From Burkholderiaceae bacterium (GTDB taxonomy: Bacteria; Pseudomonadota; Gammaproteobacteria; Burkholderiales; Burkholderiaceae_C): a stretch of 64,000 nucleotides of DNA. Shown here piece by piece: positions 1 through 64,000 of this stretch. The DNA is taken from NCBI GenBank assembly GCA_046348065.1, contig JAXMFA010000013.1, forward strand, positions 27,407 through 91,406, given 5' to 3'. Below the pieces are notes generated by a model. It was not told the DNA's origin and made no database searches. It saw only the letters and a list, made by a program, of their open reading frames with translations. The number at the start of each line of letters is the position of its first letter. The stretch's first letter is position 1. The position numbers and the translations under genes were made by a program.

Positions 1-2
1 TG

Positions 3-1283
3 CTCGGTGCGGCGGCGTTCCTGATGATCGAATTCCTCTCGGTTCCGTACCAGACCATCATCGCGGCCGCGGCCGTGCCGGCCTTCATGCATTTTTTCGG
101 CGTCTTCATGCAGGTTCATTTCGAGGCCAAGCGCTTCGGCCTGCGCGGCCTCACGCCCGAGGAAATGCCCAAGCTGCGAGAGAGCTTCATCATGCGCTGG
201 CCCACCTTGATCCCGCTGGTGCTGCTGGTGGGGATTCTGGTCAGCGGGCGCACCCCCTACTTGGCGGCGTTCACCGGCATCAGCAGCTGCGCCATCGTCG
301 GCGTGGTCACGCGCGTGAAGGGCAACACCGCGATCAACTGGGTCCTGCTGGCCTTGCTGCACACGCTGCTGGTTGTGCTGGTGTTCGGGGGCATCGAGAG
401 TGAGACTGTCAAGCTGGCGATTTTCGGTGCCGGCATTCTGGCGGCGTTTGCCGGTGTCAAGGCTTTCGGCATCCAGGGCCGCATCGGTCTGGGGGTGCTG
501 GTGGAGGCGTTCGGCACCGGCGCCAAGTACGCGCTCGCCGTGGGCGCCGCAGCGGCGACGGTGGGCATCGTGATCGGGGTTGTCACGCTCACCGGCGTGG
601 GATTCAAGCTCAGCACCATCATCACTGGCGCGGCGCAGTCCGTGGCGGGCGGCGTGGGCGGTTTCCTGCCGGCGGCGCTGGTCGATCCCAGGTCGCTGAC
701 CCTGCTGGTGGCACTGGCCATGACCGGCGTGGTCTGCATCTTGCTGGGCGCTGGCATTCCCACCACCGCCAACTACATCATCATGGTGACGGTGGCCGCG
801 CCCACGCTGGTGCTGCTCGGTGTCGAACCGCTGGTGGCGCATTTTTTCGTCTTCTATTACGGCGTGCTGGCCGATATCACACCACCGGTGGCCCTGGCGG
901 CCTATGCGGCGGCTGGCATGGCGGGCAGCGACCCGTTCAAGACCGGCAACACGGCGTTCCGGCTGGGTCTGGCGAAGGCGCTGGTTCCTTTTGTGTTCGT
1001 CTTCTCGCCGGCGCTGCTGATCGTCACGAAGGGCTTCACGCTGTACGACTTCACGGTGACCTTTGTCGGTTGCGTGCTCGGCATCACGATGCTTGCCGCA
1101 GCCTTGTCGAGGTTCTTCCTGGTCGAAATGAAGCGTTGGGAGCAACTGCTGTGCATCACTGCCGCCTTGCTGATGATTGCACCGGGCCTGAGCAGCACGG
1201 TGGCAGGTCTGGTGCTGGTTCTGCCGGTGCTTGTGCGCCAGCTCAAGGACTGGCGGCGCGCGCACCGGGTGTCGGTGCCGTGA
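3..1283 (+). CDS. TRAP transporter fused permease (DctQ/DctM 4TM/12TM type), C-terminal part; gene open at left window edge
   Basis: ORF track 24..1283; the frame stays open back to base 3 (LGAAAFLMIEF). Very hydrophobic multi-TM protein. Family assigned from recalled similarity to TAXI-type TRAP permeases. Confidence 0.7.
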   Translation, partial: LGAAAFLMIEFLSVPYQTIIAAAAVPAFMHFFGVFMQVHFEAKRFGLRGLTPEEMPKLRESFIMRWPTLIPLVLLVGILVSGRTPYLAAFTGISSCAIVGVVTRVKGNTAINWVLLALLHTLLVVLVFGGIESETVKLAIFGAGILAAFAGVKAFGIQGRIGLGVLVEAFGTGAKYALAVGAAAATVGIVIGVVTLTGVGFKLSTIITGAAQSVAGGVGGFLPAALVDPRSLTLLVALAMTGVVCILLGAGIPTTANYIIMVTVAAPTLVLLGVEPLVAHFFVFYYGVLADITPPVALAAYAAAGMAGSDPFKTGNTAFRLGLAKALVPFVFVFSPALLIVTKGFTLYDFTVTFVGCVLGITMLAAALSRFFLVEMKRWEQLLCITAALLMIAPGLSSTVAGLVLVLPVLVRQLKDWRRAHRVSVP

Positions 1284-1347
1284 CGGGGCAGCATCGCATG
1301 CGGAACCGCCAGGCAGGTCTCAGGCGTCTTGTCCGGGGCGGGTTGCC

Positions 1348-1653
1348 ATGACCACCAGAACCTTCACCGGCGGACGCATCCGCCGTGCCGACTACGACCC
1401 TGTCACGCGCCAGCTCGACCTGCATTGGGACAACCGGACCGTCACGGCCTACCGGCCGGTCCCGGAAGAGGTGTTCCGGCGGCTGTGCGCCGCGCCGTAC
1501 CCGGCCAGTTACTGGGAAGACCGCATCGCCGACGAATACCCGAAGGCCACGCCGGGCAAACCGTCCGGCACCGGCGAGGCGCCCAAGACGCTGAAAGACC
1601 TGTTTGCGGGCCTGGAGCCCGAGGGCGGCCCCGACCCGGGGGACCGGGGCTGA
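1348..1653 (+). CDS. KTSC domain-containing small protein
   Basis: In-frame ATG at 1348 inside ORF 1231..1653. YDPVTRQLDLHWDNRTVTAYRPVPEEVFRRL resembles the KTSC fold motif (recalled). Confidence 0.6.
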   Translation: MTTRTFTGGRIRRADYDPVTRQLDLHWDNRTVTAYRPVPEEVFRRLCAAPYPASYWEDRIADEYPKATPGKPSGTGEAPKTLKDLFAGLEPEGGPDPGDRG

Positions 1654-1739
1654 GAACTGCTTCGAGGGCCCGGTGGGCCCTACCTAATCCTTGATGCGTG
1701 TCAATCGGAACTTCGCGGCGGCGGGCGTATCCTAGCCCC

Positions 1740-2081
1740 ATGCGTCATTCGCGGCCTTGGCTGATGTTCCTGCTTCTGGCGGTTGCGCTGCTGTCGCGCA
1801 ATCTCGCGTGGGGCCATGTCGGCGTGACGCACGGCGATGTTCAAACGGTCGTCACGGCCATGGCGGCCCACAACAGCCCGTGCCATGAGGACCAGCCGGC
1901 CACCACCGAGGCGGCGCCCCAGGATCAGGGCTGCCGCATCGCCTGCGATCTGGGCACGATGCCACCGCTGGCAGCGGTCGGCGCGTTGCAGGTCCTCGGT
2001 TATGCGCCGGTGCGCCTGGCCCGGGTGCCCATGCCGTCGCCGGCGCCGCCACGCGCGCCCGACCGGCCGCCTCCTCGCTGA
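1740..2081 (+). CDS. hypothetical exported protein with His/Cys motifs and a Pro-rich tail
   Basis: ORF 1698..2081; internal ATG at 1740 gives the signal-like MRHSRPWLMFLLLAVALL. CHEDQ and CRIAC motifs. Confidence 0.4.
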   Translation: MRHSRPWLMFLLLAVALLSRNLAWGHVGVTHGDVQTVVTAMAAHNSPCHEDQPATTEAAPQDQGCRIACDLGTMPPLAAVGALQVLGYAPVRLARVPMPSPAPPRAPDRPPPR

Positions 2082-2152
2082 TGTTTCCTTGCGTTCGTTG
2101 ATTCGGCGGCACGCCGTGCCGCCGCCTGTTCATCATTCTCTGGAGAAACATC

Positions 2153-2656
2153 ATGCCCATGACCCATTACATGGAACTGCTGGCCGTCAACCAGCCCTGG
2201 AACCTCATTCTTTTCATGGCGATTCCCGTCATCCTCGCGGAGACGGTGGCCATCACCGAACTGTTCATCCTGTTCGCCCGACCCAAAGGCGGTTTGCTGG
2301 TCCAGGTCAATCGCCTGGCCAGCATCGTCGGCGGGCTGTATTTCAGTGGCGTGTTCGTCTACCTGATGTCAACCGCCGTGATCCCGCTGACCCACACCGG
2401 CCAGTGGCGTGGCCCGGCCGACGTGATTGCGGTGGGCGCCTACCTGAGCGGGGTGGTCCCGCTGCTCGGCATGGCGCTGCTGGACCTGCGCCTGGTTGGC
2501 CGCGGACTCAGCGACGAGGCGCGCCTGAAAGTCCACGCCACCCTCGTGGCCGTGTTCCTGGTGGTGGCCCACATTGCAATGATCTTCGGCATGCTGGACC
2601 CCACGCTGATGCAAGCTGGCGTTCCGGCCGCTCCGGCGGGCCATTCGATGCACTGA
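2153..2656 (+). CDS. small integral membrane protein of unknown function
   Basis: ORF 2153..2656 with several hydrophobic helices (NLILFMAIPVILAETVAI, VGGLYFSGVFVYLM, LVAVFLVVAHIAMIFG). GGAGA-like RBS upstream. Confidence 0.55.
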   Translation: MPMTHYMELLAVNQPWNLILFMAIPVILAETVAITELFILFARPKGGLLVQVNRLASIVGGLYFSGVFVYLMSTAVIPLTHTGQWRGPADVIAVGAYLSGVVPLLGMALLDLRLVGRGLSDEARLKVHATLVAVFLVVAHIAMIFGMLDPTLMQAGVPAAPAGHSMH

Positions 2657-2750
2657 GGCGGAATCGGCACACGGCTCGGAGCCATCCGGTCGGCGCCCGC
2701 CGGCCGGATCGGTCACGGAACCTGCAGGTGCCGGATGTGCCCCGGCGGGC

Positions 2751-4217
2751 TCAGTTCTCTTCGTTGAACGCCGCCTCTTCGCCGGGCAGGGCCGGCGGCA
2801 GGTGCAGGCGCTGGCGCATCGCACCGAATTCGGCCTGGAGGAACAGCGGCTTGACCTGCTGGGCGGCAAGTTCGTTGGCGCGCTGCTTCAAGGTGGCGAC
2901 CTTGGCGGGCTGGCTGGCCGCGAGATCGGTCTTCTCGCCCGGGTCCTTGGCGATGTCGTACAGCTCCGCGCTTTCGGGCAGGGGCGTGCGCCAGACCAGC
3001 TTCCAGTCGCCCTGGCGGATACCGGCCCGGAACGGTTCGATGTTGTAGACCACCTCGGTACGCGGGGAGGGCTGGCCCTGGGCGATCGTGGACCAGACGT
3101 CGAGTCCGTCCAACGGTTTGCTGCGCGTGGTCGGCGCCCCCGCCAGCTTGGCGAGGGTGGGGTACATGTCGACCACGTGCAGCATGCCGTCCACCTGCGT
3201 TCCCGGCGCAATGCGGCCCGGCCAGTTGGCCAGTGCCACCACGCGGGTACCACCTTCATACAGGGAACCCTTGCCGTCCCGGTAGGGGCCGTTGTCATTG
3301 GGGATCTTCGTTTTGGAAAGGTCGCCTTCGCCCGCGAACATCGCGTTGCGAACGCCGCCGTTGTCGCTCTGGAAGACGATCAGCGTGTTGTCCCGCATGC
3401 CGCGACGATCCAGCGCGGCCACGACCCGGCCGATCTGATCGTCCATGGCGCTGATGCTGGCCGCGTAGGCCCTGCGCGCCGGGTCCGCTATGTGCCGGTA
3501 GCGGTTGAGGTCCGCCTCGGGCGCCTGATAGGGCGTGTGGGGCGCGTTGAATGCAAGGTACAGGAACAGGGGCTTGGCTGGGTCGTGGGCGTCGATCAGG
3601 CGCACCGCTGCATTGCCCAGCAGGGTGGTGGAATAGCCCTTTTCCTTGAGCGGCTTGCCATTGAGGTACCAGTCGAGCACCTTGTGCTGCTCGTGGGTGA
3701 AATAGTCGATTTCACCGATGAGCGGGCCGTACTGATGGTCGAAGCCGCGCTGGCGCGGCCACATCGAGCGGTCGCCGTGCCCCAGGTGCCATTTGCCGAT
3801 GATCGCGGTCTGGTAGCCGGCTTCCTTGAGCGCCTGCGGCAGCAGCCATTCTTCCTTGTCCAGGCCGTGGGTCTGACCCGACAGGATGACCACGGTCTGC
3901 AGGCCGTAGCGGAACGGGTAGCGCCCCGTCATCAGGGCCGCCCGCGTGGGCGTGCACATCGATTGGGCGTAGAACTGGTTCAGTTGCGCCCCCGACTTCG
4001 CCAGTTGGTCGATGTTCGGGGTGCGGATGTCGGAACCGTGAAAGCCGACATCCTTCCAGCCCAGGTCGTCCGCGACGATGTAGACGATGTTGGGTCGGTC
4101 TGCGGCGGCGGCTGGCAGGAACAGACCCGTGAACAGTGCTGCCAGGAGCCAGGCCAGTCGAAGCACCAGGCTGCGAACGGCAGGCAAGGCCGACGGGCGA
4201 AGGGAAGGTGCGCGCAT
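2751..4217 (-). CDS. arylsulfatase (formylglycine-dependent sulfatase family), secreted
   Basis: Sulfatase signature CTPTRAALMTGRYP (C-x-P-x-R), the DDLGW motif and an N-terminal signal peptide. Confidence 0.9.
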   Translation of the reverse strand: MRAPSLRPSALPAVRSLVLRLAWLLAALFTGLFLPAAAADRPNIVYIVADDLGWKDVGFHGSDIRTPNIDQLAKSGAQLNQFYAQSMCTPTRAALMTGRYPFRYGLQTVVILSGQTHGLDKEEWLLPQALKEAGYQTAIIGKWHLGHGDRSMWPRQRGFDHQYGPLIGEIDYFTHEQHKVLDWYLNGKPLKEKGYSTTLLGNAAVRLIDAHDPAKPLFLYLAFNAPHTPYQAPEADLNRYRHIADPARRAYAASISAMDDQIGRVVAALDRRGMRDNTLIVFQSDNGGVRNAMFAGEGDLSKTKIPNDNGPYRDGKGSLYEGGTRVVALANWPGRIAPGTQVDGMLHVVDMYPTLAKLAGAPTTRSKPLDGLDVWSTIAQGQPSPRTEVVYNIEPFRAGIRQGDWKLVWRTPLPESAELYDIAKDPGEKTDLAASQPAKVATLKQRANELAAQQVKPLFLQAEFGAMRQRLHLPPALPGEEAAFNEEN

Positions 4218-4308
4218 CGAAAAACCCCGTTGGGATGGAAAGTGCCCGATTCTAGGGGGCCGCCGAAGGCGTCGCGATGAGTCTGCGGCGAGGTGGTGAC
4301 GTGCGCGC

Positions 4309-4698
4309 TCAGCCCTGCCAGACCCCTAAGCCGCTCTCGCGCAGATCGATGCCCAGCTCCACCTCCAGGCTGCGGGCTTCGTCGTAGGTCAATGGGTTGT
4401 ACAACGCGTAGAGCGCGGGCAGCAGGCGCAGGCCATACGCGGTGACGAAGCGGTTGGCCTGGATGCCGGCCTTGTGCTTGTCGAAGCGAAGGTCCGGGTC
4501 CAGCCCGGTCATGCCGACGTACACGCAGGGTTTGCCGGCTTTGTACCCGGGATTCGCGCGCAGAAACCGGGCGTGACGCAGCACCTCGGGCGAAAGCTCG
4601 ACCACGTAGACGTGGTAGGTTCGCCGTTGGGGCCGCGCACGGGTCCGGCTGGACGCCTTTGCCGCCCCGGCGTCCGGTTTTTCGATCGGTTTGCTCAT
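4309..4698 (-). CDS. conserved hypothetical protein, possibly GIY-YIG-like fold
   Basis: ORF 4309..4719; likely start is MSKPIEK at 4698. The pattern YHVYVVEL...CVYVGMTG...RFDKH...EVE loosely matches GIY-YIG spacing. Basic N-terminus. Confidence 0.45.
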   Translation of the reverse strand: MSKPIEKPDAGAAKASSRTRARPQRRTYHVYVVELSPEVLRHARFLRANPGYKAGKPCVYVGMTGLDPDLRFDKHKAGIQANRFVTAYGLRLLPALYALYNPLTYDEARSLEVELGIDLRESGLGVWQG

Positions 4699-4739
4699 TT
4701 CCCAGCGTCGGATGGTCATTTCATGCTATCAGATCAGGA
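4699..4739 (+). repeat. R65 dispersed intergenic element, copy a (core only)
   Basis: ttcccagcgtcggatggtcatttcatgctatcagatcagga. Shares the core ccagcg-cgg-tggccacg-gctatca-a-cagga with 10 other sites. Confidence 0.7.
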
Positions 4740-4890
4740 ATCAATCGATCTGCGCGCCGAGCCGTCGCACGCGCGACCCGGCAGGTGCGTCCGCGGGTTT
4801 GGCCTATGGCCCCGCCGCTTGCGGGTGTGACATACTTTTCGTTTCGCGCCCGCTTGGCGGCGCCGAACCGTTGCGAAGGAATGTGGTCCC

Positions 4891-6501
4891 ATGAGTACTC
4901 AGGAATTTGATTACGTGATCGTTGGCGGCGGATCGGCCGGCTGTGCCCTGGCTGGCCGCCTGAGCGAAGACCCCGGCACCAGCGTGTGCGTGCTGGAGGC
5001 CGGCGGCGAGGACCACTCGGTGTTCGTGCGCGCGCCGCTGGGCATCATTGTCATGGTGCCGTTCGGCCTGATGAACAGCTGGCACTACTTCACCACGCCG
5101 CAGAAGGGGTTCAACGGCCGCAAGGGATTCCAGCCGCGCGGCAAGGTGCTGGGTGGCTCCAGCTCGATCAATGCCATGGTCTACACGCGGTGCAACCGCA
5201 ACGACTACGACGGCTGGGCGGCGGCGGGGAACCCCGGCTGGAGCTACGCCGATCTGCTGCCGCTGTTCAAGCGCGCCGAGAACAGCCATTGTTTTTCCAA
5301 CAACGAGTACCACGGGAACGGCGGCCCGCTGCACGTGAGCTACCTGCGCAGCCCCTCGCCCGCCAACGAGGCATTCCGTGCCGCCTGCGTCGAAAAAGGC
5401 ATTCCACTCAATCCCGACTACAACGGGGCCACCCAGTTCGGCATTTCGCCCACCCAGGCCACGCAATACAACGGCGAGCGCTGGAACGCCGCCAGAGCCT
5501 ACCTGCACGCCAACGCCGATCGCCGCAACCTCACGGTGCTCAAGGGTTGCCACGTCCGCAAGGTCGTCTTCGAAGGCAAGACCGCCACCGGCGTGGAGCT
5601 GCGCCGGGACGGCCGGGTGGAGCAGATCCGTGCCCGCAAGGAAGTGATCCTGAGCGCCGGGGCCTTTGGCTCGCCCCAGTTGCTCATGCTGTCGGGTATC
5701 GGCCCGGCAGCGCACCTGCAACAGCACGGCATTGCCGTGCTGCACGACCTGCCCGGTGTGGGCCAGAACCTGCAGGACCACGTCACCTCCAACCTGATTT
5801 ACCGCACGCCGCGGTGGAAGGACACGGTGGGCATTTCGGTGCGCGGCGCGTGGGAGATCATCAAGGCGATTTTTCAGTGGCGCAAAGAACGCAAGGGCTG
5901 GATCACCACCTGCGTGTCCGAATCCAACGGCTTCATCTCGACCTGCGGCAACACCGACCATCCCGATATCCAGTTGGCGTTTCTGCCCAGCATCGTCGAC
6001 GACCATACCCGCAAGACCCATCTGGGCCACGGCTACACGCTGCACACCACGCTGATGCGCCCCAAGAGCCGCGGCAGTGTCACCTTGCAGAGCGCCGACC
6101 CCCACCAGCCACCCGCCATCGACCCCGGCTTCTACACGCATCCGGACGACATGGCCGTCGCCATCAAGGGCGCGCGCATGGGATTCGAGATCCTGGAGGC
6201 GAAGGCCATGGCGGCCTACCGGGGCAAGCGCCTGCACGCGGTCGATGTGAACGACGACAAGGCCATGGAGGCCTTCCTGCGCGCCACCTGCGACACCGAA
6301 TACCACCCCGTGGGCACCTGCAAGATGGGCCCGGACAGCGATCCGATGGCGGTGGTCGATGCCCAGTTGCGCGTCAAGGGCGTGCAGGGCTTGCGCGTGG
6401 TCGATGCGTCCATCATGCCCGCGCTGACCAGCGGCAACACCAACGCGCCGAGCATGGTGATCGGCGAAAAGGCTGCCGACCTGATCCGTTCCGGCACCTG
6501 A
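4891..6501 (+). CDS. GMC family FAD oxidoreductase (choline/alcohol dehydrogenase-like)
   Basis: N-terminal FAD fold DYVIVGGGSAGC, GSSSINAM, and C-terminal YHPVGTCKMG typical of the GMC family. Confidence 0.9.
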   Translation: MSTQEFDYVIVGGGSAGCALAGRLSEDPGTSVCVLEAGGEDHSVFVRAPLGIIVMVPFGLMNSWHYFTTPQKGFNGRKGFQPRGKVLGGSSSINAMVYTRCNRNDYDGWAAAGNPGWSYADLLPLFKRAENSHCFSNNEYHGNGGPLHVSYLRSPSPANEAFRAACVEKGIPLNPDYNGATQFGISPTQATQYNGERWNAARAYLHANADRRNLTVLKGCHVRKVVFEGKTATGVELRRDGRVEQIRARKEVILSAGAFGSPQLLMLSGIGPAAHLQQHGIAVLHDLPGVGQNLQDHVTSNLIYRTPRWKDTVGISVRGAWEIIKAIFQWRKERKGWITTCVSESNGFISTCGNTDHPDIQLAFLPSIVDDHTRKTHLGHGYTLHTTLMRPKSRGSVTLQSADPHQPPAIDPGFYTHPDDMAVAIKGARMGFEILEAKAMAAYRGKRLHAVDVNDDKAMEAFLRATCDTEYHPVGTCKMGPDSDPMAVVDAQLRVKGVQGLRVVDASIMPALTSGNTNAPSMVIGEKAADLIRSGT

Positions 6502-6536
6502 AGACCACCCGCTCCCGAACCGTGTAGGCTTGCACC

Positions 6537-8072
6537 ATGAGCACCATCCGACTGAACCCCCTGGAAACCGCCTGGATCTTCACCGAGAGCCGGGCCACCC
6601 CCAACCACGTGGGCGGCCTGCTGCAGTTCCGCCTGCCCGAGGACGCGCCACGCGATTTCATGCGCCAGATGATGGCCGAGTTCCGCAACCATCGCACGTT
6701 CACGCCGCCGTGGAACCGGCGCCTGAAATACGCCTTCAACAAGAACCCGGCGCCGGTGTGGATCGAGGACGACGACATCGACCTCGAGTACCACGTGCGC
6801 CATGCGGCCCTGCCGTGGCCGGGCGGTGAGCGCGAACTGGGCGAACTGGTGGGGCGGCTGCAGAGCACGCCCCTGGACCTGATGCGCCCGCCCTGGGAGT
6901 GCACGCTGATCGAGGGGCTGGAGGGCAACCGCTTCGCGATGTTCATCAAGATGCACCACAGCCTGATCGACGGCATCAGCGGCATGAAGCTGCTGCAGCG
7001 CGCGATGTCGACCGACCGCCAGCGCAGCCTGGGACTGCCGCCTTTCTGGGCCAGCGGTTCACCACCTGCGTCCCGCGCGGGGCGGGAGCAGGCTCTGATG
7101 CCGACGATGGCCCATGCCGCCGAGGCCGCGGTGGCCGCGCTCAGCGGGCAGGCCCGCTCGCTGCCGCAGCTGGCGATGGCCTTCGGCAAGATTCTCAAGC
7201 GGGTGGGCGACCCGGGCGATGGCATGGTGGTGCCTTTTGTCGATTCGCCCCTGTCCGTCCTGAATGGGCGGGTGCGCGAGAAGCGGCGTTTTGCGACGCA
7301 GCAGTTCACGATGGAGCGCCTGCGCACGCTGGCCACCGCGGCTGGCGGCACGCTCAACGACGTGGTGCTGGCCATCTGTGGCGGAGCCTTGCGGCGCTTC
7401 CTGCTGGAACGCGACGAGTTGCCCGAACAGTCGCTGACCGCGGGGATTCCGGTATCAGTGCGGCCGGCCGACGACGAGGGCACCGGCAACGCGATCACCT
7501 TCATCATCGCCACGCTGGGCACCGACATCACCGGTGCCGCCGAGCGCTTCCAGGCTATCCGCCGATCGGTGCGCCACGCCAAGGAGCACGTGCAAAGCCT
7601 GCCGCGCCAGGCGATGGGGCAGTACACCGTGCTGCTGATGGCGCCCACCATCGTCACGCTGCTGACCGGCGTCGGTGGCCACACGCGGCCGATGTTCAAC
7701 ATCACGATCTCCAACGTGCCGGGCCCCGACAAGCCGCTGTACTTCCGCGGCGCCGAACTGCTGGCCACCTACCCGGCGTCCATCGTGACGCATGGCCAGG
7801 CGGTCAACATCACCTGCCAGAGCTACACCGGCAAGATGAATTTCGGCTACACCGGCTGTCACACCTCGGTGCCGCGCCTGCAACGGCTGGCGGTCTACAC
7901 CGCCGATGCGCTGGCCGAACTGGAAGCCGCCTTCCTGCCGCAGGCCGCCGCCAAGGCGGTGGCCCGATCGGCCCCGGCGTCGCGCAAGGCCGCCGCAAAG
8001 GCCAAGGCAAACCCCGCCAAAGTCGCCGCGCGCAGGCCGAAGGCTGCGGGCAAGACGGCCAAGGCCGCTTGA
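6537..8072 (+). CDS. wax ester synthase/diacylglycerol acyltransferase (WS/DGAT) family protein, paralogue 1, with Lys/Ala-rich tail
   Basis: HHSLIDGISG (HHxxxDG active site), NDVVLA and SNVPGP motifs. Tail is AAAKAVARSAPASRKAAAKAKANPAKVAARRPKAAGKTAKAA. Confidence 0.9.
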   Translation: MSTIRLNPLETAWIFTESRATPNHVGGLLQFRLPEDAPRDFMRQMMAEFRNHRTFTPPWNRRLKYAFNKNPAPVWIEDDDIDLEYHVRHAALPWPGGERELGELVGRLQSTPLDLMRPPWECTLIEGLEGNRFAMFIKMHHSLIDGISGMKLLQRAMSTDRQRSLGLPPFWASGSPPASRAGREQALMPTMAHAAEAAVAALSGQARSLPQLAMAFGKILKRVGDPGDGMVVPFVDSPLSVLNGRVREKRRFATQQFTMERLRTLATAAGGTLNDVVLAICGGALRRFLLERDELPEQSLTAGIPVSVRPADDEGTGNAITFIIATLGTDITGAAERFQAIRRSVRHAKEHVQSLPRQAMGQYTVLLMAPTIVTLLTGVGGHTRPMFNITISNVPGPDKPLYFRGAELLATYPASIVTHGQAVNITCQSYTGKMNFGYTGCHTSVPRLQRLAVYTADALAELEAAFLPQAAAKAVARSAPASRKAAAKAKANPAKVAARRPKAAGKTAKAA

Positions 8073-8179
8073 TACGGATTCGCCTTCAAACGTATAACTT
8101 CGTTGCTTCGCCTCGCCGTGCTACAGCACTGTCTTCGGCTTCGCGCCTTGTTCTACGCTTGAATGCAAACCCGTATGAG
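8071..8179 (+). repeat. R109 element copy 1 of 4 (109-bp element with imperfect terminal inverted repeats)
   Basis: gatacggattcgccttcaaacgta...gtgctacagcac...tacgcttgaatgcaaacccgtatgag. Near-identical copies at 31770, 36676 and 52798. Fills the gap between convergent genes and overlaps the TGA at 8070-8072. Confidence 0.9.
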
Positions 8180-8187
8180 TCGCCTGC

Positions 8188-8901
8188 TCAGGCCGGCGGC
8201 TCGATGCCGCGGTAGTTCGTCGATGCCGACTTGCAGATCGGGCAGGCGCCAGCCGGAACAGTGTTGACGGTCGAGCCACAGACCTGGCACACGTAGTAGC
8301 GGCCGGTCTTCTGGTCGATGGTGCGCGCCACCGTCTCGAAGAACGACGGCGCCCAGCGCAGGATCTGCTTGATGCGGTCGCGGTGCTGTTGCTCCGAGCC
8401 CCAGGCATAGCCGACGGCCGCGATTGCCTCCTCGACCCCCTCGGGCTTGATCTGCGCCAGCAGCCGCGGGTAGAAGGCGTCGATTGAGTGCATCTCGCCC
8501 TCGGCGGCGCGCAGCAGGTTGTCGCGGGTGTCGGTGGTGCGCAGCACCGGCTTGGGAAGCGGCTGCGGGTCGGCGCCGAGACGCGTCAGGATCTTGCCGA
8601 AGTTGGCGGCATGGACCTGCTCGGACGCCGAGAACGCGGTGAACAGGTAGGCGATGCCGTGGTAGCCCTCCTGCGTGGCGCGGCGGGCATAGTCGTTGTA
8701 TTGCAGGTAAACCGTGGTCTCGGTTTCGCGGGCAGCCTGCATGGCGGCCAGCGTGGCCGGGTAGGGAGGAGCGGGCCGCGCCACCTGCCACGCGGGCAGG
8801 GCCCCCAAGGCCGCAGCCGTCTGCAGGAGGCGGCGCCGGCTCACAGCCGGGGTCGGAGCAGCGCCAATCAGCGCAGTGAACAGCGGTCGGCGGGTCAGCA
8901 T
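8188..8901 (-). CDS. rubrerythrin-family diiron protein with Tat-type signal and C-terminal rubredoxin-like CxxC..CxxC
   Basis: ORF 8188..8970; ATG at 8901 preceded by GGAGGTG. SRRRLLQTAAALGA twin-arginine motif, two ExxH motifs (SEQVH, EGEMH), CQVCG...CPICK. Confidence 0.8.
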   Translation of the reverse strand: MLTRRPLFTALIGAAPTPAVSRRRLLQTAAALGALPAWQVARPAPPYPATLAAMQAARETETTVYLQYNDYARRATQEGYHGIAYLFTAFSASEQVHAANFGKILTRLGADPQPLPKPVLRTTDTRDNLLRAAEGEMHSIDAFYPRLLAQIKPEGVEEAIAAVGYAWGSEQQHRDRIKQILRWAPSFFETVARTIDQKTGRYYVCQVCGSTVNTVPAGACPICKSASTNYRGIEPPA

Positions 8902-9026
8902 GGTCACCTCCTTCGCGTCAATGCCTTCATTGAACGCCTCGACCGCGGGCGCCGTTGTGACCTGGATCAATCTCCGCGTGCGACCGGCGCCGGCGGCCGG
9001 GCGGGGCGCGCCGGTATAGTGATCCG

Positions 9027-10499
9027 ATGCATGCCCAACACCTTCACCAGCGCGCGGACCTCGTGCGCATCGCGACCCGCGTCATGGCCGAGCGGGGATT
9101 GGAGCCGGAGTTCTCGCGCCAGGTCGATCAGCAGTTGGCCGGCATCGAGGGTCCTGGCCAAGATGTGGCACCCGGCATCCGGGATCTGACCCATCTGCTG
9201 TGGTGTTCCATCGACAACGACGATTCCCGCGACCTGGACCAGCTCACCGCCTGCGAGCCCCTGCCTTCGAGCGGGATCCGCCTGTGGGTGGCGGTTGCCG
9301 ACGTCGACGCGCTGGTGAAGCCGCTCACGCCGATCGACGACCACGCCCTGACCAACACGACGTCGGTCTACACCTCGGCGCGGATCTTCCCGATGCTGCC
9401 CGAGCGCCTGTGCACCGACCTGACCTCGCTGAACCCGGACCAGGAGCGGCTGGCGGTGGTGACGGAACTGGTGTTCCACGCGGACGCGGCGCTGGCCGGC
9501 AGCGCCGTGTACCGCGCCCGTGTGCGCAACCGGGCCCAGCTGGCCTACGACGCCGTTAGCGCCTGGATCGACGACGTGGGGCCCCTGCCCGAGGCCGCCG
9601 CCGCCGTGCCCGGCCTCGATGCCCAGCTTCGGGCCCAGGACACGTTGGCGCAAGCCTTGCGCCAGCGCCGCCACGCCCGGGGTTCGCTGGACCTGGAAAC
9701 CCTGCAGCCGCGCGCGCTGTTCGAGGGTGAACGCGTGGTGGACATCCGCCAGCAGGTGCAGAACCGCGCGCGCCAGCTGATCGAGGAGGTGATGATCGCC
9801 ACCAACGGCTGCACCGCGCGCTACCTGGCCGCCAAAGGCGTGCCGTCGCTGCGGCGCGTGGTGCGCTCGCCAGAGCGCTGGCTGCGCATCGTTGCCGTCG
9901 CCAAGGAGTACGGGGACATCCTCCCGGACGAACCCGACGGCCAGGCGCTGGAGGCTTTTCTGGCGCGGCAGCACCGCAAGGATCCGCTGCGCTTTCCGGA
10001 CCTGTCGCTGGTCATCGTCAAGCTCATGGGCCGGGGCGAGTACGTGGTCGAGATCCCCGGCGGGCCGCCGGTGGGCCATTTCGGGCTCGCCGTGCGCGAC
10101 TACACCCATTCCACCGCGCCCAACCGGCGCTATCCCGACTTGATCACCCTGCGACTGCTCAAGGCCGCGCTGAGCGGCCAGCCCCAGCCTTATTCCAACG
10201 CCGAACTGGCCGAACTGGCGCAACACTGCACGCGCCAGGAAGACGCCGCGCAGAAGGTGGAGCGGCAGCTGCGCAAGTCCGAGGCGGCGCTGCTGCTGGA
10301 GCGGCGGCTGGGCGAACGTTTCGACGCCCTGGTCACCGGCGCCGGCCCGGAAGGCACCTGGGTGCGGATCCTGACGCCACCGGCCGAGGGCAAGCTGGTC
10401 GGCGGGCACGCCGGCCTGCGGGTGGGCGACGCGCTGCGCGTGAAGCTGGTGGCCACCGATGTGGAGCGTGGCTTCATCGATTTCGAGCGCCAGGGGTGA
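9027..10499 (+). CDS. RNB domain exoribonuclease (RNase II/R family) with C-terminal S1-like domain
   Basis: SIDNDDSRDLDQL and YTHSTAPNRRYPDL RNB motifs. C-terminal VGDALRVKLVATDVERGFIDFE. Confidence 0.85.
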   Translation: MHAQHLHQRADLVRIATRVMAERGLEPEFSRQVDQQLAGIEGPGQDVAPGIRDLTHLLWCSIDNDDSRDLDQLTACEPLPSSGIRLWVAVADVDALVKPLTPIDDHALTNTTSVYTSARIFPMLPERLCTDLTSLNPDQERLAVVTELVFHADAALAGSAVYRARVRNRAQLAYDAVSAWIDDVGPLPEAAAAVPGLDAQLRAQDTLAQALRQRRHARGSLDLETLQPRALFEGERVVDIRQQVQNRARQLIEEVMIATNGCTARYLAAKGVPSLRRVVRSPERWLRIVAVAKEYGDILPDEPDGQALEAFLARQHRKDPLRFPDLSLVIVKLMGRGEYVVEIPGGPPVGHFGLAVRDYTHSTAPNRRYPDLITLRLLKAALSGQPQPYSNAELAELAQHCTRQEDAAQKVERQLRKSEAALLLERRLGERFDALVTGAGPEGTWVRILTPPAEGKLVGGHAGLRVGDALRVKLVATDVERGFIDFERQG

Positions 10500-10516
10500 T
10501 GACGAGGCCCCTGGAC

Positions 10517-10589
10517 GCCTTTTTTTTGCATGTTTTTCGATACTTCCCGGCGCCGGATGGGCACGGGCAGCTATCAAAATGGGAGTGAT
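10517..10589 (+). repeat. R65 dispersed intergenic element, copy b
   Basis: gccttttttttgcatg...cttcccggcgccggatgggcacgggcagctatcaaaatgggag. The T-run at its 5' end follows the RNB gene stop and may act as a terminator. Confidence 0.65.
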
Positions 10590-10682
10590 TCTGCGCAACA
10601 CTTGCTTGCTGCGCACGGTCATCCGAGTGTCATACCTAGGGAATACCCTAATAAATCTCCGTTTTCCCGGTATGCTACGCGC

Positions 10683-12092
10683 ATGAACACCCCAAACCTG
10701 CTCGAAACCATTGACAACTTCGTCTTCGACGAGATCTCCATCGGGCAGACCGCCCGCACCGTGCGCACGCTGACGCTGGACGACATCCAGGCCTTCGCCG
10801 CAGTTTCCGGGGACACCAACCCCGCGCACCTGGACCCCGAATACGCCAACGCGACCCTGTTCCACGGGATCATTGCCCACGGCATGTGGGGTGGCGCGCT
10901 GATTTCCGCGCTGCTGGGCACCGTGTTCCCCGGGCCCGGCACGATCTACCTGCACCAGGCGCTGCATTTCTGCCGCCCGGTGCGCGTGGGCGACACCTTG
11001 AGCGTGACGGTCACCGTCACCGCCAAGGACGACCAGAAAAAACGCGTCGAACTCGACTGCCAGGTGGTCAACCAGAAGGGCGACACGGTGCTGCACGGCT
11101 TGGCGCAGGTGCTGGCCCCGACGCGCAAGGTCAGCGTGCCCCGAACCCAGTTGCCCCAGATCACGCTGGTCGATCCGCAGGCCCGGCTACGGGCCCTGCT
11201 GGCCCTGGGCGCCGACTTGCCGGCCGTGCGTTGTGCCGTGGTACACCCCTGCGACGCCGATTCCTTGCGCGGCGCCGTCGAAGCGGCCCAACTCGGGCTG
11301 ATCGAGCCCATCCTGGTCGGCCCTGAGGCGCGCCTGCTCGAGGCGGCCGATGTGGCCGGGCTCGACCTGGCCGGCTTCGAGATCCTGTCGGTTCCGCACA
11401 GCCACGCCGCCGCCGAAGCGGGGGCCGAGCTGGCGGCCACGGGGCGGGTGGAATCGCTGATGAAGGGCAGCCTGCACACCGACGAACTCGGGCGCGCGAT
11501 CCTGGCCCAGCCGGCGCTGCGCACCCAGCACCGCATGTCGCACGTCTACCGCTTCGACGTGCCGACCTACCACAAGCCGCTGCTGCTGACCGACGCGGCG
11601 ATCAACATCCGGCCGAGTCTGGACGACAAGGTCGACATCGTGCAGAACGCCATCGGCTTCTCGCGCATCCTGGGCACCGCGCGGCCCAAGGTGGCGATTC
11701 TTTCGGCGGTGGAAACGGTCAACCCCGACATCCCTTCCACGCTGGATGCCGCCGCGCTGTGCCAGATGGCGCGCCGCGGCCAGATCACCGGCGGCGTGCT
11801 CGACGGCCCGCTGGCCTTCGACAACGCCATTTCGATGCAGGCGGCGCGTGTCAAGCACCTCGATTCCGAGGTGGCCGGCGACGCCGACATCCTCGTGGTG
11901 CCCGACCTCGAATCGGGCAACATGCTGGCCAAGCAGCTCGAATACCTCGCGGGCGCCACGGCCTCCGGCGTGGTGCTCGGCGCGCGCGTGCCCATCGCGC
12001 TGACCAGCCGCGCCGACGGCGTGACGGCGCGCACCGCGTCGGCGCTGCTGATCAAGCTGATCGCCAACCACAACCGGCTGGTGCGGCCCTGA
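10683..12092 (+). CDS. bifunctional MaoC-like enoyl-CoA hydratase / phosphate acyl(acetyl/butyryl)transferase
   Basis: ATG at 10683 inside ORF 10530..12092. N-terminal hot-dog motif (SGDTNPAHLDPEYA) and C-terminal PTA/PTB-like domain (LMKGSLHTDE, VPDLESGNMLAK). Confidence 0.85.
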   Translation: MNTPNLLETIDNFVFDEISIGQTARTVRTLTLDDIQAFAAVSGDTNPAHLDPEYANATLFHGIIAHGMWGGALISALLGTVFPGPGTIYLHQALHFCRPVRVGDTLSVTVTVTAKDDQKKRVELDCQVVNQKGDTVLHGLAQVLAPTRKVSVPRTQLPQITLVDPQARLRALLALGADLPAVRCAVVHPCDADSLRGAVEAAQLGLIEPILVGPEARLLEAADVAGLDLAGFEILSVPHSHAAAEAGAELAATGRVESLMKGSLHTDELGRAILAQPALRTQHRMSHVYRFDVPTYHKPLLLTDAAINIRPSLDDKVDIVQNAIGFSRILGTARPKVAILSAVETVNPDIPSTLDAAALCQMARRGQITGGVLDGPLAFDNAISMQAARVKHLDSEVAGDADILVVPDLESGNMLAKQLEYLAGATASGVVLGARVPIALTSRADGVTARTASALLIKLIANHNRLVRP

Positions 12093-12113
12093 GCGGCCAG
12101 CACGCGACGGGCC

Positions 12114-13481
12114 TCAGGCGCAGGCGTTGAAGCTCTCGCCGAGCGCGTCGAGCAGGCGGTCGATCTCGGCCTCGGTGCTGATGAAGGGCGGCGCGAGCTG
12201 GATGGTGTCGCCGCCGTAGCGCACGTAAAAGCCCTTTTTCAGCATGTCCATCGCGATTTGCCAGGGGCGTTTGGCCGGCTCACCGGGCAACGACGCGACG
12301 GTGAACCCGGCCGCCAGACCGTGGTTGCGGATGTCCACCACGTGCTTGGCGCCTTTCAGGCCGTGCACCGCGGCCTCGAAACGGGGGCTGAGGGCACGCA
12401 CCCGGCCCACCGCGTCTTCCTTCTCCAGCAGGTCCAGCGCGGCCAGTCCGGCGGCGCTGGCCACGGGGTGGGCCGAGTAGGTGTAGCCGTGTGCGAACTC
12501 GAGCATGTACTCCGGCCCGCCGGCGGCCATGAAGGTGTCGTAGATTTCCTGCTTTGCAACCACCGCGCCCAGGGGCTGGGCGCCGTTGGTCACCTGCTTG
12601 GCGATGTTCACGATGTCGGGCGTGACGCCGAAGGCCTCGGAGCCGGTCCAGGCGCCTGCGCGGCCGAATCCGGTGATGACCTCGTCGAAGATCAGCAGGA
12701 TGTTGTTTTGCGTGCAGATCTCGCGCAGGCGTTGCAGGTAGCCCACCGGCGGAATCACCACCCCGGCCGAACCCGAAAACGGCTCCACGATCACGGCCGC
12801 GATGTTGGAGGCGTCGTGCAGCGCGATCAGGTCGAGCAGCCGGTCGGCCAGCGCCGCACCGTGCGGTCCGTCGGCCGGCGGCTGGCCGCGGAAGAACGAG
12901 CCTGCCGGCGGCTGGGTGTGGGGCAGGTGGTCGGCCTCGACGCCCTGGCCGAAGGTCTTGCGGTTGCCCACCATGCCGCCCACCGAGATGCCGCCGAAGT
13001 TCACGCCGTGGTAGCCCTTCTCGCGGCCGATCAGGCGCGTCTTGCCCGCCTGGCCCTTGGCGCGCCAGTAGGCGCGCGCCATCTTGAGCGCTGTGTCGGC
13101 CGCTTCCGAGCCGGAGCCGGTGAAAAACACCCGGTTCAGCCCGGCCGGCATGTGCCCGACGATGCGATTGGCGAGTTCAAACGACAGCGGGTGGCCGAAC
13201 TGGAACGCGGGTGAGTAGTCGAGCTGCGCCGCCTGCCTGCCCACCGCATCCGCAATCTCGGTACGGCCATGGCCCAGGCCGGTGCACCACAGGCCGGACA
13301 GGCCATCGAAGATGCGGCGCCCGTCGGCGTCGAGGTAGTACGCGCCCTGGGCACCGGTCATCAGGCGCGGATTCGCCTTGAATTCGCGGTTGCCGGTGAA
13401 AGGCATCCAGTGCGCGGCCAGCCAGTCGGCATCGGTGCGCGGGGCGGGGGTGTTCAGGCGTTGGGCGTCGGTCATGTCCAT
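12114..13481 (-). CDS. class III (omega) aminotransferase, beta-alanine/omega-amino acid:pyruvate type
   Basis: PLP-aminotransferase class III motifs (FFTGSGSEAADTALKMA, LLIFDEVITGFGR, NIAKQVTNG). Confidence 0.9.
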   Translation of the reverse strand: MDMTDAQRLNTPAPRTDADWLAAHWMPFTGNREFKANPRLMTGAQGAYYLDADGRRIFDGLSGLWCTGLGHGRTEIADAVGRQAAQLDYSPAFQFGHPLSFELANRIVGHMPAGLNRVFFTGSGSEAADTALKMARAYWRAKGQAGKTRLIGREKGYHGVNFGGISVGGMVGNRKTFGQGVEADHLPHTQPPAGSFFRGQPPADGPHGAALADRLLDLIALHDASNIAAVIVEPFSGSAGVVIPPVGYLQRLREICTQNNILLIFDEVITGFGRAGAWTGSEAFGVTPDIVNIAKQVTNGAQPLGAVVAKQEIYDTFMAAGGPEYMLEFAHGYTYSAHPVASAAGLAALDLLEKEDAVGRVRALSPRFEAAVHGLKGAKHVVDIRNHGLAAGFTVASLPGEPAKRPWQIAMDMLKKGFYVRYGGDTIQLAPPFISTEAEIDRLLDALGESFNACA

Positions 13482-13573
13482 GGGGGCCTCGTCATCGGTG
13501 GTTGCGGCAGCAAGCCATGCCCGACCAGCGCGGCCGGGTGTGAAGGCGCATTGTTGACGGGCGCGTTACTCCC

Positions 13574-13593
13574 ATGGATACTCATTTATCCAT
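13574..13593. promoter_or_regulatory. palindrome ATGGATA-N6-TATCCAT in the divergent LysR/aminotransferase promoter region; candidate LysR-type binding site
   Basis: atggatactcatttatccat lies 16 nt upstream of the LysR start. LysR regulators typically bind T-N11-A dyads in divergent promoters. Confidence 0.4.
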
Positions 13594-13609
13594 GTTCAGT
13601 TGACAATTC

Positions 13610-14569
13610 ATGCAAGTAAAGAACCGCGCCGTGCTGGGCCAGATCAGCGACATGGACCTGCGCCTGCTGCGCGTGTTCCGCAGCGTGGTGGAGTGCGGCG
13701 GCATGGCGGCGGCGGAGCTGGAGCTCAACATCGCCACCAGCACCATCAGCCGCCACATCAAGGACCTGGAGACTCGCCTGGGCCTCACGCTGTGCCGGCG
13801 CGGGCGCGGCGGCTTTGCGCTGACGCCCGAGGGCGAGCGCATCCATGCCGAAACCCTGCGCCTGCTGGCCGCCACCGACGGTTTTCGCGCCAGCGTGGAC
13901 GATATCCACCAGCGCATGGGCGGCGAGTTGCACCTGGCCGTGTTCGACAAGACCGCCAGCAACCCCGAGGCCCACATCGCGCAGGCGGTGGCGCGGTTCC
14001 GGGCGCAGGCCCCCGAGGTCGCGCTGAACCTGCACGTGGGCTCGCTGAACCTGATCGAGCGCGGCGTGATGGACGGGCAGTTCCAGCTCGGCATCATCCC
14101 CGAGCACCGCCGCTCCGACAGCCTGGCCTACGACGAGCTGTTCGGCGAGACCATGCTGCTGTACTGCGGAGCCGGGCACCCGCTGTTCGGCGACGGTGCG
14201 GCCCCGCGGGACTGGGACAGCCTGCGCGCGCACGACTTCGCCGGCCTGGGCTACCACTCGCCCAACATGGAGATCGCACACCGCCAGCGCCTGCGCCGCG
14301 ATGCCACCGGCTTCGACCAGGAATCGGTGGCCACGCTGATCCTCAGTGGCCGGTTTCTGGGTTTTCTGCCCGACCACTACGCTGAAGCCTTCGTGCGCAC
14401 CGGACGCATGCGCGCGGTGCAGTCGGCGCTGTTCAACTACACCTGCCGCTTCTCGGCCATCACGCGCCGATCACCCGCGCCCTCACGGGCCACCGAGCTG
14501 CTGCGCGACAGCCTGGTGAAGGCCCACGGGAGTGGTCTGGGGCCAGATTTCACAAGCAAAATGGCCTGA
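13610..14569 (+). CDS. LysR family transcriptional regulator
   Basis: N-terminal wHTH (DLRLLRVFRSVVECGGMAAAELELNIATSTISRHIKDLE) plus a substrate-binding domain. Divergent from the aminotransferase gene. Confidence 0.9.
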   Translation: MQVKNRAVLGQISDMDLRLLRVFRSVVECGGMAAAELELNIATSTISRHIKDLETRLGLTLCRRGRGGFALTPEGERIHAETLRLLAATDGFRASVDDIHQRMGGELHLAVFDKTASNPEAHIAQAVARFRAQAPEVALNLHVGSLNLIERGVMDGQFQLGIIPEHRRSDSLAYDELFGETMLLYCGAGHPLFGDGAAPRDWDSLRAHDFAGLGYHSPNMEIAHRQRLRRDATGFDQESVATLILSGRFLGFLPDHYAEAFVRTGRMRAVQSALFNYTCRFSAITRRSPAPSRATELLRDSLVKAHGSGLGPDFTSKMA

Positions 14570-14609
14570 ACCCAGCACCGGATGGCCACGAGCCGCTATG
14601 AATTCAGGA
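14546..14609 (+). repeat. R65 dispersed intergenic element, copy c
   Basis: gatttcacaagcaaaatggcctgaacccagcaccggatggccacgagccgctatgaattcagga. Overlaps the last codons of the LysR gene. Confidence 0.65.
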
Positions 14610-14635
14610 TCGCTCAATCCCGTTACACTCAGCCC

Positions 14636-15016
14636 ATGAAGACCCGTCATTCCTCCACCTTGCTGGCCACCGCTGCGCTGCTCGTCATGGTTTGTCTGGG
14701 CTGGCCTGCGCCGGCGCAGGCCTCCACCGGCTTCATCTCGGCCGTCAACCGGAAGTGCGTGGCCATCACCACCAAGGCGGGCTACGTGCTGGTGCGCGGC
14801 TCGATCAACGCGCCCATCGGCAGCCAGGTCGAAGGCCCGTTCGACTCCTTCGGCCCAGCCTCGATCTACGACCTCCAGGGCAACGACCTGACCGGCGGCA
14901 CGACGCGCGGCTACGACGAAAACGGCAACCTGGTGGATGAGACCGCCCTCATCGAAGACTACGGCCTGAGCGGCGACGGGTTGCGCACCAAGTGGGCGTA
15001 CATGTGTGAGAACTGA
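14636..15016 (+). CDS. hypothetical exported protein
   Basis: ATG at 14636 within ORF 14582..15016. Signal peptide MKTRHSSTLLATAALLVMVCLGWPAPAQA. Confidence 0.6.
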   Translation: MKTRHSSTLLATAALLVMVCLGWPAPAQASTGFISAVNRKCVAITTKAGYVLVRGSINAPIGSQVEGPFDSFGPASIYDLQGNDLTGGTTRGYDENGNLVDETALIEDYGLSGDGLRTKWAYMCEN

Positions 15017-15068
15017 TGCCGGTTCACACGCCAACCTTTTCTTTTTTTCTTGTCCTGGGAGCTGAACC

Positions 15069-15416
15069 ATGAAACGTCTGTTTGCAACGTCGGTGCTGAC
15101 CGTGGTGGGCTTTGCCATCGCGCCCGCCCATGCGGTGGTGTATTGCAAGACCGTGGGGGTGCCCAAGGGCTGCGTGGCGCGTCCGGTTGCCGCACCCGGC
15201 GTCGGTTCCCCCGGTGTGGGCGTGGTGGACCCCGGCATCAACCAGCCCGGTGTGGCCGGCAACGTGGGCGCCGCCCGGGTGGGCGTGGGTGCGCCGGGTG
15301 TCGGCGTGGTCGATCCGGGCATCAACCAGCCGGGCGCCGCGGGCAATGTGGGCGTGCCGGGGGCGAGTCCGACCAACCTGAACGGTGGTGCGAACCGCGT
15401 GGGCGTTCGCCGCTGA
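15069..15416 (+). CDS. hypothetical exported Gly/Val/Pro-rich protein with internal tandem duplication
   Basis: Signal peptide MKRLFATSVLTVVGFAIAPAHA. GVGVVDPGINQPG(V/A)AGNVG occurs twice. Confidence 0.6.
   Translation: MKRLFATSVLTVVGFAIAPAHAVVYCKTVGVPKGCVARPVAAPGVGSPGVGVVDPGINQPGVAGNVGAARVGVGAPGVGVVDPGINQPGAAGNVGVPGASPTNLNGGANRVGVRR
15211..15354 (+). repeat. two diverged tandem units inside CDS 15069..15416
   Basis: Units at 15211..15270 and 15294..15354 encode the duplicated GVGVVDPGINQPGxAGNVG block. Confidence 0.7.
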
Positions 15417-15442
15417 ACCGGGCAGCAGCAGGGTATACGGCC

Positions 15443-16840
15443 TCAGGAGCCTTCGGGCGCTGGTGAAGTCTTGCGCGGGCGGCGCGCGCGTGAAGGCGTC
15501 TTGCCATCTCGGGCCGAGGCGGCGTCGGCAGTGATGTCGCCGGGCAGGGCGGGGGCCGAGGGCGTCGACACCCCGTTCGTTTGATCCGTCATGACGTCGT
15601 CGGACCCCCCGCGTTGCGCCGCGGGTTTGCGCGTGCGGCGACCGCGGCCGCGGGATTCGTCCGGTGCCGCGGCCGGGTCCACGGCCCGGGTTGTTGCCGT
15701 TTCGGCCGAATCGCCAGCGCTCGCGCCGGTCGGCTCGCCAGCGCTGCCGTCGTCGGCCCCGGCGACACGGTCGGTGGGCTGCTCATCCCCGCTGCGCCCC
15801 CGGCGACTGCGCGCGCCGCGTCCCCCGCGCCCGGCTGGCGCGGAAGGTTCGGCGGGTTCGGTGTCGATTGGTTCGGCCTCGGAAACGGGGGTGGCCACGG
15901 CGGTTGGTTCCGCCTGAAAGTAACGCGAGGCCGGCCGTTCCTGCGGCGCGTCCGGGCGCGCTGGTGCAGCGGGAATTGCCTGGGTGCCGTTGACGGGGCT
16001 GGACGGGCTGGCCGCAGTGCCGCTGTGGCGGAACACGTAGGCGCCGGATTTTTCGTCGCGCCCGAAGGCCAGCAGGCGCAGGGCTTGCGCTTCTTCCAGC
16101 AGGTTGCCGAAGGTGCGGAAGCCGTAGGCGCCTTCGCTGAAGCCGGGGTTGCGGCGCTTGATGGCTTCCTTGAGCACCGAGGCCCAGATCTTGCCGCTGT
16201 CCCCGCGTTCGGCCACCAGGGCCTCGAAGGTTTCCACGGCGATTTCCACGCCGGCCAGGCGGCGGCGCTCCTGGTCTTCGCGGCGGGCGCGGTCTTCCTC
16301 GGGAGCCCGGCGCGGCGCCGGTTGGCCGTCCGCGGGCTGGCGGCGCGCGCTGGCGCGCTGCTTCTCGCGCACCAGGTCGTCGTAGAAAATGAATTCGTCG
16401 CAGTTGGCGATCAGCAGGTCGGAGGTGGAGTTCTTCACGCCCACGCCGATCACCTGCTTGGCGTTCTCGCGCAGCTTGGACACCAGCGGCGAGAAGTCCG
16501 AATCGCCGCTGATGATCACGAAGGTGTTGACATGGCTCTTGGTGTAGCAGAGGTCCAGCGCGTCCACCACCAGGCGGATGTCGGCCGAGTTCTTGCCCGA
16601 CTGGCGCACATGGGGAATCTCGATCAGTTCGAAGTTGGCCTCGTGCATCGTGGCCTTGAAGGCCTTGTAGCGGTCCCAGTCGCAATAGGCCTTCTTGACC
16701 ACGATGCTGCCCTTGAGCAGCAGGCGCTCCAGCACCGGCTTGATGTCGAATTTTTCGTACTTGGCGTCGCGCACGCCGAGGGCGACGTTCTCGAAGTCGC
16801 AGAACAGCGCCATGCTGAGGGTGTCGGGGGATTGGGCCAT
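15443..16840 (-). CDS. NYN (LabA-like) domain protein with OST-HTH/LOTUS domain and long low-complexity C-terminal tail
   Basis: N-terminal LFCDFENV...SADIRLVVDA...FVIISGDSDFSPLV (NYN/PIN-like). Mid-region ASVLKEAIKRRNPGFSEGAYGFRTFGNLLEE (OST-HTH-like). About 180 aa of Pro/Ala/Arg/Asp-rich tail. Confidence 0.8.
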   Translation of the reverse strand: MAQSPDTLSMALFCDFENVALGVRDAKYEKFDIKPVLERLLLKGSIVVKKAYCDWDRYKAFKATMHEANFELIEIPHVRQSGKNSADIRLVVDALDLCYTKSHVNTFVIISGDSDFSPLVSKLRENAKQVIGVGVKNSTSDLLIANCDEFIFYDDLVREKQRASARRQPADGQPAPRRAPEEDRARREDQERRRLAGVEIAVETFEALVAERGDSGKIWASVLKEAIKRRNPGFSEGAYGFRTFGNLLEEAQALRLLAFGRDEKSGAYVFRHSGTAASPSSPVNGTQAIPAAPARPDAPQERPASRYFQAEPTAVATPVSEAEPIDTEPAEPSAPAGRGGRGARSRRGRSGDEQPTDRVAGADDGSAGEPTGASAGDSAETATTRAVDPAAAPDESRGRGRRTRKPAAQRGGSDDVMTDQTNGVSTPSAPALPGDITADAASARDGKTPSRARRPRKTSPAPEGS

Positions 16841-17002
16841 GGGGTTTTTCGTCGGATGGGTGGGCGATCATCCCACGGCTGGCACCTCTGCGGCGCCGGG
16901 GAGCCCGCAAAAGCGGCAAAAGCTTGATGCAGATGGGGTGCGCTGCGGCGATGGCGTGCTACCTTGCCGCTCAGACCTTGACCCGACCCGAGGAGACCGA
17001 TC

Positions 17003-18577
17003 ATGAAAACACTCAGTGGCGTCGATGGCGCCTTCCTGCACCTGGAAACGCCCGAAACCCCGATGCACGTGGCCTCGCTGAGCCTGTTCGAGCTGCCGCC
17101 GGGCTACAAGGGCAGGTTTTTCAACGACGTCAAGCGCGAGATCCGCAAGCGCCTCGGTCTGGTGCCGGTGTTCACCCGCAAGCTCGCGCCGATGCCGCTG
17201 CAGTTCGCCAATCCCGCCTGGATCACGCAGGAGCGGGTCAACCTCGGCTACCACCTGCAGCATCTGACGCTGCCGGCGCCCGGCACGCTGGCCCAGCTCG
17301 AAGACTGCGTGGGGGCGCTGCATTCCGAACTGCTCGACCGCAGCCACCCGTTGTGGCGGCTCTACATCATCGACGGCCTGGCGTCCGGGCTGGTGGGCTA
17401 TTACGTCAAGGTTCACCACGCGGTGCTCGACGGGCAGGCCGGCGTGATGCTGGCGCAGGCGTTGTTCGACGTCACGCCCGAAGGCCGGGTGCTCGCGCCC
17501 GGCGCGCCACTGCATGAAGAGCATCCGGGCCGCGCCGAGCTGGCCGCCGCCGCGCTGCGCCACGATGTGGGCCAGTACGTGAAACTGGTGCGCCACCTGC
17601 CCGATGTGGTGAAAGCGCTGGCCGGCATGTTTGGCGCGCGCGCACCGCAGGCGGCGAAGGGGCGCCTCGGCCAGAACTTCTCGTTCGGGCCCCGCACCGA
17701 GCTGAACGTGCCCATCACCGGCGAGCGCGGCTTCGCGGCGGCCTCGATCCCGATGGCCACCCTCAAGCAACTGGCCACCGCGCACGAGGCCAAGCTCAAC
17801 GACGTGGTCATGGCGCTGTGCAGCGGCGCGCTGCGGCGCTACCTGGCCGCACACGGCGGCATCCCGAAGAGACCGCTGATCGCCTCGATGCCGATCTCGT
17901 TGCGTGCCCCCGGCAACACCGAATACACCACACAGGCCACGTTGAGCCTGGTCAACCTGAACACCCACATCGCCGACCCGGTGAAACGCCTGCTGGCCAT
18001 CCGCGACGCGGCCGGCGCGGTGAAAGCCATGGCGCGGCAGGTCAGCGGGGTGATTCCCACCGACTTCCCGTCGATCGGCGTGCCATGGGTACTGCACGGC
18101 CTGGCCGAGTGGTACGGCCATTCGTCGCTGGCCAAGGCCATGCCGCCGGTGGCCAACGTGGTGATCTCCAACGTGCCGGGTCCGCAGGTGCCGCTGTACG
18201 CCAGCGGCGCGCGCATGGTGACCTACTGGCCGCTGTCGATCCCCGAGCACGGCGTGGGCCTGAACATCACCGTGATGAGCTATGCAGGCGCGATGGGCTT
18301 CGGCTTCACCACCGCGCGCTGCGCGGTGCCCGACGCGCGCGAACTCAGCGCCGCTCTGATGGACGCACTGGATGAACTGGTGCAGCGCACCAAGCCGGCG
18401 GAGAGACCACGCAAGCGCCCGGCGGCCGCAGCTGCCACCCAGGCGCCGAAAAAGTCCGTGTCGCCGGGCAGAAAGGCCGCCGCGTCGGCGCCCAAACCAG
18501 CGGTCAAGGCGGTTGCGCGCAAGACCGCCGCTGCGAAAGCACCGGGCGGCGACGCCAGGCGGCGTCAGAAACCGTAG
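17003..18577 (+). CDS. WS/DGAT family acyltransferase, paralogue 2, with basic Ala/Lys/Pro-rich tail
   Basis: HHAVLDGQAG (HHxxxDG), NDVVMALC and SNVPGP. The tail (KPAERPRKRPAAAAATQAPKKS...KAVARKTAAAKAPGG) overlaps the 3' end of the convergent MipA gene by 13 nt. Confidence 0.9.
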   Translation: MKTLSGVDGAFLHLETPETPMHVASLSLFELPPGYKGRFFNDVKREIRKRLGLVPVFTRKLAPMPLQFANPAWITQERVNLGYHLQHLTLPAPGTLAQLEDCVGALHSELLDRSHPLWRLYIIDGLASGLVGYYVKVHHAVLDGQAGVMLAQALFDVTPEGRVLAPGAPLHEEHPGRAELAAAALRHDVGQYVKLVRHLPDVVKALAGMFGARAPQAAKGRLGQNFSFGPRTELNVPITGERGFAAASIPMATLKQLATAHEAKLNDVVMALCSGALRRYLAAHGGIPKRPLIASMPISLRAPGNTEYTTQATLSLVNLNTHIADPVKRLLAIRDAAGAVKAMARQVSGVIPTDFPSIGVPWVLHGLAEWYGHSSLAKAMPPVANVVISNVPGPQVPLYASGARMVTYWPLSIPEHGVGLNITVMSYAGAMGFGFTTARCAVPDARELSAALMDALDELVQRTKPAERPRKRPAAAAATQAPKKSVSPGRKAAASAPKPAVKAVARKTAAAKAPGGDARRRQKP

Positions 18578-19380
18578 GTCATCGCCACGACGCCCGAGAA
18601 CCAGTTGGGCTGCACCGCCAGCGGGCTGTCCTTGGCCCCGCCTTGCAGCGAGTCGTAGCTGATGGCGCCGGTGACCACCAGGCGCGGACTCATCAGGTAG
18701 GTGACCGAGACACTGGCACGCACGTCGCGCAGGCCCGCGCCGGGGGAGTAGGGTGCGTAGCCGCTGGTCACCGATTGCGCGTTCGTGACCCCGAAATAGC
18801 TTTGCATGTAAGCCGAATTGGCCCAGTTGGCCGACACGCCGGCGCCCACGCGCCAATTGGGTGCGATCGCGGTGGTATAGGTGCCGCCCAGCAGCAGCAA
18901 GGCGCCGTTGTGGTCGTTGCCCGCGCCGTAGCGGAACGACGAGGTCAGCACGAATTCGCGGCTGATCGGGTAGTTGAAGAAGGCGCCAATCTCGGGGCTG
19001 GCGTCGATGTTGCCCATGCCGTTGAGGGCCGGCGAGCGGCTCTCGCTGCGTCCGAAATCGGCGGTGAGGCGCACGCCGTAGTCAACGGCGGCTTCCTTGG
19101 AGAAGTTGTAGCCGATGCCGTTGGAGGTGCCGGCAAACCAGCCATTGGACCATTGGTATTCGAGCTGCGGCAGCAACAGGTTGCGCGCCTCGTTCGAGCC
19201 CGGGTAGGCGCGGCTCGCGACAAACGCCAGGCCCACCCAGCGGCCATCTTCGCCGGGCGCGGCGCCGAAGTTGCGCACCACATCAAAGGCCTGCCCGAAG
19301 GCGGCGGGCGTGGCCACGCCCAAGCAGGCGAGCAGGGCGGCGGACGGGATCAGGCGGCGAAGGGCGGGCACGGATTTCAT
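18565..19380 (-). CDS. MipA/OmpV family outer membrane protein
   Basis: Signal peptide, alternating beta-strand pattern, terminal aromatic (..MTYGF). Recalled similarity to the MltA-interacting protein family. Confidence 0.75.
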   Translation of the reverse strand: MKSVPALRRLIPSAALLACLGVATPAAFGQAFDVVRNFGAAPGEDGRWVGLAFVASRAYPGSNEARNLLLPQLEYQWSNGWFAGTSNGIGYNFSKEAAVDYGVRLTADFGRSESRSPALNGMGNIDASPEIGAFFNYPISREFVLTSSFRYGAGNDHNGALLLLGGTYTTAIAPNWRVGAGVSANWANSAYMQSYFGVTNAQSVTSGYAPYSPGAGLRDVRASVSVTYLMSPRLVVTGAISYDSLQGGAKDSPLAVQPNWFSGVVAMTYGF

Positions 19381-19512
19381 CTTGAGGACTTGGTTGGTGG
19401 GGCAAAACAGCTTGGACGCACGGCCTGGAGGCCGGTGCGGATCATAAACGGGGGGCTGACAGGCGGCGGAAGCCCCAAAGCCAGCGGGGGCGGATTCAGG
19501 CGGTTCCGGCGA

Positions 19513-19578
19513 CCCATTTTTGGTAACTTTGGCCGTGCTCCAGCGTGGAATGGTCTTTATGCGCTATCAAATCTGATG
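19513..19578 (+). repeat. R65 dispersed intergenic element, copy d (diverged)
   Basis: cccatttttggtaactttggccgtgctccagcgtggaatggtctttatgcgctatcaaatctgatg. Confidence 0.5.
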
Positions 19579-19649
19579 CTCCGATACAGCTCCATAATCG
19601 CGAACATCGGTTCTCTGGAGCCTTGACAGTCATTCAACCCCAACCACCC

Positions 19650-20857
19650 ATGACCGACCCCACCCCGCCTTCGCTCAAGCAACTCCGCATCCAGCGCGCT
19701 GCGCCCGGGGGGCCCCGGAGGCGGCGCTGGGGCCTGTTGGTGGGGGCGGCGGTGGTTGTGCTGGCGGCAGGCGCCCTTGTGCTTCGCCCGGGCAAGACCG
19801 AGGTGCAGGTGACCTCGGTGGTCACCACGTACCCGTCGCAGCAATACGCACAACTCACCGCATCGGGCTACGTGGTGGCACAGCGCCGCGCGGCCGTGGC
19901 CAGCAAGGCCACCGGGCGGCTGGAGGTGCTCAACGTGCGCGAGGGCAGCCTGGTCAAGCAGGGCGACGTGCTGGCGCGTCTCGACGCCAGCGACGTGCGC
20001 GCGGCACTGGCGCAGGCGCAGGCCGCGGTGCGCCAGGCCGAGGCGGCGGTGGCACAGGCCGGCGTGGAACGGGTGCAGGCCGAGGCCGACCTCAAGCGCC
20101 AGCAGGCGCTGCAGGCCAAGGGCTTTGTGTCGCCGCAGACGGTGGAGACCGCGACGACCCGCCTCAACGCCGCCCAGGCGGCGGTGGCCACGGCCGAGGC
20201 GGCCGCCGCCGTGGCGCGGGCCCAGGTCAAGGTGCAGCAGGTGAACCTGGAGTACACCGAGATCCGCGCGCCCTTCGACGGCGTGGTGCTGGTGAAGAAC
20301 GCCAACGTGGGCGACATCATCACGCCGTTCTCCAGCGCCGCCGGCGCGCAGGGCGCGGTGGTCACCATGGCCGACATGGGCACGCTGGAGGTGGAGGCCG
20401 ACGTGTCGGAGAGCAACCTGGCCAAGGCGAAGATCGGCCAGCCGGTGGAGATCACGCTCGACGCGCTGCCCGATGTGCGCTTTCGCGGCAGCGTGGTGGG
20501 CATCGTGCCCACCGTGGACCGGGCCAAGGCCACGGTCATGACCAAGATCCGCTTCGAAAGGCTCGACCCGCGCATCCTGCCCGAGATGAGCGCCAAGGTC
20601 ACCATCCTGTCGCAGCCGGCCACCGACGCCGACCAGAAGCCGCTGCTGGCCGTCAACCCCAAGGCGGTCGTGGAGCGCGACGGCCGCAAGCAGGTGCTGC
20701 GCGTGAAGGACGACGCGGTGGAGGCGGTGGACGTCACGCCCGGGCGGCGCATCGGCGACAACCTGGAGATCACCGGCGCGCTGAAGTCGGGCGACAAGGT
20801 GGTGCTGGCCCCGCCCGACAAGCTGGCCTCGGGCATGAAGATCACGGTCGCCGCCAA

Positions 20858-20861
<4 letters not shown>
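19650..20861 (+). CDS. efflux transporter periplasmic adaptor (HlyD/MacA-like membrane fusion protein)
   Basis: ATG at 19650 in ORF 19545..20861. Coiled-coil hairpin region (AQAQAAVRQAEAAV...), YTEIRAPFDGVV lipoyl motif. Stop overlaps the next start (ATGA). Confidence 0.85.
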
Positions 20862-21604
<743 letters not shown>

Positions 21605-21622
21605 GGCCCCGGTCCCTGCACC

Positions 21623-22783
21623 ATGTTCCTGCTGCGCCTGCTGTTCAAGAACGCGTTTCGCCACCGGCTGCGCACCATGCTGACCATGGTCGGCCTGGTG
21701 GTGGCGATCTGCGCCTTCGGCCTGCTGCGCACCATCGTCGACGCCTGGTACGCCGGGGTGGAGGGCACGTCCAGCACCCGGCTGATCACGCGCAACTCGA
21801 TTTCACTGACCTTTCCGCTGCCGCTGAGTTACGCCGAACGGCTGCGCAGCGTCGAAGGCGTCACCGGGCTCAGCTGGTCGAACTGGTTCGGCGGCGTCTA
21901 CATCACCGAGCGCAACTTCTTCCCGCAGTTCGCGGTGGACGCGCCGAGCTACCTGGCGCTCTACCCCGAGTACGTGCTGAACGACGACGAGAAGAAGGCC
22001 TTCCTGCTGGACCGCCAGGGGGTGATCGTGGGACGCAAGCTCGCCGACACCTACGGCTGGAAGGTGGGCGACCAGATCGCGCTGCGCGGCACCATCTACC
22101 CCGGCACCTGGGTGTTCAACCTGCGCGGCTTCTGGGATGGCGTGGACGCCAAGACCGACGAGTCGCAGATGCTGCTGCACTGGCAGTACCTGTCGGAGAC
22201 CGCGCGCAAGCGCCTGGGCCGCAGCATGGCCGATTACGTGGGCGTGTACGTGCTGCGCATCGACCAGCCGGACAACGCGCCGGTCGTGGCCGAGCGCATC
22301 GACACGATGTTCCGCAACTCGCTCGCCGAGACGCTGACCGAGACCGAAAAAGCCTTCCAGCTCAGCTTTGTCTCGATGAGCGAGACCATCCTGGTGGCGA
22401 TCAGCGCGGTCAGCCTGGTGATCGTGGTCATCATCATGGCGGTGATGGCCAACACCATGAGCATGACCGCACGCGAGCGGCTGTCGGAATACGCCACGCT
22501 GAAGGCGCTGGGCTTTCCGCCGGGCTTCATCGTCAAGCTGCTGTTCGGCGAGAGCCTGGTCATCGCGCTGCTCGGCGGCGGCCTGGGCCTGGCGCTGACG
22601 CTGCCGGTGGCGGCAGCCTTCGCCCAATCGGTGGGCACCTTGTTTCCGGTGTTCCGGGTGTCGGAACTCACGATGGCGCTGCAGTTGCTGGCGAGCGTGG
22701 TGGTCGGCGTGGTCGCCGCCGCCTGGCCGGCCTGGAAGATGAGCCGCATCAGCATCGTCAACGGGCTGCGTCACGTGGCATGA
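21623..22783 (+). CDS. ABC transporter permease (FtsX/MacB-like)
   Basis: N-terminal TM helix, large periplasmic domain and C-terminal FtsX-type 3-TM bundle ([15 protein letters not shown]). Confidence 0.85.
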
Positions 22784-23949
22784 AAGCGATACCGTTGTCG
22801 TATATCGCCCGCAACCTCTGGGTGCGCCGGGTCACCACGCTGCTGACGGCCGGGGGCATGGCGCTGGTGGTGTTCGTGTTCGCCACGGTGCTGATGATGG
22901 GCGAGGGCATCCGCGCCACGCTGGTGGCCACCGGCCAGCCTGACAACGTGCTGCTGCTGCGCAAGGGCGCGGGCGCCGAGATCAACAGCGGCATCGAGCG
23001 CGGCCAGGCCGCCATCGTCGAAAGCCTGAGCGGCATCGCCACCGACGGCGAGGGCCGGCGGCTGGTCAGCAAGGAGCCGGTGGTGCTGATCAACCTGCCC
23101 AAGCGCAGCAACGGCAAGCCGAGCAACGTCACGGTGCGCGGCACCTCGGCGACGGGCATGGCGCTGCGCCCGCAGGTGCGCCTGATCGAAGGCCGCATGT
23201 TCCGCCCCGGCACCTCGGAAATCATCGCCGGCCGTTCGGTGGCCAGCGGCTTTCGCGGCGCGGCGCTGGGCGAGACGCTGCGCTTCGCCCAGCGCGACTG
23301 GGTGGTGGTGGGCGTGTTCGATTCCGGCAAAACCGCCTTCGACAGCGAGATCTGGGGCGACGCCGAGCAGATGCTGGCGGCCTTCCGCCGCCCGGTGTAT
23401 TCGACGATGGTGTTCCGCCTGGCCGAACCTGACGGGCTGGGCCGCATGAGGGACGCGATCGAGGCCGACCCGCGCCTGAAGCTCGACGTGAAGGCCGAGA
23501 CCCAGTTCTACGAAGAGCAAAGCCAGGCGCTGGCCACCTTCATCCGCATCCTGGGGCTGAGCCTGTCCATCATCTTCTCGATCGGTGCCATCGTGGGCGC
23601 CATGATCACCATGTTTGCCGCGGTGGCGCAGCGCGTGGGTGAGATCGGCACCCTGCGTGCGCTGGGTTTCCGGCGCGGGGCGGTGCTGGTGGCGTTTCTG
23701 GGCGAATCGCTGCTGCTGTCGCTGGTGGGTGGCGTGGTGGGGCTGGCGGCTGCCTCCGGCATGCAGGCGGTGGACATCTCCACCACCAACTTCCAGACCT
23801 TCAGCGAGATCGCGTTCCAGTTCCGCCTGACCCCGGCGATCGTGGTGCAGACGCTGCTGTTCGCGCTGGCCATGGGCCTGGTCGGAGGTTTCATCCCGGC
23901 CTGGCGCGCGGCGCGCCTGAAGATCGTCGATGGGCTGCGGGCGGCCTGA
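22780..23949 (+). CDS. ABC transporter permease (FtsX/MacB-like), second copy
   Basis: Same architecture (LRALGFRRGAVLVAFL). Start overlaps the previous stop. Confidence 0.85.
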   Translation: MKAIPLSYIARNLWVRRVTTLLTAGGMALVVFVFATVLMMGEGIRATLVATGQPDNVLLLRKGAGAEINSGIERGQAAIVESLSGIATDGEGRRLVSKEPVVLINLPKRSNGKPSNVTVRGTSATGMALRPQVRLIEGRMFRPGTSEIIAGRSVASGFRGAALGETLRFAQRDWVVVGVFDSGKTAFDSEIWGDAEQMLAAFRRPVYSTMVFRLAEPDGLGRMRDAIEADPRLKLDVKAETQFYEEQSQALATFIRILGLSLSIIFSIGAIVGAMITMFAAVAQRVGEIGTLRALGFRRGAVLVAFLGESLLLSLVGGVVGLAAASGMQAVDISTTNFQTFSEIAFQFRLTPAIVVQTLLFALAMGLVGGFIPAWRAARLKIVDGLRAA

Positions 23950-24077
23950 ATGCGGCTTGCCCCCGTTACCGCGCGGGGCGTTACCGGCGCGACAAGGCCC
24001 GTGCCGCCCAAGGGATCACAATGCGCCGCTGGATACGGCCCGGCCCACGCAGGCCCCAACCCCTCAAGGAACCTTCA

Positions 24078-25253
24078 ATGACCAAACCGTTTGACCTTGT
24101 CGTGCATGGCGCCACCGGCTTCACCGGCCGGCTGGTGGTGGAATACCTGCTGCAGCGCTACCCCGCCGGCAGCGGCCTGCGCTGGGCCATGGGCGGGCGC
24201 AGCGCGGACAAGCTGGCGGCCGTGCGCGACGAACTGGGCGCACCCAGCGACACCCCGCTGGTCGTCACCGACAGCGCGGATCCGGCCAGCCTGCAGGCGC
24301 TGATGGCGCAAACCCGGCTGGTGCTGACCACCGTGGGCCCCTACCAGCTCTATGGCAACGAGCTGGTGGCCGCCTGCGCCGCCAGTGGCGTCGACTACGT
24401 GGACCTGTGCGGAGAACCCGCTTGGATGCGACAGATGATCGACGCGCACGAGGCGCAGGCCAAGGCCAGCGGGGCGCGCATCGTGTTCTCGTGCGGCTTC
24501 GATTCGATCCCGTTCGACCTCGGCGTGTTCATGCTGCAGAACGAGATGAAGGCCCGCTTCGGCCAACCGGCCAGCCGTGTGCGCGGGCGCGTGCGCAAAA
24601 TGAAGGGCACCTTCTCCGGCGGGACCGCCGCCAGCCTGAAGGCCACGATGGCCGCCGCCGCCACCCAGCCTGGCGTGCTGGACCTGTTGCGCAACCCGTT
24701 TGCGCTGACCCCCGGCTTCGAAGGCCCGCGCCAGCCCTCGGGCGCCAAACCGATGCTGGACGAGGCGCTGGGCCTGTGGGTGGCGCCTTTCGTGATGGCC
24801 GCCATCAACACCCGCAACGTGCACCGTTCCAACTTCCTGCTCGGCCTGGCCTATGGGGCGGACTTCGTATATGACGAGATGCTCATCACCGGAGCGGGCG
24901 AGAAGGGCGAGGCGATCGCCCAGGCGGTGGCGGCCGACAAGTCCCTCGGTGCCGACGATGGCCCGAAGCCCGGCGAAGGCCCGTCACGCGCGGAGCGTGA
25001 AGCCGGCTTCTACGACGTGCTGTTTCTGGGCGAGGACGCCGCTGGCCACCAGCTGCGTGTGGGCGTCTCCGGCGATCGCGACCCCGGCTACGGCTCCACC
25101 TCGAAGATGATCACCGAGGCCGCGGTCTGCCTGCTGCAGGATCGCACCGACACCCCCGGCGGCATCTGGACGCCGGCGGCCGCCATGGGCCAGCGCCTGA
25201 TCGACCGGCTGCAGGCCCACGCCGGCCTGCGTTTCGCCGTCGAGCCGGCCTGA
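24078..25253 (+). CDS. saccharopine dehydrogenase-like NAD(P)-binding oxidoreductase family protein
   Basis: ATG at 24078. FDLVVHGATGFTGRLVVEYL Rossmann motif typical of this family. Confidence 0.75.
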   Translation: MTKPFDLVVHGATGFTGRLVVEYLLQRYPAGSGLRWAMGGRSADKLAAVRDELGAPSDTPLVVTDSADPASLQALMAQTRLVLTTVGPYQLYGNELVAACAASGVDYVDLCGEPAWMRQMIDAHEAQAKASGARIVFSCGFDSIPFDLGVFMLQNEMKARFGQPASRVRGRVRKMKGTFSGGTAASLKATMAAAATQPGVLDLLRNPFALTPGFEGPRQPSGAKPMLDEALGLWVAPFVMAAINTRNVHRSNFLLGLAYGADFVYDEMLITGAGEKGEAIAQAVAADKSLGADDGPKPGEGPSRAEREAGFYDVLFLGEDAAGHQLRVGVSGDRDPGYGSTSKMITEAAVCLLQDRTDTPGGIWTPAAAMGQRLIDRLQAHAGLRFAVEPA

Positions 25254-25265
25254 AGGAGCGTGACC

Positions 25266-25961
25266 ATGAACCCGCCCGTGATCCGTGACGAACTGGGCCT
25301 ACTGGACGGCCTGGTGGATCTGGCCCGCCACCCGCGCGTCATCGAACTCGGTTGTGGCGCGGCGCAGCTCTCGCGCCGGCTGCTGGAGCGCTTCGAAGGC
25401 GCCGAGGTGACCGCGCTGGAGGTGGACGAGCGCCAGCATGCCAAGAACCTCGCCAGCCCGCAGGCACGGCTGACCTTCGTCGCGGCCGGCGCACAGGCGA
25501 TCCCGTTCGAGGCCGGCCGCTTCGACCTGGCGCTGATGTTGAAATCGCTGCACCACGTGCCGCTGGACCTGCTCGATGCCGCGCTGGCCGAGGTGCATCG
25601 CGTGCTGCGCCCGGGCGGGCTGCTGTACGTGTCGGAGCCGGTGTTTGCCGGCGCGCTGAACGAGGTCATGCGCCTGTTCCACGACGAGCAGGTGGTGCGC
25701 GCCGCGGCACTGGCCGCGCTGCACCGGGCGATCGCCTCGGGCGCGTGGGAGGCGGTGAGCGAGACCTTCTTCGACGTGCCGGTGCACTACCGCGACTTCG
25801 CCGAATTCGAGCAGCGCATGATCGGCGTCACCTACCAGAACCACCGCCTCGACGCCGCCACCCTGGCCGCCGTGCGTGCGCGCTTCGAGCCACACATGGG
25901 CGCCGACGGAGCCCATTTCGTGCGGCCAATGCGCGTCAACCTGCTCAGAACGCGCGACTGA
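25266..25961 (+). CDS. class I SAM-dependent methyltransferase
   Basis: VIELGCGAAQL (motif I) and LRPGGLLYVSEP. AGGAG RBS precedes the ATG at 25266 (the ORF track starts at GTG 25260). Confidence 0.85.
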   Translation: MNPPVIRDELGLLDGLVDLARHPRVIELGCGAAQLSRRLLERFEGAEVTALEVDERQHAKNLASPQARLTFVAAGAQAIPFEAGRFDLALMLKSLHHVPLDLLDAALAEVHRVLRPGGLLYVSEPVFAGALNEVMRLFHDEQVVRAAALAALHRAIASGAWEAVSETFFDVPVHYRDFAEFEQRMIGVTYQNHRLDAATLAAVRARFEPHMGADGAHFVRPMRVNLLRTRD

Positions 25962-26030
25962 GGGCGTTTTTTCGCATCGTATTGGCCGCTTCCCAGCGCC
26001 GGACGGCCACGAAGTGCTATGAAAAAAGGA
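25962..26030 (+). repeat. R65 dispersed intergenic element, copy e
   Basis: gggcgttttttcgcatcgtattggccgcttcccagcgccggacggccacgaagtgctatgaaaaaagga. Confidence 0.75.
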
Positions 26031-26152
26031 CTATCCAGAGGGTGCGGCGACGACGGTCTCGCCGTTGCGGCGCAGGGACAGAGCGCTTGCACAGTCAATA
26101 CAGGGCACAAGGCGACTGCTCGTCGACCAGTAACCGTCTCGGTCCAGGTGGC

Positions 26153-26527
26153 TTAACGTCGAAGAATGGCCCCCCCGAGGCGGGTGGCGCATTGGCCAAT
26201 CGGTGGAGCTCCTTTGCAATAGACGCTGATGCCGGGCGATGAGGCCGGTTTGCAATCCTCGTCAAATTGGCAAGCGTAGCCCTGTGGGACGTTGCCCATT
26301 TTGGATCCGGGTTGAGATCCTTCAGGTCGAGGTCCTTCGGTAACCGGCACATCCAGGGGTTTGTAGGTGCGCGAAAGCGAACTTGCGGGAACCCGCGATG
26401 GGGTCACGTAGTTCTGTTGCGCGTCACCCGGCTTGGCCTCGGGATTCGCGGGTGATGAATGGGCCGCGGCACCGCAAAGCAACAACGCGAATGAGGTCGA
26501 AACCGCGACGGTTCGCAGCTGAATCAT
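26153..26527 (-). CDS. hypothetical small secreted Cys-containing protein (cargo of the small island)
   Basis: ATG at 26527 in ORF 26153..26626. Signal peptide MIQLRTVAVSTSFALLLCGAAAHS, C-terminal CQFDEDC...YCKG...GQC. The region is visibly more A/T-rich than its neighbours. Confidence 0.5.
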   Translation of the reverse strand: MIQLRTVAVSTSFALLLCGAAAHSSPANPEAKPGDAQQNYVTPSRVPASSLSRTYKPLDVPVTEGPRPEGSQPGSKMGNVPQGYACQFDEDCKPASSPGISVYCKGAPPIGQCATRLGGAILRR

Positions 26528-26674
26528 TGAACGTCCCTTTTGTTTCAATTTACTTGGTACACAGCCCATGGTTGGGAGGAAGTCCAATTTTGCAGCCCGA
26601 TGGCGTCGTTGGGGAACTGTGGTCAACAGGCGATTCGTCTAAATCCGGATCATCCCAATCCCACCGCGACCCCG

Positions 26675-26734
26675 ACCGACGGCGCCCGTCTCGTGCGGCT
26701 GATGCGCGTCAATCTGCACAGAAAGCCCGACCAA
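26675..26734 (+). pseudogene. remnant of a methyltransferase 3' end (diverged duplicate of 25902..25961)
   Basis: Translates as DGARLVRLMRVNLHRKPDQ versus DGAHFVRPMRVNLLRTRD* at the end of the intact gene. The stop is lost and there is no upstream coding body. Confidence 0.7.
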
Positions 26735-26754
26735 GGGCGTTTTCTCGCGTCAAT
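26735..26754 (+). repeat. R65 element copy f, left part (interrupted by IS30-family element)
   Basis: gggcgttttctcgcgtcaat aligns with the 5' part of copy e. Confidence 0.7.
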
Positions 26755-27811
26755 ATCTTGATTTCTAGTTCGAATCGCGACAGCGGCGACGCATGTCGGA
26801 TAGTACCTCTGCGGGGGTTTTGAAGCCCAGGCAGGCCCGAGGCCTGTGATTGAGCAGGTGTTCGATGCGGGCGATGCTTTGATGGGTCTGCAAGCTCAAA
26901 GGCTGACCCTTGGGGATGTACTGTCGGATCAGGCCGATGGTGTTCTCGTTGGTACCGCGTTGATTGGGTTGACGCGGATCGCAGACAAACAGGCGTGAGC
27001 CCAGCAAGGCTGGCAGGTGAGCGAACTCGCTGCCGCGGTCAACCGTGACGGTGTGCACCGGCCATGCGGCGTGCTGCAGCAAGGCACGGTTTGCCTGGTC
27101 AGCCATCGTGGCGGGCAAGGCATTGGGGGCCAGGCGCAGCCTGGTGAATCGGCTGGCGCGCTCCACGGCCACAAGCAGGCGCGGCTTGTAGAACCCGCGC
27201 AGCCCCACCATCGTGTCCATCTCCCAATGACCCAATTGCTCGCGCCGCAAGACATGATGTGGTCGCTCTCCGATGGGCCGTGCCTGAGCAGCCCATCCGC
27301 CACGACCCGCTTGCCGCTCGGCGCGGCGCAAAGGACGACGCTGACGAAGATGCCAATGGCGCTGGCACCAGGCGTAGATGGCTTGCCAGCTTGGGCAACA
27401 TTGTCCGCGCAGCCGTGCACGACCGGCAATCTGCTGCGGCGACCACTGGCTTTGCAGGCGCCGTCGCACGCGACGCCACAGGCGCGCCTCATGACGAGGT
27501 GCATTGGCGTTTGAGCGAGACGCGCAGGCCTTTCGATGAGCCTGTGCCTGCTTGGCACAGTACTGCGCAGGCGCGCAGCGCTTGAGTTCACGGTAAATGC
27601 TGCAGCGGTGGCGTCCCAGACGCCGGGCGATCTGATCGACTGAGAGCTGGCCGAGCAGCGTCTCAATCTGGTAGCGTTCGTGTTCGCTGAGATGGCATCG
27701 CATCACGGTCATTTCCTTTCAGTGTGGTAACTAAAAGGCTAGCCGCTCCTTGTCATCTCAGCCCTTCTTTCTGCGCCTGAGATCGTCGCGATTCGAACAA
27801 GAAACTAAGAT
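26755..27811 (-). mobile_element. IS30-family insertion sequence (about 1.06 kb) with 27-bp imperfect terminal inverted repeats
   Basis: Left end atcttgatttctagttcgaatcgcgac (26755-26781) versus the reverse complement of the right end, atcttagtttcttgttcgaatcgcgac (27785-27811). Single transposase ORF. Flanked by AT/ATAT. Confidence 0.88.
26765..27712 (-). CDS. IS30 family transposase
   Basis: N-terminal HTH (LSVDQIARRLGRHRCSIYRELKR), DDE region HWEMDT...TVDRGSEF...NENTIGLIRQY. Confidence 0.9.
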   Translation of the reverse strand: MTVMRCHLSEHERYQIETLLGQLSVDQIARRLGRHRCSIYRELKRCAPAQYCAKQAQAHRKACASRSNANAPRHEARLWRRVRRRLQSQWSPQQIAGRARLRGQCCPSWQAIYAWCQRHWHLRQRRPLRRAERQAGRGGWAAQARPIGERPHHVLRREQLGHWEMDTMVGLRGFYKPRLLVAVERASRFTRLRLAPNALPATMADQANRALLQHAAWPVHTVTVDRGSEFAHLPALLGSRLFVCDPRQPNQRGTNENTIGLIRQYIPKGQPLSLQTHQSIARIEHLLNHRPRACLGFKTPAEVLSDMRRRCRDSN

Positions 27812-27860
27812 ATGGCCGCTTTCGAGCGCCAGTCGGCCACGAGCCGCTATGAAAAAAGGA
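27812..27860 (+). repeat. R65 element copy f, right part
   Basis: atggccgctttcgagcgccagtcggccacgagccgctatgaaaaaagga. Shares the gctatgaaaaaagga variant with copy e. Confidence 0.75.
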
Positions 27861-27900
27861 CCGACCCGTCGCCAGGCCGGTCCTTGGTTTCTGCCCCGAA

Positions 27901-30246
27901 TCAGGGCCGCGGGATCCGCAGCACCTCGCCCACACGCGCTTTTTCGACGTCTTCGGGGTGGAAGGGCAGCGCCGGCCATTGCTTGCGCGAGAACAGCCAG
28001 AGCTGGTCGGTGGCGTGGGGCGAGGCCGGGTTGGTGGACTGGCCGTAGGTCAGGATGCCTTGGGCCACCGGGCCGCGCGCGTCGAAGGTGACGGTCTGCA
28101 CATAGCTGGTGCCGTAGTCGATCAGCAGGCCCTTGGGCGTGATGCCCGGTGCGAACTGGTTGCCCAGGTTGTTCAGCACGCCTTCGAACTCGTCACCGCC
28201 ATGCAGCGGGATGGGCTCGGTCGTGATCAGCGGGCGCTGCACGCTGCCCAGCGTGGCGTCGAGCGCGAAGCCCGCGGTGCGCACGGCCTTGACGGCCGTG
28301 GTGAGCGACTCCCAGACCTTGGCGGCGACTGCCGCGTCGTCCATCTTCAGGCCGGCCGGGGTGGCCACGGGCTGGGCCGGATCGAAGGGCACGCGGTACA
28401 CGCCCGGGATGGTGCGGGCGGTGCGCCAGAACTCGCGGAACAGGTGGGCGCCGCGCGAATCGAGGTTGTTGCTGCGGTCCCAGCCGCGCAGGGCGGCGCA
28501 GCCGTCGCGGGCCTCCTGGGCGGCGGGCGGGTTGGCGGCGCAGGCGGCCAGCAGGTCGGGCACGATCACGTGGCCCATGAAGTTGCGGTTGCCAAACAAC
28601 TGGCCCTGCACCGCCGACGGCGTGACCTTGCCACGCGAGAGCAGTTCCGGAATCTCGAACAGATCGGCTCGGGTGCGGGGGCGTGAGACGCTGGCGTCGC
28701 CCACCAGCGGCGAGATGCCGCTCCATTTCTGCGCGGGCTGGGTGTAGAGGTAGCTGTCGTTGGCGTTGTGCACCCAGTCGGTGCGGATGGTGGTGGGCAT
28801 GCGGCCGATGGGGATCAGGCCCGGCACGGGCGAGGCCGGGTCGCGCTGCCAGTCGCAGGCACTCCTGGATCCGTCGAGCACCACCAGGCCGGCGGCGCCC
28901 AGCAGGGCGGCGGCGGGCTTGCTGGGGGCGCAGCGCTGCAACTGCGCAGCATCCACGTCCGGCACAACGGAGACGTCGGCATACAACACCTGCCCTTGTC
29001 GGTCCACTGCCACGGTGTTGACCCAGGGCGTGCCGATGTTCTTCATCGCTTCGCGCACCTCCTGCACGTTGCGGGCGCGGGCAAAGCCCATCGATGCATC
29101 GCCGGCGCGCACGTTGCCGAGGTTGGCGTCCTTGAGCGCGTAGGCGGTCTTGGCGGTCCAGTTGAGGCCGGCACGCGGAATCACCACCACCGGGCCCCAG
29201 CGCGTGGACCACAGCGTGGCCGACTTGTTCTGCTGGCTGCCGTCGGCGGCGCGCACCGGCACGCTGACGGTGCGCGATGTCATCTTCTCGGGCTTGCCGT
29301 CGATCAGGTAGGCGGTGGGGTCGCCTTCGACCAGCGTGAGCTCGTGCAGCGTGAAGCGTTTGCCGGTGGAGACGGTGTGCGACCAGGCCACGTCCTTGTT
29401 GAAGCCGATGGTCACGCCGGGGAAGCTGCCGATGCCCACGCCCATCACGTCGAGGTTGCCCGGGATGGTCAGGTGTACCTGCCAGAAGCGGTTGACGCCG
29501 GCCCACGGGAAGTGCGGGTTGCCCAGCAGCAGGCCGCTGCCGTTGACGGTGGTTTCCTTGCCGAAGGCCCAGGCGTTGGAGCCCAGCGGCGAGTCGAGCA
29601 GACCCGCCTCGCGCATGGCGTTGGCGGCGTCGGCCAGCTTCACGGGCGCAACTGGCGCCGTGGACGACTTGGCGGCGGGTGGCCGGGCGCCCAGCACCGC
29701 GTCCGCCAGCGCGGCGGTGGCGGCCTGCACCGCGGTGAGCTCGGTCTGGCGGCGGAACTCGGCCAGCGTCATGGGCTTGACCCAGGGCTGGTTGGCGCAG
29801 GCCGCGGGCTGCTTGCCGGCGGCGTCGCTCAGGTAGCGGTTGTAGCCGGCCACCGCGCCGCGCGCCATGGCCTGGGTTTCGGCGCTGGCGCCGGCCCAGG
29901 CGCGGGCGAGGGCGGCGTCGTCCATGTGCGCGGCGATGAACAGGTCGATCTGCTCGTTGGGAAACATGCGCCGCGCCAGCAGCCCCGGCGTGGCGGCGCC
30001 GAAATAACGCGCGCGCTCGCCGCGCACCGTGACCAGCTGGTCGGCGGTCATGCAGACGTTGTCCTGGGCATACGCGTAGGCCATGCCGAAGGCCAGGGTT
30101 TCGGGATCGGGCGCGGTGATGTGGGCCACGCCGTTGGCGGTGCGCTGGATGCTGGCGGTGCGGGCGTCGGGGCCACCGACGGTGGCACAGGCGCTGAGCA
30201 GGGCGGCGGCGGCAAGGGGTGCCAGCGTGGCGGTGAAAGTCTTCAT
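27901..30246 (-). CDS. penicillin acylase family Ntn-hydrolase, AHL-acylase (PvdQ/AiiD)-like, lipoprotein-type signal
   Basis: ATG at 30246 (MKTFTATLAPLAAAALLSAC) with GGAGA RBS. Predicted nucleophile junction GSNAWAFG. About 780 aa, typical size. Confidence 0.85.
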   Translation of the reverse strand: MKTFTATLAPLAAAALLSACATVGGPDARTASIQRTANGVAHITAPDPETLAFGMAYAYAQDNVCMTADQLVTVRGERARYFGAATPGLLARRMFPNEQIDLFIAAHMDDAALARAWAGASAETQAMARGAVAGYNRYLSDAAGKQPAACANQPWVKPMTLAEFRRQTELTAVQAATAALADAVLGARPPAAKSSTAPVAPVKLADAANAMREAGLLDSPLGSNAWAFGKETTVNGSGLLLGNPHFPWAGVNRFWQVHLTIPGNLDVMGVGIGSFPGVTIGFNKDVAWSHTVSTGKRFTLHELTLVEGDPTAYLIDGKPEKMTSRTVSVPVRAADGSQQNKSATLWSTRWGPVVVIPRAGLNWTAKTAYALKDANLGNVRAGDASMGFARARNVQEVREAMKNIGTPWVNTVAVDRQGQVLYADVSVVPDVDAAQLQRCAPSKPAAALLGAAGLVVLDGSRSACDWQRDPASPVPGLIPIGRMPTTIRTDWVHNANDSYLYTQPAQKWSGISPLVGDASVSRPRTRADLFEIPELLSRGKVTPSAVQGQLFGNRNFMGHVIVPDLLAACAANPPAAQEARDGCAALRGWDRSNNLDSRGAHLFREFWRTARTIPGVYRVPFDPAQPVATPAGLKMDDAAVAAKVWESLTTAVKAVRTAGFALDATLGSVQRPLITTEPIPLHGGDEFEGVLNNLGNQFAPGITPKGLLIDYGTSYVQTVTFDARGPVAQGILTYGQSTNPASPHATDQLWLFSRKQWPALPFHPEDVEKARVGEVLRIPRP

Positions 30247-30394
30247 GAATGTCTCCGTGGTTGGCAATTTCAGTCAGCCACTGTAACGCCGGATGGGGCC
30301 GGCATTTCTTTTCCGACTGTTGGAAATGACCGACACCACGGTGGTTTTTCCGGTGCTACCGTCGCGCACTTTCCACGAAATTCACGCCCTCACC

Positions 30395-31771
30395 ATGCCC
30401 AAGACCCTGATCGAACCCTTCCGCATCAAGAGCATCGAACCCATCCGCATGACCAGCCGCGCCGAGCGTGAGCAGTTGCTGCAGGACGCGCACCTCAACG
30501 TCTTCAAGCTGCGCGCCGAGGACGTGCTGATCGACTGGCTCACCGACTCCGGCACCGGCGCCATGTCCAGCCGCCAGTGGGGCGCCATCATGGAAGGCGA
30601 CGAAAGCTACGCCGGGGCCCGCAGCTTCTACCGGCTGCAGGCCGTCGTGCAGCGCGTGACCGGCATGCAGCATTTCGTGCCCACCCACCAGGGCCGCGCG
30701 GCCGAGAAGGTGCTGTTCACCGCCGTCTGCAAGAAGGGCGACGTGGTGCCCAACAACTGCCACTTTGACACCACGCGCGCCAACCTCGAATACCTCGGCG
30801 TCGACGCCCGCGACCTGGTCATCGCCGAGGGCTTGCAGCCGGCGTTGGTCCATCCGTTCAAGGGCAACATCGACCTGGAGCGGGTGGAGGCGCTGCTGAA
30901 GGAGCACGGCGAGCGCATCCCCTTCGGCATGATCACCGTGACCAACAACACCGGCGGCGGCCAGCCGGTGTCGATGGCCAACATCCGCGCCTACGCGGCG
31001 CTGCTCAAGCGCCACGGCAAGCCCTTCATCATGGACGTGTGCCGCTTCTCGGAAAACGCCATGTTCATCAAGATGCGCGAGCCGGGCTACGAGAACACGC
31101 CGATCCGCGACATCGTGAAAGAAATGTTCAGCTACGCCGACGGCGCGACCATGAGCGCCAAGAAGGACGGCATGGTCAACATCGGTGGCTTCATCGTGCT
31201 GCGGGGCGAGCAGTGGATGGACGCGGTACGCAACGTGCTGATCCTCACCGAGGGCTTTCCCACCTACGGCGGCCTGGCCGGGCGCGACCTCGACGCGCTG
31301 GCGGTGGGGCTCGAAGAGGGCATGGACGAGGACTACCTGCGCTACCGCTTGCGCACCGCCGAATACCTGGGCGAGCGGCTCGAGGCGGCCGGCGTGGGCT
31401 TCGTGCGGCCCACGGGCGGCCACGCGGTGTACCTGGACGCGCGCACGGTGCTGCCCGACATGCCGGTGGCGCACTACCCGGCGTGGGCGCTGTGCAACGC
31501 GTTGTACCTGGAGGGCGGCATCCGCGGCGTCGAGATCGGCTCGGTGATGTTCGGCAAGCGCCTGCACGACGGCACCGAGACCTACCACAGCATGGAGCTG
31601 GTGCGCCTGGCGTTTCCGCGGCGCATGTACACGCAGAGCCACTTCGATTACGCGGCCGAGGTGATCGAGGAGGTCAAGCAGAAGGCCGCCCACATCCGCG
31701 GCGTGCGCATCACGAAGCAGCCGCCCTTCCTGCGGCACTTCACCTGCGAGTGCGCCTGGGTGGACGGCTGA
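30395..31771 (+). CDS. beta-eliminating lyase (tyrosine phenol-lyase / tryptophanase family)
   Basis: MPKTLIEPFRIKSIEP..., LTDSGTGAMS, GGQPVSMANIRA and SYADGATMSAKKDGMVNIGGF (PLP lysine region) closely follow recalled TPL/TnaA sequences. Confidence 0.88.
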   Translation: MPKTLIEPFRIKSIEPIRMTSRAEREQLLQDAHLNVFKLRAEDVLIDWLTDSGTGAMSSRQWGAIMEGDESYAGARSFYRLQAVVQRVTGMQHFVPTHQGRAAEKVLFTAVCKKGDVVPNNCHFDTTRANLEYLGVDARDLVIAEGLQPALVHPFKGNIDLERVEALLKEHGERIPFGMITVTNNTGGGQPVSMANIRAYAALLKRHGKPFIMDVCRFSENAMFIKMREPGYENTPIRDIVKEMFSYADGATMSAKKDGMVNIGGFIVLRGEQWMDAVRNVLILTEGFPTYGGLAGRDLDALAVGLEEGMDEDYLRYRLRTAEYLGERLEAAGVGFVRPTGGHAVYLDARTVLPDMPVAHYPAWALCNALYLEGGIRGVEIGSVMFGKRLHDGTETYHSMELVRLAFPRRMYTQSHFDYAAEVIEEVKQKAAHIRGVRITKQPPFLRHFTCECAWVDG

Positions 31772-31878
31772 TACGGATTCGCCTTCAAACGTATAACTTC
31801 GTTGCTTCGCCTCGCCGTGCTACAGCACTGTCTTCGGCTTCGCGCCTTGTTCTACGCTTGAATGCAAACCCGTATGAG
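31770..31878 (+). repeat. R109 element copy 2 of 4
   Basis: Identical to copy 1 over the positions compared by eye. Overlaps the lyase TGA stop (31769-31771). Fills the convergent intergenic gap. Confidence 0.9.
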
Positions 31879-31889
31879 GGTGGCGCGGT

Positions 31890-33512
31890 TCATTTTGGCG
31901 CGTTGAGCCGTTTCACCCCGGCCACGAAGCGTGCCAGCGTGTCGGACAGCACGCCGGCGGGGATGGTGATGTCGATCAGCTGGAAGCGCCCGCGCGTGCC
32001 CATGGCGCGGTCGAGCGCGGCTTTCAGCTCCGCGCGCGTGTTCACTCGCACGCCGTCGCCGCCCAGGCCGGCGGCCATCTCGGCAAAGCCCCAGTGGCCC
32101 AGGTCGTTGAAACCGGATTCGGGCTGGAAGGTGCGCAGCATCTCCCAGCTCGCGTTGTTGAACACCAGCACGATCGGGTCCCAGCCGTAGCGTCGGCAGT
32201 TGCCCAGCTCCCAGCCGGTCATCTGGAAGGCGCCGTCGCCCACCAGGATCAGTGGGCGCTCCCCGGTGGCGGCCTGCAGGCCCAGACCGGCCGGCACGCC
32301 GAAACCCATGGTGGCGTAGTAGCCTGGCGCCACCAGCGCGGTGTGCCGGATCTCCATCGCGGTGAACAGGCAGTCGCCCATGTCGCTGGCCATCGGCATC
32401 TTGCCGTGCGCGGCCATCAGGTCGTTGACCGCGGTGGCGATGTCGGTCGGCGCGATGGGGGCGTCATCGGCCACCAATGCGTGCGGGAAGGCCGGCGGCT
32501 GCACCGCCAGCGGCTTTTCATCGGGACCCAGGCAGGCCAGCATGCGCTCGACGATGGCGGCCAGCGGCAGGTTCGAGTAGGTGTGGTAGCCGATGGTGAC
32601 GCGGCCGTCCAGCGCCTGGATCGTCTTGCGCATGTCGATCTTGGTCTGCGAGACGGCGAAGTTGGTGTCGCAGATGATCTCGCCGAGCAGGAACAGGCCG
32701 TCCGAACCCTCCACCAGCTCCGTGACCTCGGGAACGCCGGCCACGCCCATGTAGGTGCCCAGCAGCGGCACGTCCTGGTCGGCCAGCAGGCCGCGGCCCA
32801 TGAAGCTGGTGACCACCGGCACGCCCAGGCGGCGCGCCAGCTGGGCCACCTGCACCTCCAGCCCGTAGCGGCGCACCTCGACCCCGGCCATCAGCACCGG
32901 CGAGCGGGCGTGGGCCAGGCGCGCGAGGATCTCGTCCACGCAGGCGGCCAGCGCATCGGGATCCACCGGTTGCGGCGCCTGGGGCACGACCGGCGCGCAG
33001 GGCTCGTTCACCATGTCGCGCGGAATCTCGATGTAGACCGGCTCCGAGCGGCGCAGGCAGCTGGCCAGCACCCGGGCGATGTCGGCCGGCGCGCGTGCGG
33101 CGTCGTCCAGCCGCACCTGGTCGCAGGTGATCTCCTTGAAGATCTGGAACTGTGAATCGAGCGTCTTGGCCTGGTGGTGCAGCAGCAGCCCCGAGCGCGA
33201 TTCGCCCTGGCCGGGCCCGCCCGAGAGCACCACCAGCGGCGACTTTTCGGCAAAGGCCGCCGCGATCGAATTGATCATGTTCAGTGCGCCGGCGCCATAG
33301 GTGACGGCCGCCACGCCGAGGCTGCCATTGATGCGCGCCGAGGCGTCGGCCGCGAAGCCCACGCCCGGCTCGTGCGACAGCGTGTACAGCGGCAGGATCT
33401 TGGAGTCTTCGATGATGCGGAAGTAGGGCAGGGCGAAGTCGCCGGGGATGCCGAAGATCTGGCGCGCGCCATGGTCCTTGAGCGCGTGCAGCAGGGATTC
33501 GATGAGGTTCAT
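31890..33512 (-). CDS. thiamine-diphosphate-dependent alpha-keto acid decarboxylase (indolepyruvate/phenylpyruvate decarboxylase family)
   Basis: ATG at 33512 (MNLIESLLHALKDHGARQIFGIPGDF). TPP-binding GDGAFQMT...N motif. Confidence 0.85.
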   Translation of the reverse strand: MNLIESLLHALKDHGARQIFGIPGDFALPYFRIIEDSKILPLYTLSHEPGVGFAADASARINGSLGVAAVTYGAGALNMINSIAAAFAEKSPLVVLSGGPGQGESRSGLLLHHQAKTLDSQFQIFKEITCDQVRLDDAARAPADIARVLASCLRRSEPVYIEIPRDMVNEPCAPVVPQAPQPVDPDALAACVDEILARLAHARSPVLMAGVEVRRYGLEVQVAQLARRLGVPVVTSFMGRGLLADQDVPLLGTYMGVAGVPEVTELVEGSDGLFLLGEIICDTNFAVSQTKIDMRKTIQALDGRVTIGYHTYSNLPLAAIVERMLACLGPDEKPLAVQPPAFPHALVADDAPIAPTDIATAVNDLMAAHGKMPMASDMGDCLFTAMEIRHTALVAPGYYATMGFGVPAGLGLQAATGERPLILVGDGAFQMTGWELGNCRRYGWDPIVLVFNNASWEMLRTFQPESGFNDLGHWGFAEMAAGLGGDGVRVNTRAELKAALDRAMGTRGRFQLIDITIPAGVLSDTLARFVAGVKRLNAPK

Positions 33513-33702
33513 GCGGTGGGACTCCGGATGGTCAGGCAATCCGGGCATTGTGATGCGTCATGGACGCAGGATGCGATCGTTTGTTGGCTCGACCAATGCA
33601 TCTGGCGCAGGATTCCTGCATCGCCGGCCTGAGATCCGGTAGCCGGACGCTTGCCCGAACCTGTGTTGGTGCCGCCGAGGCCTCCAGCACGAGGACACGG
33701 TT

Positions 33703-33770
33703 CGCTTTTTTTTGGAAGAAACAGGCTTGAACCAGCGCCAATCGGCCACGAGACGCTCCCAAAACAGGAG
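33703..33770 (+). repeat. R65 dispersed intergenic element, copy g (diverged)
   Basis: cgctttttttttggaagaaacaggcttgaaccagcgccaatcggccacgagacgctcccaaaacaggag. Confidence 0.5.
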
Positions 33771-33791
33771 TATCCGGTGCGGCCTCAAGGG

Positions 33792-35207
33792 TCAGGCCGG
33801 CGCCTTCACGAACGCGAAGAACTCCCGGTCTGCGCCGAGCATGTGGCGCGCGACCAGTTCATAGACCAGAAACTGGAACAGCTCGCCCACCGACACCGTG
33901 CCGGCCTGGTAGCGGTTGGTCACGTCAGCGGCCTTGTCCAGCAGGGTGCGGTGGATGGTGGCGTGTTCGCGGGCGCCGGGAAAACCCGCCTCGGCGATCA
34001 GCGCTTCCTCGTCCTCGAAGTGCCGGACCACGTGGTCGACCAGGGCGTCGATCAGCGCGGTCACCTCGTCGGCCGGACGCTGCTCCAGGGCGGCCACCAG
34101 CAGCCGGTTGGCGTCGTCGAACAGGCCGCGGTGTTGGGCGTCGATCACCGGCTGGCCGCATTCGTAGGCCGCCCGCCACGACAGTTGCATGAAGCCGGCG
34201 CCCACGCGTTCACCCAGGGCGTCGCGCGGCGACGGCTCCACGGCTGCCTCGACCCGGTTGCGGCCGTTGAGTCGCGCCTTGAACAGGGCGCCGTCGGTGC
34301 GCTGGATCCAGTGCTCGCGGGTTTCGTCGGGGCCGCATTCGGCCACCCCGATGCTCAGCGTCAGGCGGTGCGAGCCGGTGAAACGGGCCGCCGCCACGCG
34401 TTCGCGCAACTGCCCGGCCAGCACGCCGGCGGTGGCCTGCGTGGTGTTCGCGCACAGCACCGCGAACTGGTCGTCGCTCCAGCGCGCCAGCGAATCGGTC
34501 GGCCGCAGGCTGGCTTGCAGCACCGTGGCCACCTCGACCAGCAGTTCGTCGCCCGCCGTGTTGCCGAGATCGGCGTTGAGCTGCTGGAATCCGTCCAGGC
34601 CGATCAGCAGAAGGCTCAGCGGGTGGTCGTAGCGGTGCAGCCGGTCCATCTCGTTGACCAGGGCCTCGTCGAGCCGCCGGCGGTTCCAGGCGCCGGTGAG
34701 GTGGTCGGTGCGAGCCTCGTGGTCGAGCGAGGTCAGCAGCTGCTGCAGCTCGCGGCTGTTGCGGCGCAGGCGTTCGAGCGACTGCAGCATGCCGTCCACC
34801 GTCTGCTGGCTGGTGGCGGGCAGCAGCACGGTGCCGATCATCAGCAGCGTGCCGTCCGGGCCGGGCACCGGGAACTTGATCGACTGGCAGCGCAGCGCCT
34901 GGGTGCCCGCCGTGAGCTCGATCTCGGCGTCAGCGTTCGCCGCGCCACGGGCAATGGCCTGGTCACCGTCGTGCAGCACGGCCGCGGTGGCCGGCGGGAA
35001 CAGCTCGTCGTCGGTCTTGCCGATCAGGGCGCCGGCTGCCTGCCCGGCCAGGGATTCCAGCACCGGGTTGACCAGCCGGTAGCGGCCGTCCAGACCCTTG
35101 AGGCCGATGCCAGCGCCCTCGGCCTGCGGCACCATCATCGCCAGCAGCCCCGACGCCAGGTTGATGTGCTCGCGGGCGATGGCGTGGGTCAGTTCGTTCT
35201 CGTTCAT
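33792..35207 (-). CDS. PAS - degenerate GGDEF (SDDQF) - bacteriohemerythrin domain signalling protein
   Basis: ATG at 35207 (MNENELTH). GGDEF-domain context RPTDSLARWSDDQFAV (RxxD I-site present, GGDEF replaced by SDDQF). C-terminal hemerythrin motifs (IDAQHRGLF, HFEDEE). Confidence 0.8.
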   Translation of the reverse strand: MNENELTHAIAREHINLASGLLAMMVPQAEGAGIGLKGLDGRYRLVNPVLESLAGQAAGALIGKTDDELFPPATAAVLHDGDQAIARGAANADAEIELTAGTQALRCQSIKFPVPGPDGTLLMIGTVLLPATSQQTVDGMLQSLERLRRNSRELQQLLTSLDHEARTDHLTGAWNRRRLDEALVNEMDRLHRYDHPLSLLLIGLDGFQQLNADLGNTAGDELLVEVATVLQASLRPTDSLARWSDDQFAVLCANTTQATAGVLAGQLRERVAAARFTGSHRLTLSIGVAECGPDETREHWIQRTDGALFKARLNGRNRVEAAVEPSPRDALGERVGAGFMQLSWRAAYECGQPVIDAQHRGLFDDANRLLVAALEQRPADEVTALIDALVDHVVRHFEDEEALIAEAGFPGAREHATIHRTLLDKAADVTNRYQAGTVSVGELFQFLVYELVARHMLGADREFFAFVKAPA

Positions 35208-35417
35208 GGCGGTCTCGAAGTCGGTCGTGGTCGGGTGCCGCGCCTGCGGCCAGCCCTGTGACTGTACGCCACCGGCCGGCGCCCGCGCCAGCGTTTGCAG
35301 GCCGCCACGGCGCAACGGCCCTGGGACTTGTGGGTTGAATTCCCAACCGGTGCCGTTGCGACCGGCCGCCACTACACTGCCCGCTCCCCGCCTGTTCGCC
35401 ACCCCAGGAGCCGCACC

Positions 35418-36677
35418 GTGATCGACCAACCCCTGAAGCTGCCGTGCGGCCACACCCTGGCCAACCGCCTGTGCAAGGCGGCCATGACCGAAGGGCTGGC
35501 CGATGCGCACGACCATGCCACGCCCGCGCACCAGCGCCTGTACGCCACCTGGGCGCGCGGCGGTGCGGCGCTGCTGCTGAGCGGCAACATCATGGTGGAC
35601 CGGCGTTACCTCGAGCGCGCCGGCAACGTGGCGCTGGAGGACGGTGCGGACCTGGCATCGTTGCGGGCCTGGGCGCAGGTGGTGCGCGACGGCGGGTCGC
35701 AGCTGTGGGCTCAGATCAGCCATCCCGGCCGTCAGTGCCCGCGCCTGGTCAACGCGACGCCGCTGGCGCCATCGGTGGTGCAGCTGGAGCTGGCAGGCAA
35801 TTTCGGCCGGCCGCGCGCGGCCACCGAAGACGACATCCTCGACATCATCGGGCGCTTTGCCCGCACCGCCGCCTGGGTGCAGGAGGCGGGCATGGACGGT
35901 GTGCAGATCCATTCGGCACACGGCTATCTGCTGTCGCAGTTCCTGTCACCGCGCACCAACCGGCGGCAGGACCGCTGGGGCGGACCGTTGGAGAACCGCG
36001 CCCGGCTGCTGCTGGAGGTGGTGCGCGCGGTGCGCGCGCGGGTGGGGCCCGCGTATCCGGTGTCGGTGAAGCTCAATTCGTCGGATTTCGTGAAGGGCGG
36101 CTTCACGCTCGACGAGAGCCTGCAGGTGGTGCGCTGGCTCAACGACGAAAGTGTCGACCTGCTGGAGGTCTCCGGCGGCACCTACGAGCAGCTTGAATTC
36201 TTCAAGCCCCAGGCGGCGGCCGAACTGCGCGACAGCACCCGCGAGCGCGAGGCGATGTTCCTGCGCTATGCCAAGGCGATCAAGGCCGTGGCGCGCATGC
36301 CCATCATGGTGACCGGCGGCTTCCGCACCTTGGCCGGCATGCAGGCGGCGCTGGCCGGCGGTCACACCGACATGATCGGCCTGGCCCGGCCGTTCTGTCT
36401 GGACCCGGATTTTCCGGCGCGTTTGATGGCCGGCCAGCTGCAGCGGCTGCCGGTGCCGGAAGACCGGCTGGTGCTCGGAACCGGCTGGTGGGGCCCGAAC
36501 AGCCCGTCGGCGGTGGTGCGCGGCCTGAACAACCTGGCGCAGGGCGGCTGGTACGACCACCAGATCGAGCGGCTGGCCGTGGGCGCTGCGCCCGAGCCGG
36601 GCCTGGGCCCCTGGGACACGATGCTGGCGCACTTCGGCAAGGACCTGGGCCGCGCATTGCGGCGCAAGTTCGCCTGA
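35418..36677 (+). CDS. NADH:flavin oxidoreductase (Old Yellow Enzyme / 2,4-dienoyl-CoA reductase N-terminal type)
   Basis: GTG at 35418. LANRLCKAAMTEG, DGVQIHSAHGYLLSQFLSP, RWGGPLENRARL. Confidence 0.85.
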   Translation: MIDQPLKLPCGHTLANRLCKAAMTEGLADAHDHATPAHQRLYATWARGGAALLLSGNIMVDRRYLERAGNVALEDGADLASLRAWAQVVRDGGSQLWAQISHPGRQCPRLVNATPLAPSVVQLELAGNFGRPRAATEDDILDIIGRFARTAAWVQEAGMDGVQIHSAHGYLLSQFLSPRTNRRQDRWGGPLENRARLLLEVVRAVRARVGPAYPVSVKLNSSDFVKGGFTLDESLQVVRWLNDESVDLLEVSGGTYEQLEFFKPQAAAELRDSTREREAMFLRYAKAIKAVARMPIMVTGGFRTLAGMQAALAGGHTDMIGLARPFCLDPDFPARLMAGQLQRLPVPEDRLVLGTGWWGPNSPSAVVRGLNNLAQGGWYDHQIERLAVGAAPEPGLGPWDTMLAHFGKDLGRALRRKFA

Positions 36678-36784
36678 AACGGATTCGCCTTCAAACGTAT
36701 GACTTCGTTGCTTCGCCTCGCCGTGCTGCAGCACTGTCTTCGGCTTTGCGCCTTGTTCTACGCTTGAATGCAAACCCGTATGAA
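36676..36784 (+). repeat. R109 element copy 3 of 4 (variant)
   Basis: gaaacggattcgccttcaaacgtatgac...gtgctgcagcac...cccgtatgaa. A few substitutions relative to copies 1, 2 and 4. Overlaps the OYE TGA stop. Confidence 0.88.
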
Positions 36785-36790
36785 GTGCCG

Positions 36791-37009
36791 TCAGTAATGC
36801 GGCGGGCGCTCGTCGCGCAGGCTGCGGAAAGCGGCCGCGTCGCCCGTGGGCATCTGCTCGCGCAGGCGGCCGATCTCGCGGATCAACGCGTCGATCTGCG
36901 CCTGCTGGCGCACGATGACCTGGTTGAGCTGGTCCATCAGGTCGTCGGCGAAGCTGGCCTTGATCTCCAGCTCGGTCAGGCGCCGGGCGGTGTCGTCGTC
37001 GGGCGTCAC
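36791..37009 (-). CDS. slyX: SlyX family protein
   Basis: GTG at 37009 overlapping the upstream stop (GTGA). RLTELEIKASFADDLMDQLNQVIVRQQAQIDAL coiled coil is typical of SlyX. Confidence 0.7.
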   Translation of the reverse strand: MTPDDDTARRLTELEIKASFADDLMDQLNQVIVRQQAQIDALIREIGRLREQMPTGDAAAFRSLRDERPPHY

Positions 37010-38091
37010 GGTTGCGGGGCCTCCTTGGGCGGGCGTGGCGCGGTGCCGTCGCCCACCCAGGAGTCGAGCAACGTGTAGCCCACCGCCAGCAGCACCGGCC
37101 CGATGAAGATGCCCACCAGGCCGAAGCCGATCAGGCCGCCGATCACGCCGGCGAAGATCAGCAGCAGGGGCAGGTCGGCGCCGCGCTTGATGAGCGCCGG
37201 ACGCAGGAAGTTGTCCATGGTGGACACCACGGTGGACCAGACCAGCAGGAAGGTGCCCCAGCCGGTTTCGCCGGTCCAGTAGACCCAGGCCACGGCCGAG
37301 AACATCACGAGGAACGGGCCGATCTGCGCGATGCACAGCATCAGCATCACCGCCGTCAGCAGCCCGGCAAACGGCACCCCGGCGATCGCCAGGCCGATGC
37401 CGCCCAGGCCCGACTGCACCACCGCCGTGACGCCCACGCCGAGCGCAACGCCTCGGATGGCCTGTCCGGCCAGGGTCACGGCGTTTTCGCCGTTTTGCCC
37501 CGCCAGCCGGTGGCCGAAGCGCCGCACTGCGGCCGCGGCCGCCTCGCCCCCGGCGTACATGAGCGCCGAGATGATCACGGTCAGCAGGAACTGGAACAGC
37601 AGCATGCCGATGCTGCCAGCCTGTGACACCAGCCATTTCGCCACATCGTCGGCGTACGGCATGATGCGCGACACCAGGCCCGTGGCTCCGGCGGCGATGG
37701 CGTCCTCCCAGGCCTTGGCGATCTTTTCGCCGACGAACGGAATGCGGGCCACCCACTCCGGCGGATGCGGCACCGGCGAGCTGGTGATGGACTTGGCGCG
37801 GTCGATGATCTCGTCGGAGTGGCTCACGATGGTGCCGATGGCCAGCGTCAACGGCACGAAGAACAGCAGCAGCAGCAGCAGCGTCATCACGGTGACGGCC
37901 AGGCTGCGTTTGCGCCACAGCCGGGCCTCCAGCCACTTCATCACCGGCCAGGTGGAGACCACCAGCATCGTGGCCCAGATCGTTGCGCCGATGAAGGGGC
38001 GCAGGATCCAGAAGGCGGACAGGATCAACCCGCCCAGGAACAGCACGCCCAGCGTGGTGCGCACCAGGTCGGCAGGCGGTTTTTCTTGCAT
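37006..38091 (-). CDS. AI-2E family transporter (PerM/YdiK-like permease)
   Basis: ATG at 38091 (MQEKPPADLV). Multi-TM with STMDNFLRPALI and LLLIFAGVIGGL motifs. Confidence 0.85.
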   Translation of the reverse strand: MQEKPPADLVRTTLGVLFLGGLILSAFWILRPFIGATIWATMLVVSTWPVMKWLEARLWRKRSLAVTVMTLLLLLLFFVPLTLAIGTIVSHSDEIIDRAKSITSSPVPHPPEWVARIPFVGEKIAKAWEDAIAAGATGLVSRIMPYADDVAKWLVSQAGSIGMLLFQFLLTVIISALMYAGGEAAAAAVRRFGHRLAGQNGENAVTLAGQAIRGVALGVGVTAVVQSGLGGIGLAIAGVPFAGLLTAVMLMLCIAQIGPFLVMFSAVAWVYWTGETGWGTFLLVWSTVVSTMDNFLRPALIKRGADLPLLLIFAGVIGGLIGFGLVGIFIGPVLLAVGYTLLDSWVGDGTAPRPPKEAPQP

Positions 38092-38229
38092 GGGGCGGCT
38101 CCAGTCGGCTTTGGGTTCGGTAGGGTGCAAGTGTAGGGGGTCGGGGGCGGGGTGCCGGGTGCGCCGCGGCTTCGGGGCACAATGCACCAGCGCGCCTCGG
38201 TCGCCGACGCAGCGCAAGCCATCCGTACC

Positions 38230-39360
38230 ATGCCTGTCCGATCGTTCCTCATGCCGCTTGTCCTGGCGCTGGCCAGCGCGGGCGCCGCGGCCCAGTGGCT
38301 GCCGGCGCGCCTGACCGACCCCGCCGACGGCATGTTCGACATGAGCGACTACCTGCTCGAACACCGGGGCGTGCTGCCGGTGCCCATCGTCATCACCGAG
38401 CCGGCGGTGGGTTACGGCGGCGGCCTGGTGGGCGTGCTGTTCGACCAGCCGCTGGGCGACGCGCTCAAGACCAGCCTCGGCGAAACCGGCAAGCCGATCC
38501 CGCCGAACATGACCGCCATCGGGGGCTTCGGCACCGAGAACGGCACGCGCGGCGCATTGCTGGGCCATCGGCACACCTGGGACCACGACCGCTACCGCTA
38601 CCTGGGCGCCATCGGCAAGGTGGACGCCCGGCTCGACTATTACGGCCTGCTCGGCAAGCCGCGGGCCTACCAGCTCGACGGCGCCGGGCTGATGCAGCAG
38701 TTCCAGGTCCGGCTGGGCGACACCGACTGGTTCGTCGGGCCGCGTTATGCCTGGCTCAAGGTGAATCCGGCCTTCGGCGACGGCTGGCCGGCCGATCTGG
38801 ATGGCCGGGCCTTGCCCGAGGTGCGCATCGGGCGGCTCAGCCTGACGGTGGCGCACGACACGCGCAACAACATCTTCAACCCCACGTCCGGCCACATGGT
38901 GGAGTCCGAGCTGGTGGCCGCGAGCCCGCGGCTCGGCGGCACCACGAGCTACCAGCAGTTCAACATCCGCGGCTTCAACTGGACGCCGCTGGGCGAGCCG
39001 TTCATCCTGGGCCTGCGGGGCGACGTGCAGACCTCGCGCGGCGACATCCCGTTCTTCGCCAAGCCCTTCGTGTCGCTGCGCGGGATACCCGCCATGCGCT
39101 ACCAGGACGACAACGCCGCCGTGGCCGAGGTCGAGCTGTGGTGGCAGGCCACGCCGCGCTGGGCGCTGCTGGGCTTCACGGGGGCGGGGCGTACCTGGGG
39201 CAAACGCACCCTGTTCAGCCAGGTCGAAACCGTGAGCACGGTGGGTGGCGGCTTCCGTTACCTGATCGCGAGCAAACTCGGCCTGCACGCGGGCATCGAC
39301 ATCGCCAAAGGCCCGGAGGGCCGGGCCTTCTACATCCAGGTCGGCAGCCCCTGGCGCTGA
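38230..39360 (+). CDS. Omp85/BamA-family beta-barrel outer membrane protein without POTRA domains
   Basis: ATG at 38230. Signal peptide, DTRNNIFNPTSG and SLRGIP motifs of the surface antigen (D15) barrel. Confidence 0.7.
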   Translation: MPVRSFLMPLVLALASAGAAAQWLPARLTDPADGMFDMSDYLLEHRGVLPVPIVITEPAVGYGGGLVGVLFDQPLGDALKTSLGETGKPIPPNMTAIGGFGTENGTRGALLGHRHTWDHDRYRYLGAIGKVDARLDYYGLLGKPRAYQLDGAGLMQQFQVRLGDTDWFVGPRYAWLKVNPAFGDGWPADLDGRALPEVRIGRLSLTVAHDTRNNIFNPTSGHMVESELVAASPRLGGTTSYQQFNIRGFNWTPLGEPFILGLRGDVQTSRGDIPFFAKPFVSLRGIPAMRYQDDNAAVAEVELWWQATPRWALLGFTGAGRTWGKRTLFSQVETVSTVGGGFRYLIASKLGLHAGIDIAKGPEGRAFYIQVGSPWR

Positions 39361-39364
39361 TCGT

Positions 39365-40951
39365 TCAGCCCGCGCGCCGGGCGCGGCTGGCGGCGCGCTT
39401 GCGCGGGACCTTGACGGCGTCGGCCACCAGCTTGAGCTTGGGCTCGGGCTTGGCGCGGCGGCGCGTGACGGCGGGCTGCGGCGCGGCGGCCTCGATCATC
39501 GCGGCCGGCGCGGCCTTGACGTTCTCGCTTTCCTTCACATGCTCCTGGGCGCGCGCCAGCAGCGCCTGGTGTTCGGCCAGCAGGTAGTCACCGAGGTCGT
39601 TGACGTCGGGCAGCGTGCGGCGGCAGGCGATGAGGCCGTAGTCCAGCCGCCCGTTGTAGCTCTGCACCGTCACGTTCAGCGCCATGCTGTGCGCGGGGAT
39701 CGACACCGGGTAGTAACAGGCCACGGCGGCGCCGGCGTAGTACAGCGGCACCGGGATGCCGGCCACGTTGGAGATGATCAGGTTGGCAAAGGGCGGCACC
39801 ACGTTGGCCAGGCGCGAGCGGCCCAGCAGCGAGGCGATGCCCGAGACCAGCCACGGCGAACCCAGCATCGGAAAGTCGCTCGGGATTGCCGTCTTGACCC
39901 GGCTCATCATCGCCTTGCCGGCATCCGAGGATTCGTGGATCACCTTGAGCCGTTCCACCGGATCGGCCACGTCGGTGCCCAGCGACATGCGCAGCATGCT
40001 GACCTGGTTGTTGGCCGACTCGTCGCCCTGCGCGCGCAGGCTCACCGGCACCGCCGCCACCAGCGGCTTGTCGGGCAGGTCGTCGTACTCGCGCAGGTAG
40101 CGCCGCAGCGCGCCCGCCGTGGTGCCCATCACCACGTCGTTGAGGGTGACCCCGAAGGTCTTGGCGATGAACTTGGTCTCGGCCAGCGGGATCGTACGCC
40201 CGGCGAACGAACGCTGGTTGGTGATGGCCGTGTTGAGCAGCGTGCGCGGCGCGAACACCTTGAAGTCCGGCAGGCTCCAGTGGCGCTTGCCGTGCTCGTC
40301 CTTCTCGGGCACCACCACGTCGCGCACGGCCCGCGCCATCGAGGGCGCCATGCGGACCAGCTTGGCGGACTGCCGCACCGCGTTGCGGGCGGCGGCGCCG
40401 GCCAGCTCCGCGATGCCGAGCTGGTAACGGTTGTGGCGGGCGCGCGGGCGCGGCGGCTTGATGACGCGGCCGGTGGGCGCCAGGTCGAAGATCGCCTTGG
40501 CCACGGCCACACCGGCCTGGCCGTCGATGCCCGCGTGGTGCACCTTGGTGTACAGCGCCACCTGGCCACTCTTGAGGCCGTCGATGATGCACACCTCCCA
40601 CAGCGGGCGGCTGCGGTCCAGCAGCGAGGAATGCAGCCGCGCCACGTACTGCTGCAACTGCCGGTTGGTGCCGGGCTTGGGCAGCGTGATGTGGCGCACG
40701 TGGTAGTCGATGTCGATGTCCTCGTCTTCCACCCAGACCGGATCGGCCAGGTCGAAGGGCATCAGCTCCAGCTTGCGCGTGAACACGGCCGCCAGGTGCA
40801 GCCGCTCGCTCATCATCTTCTTGGCGTCTTCGTAGAAATCGCCGCTGTAGCCGGGGGGCAGATCGAGCACATTGAGCGAGCCGATGTGCATCGGCATCTC
40901 GGGCGATTCGATGTGCAGGAACATCGCGTCCATGCCGCTGAGGTGGTTCAT
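39365..40951 (-). CDS. WS/DGAT family acyltransferase, paralogue 3, with basic tail
   Basis: ATG at 40951 (MNHLSGMDAMFLHIESPEMPMH). HHAGIDGQAG, NDVVMG, SNVAGIP. Tail is ...AVTRRRAKPEPKLKLVADAVKVPRKRAASRARRAG. Confidence 0.9.
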   Translation of the reverse strand: MNHLSGMDAMFLHIESPEMPMHIGSLNVLDLPPGYSGDFYEDAKKMMSERLHLAAVFTRKLELMPFDLADPVWVEDEDIDIDYHVRHITLPKPGTNRQLQQYVARLHSSLLDRSRPLWEVCIIDGLKSGQVALYTKVHHAGIDGQAGVAVAKAIFDLAPTGRVIKPPRPRARHNRYQLGIAELAGAAARNAVRQSAKLVRMAPSMARAVRDVVVPEKDEHGKRHWSLPDFKVFAPRTLLNTAITNQRSFAGRTIPLAETKFIAKTFGVTLNDVVMGTTAGALRRYLREYDDLPDKPLVAAVPVSLRAQGDESANNQVSMLRMSLGTDVADPVERLKVIHESSDAGKAMMSRVKTAIPSDFPMLGSPWLVSGIASLLGRSRLANVVPPFANLIISNVAGIPVPLYYAGAAVACYYPVSIPAHSMALNVTVQSYNGRLDYGLIACRRTLPDVNDLGDYLLAEHQALLARAQEHVKESENVKAAPAAMIEAAAPQPAVTRRRAKPEPKLKLVADAVKVPRKRAASRARRAG

Positions 40952-41081
40952 TTGGGGGCTTCCTTGGGTTTCGCGGGAAAGGTTCGAAGTATCGCCGATG
41001 TGTGCGCGGCGCGCTGGCAAGCCGGCGACAGGTGGGGTGGGACAGGGGCGCAAATTCGTCTCAGAAACAGGCTGAATCGCC

Positions 41082-41145
41082 GATTTTCAGGTCGAATCAG
41101 CCATATCCCAACGCCAAATGGCCACTGGCCGCTATCAAATCAGGA
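41082..41145 (+). repeat. R65 dispersed intergenic element, copy h
   Basis: gattttcaggtcgaatcagccatatcccaacgccaaatggccactggccgctatcaaatcagga. Confidence 0.65.
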
Positions 41146-41156
41146 CTTCATGGCCA

Positions 41157-42056
41157 TCAGCCCGGCGGCAGCAACAGCAATTCGCTCAGGCCGCCTTCGG
41201 GCTCGAAACGGCGGTTGCGCCAGGTCAGGCGTGTCGGGCCGGGCCAGGCGCGGTCCGGTACGCTGTGGCGCGGGTCGCCGGGGTAGCAGATGACGCGCTC
41301 GCCGTCGAGGTCGAAGGCTTCGGGTTCGACGAGCGGCGGCGGCCGGCTGCGCGCGGCGATCATCACCGCGGCCACGCTGCCAAAGCCCGCCAGGTGGCGC
41401 AGGCTCAGGATCTGCGGCGGCGCCAGGTCGATGGCGCCCGCCCAGTACTGGCGCAGGCCCTCGGCGGGCAGCACCCAGAGGGTTTCGGTGGCCTCGTGGT
41501 CGTCGTGGCAGGCCTCCTGGCCGGCGGGCGCTTCGGCCAGGAAGAAGCGGGTGTCGAAGCGGCTGCGCGTGACCGAGGCCACGCGCGGCGTGATCCAGCG
41601 CGACCAGGGCACGAGCCGTGCCGTCTGCAGCGGCAGCCCGAGTGCGGCCAGCGCCGACGCAAAGGGTTCGCCGGACCGTGTTCGTGCCGCGACCTCCCGC
41701 ATGGCCGCTTGGTCGGCGCCATCGGCCAGCAGCAGGCCGCATTCTTCGAAGGTCTCGCGCAGCGCCGCAAGGTGCAGGCCCACGACCATCGCATCGTCGA
41801 GGTCGGGCTCGCCCAGCGCGACGCGCAGGCGCCGCGGTGTCTGGTCGAGCTGGCCGACCGCCACCGTCCGATCCTGGGGGTCGAGCTTGCCGCCGGGAAA
41901 CACGTGCGCCCCGCCCAGCACGGCGGAGTTGCCGTGGCGGCGCATCATCAGTACCTCGGGGCCTCGCGCGCTGTCGCGCAGCACCATCACCGTGGCCGAA
42001 GGCGCGGGCGGCGTGTGCACCTCGTCGGAGTTGATTTCAATCGCCATGCGCGGCAT
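41157..42056 (-). CDS. NUDIX hydrolase family protein
   Basis: Nudix-box-like GGKLDP...AALRETFEECGLLL. Start is ambiguous (42056 or 42047). Confidence 0.7.
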   Translation of the reverse strand: MPRMAIEINSDEVHTPPAPSATVMVLRDSARGPEVLMMRRHGNSAVLGGAHVFPGGKLDPQDRTVAVGQLDQTPRRLRVALGEPDLDDAMVVGLHLAALRETFEECGLLLADGADQAAMREVAARTRSGEPFASALAALGLPLQTARLVPWSRWITPRVASVTRSRFDTRFFLAEAPAGQEACHDDHEATETLWVLPAEGLRQYWAGAIDLAPPQILSLRHLAGFGSVAAVMIAARSRPPPLVEPEAFDLDGERVICYPGDPRHSVPDRAWPGPTRLTWRNRRFEPEGGLSELLLLPPG

Positions 42057-42114
42057 TGTCGCGCCGGGGCTGGCACCCGGCTGTCACCTGCGGCGCGCCG
42101 GCCGGCGGGCGGGG

Positions 42115-42283
42115 CTCAGAGGCTGAGAGGGAATTGGGCGTGCCCGAAAGGGCGCCCCAAAGAACCGCCGGCAAGGCGCAAAGCACAGCCGTAGCTCGGG
42201 CTACGGCGCGCATTTGCAACGCCGGCGGCGGTGTTTTGGGGCGTCAAGGCGGGCATGACCGATTTCCTCTCAGCCTCTCAGAG
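42115..42283. repeat. long imperfect palindrome (about 170 bp) with central GC hairpin; single copy in window
   Basis: Left arm ctcagaggctgagagggaattgggcgtgcccg..ccccaaagaaccgccggc pairs with right arm gccggcggcggtgttttggggcg..cgggcatgaccgatttcctctcagcctctcagagg. Centre is gccgtagc-tcgg-gctacggc (42188-42207). The right arm covers the stop codon at 42278. Confidence 0.75.
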
Positions 42284-43750
42284 GTAGCCCAGCAGGCGCC
42301 ACCAGACGCCGCCCACGATCACGAGCACCGCGAGGTTGACCACGCTGAGCACGGCGCCGGCGGCCCACCATTCGTTCAGCGTGGTGTAGCCCGAGCCGAA
42401 GATGATGGGCGCGGTGCCGGTGCCGTAGTGGGTCAGCGACATCATCAGCGAGGACGAAAACGCCAGCAGCAGCGCCAGCAGCATCGGCGGCGCCCCCAGT
42501 GCGACGCCGGCGGCGAAGAAGGCGCCGAACATGGCCGTGATGTGGGCCGTGGTGCTGGCGAAGAAGTAGTGCGCGTAGAAGTAGATCAGCACCAGCACCG
42601 CGGTGGCGCCCATCCAGCCCAGGCCCAGGCCCGTGATGCCGGTCTGGATCGACTGCGAGAACCACGCGATCAGGCCCAGTTTGCCCAGGAAGGTGGCCAT
42701 CATCACCAGCGCGGCGAACCAGACCAGGGTGTCCCAGGCGCTTTTCGCCTTCAGGATGTCTTCCCACTCCAGCACGCCGCAGAGAATGAGCAGCGACAGG
42801 CCGATCAGCGCGGTGGTGGTGGCATTGAGGTCGTAGGCCGGGCCCAGCAGCAGCGCGGGCACGCCGGCCCACATGAGCAGCATCAGCGCCAGCACGCCCA
42901 GCGTCACGTGCTCCGAGGGCTTCATCGGCCCCAGCTTGTCGAGCTCTTTCAGTGCCATGCCTTTGGCGTCGGGCGTGTTCCTGATCTCGGGCGGAAACAG
43001 CGCGTACAGCACCAGCGGCATCAGCAGCAGCATCACCAGCCCCGGCAGCAGCGCGGCCAGCGCCCACTGGGTCCAGGTGATCTGGATCGCGGAATTCGTG
43101 CCCTTGGCGATCAGGTCGACGATCAGCGGGTTGGGCGCGGTGGCCGTGATGAACATGGCCGAGGTGATCGGGTTGGTGTTGTAGTTCACCAGGGCCAGGT
43201 AGCGGCCGATCTTGTTTTGGGTGCCCCGGTCCGGGCTGGAGCCGAAACCATCGGCGATGGAGCGCATCACCGGGTGGATGATCGCGCCGCCGCGCGCGGT
43301 GTTGCTGGGCGTGACCGGCGCGATCACCAGCTCCGACAGCACCAGCCCGTAGGCCACGCCGACCGACTTCTTGCCGAACAGCGCGATGAAGTGGTAGCCG
43401 ATGCGCGTGCCCAGGCCGGTCTTGGTCAGCGCGATGGCGATCATCACCGCGATCGCGATCAGCCAGATCAGCGGGTTGGCGAAGCCGCTCAGCGCATCAA
43501 GGATCGCGCCCTCGGGCTTGCCGGGGCGGGTGACCTCGGTGATGGCCACCAGCGCGATCGCGATGATCGACACCGCGCCGATGGGCAGGGCCTTGCCGAT
43601 GATGGCCGCGATGGTGCCGGCGAACAGCGCCAGCAGGTGCCAGGCCTCTGGCGTGACCTTCTCGGGCACGGGGATGACGAACCAGATCAACAGCCCGATG
43701 CCGAGGGCGATGGCGGTGGGCAGCGGTTTGGGAAAGGTGAGCGGGTTCAT
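42278..43750 (-). CDS. DASS/SLC13 family anion:sodium symporter (anion permease)
   Basis: ATG at 43750 (MNPLTFPKP) with GGAG RBS. Multi-TM, with the SNTARGGAI motif characteristic of DASS hairpins. Confidence 0.85.
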   Translation of the reverse strand: MNPLTFPKPLPTAIALGIGLLIWFVIPVPEKVTPEAWHLLALFAGTIAAIIGKALPIGAVSIIAIALVAITEVTRPGKPEGAILDALSGFANPLIWLIAIAVMIAIALTKTGLGTRIGYHFIALFGKKSVGVAYGLVLSELVIAPVTPSNTARGGAIIHPVMRSIADGFGSSPDRGTQNKIGRYLALVNYNTNPITSAMFITATAPNPLIVDLIAKGTNSAIQITWTQWALAALLPGLVMLLLMPLVLYALFPPEIRNTPDAKGMALKELDKLGPMKPSEHVTLGVLALMLLMWAGVPALLLGPAYDLNATTTALIGLSLLILCGVLEWEDILKAKSAWDTLVWFAALVMMATFLGKLGLIAWFSQSIQTGITGLGLGWMGATAVLVLIYFYAHYFFASTTAHITAMFGAFFAAGVALGAPPMLLALLLAFSSSLMMSLTHYGTGTAPIIFGSGYTTLNEWWAAGAVLSVVNLAVLVIVGGVWWRLLGYL

Positions 43751-43783
43751 GCGGGGCTCCAAAGGGGCAGCAAGACGGTGTCG

Positions 43784-44986
43784 TCAATACAAGGGCAACA
43801 TCAGGAACAGCTTGATCACCAGCGCATTGGCCAGGTCGATGAAGAACGCGCCCACCATCGGCACGACCAGAAACGCCAGCGGCGAATTGCCGAAGCGGTC
43901 GGTCACGGCCTGCATGTTGGCGATGGCGGTGGGCGTGGCGCCCAGGCCGAAGCCGCAGTGCCCGGCGGCGATCACGGCCGCGTCGTAGTTGCGGCCCATG
44001 ACCGGGAAGGTGACGAAGATGGCGTAGGCCGCCATCAGCGCCGTCTGCCCCAGCAGCAGGACCAGCATCGGCAGCGCCAGGCTCGACAGTTCCCACAGCC
44101 GCATCGACATCAGCGCCAGCGCCAGGAACAGCGCCAGCGACACGTTGCCCAGCACCGACACCGCGCGCTCGAACACCGTGTACTTGCCGGCTGCGGCCAG
44201 GCCATTGCGCAGGATCACGCCCACGAACAGCACGCAGACAAAGGCGGGCAGCTCCATGAAGGTGCCGGCCAGGGCGCGCGCGATCTGCTGGCCCACCAGC
44301 AGGCAGACCGAGATCAGCGCGAGCGTTTCGATCAGCGCCGGCGCGGTGATCAGGCGCACCTCGGCCGGGTGTTCGAACAGCGTGGGCTCCTGATGGGCGC
44401 TATCCGCCCCCGGCTTCACGCGTACCTTGCCCAGCAGGTGCCGGGCCACGGGCCCGCCGATCACCCCGCCGAGCACCAGGCCGAAGGTGGCCGAGGCGAT
44501 GGCGATTTCCTTCGCGCCCGCCAGCTGGTAGCGCTCGGTGAACACGGCGCTCCAGGCGGCGCCGGTGCCGTGCCCGCCCGACAGCGAGATCGACCCGGCC
44601 AGCAGGCCCACCAGCGGTGACTGGCCCAGCAGCATCGCCAGGCCGATGCCGGTGAGGTTCTGCAGCACCAGAAAGCCCACCACCACCGCCAGCAGCACCA
44701 CCAGCGGCCGGCCGCCGCGCAGCAGGCTGGGCAGGTCGGCGTTGAGGCCGATGCAGGCGAAAAAGGCCAGCATCAGCGGCGGGCCGAGGGTCTTGTCGAA
44801 GCCGACCTGGATCGCGGCGGTGGCGTGCAGCAGCCACAACAGCAACGCCACCGCCAGGCCGCCCACCACCGGCTCCGGGATGCTGTAGGTGTTGAGCACC
44901 TTCCAGCTGGCCACCAGCTTGCGCCCGGCCAGCAACACCAGGGAGGCGGCGGTCAGGGTGCCGAAGACGTCGAGTTCGATCAGCAT
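43784..44986 (-). CDS. gltS: sodium/glutamate symporter
   Basis: ATG at 44986. MLIELDVFGTLTAASLVLLAGRKL... and GGHGTGAAW match recalled GltS. Confidence 0.8.
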   Translation of the reverse strand: MLIELDVFGTLTAASLVLLAGRKLVASWKVLNTYSIPEPVVGGLAVALLLWLLHATAAIQVGFDKTLGPPLMLAFFACIGLNADLPSLLRGGRPLVVLLAVVVGFLVLQNLTGIGLAMLLGQSPLVGLLAGSISLSGGHGTGAAWSAVFTERYQLAGAKEIAIASATFGLVLGGVIGGPVARHLLGKVRVKPGADSAHQEPTLFEHPAEVRLITAPALIETLALISVCLLVGQQIARALAGTFMELPAFVCVLFVGVILRNGLAAAGKYTVFERAVSVLGNVSLALFLALALMSMRLWELSSLALPMLVLLLGQTALMAAYAIFVTFPVMGRNYDAAVIAAGHCGFGLGATPTAIANMQAVTDRFGNSPLAFLVVPMVGAFFIDLANALVIKLFLMLPLY

Positions 44987-45061
44987 GGATGCGGGCCGGT
45001 AGCGGTTTGGGTGGAAATATACGCCGCATCGGGTCACCGGCCGCGCTGATACATTCACCCG

Positions 45062-46273
45062 ATGCCCGACGACTCGCTTGCCCGCCTGCTGAAAATTCGC
45101 CCGTTCATGCGTTTCTGGCTGGCCCGGCTGGGCGGCATCGCGGCCAACCAGATGCTGCTGGTGGCCGTGGCCTGGCACCTGTACGACATCACCGGCAGCG
45201 CCTGGGACCTCGGCCTGGTCGGCCTGTTCCAGTTCGTGCCCGCGCTGCTCATGACCCTGCCCGCCGGCCACGTCGCCGACCGCCTGCACCGCGGCCGCAT
45301 CTTCGCTGCCTGCATGGCCGCGCAGGCGCTGGTGGCCTTGCTGCTGGTGGCGGCCACGCAGGGCGGGTATGCCACGCGGGGGCTGGTCTTCGGGATCTCG
45401 GTCGTGCTGGGCGTGGCGCGCGCCTTCCAGATGCCGGCACAGCAGGCGCTCACGCCCTTGCTGGTGCCGCCGACCCTGCTGGCGCGCGCGGTGGCGGTCA
45501 GCGCCAGCGGGGTGCAGGCGGCGGTCATCGGCGGGCCGGCGCTGGGCGGACTGCTCTATGTGACGGGCGCCTCGACCGTCTACCTCAGCTGCGCGACCTT
45601 GCTGGCGCTGTCGTGCGCGCTGGCGCTGGCGGTGCGTCATCCCCATCAGGCCGCCACCGAGGGGGCCACCTGGCGCACGGTATTGGCGGGCGTGGGATTC
45701 GTCTGGCGCCACAAGTTGCTGCTCGGTGCCACCTCGCTGGACCTGTTCGCGGTGCTGCTCGGCGGCGCCACGGCGCTGCTGCCGATCTATGCGCGCGACA
45801 TCCTGCACACCGGACCGCAGGGTCTGGGCCTGCTGCGCGCGGCACCGGCCGTGGGCGCGCTGGCGATGTCGCTGGTCCTGGCGCGCTGGCCCTTGCAGCG
45901 CCGCGTCGGCGGCAAGCTGCTGGGGGCGGTGGCGGTGTTCGGCGTGGCCACGGTGGTGTTCGGCCTGTCGGAACACTTCGGCCTGTCGCTGCTGGCGCTG
46001 GCCGTCACCGGCGCGGCCGACAACGTCAGCGTGGTGACGCGCCAGACCTTGGTGCAACTGGAGACGCCGGACGCCATGCGCGGGCGCGTGGCGGCGGTCA
46101 ACTCGATCTTCATCGGCGCGTCCAACCAGCTCGGCGAGTTCGAATCGGGCGCCACCGCCGCGCTGTTCGGGCCGGTGGGCTCGGTGGTGATGGGGGGCGC
46201 GGGCACGGTGCTGGTGGCCGCCTTGTGGTTGCGCCTGTTTCCCGCGCTGGCGCGGCGCGACCGCATGGTGTGA
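45062..46273 (+). CDS. MFS transporter (EntS/MFS_3-like)
   Basis: 12-TM pattern. PAGHVADRLHRGRI loop 2-3 motif. Confidence 0.8.
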   Translation: MPDDSLARLLKIRPFMRFWLARLGGIAANQMLLVAVAWHLYDITGSAWDLGLVGLFQFVPALLMTLPAGHVADRLHRGRIFAACMAAQALVALLLVAATQGGYATRGLVFGISVVLGVARAFQMPAQQALTPLLVPPTLLARAVAVSASGVQAAVIGGPALGGLLYVTGASTVYLSCATLLALSCALALAVRHPHQAATEGATWRTVLAGVGFVWRHKLLLGATSLDLFAVLLGGATALLPIYARDILHTGPQGLGLLRAAPAVGALAMSLVLARWPLQRRVGGKLLGAVAVFGVATVVFGLSEHFGLSLLALAVTGAADNVSVVTRQTLVQLETPDAMRGRVAAVNSIFIGASNQLGEFESGATAALFGPVGSVVMGGAGTVLVAALWLRLFPALARRDRMV

Positions 46274-46361
46274 GCGGGCGCCCGGGAAACCGGGGATGTG
46301 CCGCCACCGCGCCTCCCTGACGGGCGCTCACCCGGCCCCGAACCCGATCGCCCGCGAAGGC

Positions 46362-46586
46362 TTATTGGGCCTGCTTGCCCTTCATGTTGCCGACCACGCC
46401 GCCGGCTACCGCACCGACGGCAGCGCCGGTCCAGCCGCTGCCGCCCGCGATGGCGGCAATGCCGGCGCCCGCCGCCGCGCCGATGGCCGCGCCGCTCATG
46501 GTGCCTTGCTGTTGCGGGGTCATGTTGGTGCAGCCGATGAGCCCGCCTGCGATCAGCGCGAGCGAAATGGTGGTGATTTTTTTCAT
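46362..46586 (-). CDS. glycine-zipper (OsmB/YMGG-like) small lipoprotein
   Basis: Lipobox LIAGGLIGC. GAAIGAAAGAGIAAIAGG..GAAVGAVAGGVVG glycine zipper. Confidence 0.7.
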   Translation of the reverse strand: MKKITTISLALIAGGLIGCTNMTPQQQGTMSGAAIGAAAGAGIAAIAGGSGWTGAAVGAVAGGVVGNMKGKQAQ

Positions 46587-46598
46587 GATGCGACTCCT

Positions 46599-46988
46599 TT
46601 ACTTGTTCTGTTGCAGGCCCGGAACGACCAGCTCGTACCAGATGGTCTCGATCACCGGCTGCTGCATGCGGCCGGGGTTCTTCGCGTACCAGGCGTCCAC
46701 CTTGGCGATCGCGCCGTCCAGGGTGTTGCCCTTCAGGCCCTTGGCGAACCGCGGCACGACGGTCTGCGACTCCGGCAGGGTGTTGCCGGCCTGGTAGGCG
46801 ACTTCCACCTGCAGCATGTTGGTCAGGCCGACCAGGTAGGCCTTCTTGCTCTGTTCGGTGGACTTGGTCCAGTGTTCGCCGGTGACCAGCGGGATTTCCT
46901 GCGCCTGTGCGGCGCCGCCCGCCAGCGCGGCCACCGCGCAGGCGGCCACCAGCATGGCGCGCAGGCGGGATTTCAGGGAAAGATGCAT
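46599..46988 (-). CDS. hypothetical exported protein
   Basis: Signal peptide MHLSLKSRLRAMLVAACAVAALAGGAAQA. Probably co-transcribed with the glycine-zipper gene. Confidence 0.6.
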   Translation of the reverse strand: MHLSLKSRLRAMLVAACAVAALAGGAAQAQEIPLVTGEHWTKSTEQSKKAYLVGLTNMLQVEVAYQAGNTLPESQTVVPRFAKGLKGNTLDGAIAKVDAWYAKNPGRMQQPVIETIWYELVVPGLQQNK

Positions 46989-47123
46989 CGACAGCTCCTT
47001 GTGGGTGATGGAACGATCATTCTAGGCTGGAGTCCGACCGCTTCCTGATTCGCTCTGGAAGCCGGGACCGTGACAGGGTCTGCCCGGGTACACACGCACC
47101 ACCGCCGGGCCTATTCTGGCCAC

Positions 47124-47825
47124 ATGGGTTTCTCGCGCCTGTTCCCGAACCGACCCGGCCACCAGTCAACCGAGGCTGACACGGTGGTGGTGATCGATGT
47201 GCTGCGCTCGTTCACCACGGCGGCGGTGGCGCTGCACCGGGGCGCGGCCGCGGTCTATCCGGTTGACGACCCTGCCGCGGCGCGCGAAGCCTGCGGGCGC
47301 ATCGACCGCGCCGTTTCGGTGGGGGCTTTCGCTGGCGGGGCACCGGTGCCGGGTTTCGACTTTGGCAACTCGCCGTCCGCCTTGGCGCGGGCGGATCTCA
47401 CGGGCCGCCCTGTGGTGATCAGCACCGCCGCGGGCGTGCGCGGCCTGCACCGGTTTCGGCGCGCGCGGCGGGTTTTCGCGGCCAGCCTGGTGTGTGCGGC
47501 GGCGACCGCCGAAGCCATCCGCCGCTCGGGCGCCGATGAGGTGTGCTTCGTCATCACCGGCGAATGGCACGACCGCGACGGCGACGAGGACATCGCGTGC
47601 GCCGACTACATCGAGGCGCTGCTTCGCGGCCACGCGCCGAATCCCGACCGCTTTGCCCGGCGCGTGCGCGAGTCCGATTTCGGCCTGCGCTTTGCCGCCG
47701 CGACCTCGCCCGACCTGCCGGCCGACGACCTGGCCATCGGTGCCGACGTCGATCGCTTCGGCTTCGCGATGCCAGTGGGGGAAGAAGCGGGCGATCTGGT
47801 GATCCGGCCCGTCACACCGCCCTGA
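47124..47825 (+). CDS. 2-phosphosulfolactate phosphatase (ComB) family protein
   Basis: ATG at 47124. VVVIDVLRSFTTAAVAL and DEDIACADYIEALL resemble the ComB family. Confidence 0.7.
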   Translation: MGFSRLFPNRPGHQSTEADTVVVIDVLRSFTTAAVALHRGAAAVYPVDDPAAAREACGRIDRAVSVGAFAGGAPVPGFDFGNSPSALARADLTGRPVVISTAAGVRGLHRFRRARRVFAASLVCAAATAEAIRRSGADEVCFVITGEWHDRDGDEDIACADYIEALLRGHAPNPDRFARRVRESDFGLRFAAATSPDLPADDLAIGADVDRFGFAMPVGEEAGDLVIRPVTPP

Positions 47826-47838
47826 AAGGGGCCTGGAA

Positions 47839-47906
47839 GGGCGTTTTCGAGGTGTTATTGGCCTCTTTCCAGCGTCGGATGGCCACGGGCCGCTATCAGA
47901 TCAGGA
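47839..47906 (+). repeat. R65 dispersed intergenic element, copy i
   Basis: gggcgttttcgaggtgttattggcctctttccagcgtcggatggccacgggccgctatcagatcaggag. Its 3' end contains the stop (47901-47903) of the minus-strand kinase gene. Confidence 0.8.
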
Positions 47907-49391
47907 GTGATCGGCGCCGGGCAAGGGGGTCTTGCGGCGCGCTGCCAGGCCCGCCAGTGCCAGCGCATGCACGTTCACCCGCGCGCGCAACCGGATCGCC
48001 AGCAGGTACAGGCCGCCGAACTTGCGCTGCAGCAGCATGGCGTCGGACGGTGGCAGCTGCCAGAAGTCGCGGTCCAGGCCCAGTGCGATGCCGCGCTCGC
48101 GCAGGCGCACGAGCACGTCGGAGCTGCCGAAGTCATACGGGCCTTCGAGCGTGAAGGGCTCCAGCGCCATCTCGCCCATGTCGAGCACGGTCTGGCGATG
48201 GCGGTCTTCGGTGGCGGCGTCGTAGTAGCCGATGGCCAGCGCGGCGGTGTGCATCTGCTCGCGGTCGCGGGCCATCGCGCCTTTGATCAGGCGGCGGAAA
48301 TCCTGGCTCATAGAGGCCTTGAACGGCCGGGTGGCGCCGAAGTCGAGCAGGATCAGCCGCCCCGTTTCGGGCTCGAAGCGGTAGTTGGCGAAGTTCGGGT
48401 CGGTCTGGACCAGGCGGAACTCGAACAGCTCGCGCAGCAGCAGCGCGAACAGCAGGGTCATGACGCGGTCGCGCTCGGCCTGTGGCGCATCCACCAGCGT
48501 TTCGATCGGCACGCCCCCGACCCGCGTCATGGCCAGCACCCGCGCGGTGGTCAGCTCGGCGTGCAGGCGCGGCAGCGTGTAATCGGGCGCGTCGGCCAGC
48601 AGCTCGCCATAGCGGCTCAGGTAGCCGGCCTCGCGCAGGTAGTCGGCCTCGTCGTGAAGCTGGCGCTTGGCGTCGCGCAGCAGGGGTGCGAGGTCCAGCG
48701 CCTTGGGCAGCAGGCCCGACATCCGCAGCAGCGCGGCCACGTTGTCCACGTCGCTGTCGATGCTCTCCACCACGCCGGGATACTGGATCTTGATCGCGAG
48801 GTCGTGCCCGTCGCGGGTCAGCGCGCGGTGCACCTGGCCGATGGAGGCCGCGGCCAACGGGGTCCAGTGGAAGCGCCTGAAGCCTTGCTCCCAGCCGGCG
48901 CCCCATTGTTCGTCGAGCACGCTTTTGACCTGGGCCCTGGGCATGGCGCGGGCGTCGGAGCGCAGCCGCCCCAGAATCTCGGCCAGCGCCGGGGGCAGCA
49001 GGTCGGCCGATTCCATCGAGACCAGCTGGCCGACCTTCATCGCCGCACCCCGCAGCTTGGCCAGCTGGTCGGCCATGCGGCGCGCGTTGGCCGGCGTCAG
49101 CAGCAGGTCTTTCATGGCCGGGCGTTGGCCCTGCGCCAGCCGGCGCGCGCCCTCGGCGACCATGCCGCCGGCGATGCCGGTGGCCATCCAGCCCAGCCGC
49201 GCCAGGCGGGCGCCGCGGCCGCCCGGCACGGCCAGCGTGGGCGCGGGGTTTTCCGGGGTGTGTTCGTCGGGCAAGCGGGTATCCTCGGTGGGCGGCGAAG
49301 CGGGTGGGTCGATGATGGCCCATGCCAGGGGTGCCGGGTGTCCCCGATTCTCCGATTTCTCCGATTCATCGGCCGAAACCCGGCCTTTCAA
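47901..49391 (-). CDS. ABC1/AarF/UbiB atypical kinase family protein
   Basis: KLRGAAMKVGQLVS, AAASIGQVHRA, LAIKIQYPGV and DPNFANY motifs. The true start may be downstream of 49391. Confidence 0.85.
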   Translation of the reverse strand: MKGRVSADESEKSENRGHPAPLAWAIIDPPASPPTEDTRLPDEHTPENPAPTLAVPGGRGARLARLGWMATGIAGGMVAEGARRLAQGQRPAMKDLLLTPANARRMADQLAKLRGAAMKVGQLVSMESADLLPPALAEILGRLRSDARAMPRAQVKSVLDEQWGAGWEQGFRRFHWTPLAAASIGQVHRALTRDGHDLAIKIQYPGVVESIDSDVDNVAALLRMSGLLPKALDLAPLLRDAKRQLHDEADYLREAGYLSRYGELLADAPDYTLPRLHAELTTARVLAMTRVGGVPIETLVDAPQAERDRVMTLLFALLLRELFEFRLVQTDPNFANYRFEPETGRLILLDFGATRPFKASMSQDFRRLIKGAMARDREQMHTAALAIGYYDAATEDRHRQTVLDMGEMALEPFTLEGPYDFGSSDVLVRLRERGIALGLDRDFWQLPPSDAMLLQRKFGGLYLLAIRLRARVNVHALALAGLAARRKTPLPGADHS

Positions 49392-49421
49392 GCGCCCGCA
49401 GCGGGCATGGGGAGCGTCCTG

Positions 49422-51845
49422 ATGCTGAAATTTCTCAAATGGATCGTGGTCGGCCTGCTCGGGCTGGTGGTGCTGGCGGCCGTGGCGGCCTACATCCTGG
49501 TGCGCTCGTCAGGGCATCCGAAGGTGGACGGTGAGCTGCGGATGGCCGGGTTGACCGGGCCCGTCAAGGTGCTCCGCGACGAACTGGGCGTGCCCTACAT
49601 TTTCGCCGCCAACACGCCCGACCTGCTGCGGGCGCAGGGCTTTGTGACGGCCCAGAACCGGCTGTTGCAGATGGAGCTGTTCCGGGCCACCTGGCGCGGC
49701 GAACTGGCCGCCACCTTCGGACCCGACGCGCTGCCCAGCGATGTGCGCATGCGGGTGCTGGGCATGCGCCGCAACGGCGACCGCCATGCGCAGAAGCTCG
49801 ACGCCGCCTCGCGCGCCTTCCTGCAGGCCTACGTGGACGGGGTGAACGCCTACGTCAACGACCAGGGCAACGACCACCCGATCGAGCTCAAGGTGGCGGG
49901 CCTGAAACCCAGCCCCTGGAGCGTGGCCGACCTGGTGACCCTGGTCCATTTCGTCCACTACACCCATTCGACCAACTTCAAGGCCGAGATCGTGGGCCAG
50001 AAGCTGATCGACAAGCTGGGTCTGGCGCGCGCCAGGGAGATCATGCCGCTGACCGTGAACCCGGACTGGGGGCAGGTCCCGCCCGCGCCCGGTCCCACGG
50101 CGCAGTCCGGCGCGCCTGGCGAGCGGCTGGGCGTGCAATGGGCCCATCTGCTGGTGGCGCCCGAGACGCTGAACCACCAGGGCCTGGGTTCCAACAACTG
50201 GGCGGTCGGCCCCAGCCGCTCGGCCTCGGGCAAGGCCATCGTGGCCAACGATCCGCACCTCGACAGCCGCATCCTGCCGGGCTACTGGCACCCGGTGGGG
50301 CTGTTCACGCCCGAGATCCAGGCCGTCGGCGCCGCGTTGCCCGGCATGCCCGGCATCCTGGTCGGGCGCACGAAGCACGTGGCCTTCGGCGTGACCAATG
50401 CCTACGGCGACGTGCAGGACGTCTACATCGAAACCCTGGACCCGGCCGACAAGAACCGCTACCTCCAGGGCGGCCGGAGCACGCCCTTCACCGTGGTCGA
50501 CGAGACGATTCGCATCAAGGACAAGGCCGCGCCCGGCGGCGTGCGTGAGCAGCCGCTGCGCATCCGCTACACCGTGCGCGGGCCGGTCATCAGCGACCAC
50601 CCGGGCCTGGGCAGCGGGGGCGACAAGGTACTGGTGCTGCGCTCCACCGACGCCGAAGTGCTCGGCCCTGTCATCGGCATCGAGGGCCTGCTGACCGCGC
50701 CGGACGCCGCCGCCTTCGACCGCGAGGTGCAGAAGATCGACCTGATGATGTTCAACTTCGTGTTCGGCGACGATCAAGGCGTGATTGCCCATCGGGCCAC
50801 TGGAGCGGTACCGGTGCGCGCAGGCGCCGACGGCAGCCTGCCCCGTGTGGCGCCCGCCGACGGCAGCGACGACTGGACCGGCTACATCCCCAAGGACCGC
50901 ATGCCGGGCATGTTCAACCCGCCGCGCGCCTGGGTGGGCACCGGCAACCACGACACCCGGCCCGAGGGTTTTGCGTGGTACTACACCAACTACGTCGCGC
51001 CCGACTACCGCTACCGCCGCATCGGCGAGGTGCTGGGCAGCGCCAAGGGCATGACGGTGAACGACCACTGGAAACTGATGGAGGACAACCGCAACCTGCA
51101 AAGCGACCGCCTGCGCCCGGCCATCGTGGCCGCGCTGAAGGACGACCCCGCGCAGCGGGATCTGGCCGCGCTGCTGGAAAAATGGGACGGCGTGGACCGC
51201 GCCGATCTGGCCGCGCCACTGGTCTACCAGGCCCTGTACCGCGAAATCGCCCTCGGCACGTTCACGAACAAGCTCGGCGACGACGTGGCCAGGGACATGC
51301 TGTCCACCTGGTACTTCTGGCAGCAGCGCTTCGATGTGCTCACCGCCACGCCCGACTCGCCCTGGTTCGACGACCCGGCCACCGCCGACAAGCGCGAAAC
51401 GCTGGCCGACGTGATCCGTGCCGCCGCACCACGCGCCCGCGCGAGCATCGAGGCCCTGCAAGGCAAGGACCCGGCGGCCTGGGCCTGGGGCAAGGCCCAC
51501 ACACTGCGCTTCGTCAGCCCCTTGCGGCGCAATGGCGCCGGGCAGGAACTGCTGGGCGGTTTCACCGTGCAGCGCCCCGGCAGCGGCGAGACGCTGAATC
51601 GCGGCGTGTACGACTTCAAGAAGCCGTACGACGTGAACTTCTTCGATTCGATGCGCCTGGTGGTCGATTTCGCCGACTCCGACAAGATCGACGCGCTGGT
51701 GGCGGGCGGGGTCAGCGAACGGCATTTGCAGCCGCACCAGAACGACCAGGCCCGCCTGCTGGTGGCGGGCGAGCGCCGGTCCTGGTGGTTCAACCCGGCG
51801 AAGGCCGAGGCGGCCGCGAAGTCCACACTGACGCTGAAGCCGTGA
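49422..51845 (+). CDS. penicillin acylase family Ntn-hydrolase, second paralogue, membrane-anchored or secreted
   Basis: ATG at 49422 (MLKFLKWIVVGLLGLVVLAAVAAYIL). Nucleophile junction GSNNWAVG. The 5' 1.5 kb of the 1312-aa track ORF is antisense to the kinase gene. Confidence 0.85.
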   Translation: MLKFLKWIVVGLLGLVVLAAVAAYILVRSSGHPKVDGELRMAGLTGPVKVLRDELGVPYIFAANTPDLLRAQGFVTAQNRLLQMELFRATWRGELAATFGPDALPSDVRMRVLGMRRNGDRHAQKLDAASRAFLQAYVDGVNAYVNDQGNDHPIELKVAGLKPSPWSVADLVTLVHFVHYTHSTNFKAEIVGQKLIDKLGLARAREIMPLTVNPDWGQVPPAPGPTAQSGAPGERLGVQWAHLLVAPETLNHQGLGSNNWAVGPSRSASGKAIVANDPHLDSRILPGYWHPVGLFTPEIQAVGAALPGMPGILVGRTKHVAFGVTNAYGDVQDVYIETLDPADKNRYLQGGRSTPFTVVDETIRIKDKAAPGGVREQPLRIRYTVRGPVISDHPGLGSGGDKVLVLRSTDAEVLGPVIGIEGLLTAPDAAAFDREVQKIDLMMFNFVFGDDQGVIAHRATGAVPVRAGADGSLPRVAPADGSDDWTGYIPKDRMPGMFNPPRAWVGTGNHDTRPEGFAWYYTNYVAPDYRYRRIGEVLGSAKGMTVNDHWKLMEDNRNLQSDRLRPAIVAALKDDPAQRDLAALLEKWDGVDRADLAAPLVYQALYREIALGTFTNKLGDDVARDMLSTWYFWQQRFDVLTATPDSPWFDDPATADKRETLADVIRAAAPRARASIEALQGKDPAAWAWGKAHTLRFVSPLRRNGAGQELLGGFTVQRPGSGETLNRGVYDFKKPYDVNFFDSMRLVVDFADSDKIDALVAGGVSERHLQPHQNDQARLLVAGERRSWWFNPAKAEAAAKSTLTLKP

Positions 51846-51873
51846 GCGTCTCGATGTCAGACCCGCGCGCGGG

Positions 51874-52791
51874 ATGCCCATGGCGTTGATCCAGCCGCCC
51901 CGATTGCTGCCCGTGCTGGCGGCGACGGTCGGGCTGTTTCGCCATCGACGCTCGGGGCTGAACGATCCGGCGGCGTTGCCGCGCATCGAGCGTTCGCTGG
52001 CGGGTGCCACGCTGGACGCCGACTGGCTCGCGGCTTACCGCGCCAGCGTGGGCTTGCCGGTGGAGCCGGCACTGCCGCCGCTGGCGCTGCAGATCGCGGC
52101 CGCGCCGCTGCACATGGCCATCCTGGGCGATCCGCGCTTTCCGTTTCGGGCCCTGGGCCTGGTGCACCTCACGCAGCGCATCACGCAGACCGCGCCGATG
52201 CCGGCGGACGCGCGCTTCGAACTGCGCGCCTTCTGCGCCGACGGGCGCTGGGAAAAGCGGGGCATGAGCTTTGGCCTGGTGACCGAGGCCATCGTCGAAG
52301 GCGCGCGGGTCTGGCGGGGCGAGACCCGTGCGCTGGCACCGGGCAAGACACAGGCGCTGGTGTCGGCATCGGCGGATTCCTCCGTGGCGGCCGAAGAACC
52401 GGCGGGCGTTTGCGGGTGCGACCAGGTGCTGTCGGTCGCGGAATCCACTGGCCGCCGCTATGCCGCCATCGCGGGCGACCTGAACCCGATCCACCAGCAC
52501 GCGCTGCTGGCGCGCCTGTTCGGCTTTCGGCGCGCGATCGTGCACGGCACCTGGACGCTGGCCCGCGCCCTCGCCGTGGCGGGGCTGCCGGATGCCCCGG
52601 CGTTCACACTGGACGCACGCTTCCGCCGGCCGGTGGAACTGCCGTCCGACATCCGGGTGCGCGCGTGGAGCGGTGCACCCGCTGGCCCCGGCCTGCCGCC
52701 CGGCGGGGCGCACCGGGTGTGGGTGAGTTCGCAGTCCAGCGGCAAGCTCTGCCTGGATATCGACCTGCAGGCATCCCCGGCCGCGTCCTGA
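51874..52791 (+). CDS. MaoC-like (hot-dog fold) dehydratase domain protein
   Basis: YAAIAGDLNPIHQHALLARLFGFRRAIVHGTW hydratase motif in the C-terminal half. Confidence 0.75.
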   Translation: MPMALIQPPRLLPVLAATVGLFRHRRSGLNDPAALPRIERSLAGATLDADWLAAYRASVGLPVEPALPPLALQIAAAPLHMAILGDPRFPFRALGLVHLTQRITQTAPMPADARFELRAFCADGRWEKRGMSFGLVTEAIVEGARVWRGETRALAPGKTQALVSASADSSVAAEEPAGVCGCDQVLSVAESTGRRYAAIAGDLNPIHQHALLARLFGFRRAIVHGTWTLARALAVAGLPDAPAFTLDARFRRPVELPSDIRVRAWSGAPAGPGLPPGGAHRVWVSSQSSGKLCLDIDLQASPAAS

Positions 52792-52797
52792 GCCGCT

Positions 52798-52906
52798 CAT
52801 ACGGATTCGCCTTCAAACGTATAACTTCGTTGCTTCGCCTCGCCGTGCTACAGCACTGTCTTCGGCTTCGCGCCTTGTTCTACGCTTGAATGCAAACCCG
52901 TATCAG
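52798..52906 (+). repeat. R109 element copy 4 of 4
   Basis: catacggattcgcc...cccgtatcag. The terminal tca (52903-52905) is the stop codon of the minus-strand M23 gene. Confidence 0.9.
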
Positions 52907-53931
52907 TTGGCGGGCGCTTCGGCCGCGATGTTCAGCGAGAACGCCTGGCTGAACACCCGCTGGCCCGCGTTGGTGACCTGGTACTCCGCGCGGTAGGTTC
53001 CGGCCGGCCAGGGGGCGGACGCCCGTTTGCGCCCGATCAGGCTCAGGCTCTGCGCCTGGGCCCGCTCCAGGGCCGGCTGTTGGCGTTCGGCGATCACGGT
53101 GCCGTCCGGCGCGCGCAAGGTCAGCCGTGCGGCATCGCCGGGCTCCAGGCCGATCATGCGCACCCAGGCCACCAGCGCGGAGCTCTGCCCGTTGGGCCTC
53201 CCCGCGTCGGGTGGCAGGTTCTCGACCTCGGCCATCGTGAGCGCCCGGTCGCTGAAGCCGTGGTTCAGCAGCACACGGCGGCGGTACGCCAGCGCCTGGG
53301 CGGTCGCCGCATCCCACAGCGTCTGGCCGGACCCGCAGGCGCCGGCCACCGGCGCGGGCGCGAACGGGTCGACCGCCTTGCCCTGGCGGCGGATCGTCAG
53401 GTGCAGGTGCGGGAATTCGGTCAGGCCCGACAGGCCGACCAGCCCGAGCCGCTCGCCGGCGCGCACCGTCTGGCCGCGCCGCACCGCGACGCTGCCCTGG
53501 GCCAGATGGCAGTACTGTGTCTCCCAGCCATCGGCGTGGCGCAGCACCAGGCCGTTGCCGCATTCGCGGTTCTTGACGGCTTCCTTGCCGGTCTCGCGGA
53601 TCGACACGTCGGTCATGCCGTCGCGCACACCAGCGACCACGCCGTCGGCGGCCGCCAGCACCGCCACGCCCGCGCGCACCGCTGCCATCGAGGGCACGCG
53701 AAAATCGGTGCCGTCGTGCCCGTCGTACGTGCGCGCGCCGCAGGCGTAGTCGCGCCAGGCCGGCGACGGATCGTGGTCGACATAGTTCTGCACGAAACAG
53801 CTGGCGCCGGGTACACAGTCGATGGGCAAGGCAAAACGCGGCCCCTGCGCCCCCTCGTTCGCCAGGGCCGCCGGCATCCCGCCCAGGAGCGCCCAGGCCA
53901 GGAAAAACGGTGCAAAACGGCTAGAAATCAT
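52903..53931 (-). CDS. M23 family metallopeptidase, secreted
   Basis: Signal peptide, HDGTDF (HxxxD) and FPHLHLTI (HxH) zinc motifs. Confidence 0.85.
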   Translation of the reverse strand: MISSRFAPFFLAWALLGGMPAALANEGAQGPRFALPIDCVPGASCFVQNYVDHDPSPAWRDYACGARTYDGHDGTDFRVPSMAAVRAGVAVLAAADGVVAGVRDGMTDVSIRETGKEAVKNRECGNGLVLRHADGWETQYCHLAQGSVAVRRGQTVRAGERLGLVGLSGLTEFPHLHLTIRRQGKAVDPFAPAPVAGACGSGQTLWDAATAQALAYRRRVLLNHGFSDRALTMAEVENLPPDAGRPNGQSSALVAWVRMIGLEPGDAARLTLRAPDGTVIAERQQPALERAQAQSLSLIGRKRASAPWPAGTYRAEYQVTNAGQRVFSQAFSLNIAAEAPAN

Positions 53932-53997
53932 GGTTTTTCAGCATGAAATATGGCTCTTTCCAGCGTCGGACGGCCACGACATGCTATCAATTCAGGA
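53929..53997 (+). repeat. R65 dispersed intergenic element, copy j (left flank of CRISPR-Cas cassette)
   Basis: catggtttttcagcatgaaatatggctctttccagcgtcggacggccacgacatgctatcaattcagga. Shares the cgacatgctatca-ttcagga variant only with copy k. Confidence 0.8.
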
Positions 53998-54216
53998 TTT
54001 TCTGTGACGACCGACGGCTCATTTTCACCCTGTTGACTGAGGCATCGATGCCCGTCCGGGCCGACAACCCGACAGGCGATGATGAAATCCTCCGGTATTC
54101 AAGTCTCAATAACGCCGCGACTCGCCGTCCCAAGGCAAGCCGAGTTCGCGGCTCGCCGATTTCCGGGCGCCGAACTGACAATAATGAATGTCCTGTCACA
54201 CCCCCACGGAGGCCCC

Positions 54217-55368
54217 ATGGCGAACACCGATTTGTACGAATCCCTCTTGTCCGCAGCCGAGCATGCATCGGCCATCACCTTGCGGGCCAACCTGATCCCG
54301 GCTAATGCCGTCGCCGGCGATGAAAAGTTCTTTGTGCTGCCTCCGACCTATGCCGAGGTTGGCCATCTGGCATCGCACATCCGGGAAGACGGAACGCACG
54401 AGTACATCCTGATCGACTCGCCGCAAAGCTGGGCCAACCGGCTCGAAGAATTGCTCGACCGCCCCGAGGTTGGCGTGGCGCCCATCCGGGTGCAGGCAGC
54501 GGGCCACACGCTGAGCATCAACCAGTTGCCGCACCGGGTGTTCGATGCCCTGCTGCGAGACTCCGAACTCGACGGCAAGGCGTTTCGCGAAACCGCCCTG
54601 GGACAGTCACTGACGCAGGCCCGCGCCGACAACGCGACCGCTTTGTTGCAAAGCGCGCCGGGCACGCTGCTGTTCGGCGCCTGGGACAGCTTTGCAGGCG
54701 CTCGCATGGGCGCTGCCAAATGGCCGGCGGCGCTGTCGGGGCAGATCATGGGTTTTGACGCCCTGCAGACCAAAAAGGCGGGCATCCGGATGGACCCGCT
54801 CAACATTGCCAAAGACGCCGTGACGGGCTTCAAGTCGGAAAGCCGGGCCGAGAGCTGGACCACCGACGAAACCCATGCCGTGAAAGACCCGAAAGGCAAC
54901 CCCGTACCCGTGGGCAAGGCGTCGGAAATCGGGCATGGCCACATCCTCGCGGAACTGGCCACCAAGGGGGCCTGGGTCAGCCGGATCGAACTACGCTCGT
55001 CGCTGTCGCTGACCCGCTTGCGCCGCTACCACTTTCCGGTCAATGGCCAGCCGAGCGAAGCCGCCGACCTGGCGGCGCGCACCTACCTGGCGGCCCTGGC
55101 CCTTTGGCTGATGCACACCCGCATGATGGCCGGGCTGGAACTGCGGGCCGGCGCTGAACTCGACGCGACCGAAGCCACCTTCCTGGTGCGAAAGCCGCTG
55201 GAGGGCGATGTGGCCCTGTCACTTTCAGGCGACGCGGTGGCGCAGGCCCTGGCCAAGGCCATCGCAAAGGCCCGCGAGGCTGGCTTCACGTTTGCCGGCC
55301 CCACCGTGTTTGCCGCGTCGGCCCGGCTCACCCGGCTCATCGAAACCAGCGAAGCCCTGAACCAATGA
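54217..55368 (+). CDS. csb1: type I-U/I-G CRISPR-associated Cas7-like protein (Csb1-like)
   Basis: ATG at 54217 with GGAGG RBS. LLFGAWDSFAGARMGAAKWPAALSGQIMG resembles the Csb1/Cas7u core. Position is immediately upstream of, and translationally coupled (ATGA) to, csb2. Confidence 0.7.
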   Translation: MANTDLYESLLSAAEHASAITLRANLIPANAVAGDEKFFVLPPTYAEVGHLASHIREDGTHEYILIDSPQSWANRLEELLDRPEVGVAPIRVQAAGHTLSINQLPHRVFDALLRDSELDGKAFRETALGQSLTQARADNATALLQSAPGTLLFGAWDSFAGARMGAAKWPAALSGQIMGFDALQTKKAGIRMDPLNIAKDAVTGFKSESRAESWTTDETHAVKDPKGNPVPVGKASEIGHGHILAELATKGAWVSRIELRSSLSLTRLRRYHFPVNGQPSEAADLAARTYLAALALWLMHTRMMAGLELRAGAELDATEATFLVRKPLEGDVALSLSGDAVAQALAKAIAKAREAGFTFAGPTVFAASARLTRLIETSEALNQ

Positions 55369-56645
55369 AGCTCACCGTCGAGTTTCTGGGCCTGTACGGC
55401 GCGGCCGATGTGGCGTCACGTGCTCAGGTGGAATGGCCCCCGCACCCGGACCGGCTCTACCAGGCACTGGTCGATGCCGCGCTGCCCGAAGACCGCCCAG
55501 CCCTGGCCTGGATCGAAGAACAGGGCCCGCCCGACGTGGACTGCGGCGACAGCGTCGCGCTGCACTGGGGGCGCAAGGGCAAGGTCTTTGTGCCCACCAA
55601 CTACCCCAGCGACACCTTGCCGGCCCTGCGCAAGAACCAGGAGCGGCAGTTCCCCATGGCCTTGCCGGACGGCCCCGTGCGCTATGTCTGGGCGGCAGAC
55701 CCGCCCAAGCCCGTCTACGAATGCATTCGCCGCTCGGTGGGGCGGGTCACACACCTGGGGCGCGCCGACTCGCTGGTGATGGCCGCGCTGGAGCCGGGCG
55801 CGTCCGCGTGCCGCTGGACCGCACGCGACGACGGGACGCTGACGATGCGCGTGCCATTTCGCGGGCGGTTGCGGCAACTGGATGCCGCGTTTGAAAGCCA
55901 ACAGCGCAGCGCCCTGGCGCCGGCCGTACGGTATGGCAACTCGGCCGAGCGCGCGCAACAGGGCCCGTGGGAAGGGTTGATCGTGATGCGCGTGGCCAAA
56001 CCCGTTGCAGTGGAACATGTGGCCCAAGCCACCGATGCGCTGCGCCGGGCGGTGCTGTCGCGTCTGGGGGACGACGCCCCGCTGCTGGCGCATGGCCATG
56101 CCCAGGCCATGCATCTCGCCTGGCTGGGTTTGCCCAATCTCAGCGACTACGGCGACGGCACGATTCTGGGTCTGGCGATGGCGGTGCCTCGTGACTGTTA
56201 CAGCCTGGAGCGTGCCCGCTGCGTGGGGGCGATGCTCTCGGTGGACCACATCATGCTGGCCGGCTTGCGGATCAACCTGACCCGGCCGAACGCAGCGATG
56301 TCCTTGCACGAACGCACCTGGAGCCGCCCCAGCCGTTGCTGGGCGTCGGCCACGCCGCTGGTGCTGGACCGCTTTCCCAAGGGCAAGCTCACGGCCGAAG
56401 AGATCGTGGCCCAGGGTTGCGAGCGTGCCGGCTACCCCCGGCCCAGCCGGGTGGCACTCGCGCAGGTCAGCGCCCTGCCCATGCCGCCAGCGCGGCAGTT
56501 CCGCCTTCGCAAGCCGGGCAGTCTGTACGCTCACGCCACGCTGGAATTCGATCAACCGGTGCAGGGGCCGTTGCTGGTGGGCAAAGAGCGGTACTTTGGC
56601 CTGGGCCTTTTTCTGCCCCACGATGCGCGAGCCCCGAGTGACTGA
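55365..56645 (+). CDS. csb2: type I-U/I-G CRISPR-associated Cas5/Cas6-fusion-like protein (Csb2-like)
   Basis: N-terminus MKLTVEFLGLYGAADVASRAQVEWPPHPDRLYQALVDAAL matches the recalled Csb2 signature (EWPPSPxRLFQALV). C-terminus FGLGLFLP is typical of RAMP G-rich loops. Confidence 0.8.
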   Translation: MKLTVEFLGLYGAADVASRAQVEWPPHPDRLYQALVDAALPEDRPALAWIEEQGPPDVDCGDSVALHWGRKGKVFVPTNYPSDTLPALRKNQERQFPMALPDGPVRYVWAADPPKPVYECIRRSVGRVTHLGRADSLVMAALEPGASACRWTARDDGTLTMRVPFRGRLRQLDAAFESQQRSALAPAVRYGNSAERAQQGPWEGLIVMRVAKPVAVEHVAQATDALRRAVLSRLGDDAPLLAHGHAQAMHLAWLGLPNLSDYGDGTILGLAMAVPRDCYSLERARCVGAMLSVDHIMLAGLRINLTRPNAAMSLHERTWSRPSRCWASATPLVLDRFPKGKLTAEEIVAQGCERAGYPRPSRVALAQVSALPMPPARQFRLRKPGSLYAHATLEFDQPVQGPLLVGKERYFGLGLFLPHDARAPSD

Positions 56646-56780
56646 CGAAAGCCCCGGAGGTTCGCGCACGGTGTTTGCAAACGCGCCCGGTTAGGGGCCG
56701 CTGACTTCTTCATCGGAGGTGGACGGTTCGCGCCAAGTCGGGATGAAATGAAGCTGTGAGAAGGGCTTGGCGGCGATGAG
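56646..56780 (+). promoter_or_regulatory. putative CRISPR leader
   Basis: 135-nt non-coding stretch upstream of the best-conserved repeats. Degenerate repeats lie at the opposite end. Confidence 0.4.
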
Positions 56781-57397
56781 CTTGATTCCCGGTTATGGAC
56801 CGGGCTACGTTGAAGGGGCGCCAATGGCGGCACCATCGTGGGCCTGAGCGACGGTTGATTCCCGGTTATGGGCCGGGCTACGTTGAAGGGAGTCGTGACA
56901 CCCTGCGGAATCGACGGCGCCCGAGCTTGATTCCCGGTTATGGACCGGGCTACGTTGAAGGGCTGACGATTCCGCCAAAGACGGCGCATGGGGCAGGCTT
57001 GATTCCCGGTTGTGGACCGGGCCACGTTGAAGGGAGGTCAAGCGCGACTACACCCTGACCGAGCAGCACGGTTTATTCCCGGTTATGGGCCGGGCTACGT
57101 TGAAGGAACCCAGGCGACCCCCTGTTGGTGGACACTGGCGTGCTTGATTCCCGGTTGTGGGCCGGGCTACGTTGAAGGATGGACCGCTATGGCGATCAGT
57201 CGTTGCTGGTTCACGGTTAATTCCCGGTTATCGGCCGGGCTACGTTGAAGATCGAAACGGCAGTCGGTGACGACAAAGCGCGTGCGCGGTTGATTCCCGG
57301 TCTTTGACTGGGCTACGTTGAAGGAAGCACGGCTCCATGACCGACGGCGCCGAGACGTATGGTTGATTCCCGGTCATTGACCGGGCTGGGTTTGGCG
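56781..57397 (+). CRISPR. CRISPR array: 9 repeats of 36 nt (last two degenerate), 8 spacers of 36-37 nt
   Basis: Repeats start at 56781, 56854, 56926, 56998, 57071, 57143, 57216, 57289 and 57362. Consensus is sttgattcccggttatggrccgggctacgttgaagg with a 6-bp hairpin (cccggt/accggg) and a gttgaagg 3' end. Confidence 0.92.
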
Positions 57398-57477
57398 GCA
57401 ACATCTGGCGCGATGGGTACGCTTGCCGTCAATGCACCGCTATGCTGCGAAGGCGGGACAACAAGGGATGGACTGGC

Positions 57478-59772
57478 ATGGAAAAAAAGATCTTTTCGGC
57501 GTTCTATGAGTCATTGCACGGGTATGCCCCGTTCCCCTGGCAGATTGAGCTGGCCCGGCGCGTGGCCGACGGTCGCTGGCCCGATGCGCTGAACCTGCCC
57601 ACCTCGTCGGGCAAGACGGCGGTGGTCGATGTGTGGTTGTGGGCACATGCGATGGGCGTGCTGGGCGCGCCCCGGCGCCTCTACTACGTGATCGACCGTC
57701 GCTTGCTGGTGGATGCGGTGGCCGACTACGCGCAGGCGCTGTTTGCCCGCAGCGGGGTTGTGGGGCAGGTGGTGCGTCTGCGTGGCGGACTGGGCGCCAA
57801 AGACGATGCGTGGATGTTGAACCCGGCGGGCCTGACGCTCGTGAGCACCACGCTGGATCAATTGGGCTCGCGCCTGTTGTGTCGCGCCTACGGGGCGAGC
57901 CGGTGGGCGGCCCCCGTGCACGCGGGGCTCGCGGGCAACGATGCGCTGATCGTGATCGACGAAGCGCACCTGGTGGAGCCGTTTCGGCAGACGCTGCACC
58001 GCATCGGGCGTTACCGACAACGGGCAGTCGAGCCGCTGGCCAGCCCCTGGCACCTGGTGACCATGACAGCAACCCCGCTGGGCGATGCGACCGATGTGTT
58101 GGCCCTATCGGACGAGGACCGGGCCCACCCGGTGCTGAGCCGGCGCCTGAACGCGGCCAAGCTCACGCGGCTGGTGAACGGCAAGCAGGACGACCTGACG
58201 AGCGAGGCTCTGCGCCTGCGCGCGGGCGGCGCCTCGGTGGTGGGGGTGGTGGTGAATACCGTGGACACCGCGCGTCGGGTGCATCGAACCCTTTCGGCGC
58301 AAGGTGACTGTCTGCTGATCATTGGCAGGGCCCGTCCGCTGGAGCGGGATGTGTTGGGTCAGGAGGTGATGCAGCGCGCCGGCAGTGGGACCCGCAGCGC
58401 CGGGCGAACGCCCTTGTTCGTGGTGGCCACGCAGACGATTGAGGTGGGGTTGGACCTCGACTTTGATGCGCTGGTTTCGGAGCTGGCGCCCGTCAGCGCG
58501 CTGCGGCAGCGGCTGGGGCGGCTGGATCGCCTGGGTGAACTGGGCGCCAGCGCGGCCAGTATCGTGAAAGTGCCCGCTGCCCGCTGGCCCTATGCGAAGG
58601 GGCTGCTGGACGATGCGTGGGGCTGGCTGGAGTCGGCGGCAGAGAAATCGCGCCAGTTGGGCAAGGTGGTGAACCTGGGCATTGCCGCACAGGTGCCGGC
58701 CCCGCCCGAGCCGGCGCTGCGGTCCGTCGTGCTGGGCCTGCCCGACCTGCCCGTACTGTTCGACCCGGCGGTGGACCTCGACATTACGCCCTACCTGCAC
58801 GGCGAAAAACGTTCGACCGAAGTGTTCGTGGCGTGGCGTCGTGCGCTGGACGAGACGCCGCCCGAAGAATGGGGTGACGCCATCGAATCAGACCCGCCGT
58901 CGGCGCTGGAACTGATGCCGATGCCGCTGCACACGCTGCGTCGCTGGCTGCAGGGCGAATCCAGCCAAGCGTCGGACCTGGAAAGCACGGCAGTGCCGGA
59001 TGATGAACCGGCTCGCCACGAACGCATCGCGCAGGTGCTGTGCTGGGACGGTGAGGCGGCCGAGCTGGTGAGCCCAGCTGCGCTGCGCCTCACCGACGTG
59101 GTGGTGCTGCCCGCGTCCATCGGTGGGTGCGACCGCTTTGGCTGGAACCCAGCCAGCAAGGCGCCCGTACGCGATCTGTTTGCCGACGGCCTGATTCAGA
59201 AACCGGGCTGGACCGGCAGCAACGAGCGCACCCGGTGGGCGATTGGGCTGGCTGAGCACATGGCGGGTGTGGGCGCCAAGGCGCTTGCGCTGGCGACAGC
59301 CTGCGGACTGCCTGACGGGCTGGGCCGCGCGCTGGACGAGGCTGGACGCCTTCACGACCTGGGGAAGAACGACCCGCGCTTTCAGCTGATGCTGGGGGCG
59401 TATGGTGGCCCCTTGCTGGCCAAGAGCGGGAGCCATGAAGTGACGGTGTCGAGAAAGCTCGCGGGCTTGCCACGTGGTTGGCGGCATGAGCTGGCCTCGG
59501 TGGCGCAGCGCATCGACATCGACCCCCTGGTGCTGTACTTGGTGGGTTCACACCACGGGCGCGGCCGCCCCTGGATGCCCGCTGCCGCCGACCCCCGGCT
59601 GTGGCGCCAGGCGAGGGGCGCAGAGTGGCCGGCCCTGGCCAGCGCGATGCGCGACCGCTTCGGATTCTGGGGGCTGTGCTACCTCGAAGCGGTCTTGCGC
59701 CTGGCCGATTGGGCGCGCAGTGCTGAAGAACAGGACGAGGCCCAAACTGTGGAGGATGGCCATGCCGCTTGA
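57478..59772 (+). CDS. cas3: type I-U/I-G style Cas3 helicase-nuclease (helicase N-terminal, HD domain C-terminal)
   Basis: ATG at 57478. PFPWQIELA, PTSSGKT (Walker A), VIDEAHL (DEAH), QTIEVGLDLDFD. C-terminal HD motifs HDLGKNDPRF and GSHHGRGRP. Confidence 0.88.
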   Translation: MEKKIFSAFYESLHGYAPFPWQIELARRVADGRWPDALNLPTSSGKTAVVDVWLWAHAMGVLGAPRRLYYVIDRRLLVDAVADYAQALFARSGVVGQVVRLRGGLGAKDDAWMLNPAGLTLVSTTLDQLGSRLLCRAYGASRWAAPVHAGLAGNDALIVIDEAHLVEPFRQTLHRIGRYRQRAVEPLASPWHLVTMTATPLGDATDVLALSDEDRAHPVLSRRLNAAKLTRLVNGKQDDLTSEALRLRAGGASVVGVVVNTVDTARRVHRTLSAQGDCLLIIGRARPLERDVLGQEVMQRAGSGTRSAGRTPLFVVATQTIEVGLDLDFDALVSELAPVSALRQRLGRLDRLGELGASAASIVKVPAARWPYAKGLLDDAWGWLESAAEKSRQLGKVVNLGIAAQVPAPPEPALRSVVLGLPDLPVLFDPAVDLDITPYLHGEKRSTEVFVAWRRALDETPPEEWGDAIESDPPSALELMPMPLHTLRRWLQGESSQASDLESTAVPDDEPARHERIAQVLCWDGEAAELVSPAALRLTDVVVLPASIGGCDRFGWNPASKAPVRDLFADGLIQKPGWTGSNERTRWAIGLAEHMAGVGAKALALATACGLPDGLGRALDEAGRLHDLGKNDPRFQLMLGAYGGPLLAKSGSHEVTVSRKLAGLPRGWRHELASVAQRIDIDPLVLYLVGSHHGRGRPWMPAAADPRLWRQARGAEWPALASAMRDRFGFWGLCYLEAVLRLADWARSAEEQDEAQTVEDGHAA

Positions 59773-60595
59773 GTTGAACCCGATGCAGGGACATGTGCCG
59801 GTGGGTTTCATGGCGGCCGTCGGGCTGCTGCGCGTTGCGCCCCAAGGTGCGCGCCTGAGCTGGAACCCGACCAGCCAGACGGCCGAGTTGCACGGTGTGG
59901 AGCGTGAGGCGATCCTGGACCACCTGGTGGCCCACATGGCGGGACGGCATCAGTCGCCCGAGCTGCAGATTGCGGACGACGTGCGCAAGTTCGATGTCGA
60001 GGCGTTCCGGGCGCAGTACGATGCGGCCGATGAATCGTTGGCCGAGTGGCTGAGGGCCTGGTGGCGCGAAGACGGCAAGGATGGCAAGGCCGAGACGACC
60101 GACCTCTGTTTGACCGGCGGTCCGCAGCGCATGATCAAGATGGCCCGGGAACTGGCGCAAGACCTGGACCCGACTCGCAAGAAGGGTGCGGAAAAGGCGG
60201 TGCGCGCGAAGTTCGAGGAGGCTTTGTTTGGCCCCTGGCGATATGCGGATGCCCGCGCCAGCTGGGGGTGGGACCCGGCAACCTATCGCCCCGGTGCGCT
60301 GACCAGCGACGCCCCAACATCGATGAAGTTGGCGGGGGTGGCGGGCGCGTACTGGCTGGCTTGGGAATCGCAGCCGCTGTTTCCATGCCTGCACGGGCAG
60401 GGAACCCTGGGGTTTGAGCACCGGCCCCGGGCGTGGACCTGGCCCACCTGGGCCGAGCCGCTGGACATTCACGCGGTACCGGCACTGTTGCGGCAGCCCC
60501 AGGAGGCGCCGGCACTGGGTGGCAAACGTTACCGATCAGGCATTGTGTTTGCCGGGCAGATTCAGTGGTTTGAGCCGGGGATGGTGGTAGGGTAG
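59762..60595 (+). CDS. uncharacterised CRISPR-associated protein, 277 aa, translationally coupled to cas3 (possibly the Cas3-extension / small Cas8u-like family)
   Basis: ATG at 59762 overlaps the cas3 stop (ATGCCGCTTGA). Trp-rich (WGWDPATYRPG, AYWLAWES, WTWPTWAEP). No motif I can assign with certainty. Confidence 0.55.
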   Translation: MPLELNPMQGHVPVGFMAAVGLLRVAPQGARLSWNPTSQTAELHGVEREAILDHLVAHMAGRHQSPELQIADDVRKFDVEAFRAQYDAADESLAEWLRAWWREDGKDGKAETTDLCLTGGPQRMIKMARELAQDLDPTRKKGAEKAVRAKFEEALFGPWRYADARASWGWDPATYRPGALTSDAPTSMKLAGVAGAYWLAWESQPLFPCLHGQGTLGFEHRPRAWTWPTWAEPLDIHAVPALLRQPQEAPALGGKRYRSGIVFAGQIQWFEPGMVVG

Positions 60596-60599
60596 GTCA

Positions 60600-60703
60600 A
60601 ATCGACCACAGAACGGGGTGAAACGGCCAAAAAGCATGGGTTTTTGGGCCTGAATCGGGCGATACCCAAGGCCAAATGGCCACGACATGCTATCAGTTCA
60701 GGA
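60600..60703 (+). repeat. direct duplicate of 53895..53997: remnant of the M23 gene 5' end plus R65 element copy k (right flank of CRISPR-Cas cassette)
   Basis: The reverse complement of 60600-60637 reads ATGCTTTTTGGCCGTTTCACCCCGTTC (MLFGRFTPF) versus the M23 start MISSRFAPF. It is followed by catgggtttttgggcc...ggccacgacatgctatcagttcagga. Confidence 0.75.
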
Positions 60704-60750
60704 GCGTCAAGAATCCGGACCGATGGCGCGACCGATGCCGGCCCCGCCCT

Positions 60751-62343
60751 TCACGCCCGGGTCTTGGTTGCCGTGCCAGCCTTGCGGGCGGGGGCTGGCT
60801 TGGCGGCAGGCTTGCGCGAAGGCCTGACCCCGGCTTTCGGGGCCGGTGCCTTCGTGGCGGCAGCCTTGACCACAGGTGCCTTGGGCGCAGCGGCCTTTCG
60901 GGCGGGTGATTTTGTGGCCGCGGGCTGTCTGACCGGCGCTTTGGCTTTGGCGGGGGTTCTGGCCATGGTTTTGGCGGGTGCCTTGCGGGCCGCCGGTCGG
61001 GCTTTCGGGCCGGCCGGCTTGACCGTGGACTTCAGCATCTTGCGGAACTCGCTGTTGAACGCGTCGGTGATGAGCTCGGGGTCGGGCACCAGGTGCGCGT
61101 CGCCGATCACGGTCAGCCCGGCCAGACCTTTGTAGCTGAAGATGCTCACCGCCATGCCCAGTTCCTTGCCGGGGTGCGGTGCCCAGGCCAGCATGCGTTC
61201 GATCGGCACGCCGGCCAGGTACAGCTCTTCGCGCGGGCCGGTGACGTTGGTCATCACCAGGCTGGCCTTGCGGCCGAACAGGTTGTTGGAGAAGTCCTCC
61301 AGCGCCTTGGGCATGCGGCCCATCAGGTCGAGCAGGGCGCGCGTGGCCAGCGGTTCGGGCGAGTGCTTGAGCGCGTCCATGCGGGCCTTGGTCAGCGCGA
61401 TGCGGTGGTCGGCGCGCGCCTTGGTCACGGCGAGATCGAGCAGCACCAGGCCGAACTCGTTCCCGAGCTGTCCCATGCGCTCGGGCGGGCGCAGGTCCAC
61501 CGGCACCATGGCGCGCAGCGTGGTGTGGTCGACGTCGACGCCGCGGCCCTTGAGGTAGGTGCGCAGCGCGCCGGTCATCGCGGCCACCAGCACGTCGTTG
61601 ACCTTGGCGTCGTGGCGCAGGCCGATCGCCTTGATATCGGCGATGGGGAAGGGCACCGACCAGGCCACGCGCTTGGCCGGCGCGAACTTGCCCTTGAGCG
61701 GCGAAGGCGGGTCGTCCTTGCGCAGCAACTCGCCGACCAGCATGCCGGCGCCGCCGACCAGCGCCACCGCATCACGCGCGGCCCCGGCGACGGCGTTGAA
61801 CGCCGGTGCCAGCAGACCCTTCTCGGCGTGCGCGATGCTCTTGCCGCGCGCCTTCGGGCCTTGCAGGGGCGGCGCGCCGGGTGCCGGGTCGTAGAGGCGC
61901 TGGAGCAGGATCATCATCGCCGTGCCGTCGGCGATGCAATGGTGGCAGCGCATGATGAGCGCGCTGCCGCCTTCGACGTCGTCGACGACCCAGGTCTGCC
62001 ACAGCGGCAGCGAGTGGTCCAGCGGGGCGCTGGCGATGTCGTTGACCAGCTCCATCAGCGCCGCCTGGGTGTGGGGCGCGGGCAGGGCGATGTGGTGCAG
62101 GTGCTGGTTGATGTCGAAGTCGGGCATGTCCTGCCAGTGCGGCGTGGGCAGCGGAAAGCCGGTCTCGACCACGCGTTGGCGGAAGCGCTCGAAGGTGACC
62201 AGGCGCTCGCTGTAGACCTGGCGCACCCTTTCGAAGTCCAGGGGCTTGCGCGTCAGCGTCACGCCCATGATGACGGCCAGGTTGGCAGGCCCGTCGTTGT
62301 GGAACCAGGAGGCGTCGGCGGCCGACATGGGGTAGGTTTTCAT
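60751..62343 (-). CDS. WS/DGAT family acyltransferase, paralogue 4, with about 90-aa Lys/Ala/Pro-rich tail
   Basis: ATG at 62343 (MKTYPMSAADASWFHNDGPANL). HHCIADGTAM (HHxxxDG). Tail is KARPAARKAPAKTMARTPAKAKAPVRQPAATKSPARKAAAPKAPVVKAAATKAPAPKAG... Confidence 0.88.
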   Translation of the reverse strand: MKTYPMSAADASWFHNDGPANLAVIMGVTLTRKPLDFERVRQVYSERLVTFERFRQRVVETGFPLPTPHWQDMPDFDINQHLHHIALPAPHTQAALMELVNDIASAPLDHSLPLWQTWVVDDVEGGSALIMRCHHCIADGTAMMILLQRLYDPAPGAPPLQGPKARGKSIAHAEKGLLAPAFNAVAGAARDAVALVGGAGMLVGELLRKDDPPSPLKGKFAPAKRVAWSVPFPIADIKAIGLRHDAKVNDVLVAAMTGALRTYLKGRGVDVDHTTLRAMVPVDLRPPERMGQLGNEFGLVLLDLAVTKARADHRIALTKARMDALKHSPEPLATRALLDLMGRMPKALEDFSNNLFGRKASLVMTNVTGPREELYLAGVPIERMLAWAPHPGKELGMAVSIFSYKGLAGLTVIGDAHLVPDPELITDAFNSEFRKMLKSTVKPAGPKARPAARKAPAKTMARTPAKAKAPVRQPAATKSPARKAAAPKAPVVKAAATKAPAPKAGVRPSRKPAAKPAPARKAGTATKTRA

Positions 62344-62560
62344 GGTGTGTCTCGTTCCGTGTCCCGCCGTGCCCTTCGCTCCGGCAGGGCGGGTGCTGCC
62401 GGGCGGATGTGTCACTGACGATGCTAGTGCGCGGGCCGGCGCGCGCATTGACGGCGGTCAAGGTCCCGGTGGTGACCGGGGGCGGGCGGCGCGATCGACT
62501 ACAGTGCCGGCTGATCCGCCCCAGCAGCGCTTGTCGCACCGTTGCACCGCCCGCTCCGCC

Positions 62561-64000
<1,440 letters not shown>

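Follow-up and report, generated by a model that had tools for sequence, protein, structure and literature searches.

R109, a recently mobile 103-bp MITE of a Burkholderiales bacterium with a core homologous to the Correia elements of Neisseria

In pathogenic Neisseria, Correia elements (CREE/NEMIS) shape gene expression through phase variation and by supplying promoters and RNase III sites. Other hairpin repeats, REP/BIME and ERIC, occupy 3' UTRs in enterobacteria and pseudomonads. The Correia elements were called 'unique to the Neisseria spp.' in a review (PMC5039591), and movement of Correia-type elements has not been demonstrated experimentally for any transposase (PMC2229807). The IS1031 group of the IS5 family uses TNA targets and gives an exclusive 3-bp repeat (PMC12016507). 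Here we analysed R109, a repeat in a 64-kb stretch of Burkholderiales DNA (the window). As a whole it is, with good probability, a MITE that duplicates a 3-bp TSA target, moves by an IS5/IS1031-like transposase acting in trans and carries a Correia-homologous core.

Four near-identical copies of R109 were found in the window, all on the plus strand and each between two convergent genes (Table 1). A first-pass annotation had placed them correctly, in one orientation and between plus- and minus-strand genes. All eight flanking genes were real by Pfam and 4/4 pairs were convergent (WS/DGAT and rubrerythrin-like, beta-eliminating lyase and TPP enzyme, Oxidored_FMN and SlyX, MaoC and peptidase M23). 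For the 20-mers of the R109 arms 0.00-0.01 chance matches were expected per window. The repeated element described as a 109-bp unit is real, but its frame was off by one base, and the unit consists of a 103-bp element (TACGG...CCGTA) with a 3-bp direct repeat on either side. Over the 103 bp, copies 1, 2 and 4 are identical and copy 3 has four differences. The residual spacers in the four gaps are 9, 12, 7 and 5 nt, so that the '10 nt or less' given for them is right for copies 1, 3 and 4 and too low for copy 2. Imperfect terminal inverted repeats of 22-27 bp (TACGGATTCGCCTTCAAACGTA / TACGCTTGAATGCAAACCCGTA) enclose a core of about 54 bp. When 22 arm positions were compared, 18/22 were Watson-Crick pairs on the plus strand and 21/22 paired on the minus strand with G:U; the earlier counts of 19/23 and 22/23, respectively, were obtained again on recomputation, and the central gtgct-ac-agcac hairpin is present. 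R109 has no coding capacity, being far below transposase size with stops in four of six frames and two frames open. The Rfam covariance models gave no match at gathering score in the window, and R109 and a Correia copy gave chance-level matches only (E up to 10).

Table 1. Positions of the R109 copies, their target-site duplications (TSD) and flanking genes, and of the second MITE, in the window.
Feature	Position	Strand	Remark
R109 copy 1, element proper	8073-8175	+	103 bp
R109 copy 1, arms	8073-8100 and 8155-8175	+	
R109 copy 1, Correia-type conserved core	8101-8154	+	
R109 copy 1, central hairpin	8118-8129		GTGCTACAGCAC
R109 copy 1, left TSD TGA	8070-8072	+	stop codon of WS/DGAT gene 6537-8072 (+)
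R109 copy 1, right TSD TGA	8176-8178	+	then 9-nt spacer
Rubrerythrin-like gene	8188-8970	-	stop at 8188-8190
R109 copy 2	31772-31874	+	identical to copy 1
R109 copy 2, TSD TGA	31769-31771 and 31875-31877		left is stop of beta-eliminating lyase gene 30293-31771 (+)
TPP-enzyme gene	31890-33548	-	12 nt past right TSD of copy 2
R109 copy 3	36678-36780	+	differs from copy 1 at 4 positions; starts with A, not T
R109 copy 3, TSD TGA	36675-36677 and 36781-36783		left is stop of Oxidored_FMN gene 35295-36677 (+)
slyX, stop	36791-36793	-	7 nt past right TSD of copy 3
R109 copy 4	52800-52902	+	identical to copy 1
R109 copy 4, TSD TCA	52797-52799 and 52903-52905		right is stop of peptidase M23 gene 52903-53931 (-)
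MaoC gene	51874-52791	+	ends 5 nt ahead of left TSD of copy 4
Second MITE	42119-42277	-	159 bp; arms GAGGCTGAGAGGGAATT.../...AATTCCCTCTCAGCCTC
Second MITE, TSD TCA	42116-42118 and 42278-42280		right is stop of DASS transporter gene 42278-43762 (-)

At 13/13 distinct R109 insertion sites from the window, GTDB genomes and metagenomes the 3-bp T-S-A flanks matched, with the central base always equal. Seven sites were TGA/TGA and six TCA/TCA, only G or C occurring as the central base. The target context was C-T(G/C)A-G, with C as the preceding base in 10/13 sites and G as the following base in 11/13. Precise empty alleles, shorter by 106 nt with 3 nt ambiguous, were found in related strains for all four copies in the window. 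The joint lay at 8069 to 8176 for copy 1 (106 nt skipped, 3 nt fitting both sides; runs X3 and X18), at 31768 to 31875 for copy 2 (106 skipped, 3 nt shared; run X25) and at 52796 to 52903 for copy 4 (106 skipped, 3 nt shared; runs X3 and X5). For copy 3, in a strain about 97% identical, it lay at 36674 to 36787 with GGATAG between, a net loss of 106 nt (run X5). Read depth on R109 was 12-26 times that of its flanks, corresponding to roughly 12-26 copies per genome equivalent. Because it combines terminal inverted repeats, a 3-bp TSD, this copy number and precise empty alleles, R109 is a MITE; it is small, non-coding and recently mobile. The same features bear out the MITE half of the initial 'MITE/REP-like' label, whereas REP-like does not suit a 103-bp element with a 3-bp TSD. 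Insertion proceeds by a 3-nt staggered cut within C-T(G/C)A-G, and repair of the stagger produces the doubled TGA (or TCA, on the other strand) seen on both sides of R109. The element had been thought to donate stop codons to its neighbours. The TGA of the plus-strand gene does adjoin copies 1-3, and the M23 stop adjoins copy 4, but these 'donated' codons are duplicated target sites and not element sequence, since the TSD lies outside the element. Likewise, the g-to-c change proposed to create the TCA of copy 4 is not a mutation of the element, as the left flank also reads TCA.

The R109 core was also found in MITEs of Massilia, Eleftheria and Ralstonia, and in several prophage-borne families, each with different arms; viral contigs held at least four further arm types. 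Sister subfamilies were present in the same metagenomes as R109. Sequence comparison places R109 in this wider betaproteobacterial set of MITEs, which have a common core and differing arms. The Massilia-type arms GAGCGCCTAACAAAACCGCC are the ends of a Roseomonas IS of about 860 bp with TSD TTA in CTTAG; this IS belongs to the IS5 family and encodes DUF4096 and DDE_Tnp_1 in two overlapping frames. Relatives sit on stops as well: TTA in Eleftheria coincides with the TAA stop codon of a DUF3325 gene, and TCA in Variovorax with that of an acyl-CoA dehydrogenase gene. The search for an associated transposase, proposed with the first-pass annotation, gave no autonomous IS with R109-type arms in the window or PLSDB, and none showed up in four metagenome assemblies as contigs sharing an R109 arm but differing inside. 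As no parent IS was found, the assignment rests on the TSD type and the sister families, and R109 is most likely mobilised in trans by an IS5/IS1031-like transposase, which would be a DDE enzyme of the IS1031-like group of the IS5 family. Conservation is higher in the core than in the arms, the opposite of what is predicted for a purely transposase-driven MITE; this counts against that explanation, and the family raises the question why its interior is more conserved than its arms.

The window holds a second MITE, possibly related to the Massilia/Variovorax-type members on the basis of its sequence, with the core in the orientation opposite to that of R109. It matched the Massilia element with z 6.7 in one pairwise alignment and was not detected by the core HMM.

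In blastn, 56 nt of R109 were 85.7% identical (E 1e-6) to a short Correia element of Neisseria gonorrhoeae, and this Correia element occurs at no fewer than 40 places in its record. The local alignment scored 68 against 14.3 +/- 2.4 for shuffles (z 22.8) and was orientation-specific. The core HMM detected both R109 and the Correia element, and MAFFT placed their arms collinearly. R109 does not carry the 26-bp Correia terminal repeat TATAGTGGATTAAATTTAAA(T/C)CAG; by eye, about 16/27 positions align (TA, GGATT, TT, AAAC, GTA). These alignments show homology of the R109 core, and more weakly of its arms, to the Correia elements, as judged from sequence. More tentatively, and with less than even confidence, the core of about 50 nt (CGTTGC..CGCC..GCCGTRC-loop-GYACTGTCTKCGGC..CGCCTTG) may define a MITE superfamily in which arms are interchangeable, the core is a constrained, strand-asymmetric functional module and stop codons are safe harbours. 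Such a superfamily would cover Neisseriales and Burkholderiales, with hosts of 43-68% GC and insertion at TA or TNA. Whatever its central base, a TNA reads as a stop codon on one strand or the other, hence the safe harbours in this proposal. If it is true, the IS5-family link of the GAG-ended members would point to the transposase of the Correia elements. The clean 3-bp TNA duplication and the IS5-ended sister families offer a testable candidate enzyme class for Correia-type elements.

At 10/13 R109 sites the TSD coincided with the stop codon of a gene with high GC3. Insertion exactly there does no harm, as the stop is restored by the duplication. An active homing to stop codons, in which the transposase or a cofactor responds to something at gene 3' ends in addition to C-TSA-G, seems to us doubtful, although the second MITE and the Eleftheria and Variovorax relatives also have a stop codon as TSD, and the window offers up to 18 free non-coding CTSAG sites alongside nine unoccupied stop-codon sites. 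TGA ends 35/38 called genes in the window and 10/38 end in CTGAG, so that much of the usable target supply consists of stop codons. Against a null from target availability, roughly put at 0.45, occupancy was modestly raised (binomial p about 0.02, a hand calculation on an incomplete gene list), and selection against promoter-region insertions would give the same pattern. Moreover, two or three sites (L018, L019 and possibly L021) are non-stop, yet have a C/G-TGA-G context, and the Massilia and Cupriavidus copies examined sit mid-spacer. R109 showed no orientation bias towards the gene at whose stop it lies, having entered from the left seven times and from the right six times. Purifying selection would clear R109 from genes and promoters and leave copies at 3' ends, above all in convergent gaps. 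Any TNA-duplicating element can occupy a TGA or TAA stop exactly and regenerate it.

The first-pass annotation had proposed a bidirectional terminator, and the corresponding explanation, that R109 is kept as terminator or insulator of convergent pairs lacking one by means of a minus-strand RNA hairpin, is in our view unlikely. Before insertion, the convergent gaps that now hold the four window copies measured just 5-12 nt and had no terminator. Folding of both strands agreed with the claim that the minus strand is the more stable, with an RNA minimum free energy of -45.9 kcal/mol (z -5.9) compared to -31.9 kcal/mol (z -2.6) for plus. However, the stem lacks a following T/U-tract on both strands, and a terminator scan of 7900-8350 gave 0 terminator-like sites (flanks CCCGTATGAG and ATCCGTATCA). 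An exclusively convergent context was not borne out by the census, in which 7 of 13 sites were convergent and copies also lay in tandem and divergent contexts; the tandem-gene copies L009, L018 and L023 lie just upstream of a ribosome-binding site, and L019 lies in a divergent region. Convergent genes of the window with no element between them are separated by 21 nt or overlap (by 13 nt), so this genome can do without a terminator at such pairs. Each of the four sites is polymorphic, R109 being absent in close relatives. RNA-seq contigs crossed the whole of R109 into more than 1 kb of flank, which suggests transcription within neighbouring mRNAs; these are unstranded assembled metatranscriptome contigs in which DNA may be present. 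Once transcribed, R109 would fold into a long hairpin; judging from Correia elements, this could serve as RNase III substrate or 3'-end stabiliser. In annotation, 'gap-filling' repeats of this type should be taken neither for terminators nor for gene parts.

The minus-strand folding advantage recurred in 8/8 related families, and the shared core, pyrimidine-rich on the plus strand, is the source of most of it. Since the asymmetry is mostly this bias and orientation towards the stop gene is unbiased, the case for a functional minus-strand RNA is weakened. Movement as a single-stranded DNA hairpin by a tyrosine/HUH transposase, in the style of REP/RAYT or IS200/IS605, would account for the asymmetry between the strands, for the one orientation shared by 4/4 window copies and for arms that vary yet stay complementary. 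The core-minus strand also folded better as DNA (-21.2 compared to -12.2 kcal/mol), and did so in 4/4 families tested with DNA parameters. All three transition mismatches of the R109 arms are G:T on the minus strand, one sister subfamily has wobbles at the same two arm positions with the bases swapped, and GC skew was positive in element orientation at most sites, without significance. This mode of movement is nevertheless highly improbable, as a 3-bp duplication with a site-dependent central base is the signature of a DDE staggered double-strand cut, HUH single-strand transposons to our knowledge make no target duplication, the ends of an IS5-family DDE element serve as arms in one sister family, the G:U totals over eight families (25 plus, 33 minus) did not differ significantly, and the asymmetry stems chiefly from the pyrimidine/purine bias of the core.

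Compared with known systems, R109 resembles bidirectional intrinsic terminators in placing a GC-containing hairpin between convergent genes, but it has no U-tract, its stem of about 45 pairs has internal loops, and it is a mobile repeat absent in close relatives. With REP/BIME and ERIC it shares multi-copy palindromes that gather behind stop codons and in convergent gaps, where they are transcribed together with the preceding gene. In contrast, REPs are 20-40 nt, RAYT-linked and without target duplication, and ERIC duplicates TA and has no sequence in common with R109. Like MITEs of the IS1031 group, R109 duplicates exclusively 3 bp, T-N-A, within C-TNA-G, and its sister MITEs in Massilia, Eleftheria and Ralstonia have arms identical to IS5-family IS ends; the arms of R109 itself match no IS examined and begin with TACGG, not with the GAG of the IS5-linked families. 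From the Correia elements R109 differs in its GC-rich arms, unlike the 26-bp repeat, in duplicating TGA/TCA where the Neisseria copy is flanked by TA, and in its host, a Burkholderiaceae/Ramlibacter-like Burkholderiales bacterium of wastewater (activated sludge) with 68% GC. No long form (about 155 bp) with an IHF site was seen for R109, and no sigma-70-like promoter consensus was found at its ends. Both are many-copy elements with T..A insertion targets, and a parent transposase is known for neither. Both bodies, R109 and the Correia short form, measure 103 bp between the duplicated bases, and the arms form a long hairpin and are partly alignable (TA-GGATT-TT-AAAC-GTA). The homologous core of 54-56 nt lies at a collinear position in the same orientation, its central hairpin carrying a compensatory change (GTGC/GCAC in one, GTAC/GTAC in the other), and its occurrence in environmental Burkholderiales widens the Correia family to another order.

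Four copies of R109, a repeat found in the window between convergent genes, were confirmed by gapless alignment over 8070-8178 and the three equivalent places. A 20-mer from each arm (the inverted-repeat ends) gave exactly four matches in the window, against 0.00-0.01 expected by chance, and a window search for the arm patterns with up to three mismatches found only the four copies. Copies 1, 2 and 4 were identical across 103 bp, and copy 3 had four differing positions. The convergent arrangement reported in the first-pass annotation was confirmed with Pfam for all eight neighbouring genes. The 109-nt unit described there was correct in length, which equals 103 + 3 + 3, but its frame was off by one base; R109 proper is 103 bp.

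Repeats and mobile elements in the window, with neighbouring genes (Pfam) and empty alleles of R109
Feature	Position	Strand	Details
R109 copy 1	8073-8175	+	convergent WS/DGAT acyltransferase / rubrerythrin-like; empty-allele joint 8069->8176
R109 copy 2	31772-31874	+	convergent beta-eliminating lyase / TPP enzyme; empty-allele joint 31768->31875
R109 copy 3	36678-36780	+	convergent Oxidored_FMN / SlyX; empty allele in ~97% identical strain, GGATAG replaces TGA + element + TGAAGT, net -106 nt
R109 copy 4	52800-52902	+	convergent MaoC dehydratase / peptidase M23; empty-allele joint 52796->52903
Second MITE	42119-42277		159 bp; 42116-42280 with target-site duplication (TCA); arms GAGGCTGAGAGGGAATT
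49-nt repeat, copies 1-5	4692-4740, 10537-10585, 14562-14610, 25983-26031, 27813-27861	+
49-nt repeat, copies 6-10	33722-33770, 41098-41146, 47859-47907, 53950-53998, 60656-60704	+
IS	26747-27819		~1.07 kb; 35-nt inverted repeats; 315-aa ORF 26765-27712 on the minus strand, HTH_38
Tandem array	56780-57397		~72-73 / 145-nt periodicity; 6 copies of 110-nt unit, 61-81% identity; between two called genes
Paired 73-nt units	15198-15354		84 nt apart, 81% identical, G/C-rich; would encode Gly/Pro/Val-rich repeats

Read on both sides, the flanks of copies 1-3 had the form TGA-[TACGG...CCGTA]-TGA and those of copy 4 TCA-[...]-TCA. Further copies were gathered with one GTDB genome scan and one metagenome scan, giving 13 distinct insertion sites. 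The GTDB scan was queried with the left-arm 20-mer; it returned six loci only, of which two, in Methylobacter, were coding sequence matched by chance; the GTDB representatives do not include the source genome. At every site the left and right trinucleotides had the same central base (7 TGA and 6 TCA), with mostly C preceding the duplication and mostly G following it. The flanks of R109 are a 3-bp target-site duplication (TSD) in a C-T(G/C)A-G target.

Public metagenome assemblies were compared with the window. Contigs of close relatives skipped exactly 106 nt at copies 1, 2 and 4, with 3 nt fitting either side, and an allele without copy 3 was found as well. All four insertions are polymorphic and therefore recent. 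Depth over R109 in the metagenome assemblies was 12-26x the flank depth. With a 3-bp TSD at 13/13 sites and empty alleles for all four copies, the earlier description as MITE-like is upheld: R109 is no terminator but a MITE with recent activity.

The stop codons that overlap the element had been read as donated by it. They are instead duplicated targets, as the flanking trinucleotides match on both sides, and the overlap is due to the 3-bp T-S-A duplication (S being G or C). In copies 1-3 R109 landed on the TGA of the plus-strand gene and in copy 4 on the TCA, equal to TGA, of the minus-strand gene, and duplication of the target restored the stop codon. At 10/13 sites the TSD served as stop codon for a high-GC3 gene. 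It was not a stop at two loci outside the window, one in a tandem pair, 5 nt past a stop (L018), and one in a divergent region (L019); at another, L021, its status was ambiguous. Counted over all 13 sites, the gene enters R109 from either end (7 TGA-type vs 6 TCA-type). In the window TGA is the stop codon of 35 of the 38 called genes, and 10 of the 38 end in CTGAG. Free CTSAG sites numbered nine at stop codons vs at most 18 elsewhere in non-coding DNA, the latter an overestimate with an incomplete gene list. The excess of stop codons at R109 sites was modest (binomial p about 0.02, hand-calculated), and most of the pattern is explained by which targets are available, together with selection against copies that insert into genes or promoters.

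The suggestion that R109 acts as a bidirectional terminator was not borne out. Convergent genes flank all four window copies, but the census over the 13 sites gave about 7 convergent, 3-4 tandem, 1 divergent and 1 unknown context. Element-free convergent pairs in the window were 94 nt apart, 21 nt apart or overlapping by 13 nt; a very short convergent spacer is thus nothing unusual for this genome and needs no supplied terminator. A consensus scan around copy 1 gave no U-tract or intrinsic terminator on either strand, and no sigma-70-like promoter. Rfam gave nothing meaningful, either at gathering score on the whole window or at E up to 10 on R109 and one Correia copy. In RNA-seq assemblies R109 was joined without a break to over 1 kb of flanking sequence, which is consistent with its being read through by transcription; these contigs are unstranded and break at repeats, and ends are not mappable in them.

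The arm pairing noted previously (19/23 on the plus strand, 22/23 on the minus strand with G:U) and the central hairpin were both confirmed. When the RNA folding of the two strands was compared, the plus strand gave -31.9 kcal/mol (z -2.6) and the minus strand -45.9 kcal/mol (z -5.9). The three transition mismatches in the arms are all A.C or C.A on the plus strand, equal to G:U on the minus strand, and a sister subfamily has wobbles at the same two arm positions with the bases swapped. Relative to the shared core (the central ~54 nt of R109), the core-minus strand was predicted to be more stable as RNA in 8/8 families, by 0.6 to 15.3 kcal/mol, although these are not independent because the core is shared by descent. 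As DNA it was also more stable in all four families tested. R109, its sister subfamily and some other families showed G:U asymmetry in their outer arms; the asymmetry was rejected as a superfamily-wide rule, with 33 pairs on minus vs 25 on plus summed over the whole elements of the 8 families. The robust part of the strand asymmetry is the pyrimidine/purine bias, as the mismatched positions on core-plus were 81 pyrimidine-pyrimidine vs 16 purine-purine. Both core halves are pyrimidine-rich on one strand, and the other strand gives GAA/GAA-type purine internal loops. Of the functional minus-strand fold proposed earlier, the stability asymmetry was thus reproduced, but a strand-specific RNA role is without support from placement, since R109 orientation was unbiased relative to the gene owning the occupied stop (7 vs 6). 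That all four window copies share one orientation was not significant (p = 0.125). Orientation against GC skew of the locus DNA was mostly positive, a weak trend that was not significant and is noisy at this scale.

The R109 core was also found with different arms. On a Massilia litorea plasmid it had arms GAGCGCCTAACAAAACCGCC and the TSD TTA in CTTAG (alignment z 14.3), and other arms were found in Eleftheria terrae and Ralstonia replicons. Sister subfamilies sharing the core were present in the same wastewater metagenomes: contigs from three public sequencing-run assemblies (X3, X5, X9) followed the core at 88% identity or more (window 8101-8152, 31800-31851, 52828-52879) and then had other arms, for example GATACGGCTTCGCATTCAACGCG / CGCATTGAATGCGAAACCGTATGA, CATGAGGCTTCGCATTCGACACG and GTAATTCGGCTTTAAATCATCCGTGTCGTT. 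Judging from these contigs, several sister subfamilies coexist in wastewater communities. In viral contigs of 43-65% GC the core came with four or more additional arm types, not counting classical Correia. Across families and orders, conservation is higher in the core than in the arms. Searching all collected locus DNA with an HMM of the core revealed no additional diverged copies. In an uncultured beta proteobacterium MAG (L004, 6434-6480), a TGA stop is followed immediately by a sequence like the R109 left arm, GGCGGATTCGCCTTCAAACGTATCACTGCGTTGCTT; no matching right arm was recognisable within the locus, and this could be a relative that was truncated or rearranged.

A DASS transporter gene uses the right TCA of the second window MITE as its stop codon, and relatives of this element were found in Variovorax, Cupriavidus and Ralstonia replicons. 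It aligned with the Massilia type at z 6.7. The core HMM did not detect it, and its kinship to the Massilia type is therefore weaker, based on one pairwise alignment.

Other repeats were also observed in the window. A 49-nt repeat, with a consensus of about TTCCCAGCGYCGGATGGCCACG....GCTATSA....AGGA, had 10 copies, roughly one per 6 kb, all in one orientation irrespective of the neighbouring genes. A T-run resembling a terminator tail precedes most copies, a similar stretch was seen in another betaproteobacterial MAG (L004, 6645-6690), and there was no Rfam match at gathering score. The IS, which looks like a member of the IS30 family, is located where the window has its lowest GC content; its arms are unrelated to R109.

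An ~860-bp element that is annotated as IS5-family in Roseomonas mucosa and Pandoraea has ends sharing 92-96% identity with the Massilia-type arms. In the Roseomonas copy the DUF4096 and DDE_Tnp_1 frames overlap, and its flanks are TTA/TTA in CTTAG. Within the IS5 family, the IS1031 group is reported to prefer TNA, with an exclusive 3-bp repeat that was TGA in the cited case (PMC12016507). Based on this TNA-type repeat and the IS5-family ends on the Massilia-type arms, we infer that an IS5/IS1031-like DDE transposase would move R109 in trans. The associated transposase raised in the first-pass annotation did not turn up, as no IS with R109 arms was found in the window, PLSDB or four metagenome assemblies. 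No arm-only matches came from the blastn search of PLSDB with R109, comparison of the four assemblies with the left arm gave no contig sharing the arm but diverging inside, and an inverted-repeat survey of the window gave only the unrelated IS30-like IS and the second MITE, with no R109 parent. All four TNA trinucleotides are stop codons (TAA, TGA) or their reverse complements (TTA, TCA), so for the whole group a stop codon is a natural place to insert neutrally. The Eleftheria copy lies on a TAA stop and a Variovorax copy on a TGA stop.

In the blastn search against PLSDB, R109 matched two Neisseria gonorrhoeae records with 85.7% identity over 56 nt (E 1e-6). The match surfaced there only because these 2.17-Mb records (NZ_CP119140.1 and NZ_CP119142.1), chromosome-like by size, are filed as plasmids. 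The matched sequence is the classical short Correia element, TA-TAGTGGATTAAATTTAAACCAG...CTGATTTAAATTTAATCCACTA-TA, which occurs at 40 or more places in the same record. Local alignment of R109 with Correia scored 68 vs 14.3 +/- 2.4 for shuffles (z 22.8), in one relative orientation only. Correia elements have been described in a review as unique to Neisseria spp. (PMC5039591), and no use of the term "Correia-like" was found in the literature searched. A large MITE survey from 2024 clustered at 95% identity, and the relation between R109 and Correia would therefore escape it (PMC11602168). R109 itself is ordinary mobile DNA; its connection with Correia and with the ends of IS5-family elements provides a useful, possibly unreported lead. 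The bodies of R109 and the short Correia form are both 103 bp, the central hairpin shows a compensatory change (GTGC/GCAC vs GTAC/GTAC), and the arms are weakly alignable. In R109, found in Burkholderiales, a core of the Correia type is combined with GC-rich arms and a TNA duplication, and at present the element is an orphan, as Correia elements are.

Follow-up and report, generated by a model that had tools for sequence, protein, structure and literature searches.

Introduction

Islets of foreign DNA that lie beside a conserved anchor gene and have no recombinase of their own can be acquired via Campbell-type or one-ended homology. A review on conjugation covers homology-facilitated illegitimate recombination (PMC3240628), and a study on Vibrio cholerae (PMC5361080) invokes it for displaced T6SS effector remnants. 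Elements that carry a surrogate gene end represent another described group: prophage e14 in icd leaves a 163-bp icd' pseudogene, and Rac is found at the 5' end of ttcA (PMC6379469). As to the cargo considered here, type I-G (formerly I-U) CRISPR-Cas systems of Geobacter sulfurreducens and Thioalkalivibrio are dealt with in 10.1101/2022.08.08.503147.

The CRISPR-Cas module described here is an insertion between two housekeeping genes of a wastewater bacterium. The host lineage is Comamonadaceae, and its nearest named relative is Candidatus Skiveiella danica. The two flanking copies of a short segment mark the insertion clearly, and the kind of event is already known. As in homology-driven islets, part of the resident gene's end persists as a displaced remnant, and the two copies may be diverged alleles. 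Unlike in those islets, the anchor is only about 92 nt long or lies within the M23 peptidase gene, it contains a dispersed element (R65), and, for want of a sampled single-copy allele close to either copy, the crossover points cannot be located. The locus shares several features with e14 and Rac: the target gene is intact, a gene end forms part of an imperfect direct repeat, a dead remnant lies beyond the insert, and the terminus of the target protein varies among strains. In contrast to these prophages, neither the insert nor the DNA next to it contains an integrase, the repeat is best conserved at its gene-distal end, and the insert is limited to an operon of four cas genes with tight junctions. 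The locus is a natural example of a chromosome that gained a complete CRISPR-Cas interference module carrying no mobility gene.

Results and Discussion

Gene Content of the Insert

The window analyzed here is a stretch of 64,000 nucleotides, with positions counted from its first letter. Between two direct repeat copies, j and k, it holds an insert of 6.6 kb, a CRISPR-Cas module of type I-G that lacks adaptation genes and whose four cas genes lie on the plus strand. First, cas7g (csb1; 54217..55368, 383 aa) matched TIGR02570 (8e-21; 74.6 bits, cut-off 38), PF09617 (2e-35) and the Cas7g model of PADLOC; an alternative ATG is present at 54079, and the gene was called as 383 aa in contigs of the same population. 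Second, the cas5/6g fusion gene (csb2; 55365..56645, 426 aa) matched TIGR02165 (1e-66; 226 bits, cut-off 45) and PADLOC Cas56g (1.8e-112). Third, cas3g (57478..59772, 764 aa) encodes a helicase-nuclease with a C-terminal HD domain (cas3_HD, residues 603-713 of a 776-aa ORF) and matched TIGR02621 (644.5 bits, cut-off 400) and PADLOC Cas3g (7e-201). Fourth, the last cassette gene (59762..60595) encodes a short, cas8g-like large subunit of 277 aa. This protein matched short-form models only, namely NF049934 "Cas3-extension family" (8.6e-42; 143.8 bits, cut-off 65) and PADLOC PDLC01514 Cas8g (1.7e-41); it gave no Pfam match at E values up to 0.01 and none among solved structures. The CRISPR array lies within the operon (56780..57395, plus strand) and comprises nine repeats of about 37 nt and eight spacers of 37-38 nt with a period of 72-73 nt. 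Its leader side is on the left, and its last repeat is degenerate.

As in described type I-G systems, the module has a Cas3g whose HD domain is C-terminal, together with Cas7g (Csb1) and the fused Cas5/6 protein (Csb2), all scoring above curated cut-offs. The module differs from these systems in its putative large subunit, which matches the short form instead of Csx17, and in the absence of the adaptation genes: neither a cas4-cas1 fusion nor cas2 was found within 53998-60611, and the genes called in the population contigs up to 10 kb to the left and to the right included no adaptation gene either. It also differs from the canonical gene order by the position of the array between cas5/6g and cas3g. 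Relatives with a Cas3 identity of 72-82% have the same layout; among them are proteins source-labelled Polaromonas and Rhodoferax, and the best outside Cas3g match was 82% identical. Since the layout recurs in these relatives, it is an established variant and not the result of local degradation. Documented here, in addition, is a type I-G arrangement that has an internal array and lacks adaptation genes; it moves among Comamonadaceae as one unit, in one case within an island at the tmRNA gene. In the plasmid and phage collections, no close relative of Cas3g was found (best plasmid match 37% identical, no phage match).

Flanking Repeats

On its left, the insert is flanked by an intact gene for an M23 family metallopeptidase (52903..53931, minus strand, 342 aa; Pfam PF01551 at 2.2e-19), and on its right by a gene for a WS/DGAT acyltransferase (60751..62448, minus strand; TIGR02946 at 4.9e-105). 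Copy j (53906..53997, plus strand) is composed of M23 codons 1-9 (53906-53931) and R65 up to its 3' edge, ...TTCAGGA, while copy k (60612..60703, plus strand) is composed of an M23 5' end remnant and an R65 element. The copies are in direct orientation, span 92 nt and are 71% identical without gaps (repeat finding, family D5). Their local alignment score of 30 compares with 7.0 ± 1.0 for shuffled sequences, and 0 of 1000 shuffles were as good. Thus, the duplication of the M23 5' end and R65 proposed in a preliminary description of this DNA was confirmed, as were the many mismatches between its copies (29% divergence). The limits given there were too wide on the left: the significant repeat begins at about 53906 and 60612, not at 53895 and 60600, and 60596-60611 belongs to the junction.

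On its minus strand, copy k has an ATG at 60637-60635 and reads MLFGRFTPF, as had been claimed, versus MISSRFAPF at the N-terminus of the real M23 protein. A stop follows after 33 codons; thus, the right copy is not a gene. Among relatives, the M23 N-terminus occurs in three unrelated versions.

Within the window, R65 is present in 11 copies, all 11 on the plus strand, at a spacing of 1.8-7.4 kb (mean 5.6 kb). The distance of 6706 nt between j and k is typical of this spacing, and an element that recurs every ~6 kb would probably bracket any 6.6-kb segment, in which case the M23 remnant would be a chance resemblance. The repeat statistics refuted this coincidence, which is extremely improbable. 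Identity over the 45 nt on the left side of the R65 core is 67% for j and k, compared with at most 49% between j or k and the other R65 copies of the window; thus, their likeness exceeds that of the dispersed element. Moreover, k is in register with the M23 starts of two relatives, L092 and L095, and the corresponding empty site has one copy, not two. A 26-nt block at the repeat end distal to the gene, GGCCACGACATGCTATCA(A/G)TTCAGGA, agrees at 25 of 26 positions and was found in the window only at 53972-53997 and 60678-60703, even with three mismatches allowed (chance expectation 0.00). The private variant that the preliminary description had ascribed to the pair holds for this block. It does not hold for CATGCTATCA as a whole, because the R65 copy at 4692 has TTTCATGCTATCAG (family D3). 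The A-ATGCTA signature of j and k is also borne by the orthologous R65 of L095 and L001 and thus marks the locus, not the pair.

Empty Site and Origin of the Module

In the closest relative, L095, the order is M23, one R65, a spacer of 116 nt and WS/DGAT, without a cassette, exactly the empty site that had been predicted. In six more distant syntenic relatives (L001, L096, L093, L091, L098 and L099), the site is occupied by an SDR gene, and cas genes are absent; searches by tblastn and blastn found nothing left of this gene in either the window or the L095 spacer. Outside the window's own population, cas genes were found at 0 of 174 M23-anchored loci, which represent a limited sampling. Within the population, all contigs with the exact M23 protein and sufficient length carry the cassette. 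A truncated M23 protein (P0007) was considered as an alternative junction and rejected, since its contig, L179, has the same cassette.

The module is of foreign origin. Horizontal acquisition, as proposed before, is in line with its absence from the other syntenic relatives and with the surroundings of its nearest homologues, a mobile island in one case and toxin-antitoxin genes in another. The proposed check of composition gave a GC3 of 0.80-0.83 for the cassette versus 0.85-0.90 for the flanking genes.

The M23 body is 97-100% identical to that of L095 and drops to 77-80% from about 53890; on the right, positions 60725-64000 are 96.4% identical to L095. The flanks of the filled and the empty allele are so alike, with a divergence of just a few percent, that each junction can be followed at single-base resolution. 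Before the WS/DGAT stop codon, a residual native spacer (60704..60750) is left, the final 26 nt of which match L095 at 25 of 26 positions; the L095 spacer is longer than that of the window by about 95 nt.

Alternatively, the cassette could be older, and the empty site of L095 could have arisen by secondary deletion between a j-like and a k-like repeat, which would indicate instability and loss instead of recent gain. The single copy of L095 resembles j and k to about the same degree, sharing different patches with each, as might be seen in the product of such a deletion, and direct repeats with a 25/26 block could support a deletion. Against this, the SDR gene and the lack of cas genes in the six other relatives make the cassette the derived state, a simple deletion between j and k would not restore the ~95 nt of spacer kept in L095, and the pattern of common sites needs several switches between j-like and k-like sequence. 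Loss from L095 is therefore quite unlikely.

R65 and a Second Duplication

R65 belongs to no Rfam family, and consensus folding gave three predicted pairs, no covariation and no conserved secondary structure. A sigma-54 (-24/-12) reading of its GGCCACG...GC motif was dismissed because, by eye, the spacing is one base short. Orthologous R65 copies are ~40% diverged where the flanking genes are ~10% diverged.

The window contains a second duplication of a gene end and R65, at 25.9-27.9 kb, with about 84% identity. It brackets an insert of 644 nt (ORF157, at 26.0-26.7 kb) without an integrase or other recombinase gene. In both duplications, the left copy stops at the R65 3' edge (...CAGGA and ...AAGGAC, respectively), and the insert follows directly. 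Possibly, an insert of about 1.5 kb with an OYE reductase gene in L182 is likewise bracketed by R65 and free of an integrase. L183 was considered as a clean, empty counterpart of the second duplication and rejected, since it has three other genes there and only a degenerate R65.

Junctions and Mobility Genes

No integrase, transposase or recombinase gene was found in the CRISPR-Cas insert, the content of which is the four cas genes and the array. A transposon, including a CRISPR-associated Tn7-like element, was rejected: no tns genes were found in the insert, the best inverted match of its ends is a 7-mer (TTCTGTG...CACAGAA) equalled in 1161 of 2000 shuffles, and the flanking repeat measures 92 nt, whereas a short target-site duplication would be expected. 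A structured attC site, as expected at the 3' end of an integron gene cassette, was not found, R65 having no conserved secondary structure.

Between j and the first recognizable cassette homology lies a junction segment of 181 nt (53998..54178, plus strand). Homology to the cassettes of L175, L176 and L178 begins at 54179, and the segment had no blastn match there. With the L095 spacer, it has just one 11-mer in common, the palindrome GGCATCGATGC (p ~0.02). Gapped alignments of the segment to the L095 spacer and to the sequence following k were matched by 237 and 455 of 2000 shuffles, respectively, and such homology was rejected; on such evidence, the insertion point cannot be shifted into the spacer. 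The right junction, from the cas8g stop codon to the repeat, comprises 16 nt (60596..60611; read from the sequence). Promoter and terminator scans of both junctions, including the 181-nt segment, found no site.

The closest relative of the cassette, on L175 (JGI 3300014051), has the same gene order within a 16.6-kb island at the tmRNA gene, which carries integrase, AlpA and Mob_Pre genes and imperfect att repeats of 63 nt with 87% identity. The two share the four cas genes with an internal array (76% nucleotide identity across the cas genes) and imperfect direct repeats at the flanks. The island differs from the window by its integrase, AlpA, Mob_Pre relaxase and ~6 kb of further cargo, and its repeats are formed by the 3' end of the tmRNA gene, not by R65. 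In L176, the same gene order is sited between toxin-antitoxin genes, and the array repeat of the window is related to those of L175 and L176. Neither an M23 gene nor R65 was found near the cassette in the relatives examined, and the genomes of L175 and L176 are without R65.

That the nearest relative is cargo of such an island raises the alternative that the insert derives from an integrase island with a surrogate M23 5' end in its attP, from which all but the CRISPR module was later deleted. Such islands classically show a reconstituted gene on one side and, on the other, the displaced remnant of a gene end, and the three versions of the M23 N-terminus resemble the N-terminal variation of TtcA at the Rac site (PMC6379469). 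This origin is unlikely, since neither an integrase nor a fragment of one is present, and only 181 nt separate j from cassette homology and 16 nt the cassette from k. Furthermore, the 25/26 block is gene-distal, whereas the crossover core of a surrogate 5' end would be expected to be gene-proximal. The 644-nt insert, and possibly the OYE reductase insert of L182, are bracketed by R65 without integrases as well; a second integrase-free insert with the same layout argues against three separately decayed integrase islands.

Alleles and Route of Insertion

Copy j is orthologous to the single copy of L095 (74% over 94 nt), and j and k are each 70-74% identical to that copy over 94 nt. When j, k, L095 and L092 are compared over the 60 nt common to L092, the lowest identity is that between j and k (62%), compared with 72% for k and L092 and 77% for L095 and L092. 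The coding remnant and R65-left part of k are closest to L092 (72%). Across all comparisons, j and k are 62-71% identical, and j or k and the single-copy alleles of L095 and L092 are 63-82% identical, figures drawn from 60-94 nt and thus from few sites, so that pairwise differences are not individually significant. No allele matched j or k at more than 82%. Judged from their sequences, j and k look like diverged alleles and not like a fresh duplication; that they are no closer to each other than to the alleles of L095 and L092 is as expected if two alleles were joined. The substitutions common to j, k and L095, read from the sequences, show no clean two-part chimera. Copy j and copy k are each invariant across all population contigs, which were therefore rejected as a source of intermediate alleles.

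The reading preferred here, with a probability of about 0.5, is that recombination brought together two diverged alleles of the segment made up of the M23 start and R65, with the module coming from outside. A ready-made, interference-only type I-G module would have entered the lineage and integrated directly at the 3' edge of R65 upstream of the M23 gene. No integrase or transposase borne by the insert would have been used; instead, two diverged alleles of the 92-nt segment would have been joined, allele j staying with the intact M23 gene and allele k forming the dead 5' remnant and R65 beside WS/DGAT. The most likely route may be RecA-type recombination with DNA of a related strain in which the module already lay beside that strain's own M23/R65 segment. 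This could have proceeded either via a circular intermediate and a single crossover of the Campbell type, or via a homologous crossover within M23 combined with an illegitimate joint at resident codon 9-10, i.e., homology-facilitated illegitimate recombination. We infer both the recombination route and the identity of the resident copy (j or k). Against this route, no relative has the cassette beside an M23 gene, and a simple L095-like recipient predicts ~98% identity to the L095 copy, which neither j nor k has. Of the Campbell-type integration proposed in the preliminary description, the flanking duplication and the diverged-allele look were upheld, but it could not be separated from one-ended homology with an illegitimate joint, from template switching or from an integrase acting in trans.

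Template switching would make the duplication replicative. MMBIR-like copying of foreign DNA by way of a fork or a break would have been primed at the R65 3' edge, and synthesis would have resumed ~92 nt upstream on the original template, duplicating the M23 start and R65, which then diverged fast. Since R65 evolves much faster than its flanks, the 29% divergence of j and k is compatible with a duplication made in place, and the identities of 71% and ~84% could reflect age. Both inserts of the window directly follow a left copy that terminates with the 3' edge of R65, neither insert holds a recombinase gene, and R65 is co-oriented and evenly spaced, as a replication-tied feature might be. However, j and k are not sisters; for each of them, other lineages have single-copy alleles that resemble it as much or more. 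In addition, the M23 body of L095, which lacks the cassette, is only 0-3% different, so that the duplication must be young while its copies look old, and fork stalling at R65 is conjectural. A replicative origin is thus rather unlikely.

R65 Edges as Possible Entry Points

The recurrence of the layout suggests that R65 edges are recurrent entry points. The idea of R65-containing spacers as landing pads gained a second example in the window, but generic R65-R65 homology did not guide the cassette event, since the repeat includes locus-specific M23 codons. Doubtful, at present, is the further-reaching view that in this Comamonadaceae group foreign DNA enters preferentially at the R65 3' edge, so that R65 would be more than a passive repeat and form a chromosomal landing-pad system. 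Here, insertion would duplicate R65 and 30-60 nt of the left-hand gene, and the insert would bring no recombinase; the agent could be a recombinase in trans or a replication-linked hotspot of breakage or recombination. The CRISPR cassette, the ORF157 insert and possibly the OYE reductase insert of L182 would then be three products of one process. If true, the R65 entry points would represent an undescribed insertion mechanism or hotspot in a family abundant in wastewater microbiomes.

Array Growth in the Population

A further contig of the same population, L087, has three additional spacers at the leader end of the array. Since these are present although adaptation genes are missing, adaptation may come from elsewhere in the genome. 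The array still gains leader-end spacers in this population.

A Direct Repeat Flanks the CRISPR-Cas Cassette

The CRISPR-Cas cassette is bracketed by two copies of a segment that comprises the start of the M23 peptidase gene and the dispersed repeat element R65. The left copy (j, 53906–53997) and the right copy (k, 60612–60703) form a direct repeat of 92 nt with 71% ungapped identity, as determined by repeat finding. Their local alignment score was 30, as compared to 7.0 ± 1.0 for shuffled sequence, and none of 1000 shuffles was as good. Thus, the bracketing duplication claimed in the preliminary description is a genuine direct repeat. The 26-nt block GGCCACGACATGCTATCA(A/G)TTCAGGA had its only sites in j and k, even when three mismatches were allowed. 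Immediately left of the R65 core, over 45 nt, the identity between j and k was 67%, whereas the other R65 copies shared at most 49% with either; thus, the similarity of j and k exceeds their shared R65. It is extremely improbable that two R65 copies bracket the cassette merely by chance. In j, this left part corresponds to the beginning of the minus-strand M23 gene (MISSRFAPF...); in k, it reads MLFGRFTPF and runs into a stop after 33 codons. Since its reading frame closes there, the remnant in k belongs to no gene, which settles the earlier question of whether it might be part of a real one.

Empty Site and Allelic Variation at the Insertion Locus

The insertion is flanked by the M23 peptidase gene on the left and a WS/DGAT acyltransferase gene on the right. 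One scan of genomes and one of metagenomes, both with M23 as the anchor, yielded 174 loci. Candidatus Skiveiella danica (Comamonadaceae; L001), with about 82% nucleotide identity and synteny on both sides, carries a single R65 together with an SDR gene (301 aa) in the M23–WS/DGAT interval, without cas genes. The same SDR arrangement was present in five further relatives (L096, L093, L091, L098 and L099). The closest relative was an ENA wastewater contig (L095), with 97–100% identity in the M23 body and 96.4% from 60725 to the window end. Its gene order is M23, one R65, a 116-nt spacer and WS/DGAT, i.e., the empty site that had been predicted (M23, one R65, WS/DGAT). Identity between the window and L095 fell from 97–100% to 77–80% at about 53890 and returned to about 96% at 60725. 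Contigs encoding the exact M23 protein, if long enough, all carried the cassette, and neither j nor k varied between these contigs; samples with this population include JGI 3300022303 and 3300009870. The empty allele of L095 would alternatively be explained by a secondary loss of the cassette, with a j-like and a k-like repeat recombining, which is considered very unlikely. A MITE-like copy at 52800–52902, between a MaoC-like gene and M23, is absent from L095.

The kinship of the two copies was assessed from pair identities over 94 nt, and separately over the 60 nt covered by L092, a short ENA contig (ERZ23496690) that encodes an M23 protein with 84% identity to that of the window; in the L092 lineage, M23 begins with M..RF(A/T)PFFLAWALLGG. 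Over 94 nt, identity was 69% for j and k, 74% for j and L095, and 70% for k and L095. Over the 60 nt, it amounted to 62% for j and k, 63% for k and L095, 67% for j with either L095 or L092, 72% for k and L092, and 77% for L095 and L092; j and k were again the least similar pair, with few sites compared. Since j and k showed the lowest identity of all pairs, they do not appear to be sisters. The stretch GGGGTGAAACGG (codons for RFTPF) is common to k and L092. In addition, relatives that are syntenic in other respects had three versions of the M23 signal-peptide region (53842–53931) that are unrelated to one another (L001; L096, L093 and L091; L095 and L092), and nucleotide homology to L001 and L096 ended abruptly at 53842. 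Judged from these sequence comparisons, j and k resemble a pair of alleles of a single hypervariable segment.

The favored explanation, to which we assign a probability of roughly one half, is that recombination joined the resident and the incoming alleles of the segment consisting of M23 start plus R65. The incoming DNA may have entered as a circular intermediate by a Campbell-type single crossover. Alternatively, linear DNA would yield the identical product if a crossover between homologous sequences inside M23 were accompanied by an illegitimate joint at codon 9–10 of the resident gene. The Campbell-type integration originally suggested agrees with the flanking duplication and the empty site, but is now one of two routes to the same product. 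Both routes would require a donor strain with the module already beside its own M23/R65; no donor with the module adjoining M23/R65 was found among the sampled strains.

A replicative origin, by template switching at the edge of R65, was also considered. Orthologous R65 copies at another locus were roughly 40% diverged, and the flanking genes about 10%. Because R65 diverges this fast, an in-place duplication followed by rapid decay stays compatible with the difference between j and k; we regard template switching as somewhat unlikely.

Content and Origin of the Cassette

The insert between the repeats (53998–60611) contains four genes and an array. cas7g/csb1 (54217–55368) and cas5/6g/csb2 (55365–56645) are followed by the CRISPR array with 9 repeats and 8 spacers (56780–57395), by cas3g with a C-terminal HD domain (57478–59772), and by a gene for a 277-aa protein (59762–60595) that matches the NCBIfam ‘type I-G Cas3-extension family’ and the PADLOC short Cas8g model. 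The array thus lies within the cas operon. Between the repeats (53998–60611), neither cas1, cas2 or cas4 nor an integrase or transposase gene was found, and the insert ends lack inverted repeats. Only 16 nt separate the stop of the last cassette gene from k, and 181 unassigned nt lie between j and the point where alignment to related cassettes starts. A contig from the window organism’s own population (L087) carries three additional leader-end spacers preceding the same eight spacers, which suggests that spacer acquisition is ongoing and that the adaptation proteins are encoded elsewhere.

Horizontal acquisition of the cassette, as assumed in the preliminary description, is well supported by the empty site, a lower GC3 and a relative on a mobile island. 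The compositional check against the flanks gave a GC3 of 0.80–0.83 for the cas genes versus 0.85–0.90 for neighboring genes. The best outside match of Cas3g showed 82% identity, and many relatives at 70–76% belonged to Comamonadaceae, including proteins source-labelled Polaromonas and Rhodoferax. No close cassette relative was found among the plasmids and phages searched. Two related loci, L175 and L176, keep the order csb1, csb2, array, cas3g and short cas8g; thus, this layout is an established variant rather than a local rearrangement. In L176, the module sits between toxin-antitoxin pairs. In L175 (340–775 and 17341–17403), the closest sizeable cassette relative, it is carried as cargo by a 16.6-kb island that is integrated at the tmRNA gene's 3' end; this island has an integrase, AlpA and a Mob_Pre relaxase, and repeats of 63 nt with 87% identity flank it. 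R65 was found in neither of these two genomes.

The cassette of the window might also be what is left of a decayed integrase island that brought along a surrogate 5' end, as e14 does for icd and Rac for ttcA (PMC6379469). The tight junctions of the insert, the lack of any recombinase remnant found and one or two further small inserts with the same layout speak against such an island, which is therefore unlikely. The insertion belongs to a known kind of event, in which imperfect direct repeats containing a displaced remnant of a gene end lie on both sides of a horizontally acquired islet. The value of this case is moderate and lies in having a filled and an empty allele as a clean pair, in a CRISPR interference module inserted without an integrase of its own, and in the repeated association of inserts with R65.

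A Second Duplication and the Distribution of R65

A segment at 25903–26031, which comprises the final 59 nt of a methyltransferase gene together with the terminator and an R65, recurs at 26676–26755 plus 27815–27861 with about 83–86% identity. This second duplication brackets a 644-nt insert with an ORF for a secreted-looking protein of 157 aa that has numerous Cys residues and starts like a signal peptide. The second copy is split by a later event, an IS30-family element (26756–27814) with inverted repeats of about 29 bp and a minus-strand transposase ORF (26765–27712; 315 aa). The element sits inside R65, between the T-run and the core. In L182, a relative’s locus with a 97% identical methyltransferase, a partial and a full copy of R65 enclose an OYE reductase, and the full copy is preceded by sequence resembling the 3' end of the window’s methyltransferase gene. 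At this junction, L183 has three other genes and L180 a katG neighborhood.

From left to right, both cases in the window show the intact gene, an insert that starts at the 3' edge of R65, and then the remnant with an R65. With respect to R65 as a ‘landing pad’, this common layout supports the general idea, but the homology in the CRISPR case is locus-specific rather than generic to R65.

Using a profile built from ten copies, 11 R65 copies were detected in the window, within 4647–60708 (at about 4692, 10537, 14562, 19530, 25983, 27813, 33722, 41098, 47859, 53950 and 60656). All 11 are on the plus strand, irrespective of the orientation of neighboring genes, and this orientation is mostly kept in relatives. 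Their spacing of about 6 kb is unusually even (coefficient of variation of 0.28); when 11 gaps were picked at random from the 29 intergenic ones, only 8 of 20000 such picks reached the same regularity. Neither a conserved fold nor an Rfam match was found for R65. Based on co-orientation and even spacing, the 3' edge of R65 might be a preferred entry point for foreign DNA, a notion that we consider doubtful.

Directly to the left of the R65 copy at 47859 is a 2-phosphosulfolactate-phosphatase-like gene (47070–47825), which is present in the window’s population and missing from the syntenic L091, i.e., a further difference in gene content adjoining an R65. The window also has four copies (8063–8179, 31762–31878, 36668–36784 and 52790–52906) of a MITE-like element of 105 nt, which share 93–97% identity; its terminal inverted repeats measure about 23 bp.

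Follow-up and report, generated by a model that had tools for sequence, protein, structure and literature searches.

A compact type I-G CRISPR-Cas cassette with a predicted short Cas8g, an internal array and no adaptation genes in cis in Burkholderiales

The window, a 64-kb stretch of Burkholderiaceae DNA, carries a locus that reads as a type I-G (formerly I-U) CRISPR-Cas system without adaptation genes in cis. On the + strand it runs cas7g/csb1, csb2, leader, array, cas3g and a short cas8g, with all four genes intact, and we consider it probably a working type I-G cassette of the short-Cas8g branch, confined to interference. The four-gene order and the occurrence of adaptation-less members are already known; the only peculiarity is the internal position of the array, a csb2-array-cas3 layout of which literature searches found no description. 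The features of the locus are:

53906..53997, no strand assigned: flanking direct repeat, left copy, 92 nt, overlapping the start of the − strand M23 peptidase gene
54217..55368, + strand: cas7g (csb1), 383 aa, predicted crRNA backbone subunit; PF09617 1.9e-35, TIGR02570 6.5e-21 (above cut-off), PADLOC Cas7g 4.6e-32
55365..56645, + strand: csb2, 426 aa, predicted Cas5-Cas6 fusion; TIGR02165 1e-66, PADLOC Cas56g 1.8e-112
56646..56779, + strand: CRISPR leader with the conserved motif GGTTCGCG at 56725-56732
56780..57397, + strand: CRISPR array, nine 37-nt repeats (consensus GCTTGATTCCCGGTTATGGACCGGGCTACGTTGAAGG) and eight spacers
57034..57069, + strand: spacer 4, 33/35 identical to a Pseudomonas Hollowayvirus portal gene, E 3e-5
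57361..57397, + strand: degenerate terminal repeat, hairpin retained, 3' handle mutated
57478..59772, + strand: cas3g, 764 aa, predicted SF2 helicase with a C-terminal HD nuclease; TIGR02621 4.2e-193, PADLOC Cas3g 4.6e-201
59762..60595, + strand: short cas8g (cas8s), 277 aa; PADLOC PDLC01514 "Cas8g, CAS-I-U effector_LS" 1.7e-41, NCBIfam NF049934 4.3e-42
60612..60703, no strand assigned: flanking direct repeat, right copy, 71% identical to the left copy, 6706 bp apart

The ORFs, array and order described in a sequence-only reading of this DNA are all present, with coordinates exact or a few bases off. Profile search bore out the M23 peptidase and WS/DGAT acyltransferase genes as flanks of the cassette, and Cas profile HMMs from three libraries upheld the typing as I-U/I-G. 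PADLOC models were also run over the whole 64-kb window, and among its 87 other candidate ORFs (at least 69 aa, coding-like GC3) no Cas1, Cas2, Cas4 or further Cas8 was found. The adjacent Cas4-Cas1 fusion and Cas2, which define a full type I-G system and not its effector module, are thus missing from the window. The same type of search gave matches to the MADS defence system elsewhere in the window, namely mad3 and mad8 (2.8e-30 and 1.2e-12) on a 248-aa ATPase at 20858-21604 beside two LolE-type permease-like ORFs, and a partial mad2 match on 25260-25961. This candidate was rejected as generic domain cross-matches.

For cas7g we took the ATG that gives 383 aa as in relatives (the longest ORF begins at 54079), and for cas3g the 764 aa called in public assemblies (a longer ORF begins at 57442). 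The csb2 start overlaps the cas7g stop in ATGA. The TIGR02165 alignment spans positions 4-491 of 492, residues 23-37 of the protein read VEWPPHPDRLYQALV, and His390 (in YAHATLEF) together with a G-rich loop close to the C-terminus is kept in seven of eight homologues. The protein is the type I-G signature protein Csb2 and presumably the pre-crRNA endonuclease of the system. Cas3g scores 644 bits against TIGR02621 (cut-off 400) and carries its HD motifs at residues 594-744, C-terminal to the helicase. Walker A (41), DEAH (161), QRxGR (344), HD (626-627), H670, H693 and D744 are invariant in homologues down to 39% identity.

The 277-aa protein had been left as an unknown gene, and the cassette had been read as having a non-canonical effector made of Cas7u, Cas5/6u and an unknown small protein. 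Profile and model evidence instead identifies it as a short Cas8g, the predicted large subunit. It matches curated Cas8g models (144.8 bits against NF049934, cut-off 65), and its AlphaFold2 model (pLDDT 93, pTM 0.92) has as best Foldseek match the 649-aa chain of the type I-G effector PDB 8b2x (E 7e-6, probability 1.0), followed by the Cas8 chains of I-A and I-B Cascades. The profile of the protein found no match among PDB chains by sequence; only the fold comparison tied it to Cas8g. In length it corresponds to about the N-terminal part of the 649-aa Cas8g, under half of that chain. The cas8s start overlaps the cas3g end by 11 nt, in keeping with translational coupling to cas3, and an NF049934-family protein thus lies directly after cas3g, as in the short-Cas8g branch. 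Because this family holds about 2,000 clusters at 50% identity (1,973, almost all of 280-340 aa), doing without a Csx17-sized subunit is normal in that branch. The earlier observations that the locus lacks adaptation genes and a Csx17-sized protein both hold; the reading of the effector as lacking a large subunit does not, since the 277-aa protein is a short Cas8g. In the public records of these genomes the protein is still labelled "hypothetical protein", and such loci are therefore easily mis-scored as incomplete.

The array has a period of 72-73 with spacers of 35-36 nt, and the repeat core has 8 matches against 0.00 expected in shuffles. Degeneracy of the last repeat places the leader on the csb2 side, so that array and genes read in one direction. 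The repeat forms a 7-bp hairpin and then a 12-nt tail, as needed for a type I-G Csb2 cut predicted 4 nt 3' of the hairpin, and the hairpin is preserved across lineages through compensatory changes (covariation). Within the window array the changes fall only in the loop and the 5' tail, sparing the stem and the 8-nt handle. Seven variants occur among the first eight repeats, and the identical set of eight spacers is present in six metagenomes; for these reasons the array appears frozen, with no sign of recent acquisition. In 10 lineages, with non-coding DNA that does not otherwise align, the leader motif precedes the first repeat by about 47 nt, and Rfam holds no family for repeat or leader. 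A simple sigma-70 promoter scan and a terminator scan of 53800-60800 detected none. Since no terminator-like site separates the array from cas3 and the gap is only 80 nt, pre-crRNA and cas3 could possibly share one transcript.

The 92-nt repeats flanking the cassette contain an 18-nt exact core, GGCCACGACATGCTATCA, and may be either att-like sites or an intergenic repeat of the dispersed kind, a third partial copy lying near 25975-26035. When the regions upstream and downstream of the cassette, the leader and the array-cas3 gap were compared by BLASTN with all the relatives' loci, nothing matched, so homology sets no boundaries for the cassette.

A survey for the same gene order with an internal array, proposed beforehand as a check, found it to recur across an environmental Burkholderiales clade (loci L001/L008, L003, L007, L009, L010, L011, L014/L015, L033 and L043, and on partial contigs L026, L028, L031, L038, L039, L041, L044 and L045). 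No cas1, cas2 or cas4 was found in the examined DNA of any locus sharing the csb2-array-cas3 layout, nor within 10 kb in members of the clade. Judged from these loci, the internal array combined with the absence of adjacent adaptation genes is specific to this clade of about 15 lineages. The description of a reduced and rearranged variant thus stood as to the missing cis adaptation genes and the array between csb2 and cas3; the layout is conserved and not a one-off rearrangement. The genes flanking the cassette differ in every genome. In L014 an integrative mobilisable element of 16.6 kb, located at the tmRNA gene, carries the cassette as cargo; 63-nt att repeats bound this island, which holds tmRNA, integrase, AlpA and Mob_Pre. 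On this comparative evidence, we infer that the cassette spreads horizontally. Toxin-antitoxin genes are frequent neighbours of the cassette in relatives.

The arrays of L001, L014, L032 and L039 have 11-27 near-uniform repeats and unique spacers, and no spacers are shared between lineages, near-identical strains excepted. L028 and L044, at 98.5% identity across 2.96 kb, have the trailer spacer and terminal repeat in common but differ in leader-side spacers; L028 and L031 share outer spacers and differ in internal ones. These differences, partly internal, could reflect recombination or deletion instead of acquisition at the leader end.

The spacers point to phages. Over 36 nt, spacer 4 and the portal gene differ three times, always at third codon positions, and TTC lies 5' of the protospacer. 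Further targets are Microviridae capsid genes (TTC and TTT flanks) and a Mu-like gp29 (TTC flank); a dNMP kinase gene was matched weakly. TTC or TTT thus lies 5' of the protospacer in three of four independent phage matches, the matched phages being relatives of the true targets, and the weakest independent match (E 0.09) has a CTC flank. The published type I-G PAM is TTN (cited in PMC9638904). Against plasmids the spacers gave only weak matches (best E 0.2), an exact search in IMG/VR did not find spacer 4, and comparison with the window and the relatives' own flanks returned nothing beyond 15-21-nt chance or already known matches.

With the type I-G systems of Thioalkalivibrio sulfidiphilus and Geobacter sulfurreducens (Cas8g1/Csx17; PMC9638904) the cassette shares the Csb2 Cas5-Cas6 fusion, Csb1/Cas7g, a C-terminal Cas3 HD domain, the absence of a separate cas11, a hairpin repeat of 36-37 nt that ends in a 12-nt 3' tail and, according to the model, a large-subunit fold related to the Cas8g chain; the TTC or TTT flanks of three of the four phage matches would also suit their TTN PAM. 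It differs from them in the size of the large subunit (277 versus 649 aa), in its shorter Csb2 (426 aa) and Cas3 (764 aa), in having neither cas4-cas1 nor cas2, and in the order cas7-csb2-array-cas3-cas8 instead of cas3-cas8-cas7-csb2-cas4/1-cas2-array. The Geobacter order, taken as the reference by the sequence-only reading, is not the apt one, as the short-Cas8g branch normally runs cas7-csb2-cas3-cas8s. Members of this branch (NF049934 "Cas3-extension family"; PDLC01514) occur on Rhodothermus marinus pRMAR01, on Azotobacter chroococcum pAcX50e and in the methanogen-context MAGs L004-L006. They have the same four effector and Cas3 families with cas8s right after cas3, with or without cas4/1-cas2; adaptation-less examples are L012, L034 and pAcX50e, a plasmid in RefSeq. 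In these distant loci the array lies downstream of cas8s or cas2 and Cas3 has 860-980 aa, whereas the window clade has its array between csb2 and cas3 and a Cas3 of about 764-780 aa; Cas8s of the clade is only 25-37% identical to theirs.

We propose that transcription of the array starts in the leader or reads through from cas7g-csb2. Csb2, through its Cas6-like C-terminal domain, would cut the repeat a few bases 3' of the hairpin, stay on the hairpin and leave the 8-nt 5' handle GUUGAAGG. Cas7g would polymerise along the spacer, and the 277-aa Cas8g would dock on the complex and hold Cas3g. An R-loop would form at a protospacer preceded by 5'-TTN, where the Cas3g helicase/HD nuclease would degrade the DNA. 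Each of these biochemical steps is modelled by homology on the T. sulfidiphilus system (PMC9638904). Since no member of the clade carries adaptation genes in cis, an unlinked Cas1-Cas2(-Cas4) acting in trans is the most likely source of new spacers, and the different spacers of near-identical strains also suggest supply in trans. Adaptation in trans between co-resident systems has a precedent in Flavobacterium, where VI-B uses II-C (PMC8092290); in the present clade, too, arrays vary despite the lack of cis cas1/cas2, which implies spacers supplied from elsewhere, and no partner adaptation module came to light in the loci and contigs examined.

We considered whether the cassette is one part of a split locus that relies on a large subunit of the Csx17 type and on cas4/1-cas2, with matching repeats, elsewhere in the genome. 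The genome was viewed here over 64 kb, and the turnover of the relatives' arrays means that adaptation machinery must exist somewhere. However, a large subunit is already encoded and coupled to cas3, a scan of 185,579 species genomes found the window-type repeat only inside such cassettes, the two MAGs carrying the cassette (incomplete, as MAGs) showed no second array with this repeat, and 20 metagenome contigs with the same 3' handle had no cas1, cas2 or cas4, which leaves a split locus decidedly unlikely. An inactive type I-G relic that has lost its adaptation genes and is heading for loss is very unlikely. Such decay would fit the heterogeneous repeats, degenerate last repeat and shared spacer set of the window array, but all four genes are under strong purifying selection (dN/dS 0.07-0.10 at dS ~1.4: 0.077 for cas7g versus L015, 0.078 for csb2, 0.095 for cas3g and 0.074 for short cas8g). 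Moreover, about 15 lineages keep every ORF intact, the catalytic motifs of Cas3 do not vary, mutations in the repeats spare the stem and handle, and relatives carry long homogeneous arrays with unique spacers.

Spacers might also be gained without Cas1-Cas2, by recombination among the arrays of co-circulating cassettes or mobile elements, so that an inherited pool is shuffled with no adaptation. L028 and L031, alike in outer and unlike in internal spacers, look as recombination or deletion predicts, the cassette is mobile, and no adaptation genes were found near any array. We nevertheless regard this as quite unlikely, since the lack of sharing beyond near-identical strains gives no evidence of a common spacer pool, and the TTN flanks and conserved leader motif fit integrase-mediated acquisition. 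Its place on the L014 element, the plasmids that carry distant adaptation-less relatives and the neighbouring toxin-antitoxin genes would suit a weapon of mobile elements against their competitors, or a regulatory or transposition role, rather than host antiviral immunity. Like type IV on plasmids and Tn7-associated I-F/I-B/V-K systems, the cassette lacks cis cas1/cas2 and has relatives on integrative or mobilisable elements; unlike these, it keeps intact Cas3 helicase and HD motifs and has no transposase or TniQ. With an intact Cas3 helicase-nuclease it should therefore destroy its targets instead of just binding them or steering transposition. All interpretable spacer matches are to phage genes, chiefly structural ones (the dNMP kinase match being weak), plasmid matches are weak, and no relatives of short Cas8g were found in viral contigs, so that we judge a role outside host immunity highly improbable.

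The preferred reading remains an interference-only type I-G cassette of the short-Cas8g branch. A more far-reaching joint reading, which we think rather unlikely, would make the cassette a minimal type I-G lineage (6.4 kb; four genes with about 1,850 aa) that moves horizontally, has permanently lost its own adaptation genes and still gains PAM-selected phage spacers, through a non-cognate Cas1-Cas2 borrowed via the conserved GGTTCGCG leader or by some route not yet described. The array would lie inside the operon so that Csb2 processing of a single cas7g-csb2-array-cas3-cas8s transcript couples crRNA production to Cas3 expression, and a large subunit of 277 aa would suffice for a type I effector that has no Cas11-like module.

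If active, the cassette would constitute a type I interference module with Cas3 of very small size (383 + 426 + 764 + 277 aa, from the gene lengths), which makes it attractive for editing genomes over long ranges, a use in which type I systems are limited by their size. It would also offer a natural test of what the C-terminal Cas11-like half of Cas8g contributes to the effector, and of how CRISPR loci that lack adaptation genes and sit on mobile islands keep their arrays up to date.

Four intact open reading frames and a CRISPR array lie on the + strand of the window at 54.2-60.6 kb, and the sequence-only reading of four uninterrupted, coupled genes with the array between csb2 and cas3 holds:

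54217-55368, + strand: cas7g/csb1 (PF09617, 1.9e-35)
55365-56645, + strand: csb2 (TIGR02165, 1e-66; PADLOC Cas56g, 1.8e-112)
56780-57397, + strand: CRISPR array of nine 37-nt repeats (period 72-73) and eight 35-36-nt spacers
57478-59772, + strand: cas3 (cas3g), HD domain C-terminal to the helicase (TIGR02621, 4e-193)
59762-60595, + strand: 277-aa open reading frame, cas8s (NCBIfam NF049934, 4e-42; PADLOC PDLC01514, 1.7e-41)

The csb2 start overlaps the cas7g stop in ATGA, and the 277-aa frame starts 11 nt before the end of cas3. Typing with Cas HMMs matched Csb1/Cas7g, Csb2 and Cas3g, was consistent for type I-G across three model libraries, and thereby bore out the I-U/I-G-like type first suggested. 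When 91 candidate window ORFs, chosen by length and third-position GC, were scanned against PADLOC, only the four cassette genes matched Cas models. The remaining 87 gave no Cas1, Cas2, Cas4 or Cas8 match within the 64-kb window, as expected from the earlier remark that no Cas1/Cas2/Cas4 ORF is present. The same three adaptation genes were not found in the sequenced DNA of any locus of the window clade, that is, the Burkholderiales loci with an array between csb2 and cas3, nor on array-only contigs of a related repeat family. Elsewhere in the window, the PADLOC models mad3 (2.8e-30), mad8 and mad2, together with CARF_LolE_TM, matched a 248-aa ATPase, two adjoining LolE-type permease-like ORFs and a 233-aa protein (20858-23949 and 25260-25961); we considered a MADS defence system there and read these as generic domain cross-matches.

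The cassette had been described as having no large subunit and an unknown last gene, and this part of the description has to be given up. The 277-aa protein has no Pfam match, and its sequence profile found nothing in the PDB. It scores above the cut-off of NF049934 ('type I-G CRISPR-associated protein, Cas3-extension family') and matches PDLC01514 ('Cas8g, CAS-I-U effector_LS', a model of 287 positions), so that the gene belongs to a catalogued family. The fold agrees: AlphaFold2, given 37 homologues, produced a high-confidence model (pLDDT 93.3, pTM 0.92), whose best match is the Cas8g chain of the type I-G effector in PDB 8b2x; Cas8 chains from Cascades of types I-A and I-B come next. Cas8g consists of an N-terminal Cas8a-like domain and a C-terminal Cas11-like helical bundle (PMC9638904), and type I-G large subunits differ considerably in size, the one studied in that paper being the largest among three variants. 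We infer that the 277-aa protein would be a Cas8g cut down to roughly its N-terminal domain in size, with a putative correspondence between the exact domains. At 50% identity this short Cas8g family falls into 1,973 clusters, 1,474 of them at E <= 1e-10, and nearly all are 280-340 aa long. One member of 1,332 aa, P0273, carries the short-Cas8g domain at its C-terminus (residues 1028-1331) and is presumably a Cas3-Cas8s fusion, which would explain the NCBI name 'Cas3-extension family' and agrees with the translational coupling of cas3 and cas8s in the window.

A search for short-Cas8g homologues combined with repeat scans yielded 45 related loci. Among distant members, at 25-37% identity, the genes run cas7-csb2-cas3-cas8s, and it is this order, not that of Geobacter taken as reference by the sequence-only reading, against which the window has to be compared. 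Three loci in a methanogen-like context (L004-L006) and the Rhodothermus marinus plasmid pRMAR01 carry cas4/cas1-cas2 and then the array after cas8s; in L012, L034 and the Azotobacter chroococcum plasmid pAcX50e the array follows cas8s directly, with no adaptation genes. Because of these distant members, the gene order, the short large subunit and even the loss of adaptation genes are normal in the branch. On pAcX50e, a mobilisable plasmid of a cultured isolate, the locus (L046) is accompanied by a mini-array of about three repeats (10031-10228) with nearly identical spacers, matching at 94% across the whole 72-nt unit, and its Cas8s carries the annotation 'hypothetical protein'. Another repeat family, CATCCCGCGCACGCGGGCTACGTTGAAGG (L027, L029, L030, L034-L036, L040, L042), has an identical 14-nt 3' end and belongs to the 25-37%-identical system whose order, seen in L034, is cas7-csb2-cas3-cas8s-array; in L030 a resolvase adjoins the array.

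The survey of relatives proposed earlier did recover the internal array, in the window clade. Wherever Cas8s is at least 55% identical to that of the window, the array lies between csb2 and cas3 in every locus covering that stretch, and all these loci come from MAGs or metagenome contigs of Burkholderiales. L001/L008, L003, L009, L011, L014/L015 and L033 each carry the four genes and an internal array on a single contig. An internal array is also present in L043, whose contig is cut within cas7g and cas8s, in L007, in L010 and on the partial contigs L026, L028, L031, L038, L039, L041, L044 and L045. Among 185,579 species-representative genomes, the window-type repeat marked three such cassettes only. 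Assemblies with the cassette include a Burkholderiaceae MAG (MFO1280668/9), GCA_038249155.1, the Rhodoferax MAG MTEI01 and a 741-kb ENA contig. In L007, a beta-proteobacterial MAG, cas3 is split into three overlapping ORFs in different frames (2728-5919); either the gene is a pseudogene or the assembly contains frameshift errors. In L003, the 4-repeat array is separated from cas3 by a RelB/YafQ toxin-antitoxin pair that runs in the opposite orientation (6864-7396), so co-transcription of array and cas3 is not obligatory. L037 (1-8021) begins with an array bearing the same 3' handle, after which come genes for an AbiEii toxin, a subtilase, TerB and superoxide dismutase. No cas3 follows this array, and the locus may represent either a disrupted cassette or an orphan array.

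All four genes are under strong purifying selection. Between the window and L015, a pair with 81-85% amino-acid identity, dN/dS was 0.077 for cas7g, 0.078 for csb2, 0.095 for cas3g and 0.074 for cas8s, at a dS of about 1.4. Walker A, DEAH, motif VI and the HD-domain His/Asp residues of Cas3 are invariant down to 39% identity. Csb2 keeps H390, which adjoins a G-rich loop about 35 residues before the C-terminus, at the same site as the catalytic histidines H503 and H520 of characterised Csb2 proteins (PMC9638904; 10.1101/2022.08.19.504415).

The repeat core matched 8 times, with 0.00 matches expected by chance, and a repeat scan of the whole window found no second array of this repeat. Since the repeat ends in GTTGAAGG and the last repeat is degenerate, the array is co-directional with the genes and its leader is the 134-nt stretch that follows csb2. 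When folded, the repeat forms a hairpin of 7 bp and leaves a 12-nt tail; the hairpin is maintained across lineages by compensatory changes. Repeats 1-8 of the window comprise seven variants differing in the loop and 5' tail, with three exceptions: a G.U wobble within the stem, a change right after the stem and another at the last handle base. A mature crRNA would be about 72 nt long and start 5' with GUUGAAGG. The leader motif GGTTCGCG (56725-56732), which precedes repeat 1 by about 47 nt, is kept in ten lineages (window, L003, L007, L009, L011, L014, L026, L033, L039 and L043), the non-coding DNA of which is otherwise too diverged for alignment; the motif may serve as a promoter or as an integration signal. 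A TTGGnGGTGAAG-like sequence occurs at the leader-repeat junction of these lineages.

Different lineages have no spacers in common. Repeats identical over the 37-nt unit number 24 in L001, 12 in L014 and 27 in L032. Over 2,962 bp the partial contigs L028 and L044 share 98.5% identity; both end in the same trailer spacer and degenerate last repeat, but their leader-side spacers differ. L031 and L044 have three trailer spacers in common, and the next one differs. These differences indicate that spacer content changed after adaptation genes in cis had been lost from the clade. The simplest explanation would be adaptation in trans, which has a precedent (PMC8092290); recombination between arrays is the alternative and fits in part, as L028 and L031 have outer spacers in common and differ in the inner ones. 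The window's own array looks static: seven repeat variants occur among its first eight repeats, and the same eight spacers recur in six metagenome assemblies of this strain. In one of these assemblies (L020, ENA ERZ28613995) the scaffold has a gap of about 100 N directly behind the leader-proximal repeat, which may conceal population-level spacer variation at the acquisition end.

Spacer 4 of the window is identical at 33/35 positions to the Pseudomonas Hollowayvirus portal gene (E 3e-5); all three differences across 36 nt fall on third codon positions, and the triplet 5' of the protospacer is TTC. An L007 spacer matches Microviridae major capsid genes (31/33, E 2e-3; flanks TTC or TTT), an L001 spacer a Mu-like gp29 gene (E 0.08; flank TTC) and, weakly, an L033 spacer the Variovorax phage VarioGold (30/33, E 0.09; flank CTC). 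The published type I-G PAM is TTN (cited in PMC9638904). Matches to plasmids were weak, and no self-targeting by the spacers was found.

The genes flanking the cassette are different in each lineage. In L014/L015 (Cas8s 85% identical) the cassette lies inside a 16.6-kb island at the 3' end of the tmRNA gene, along with genes for an integrase, AlpA and a Mob_Pre relaxase. In L014 (JGI 3300014051; region 140-17203) direct repeats of 63 nt bound the island at 513-575 and 17141-17203. A tRNA-Arg gene follows cas8s in L003 (11014-11089). The window cassette is exactly bracketed by 92-nt direct repeats (53906-53997 and 60612-60703; 71% identical, 6,706 bp apart) with the 18-nt exact core GGCCACGACATGCTATCA, and no integrase was found with it. 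Another intergenic region (about 25975-26035) contains a third, shorter copy, and the repeats could be an att-like insertion scar or a dispersed REP-like intergenic element. Third-position GC is 0.79-0.83 in the cas genes vs about 0.85-0.95 in most host genes listed.

The cassette is a genuine, apparently functional type I-G interference module of the short-Cas8g branch, which is widespread yet uncharacterised. We found no description of the array-inside-operon layout in the literature searched. What distinguishes the cassette is this clade-wide layout without adaptation genes, together with evidence of ongoing spacer turnover and carriage on mobile islands.
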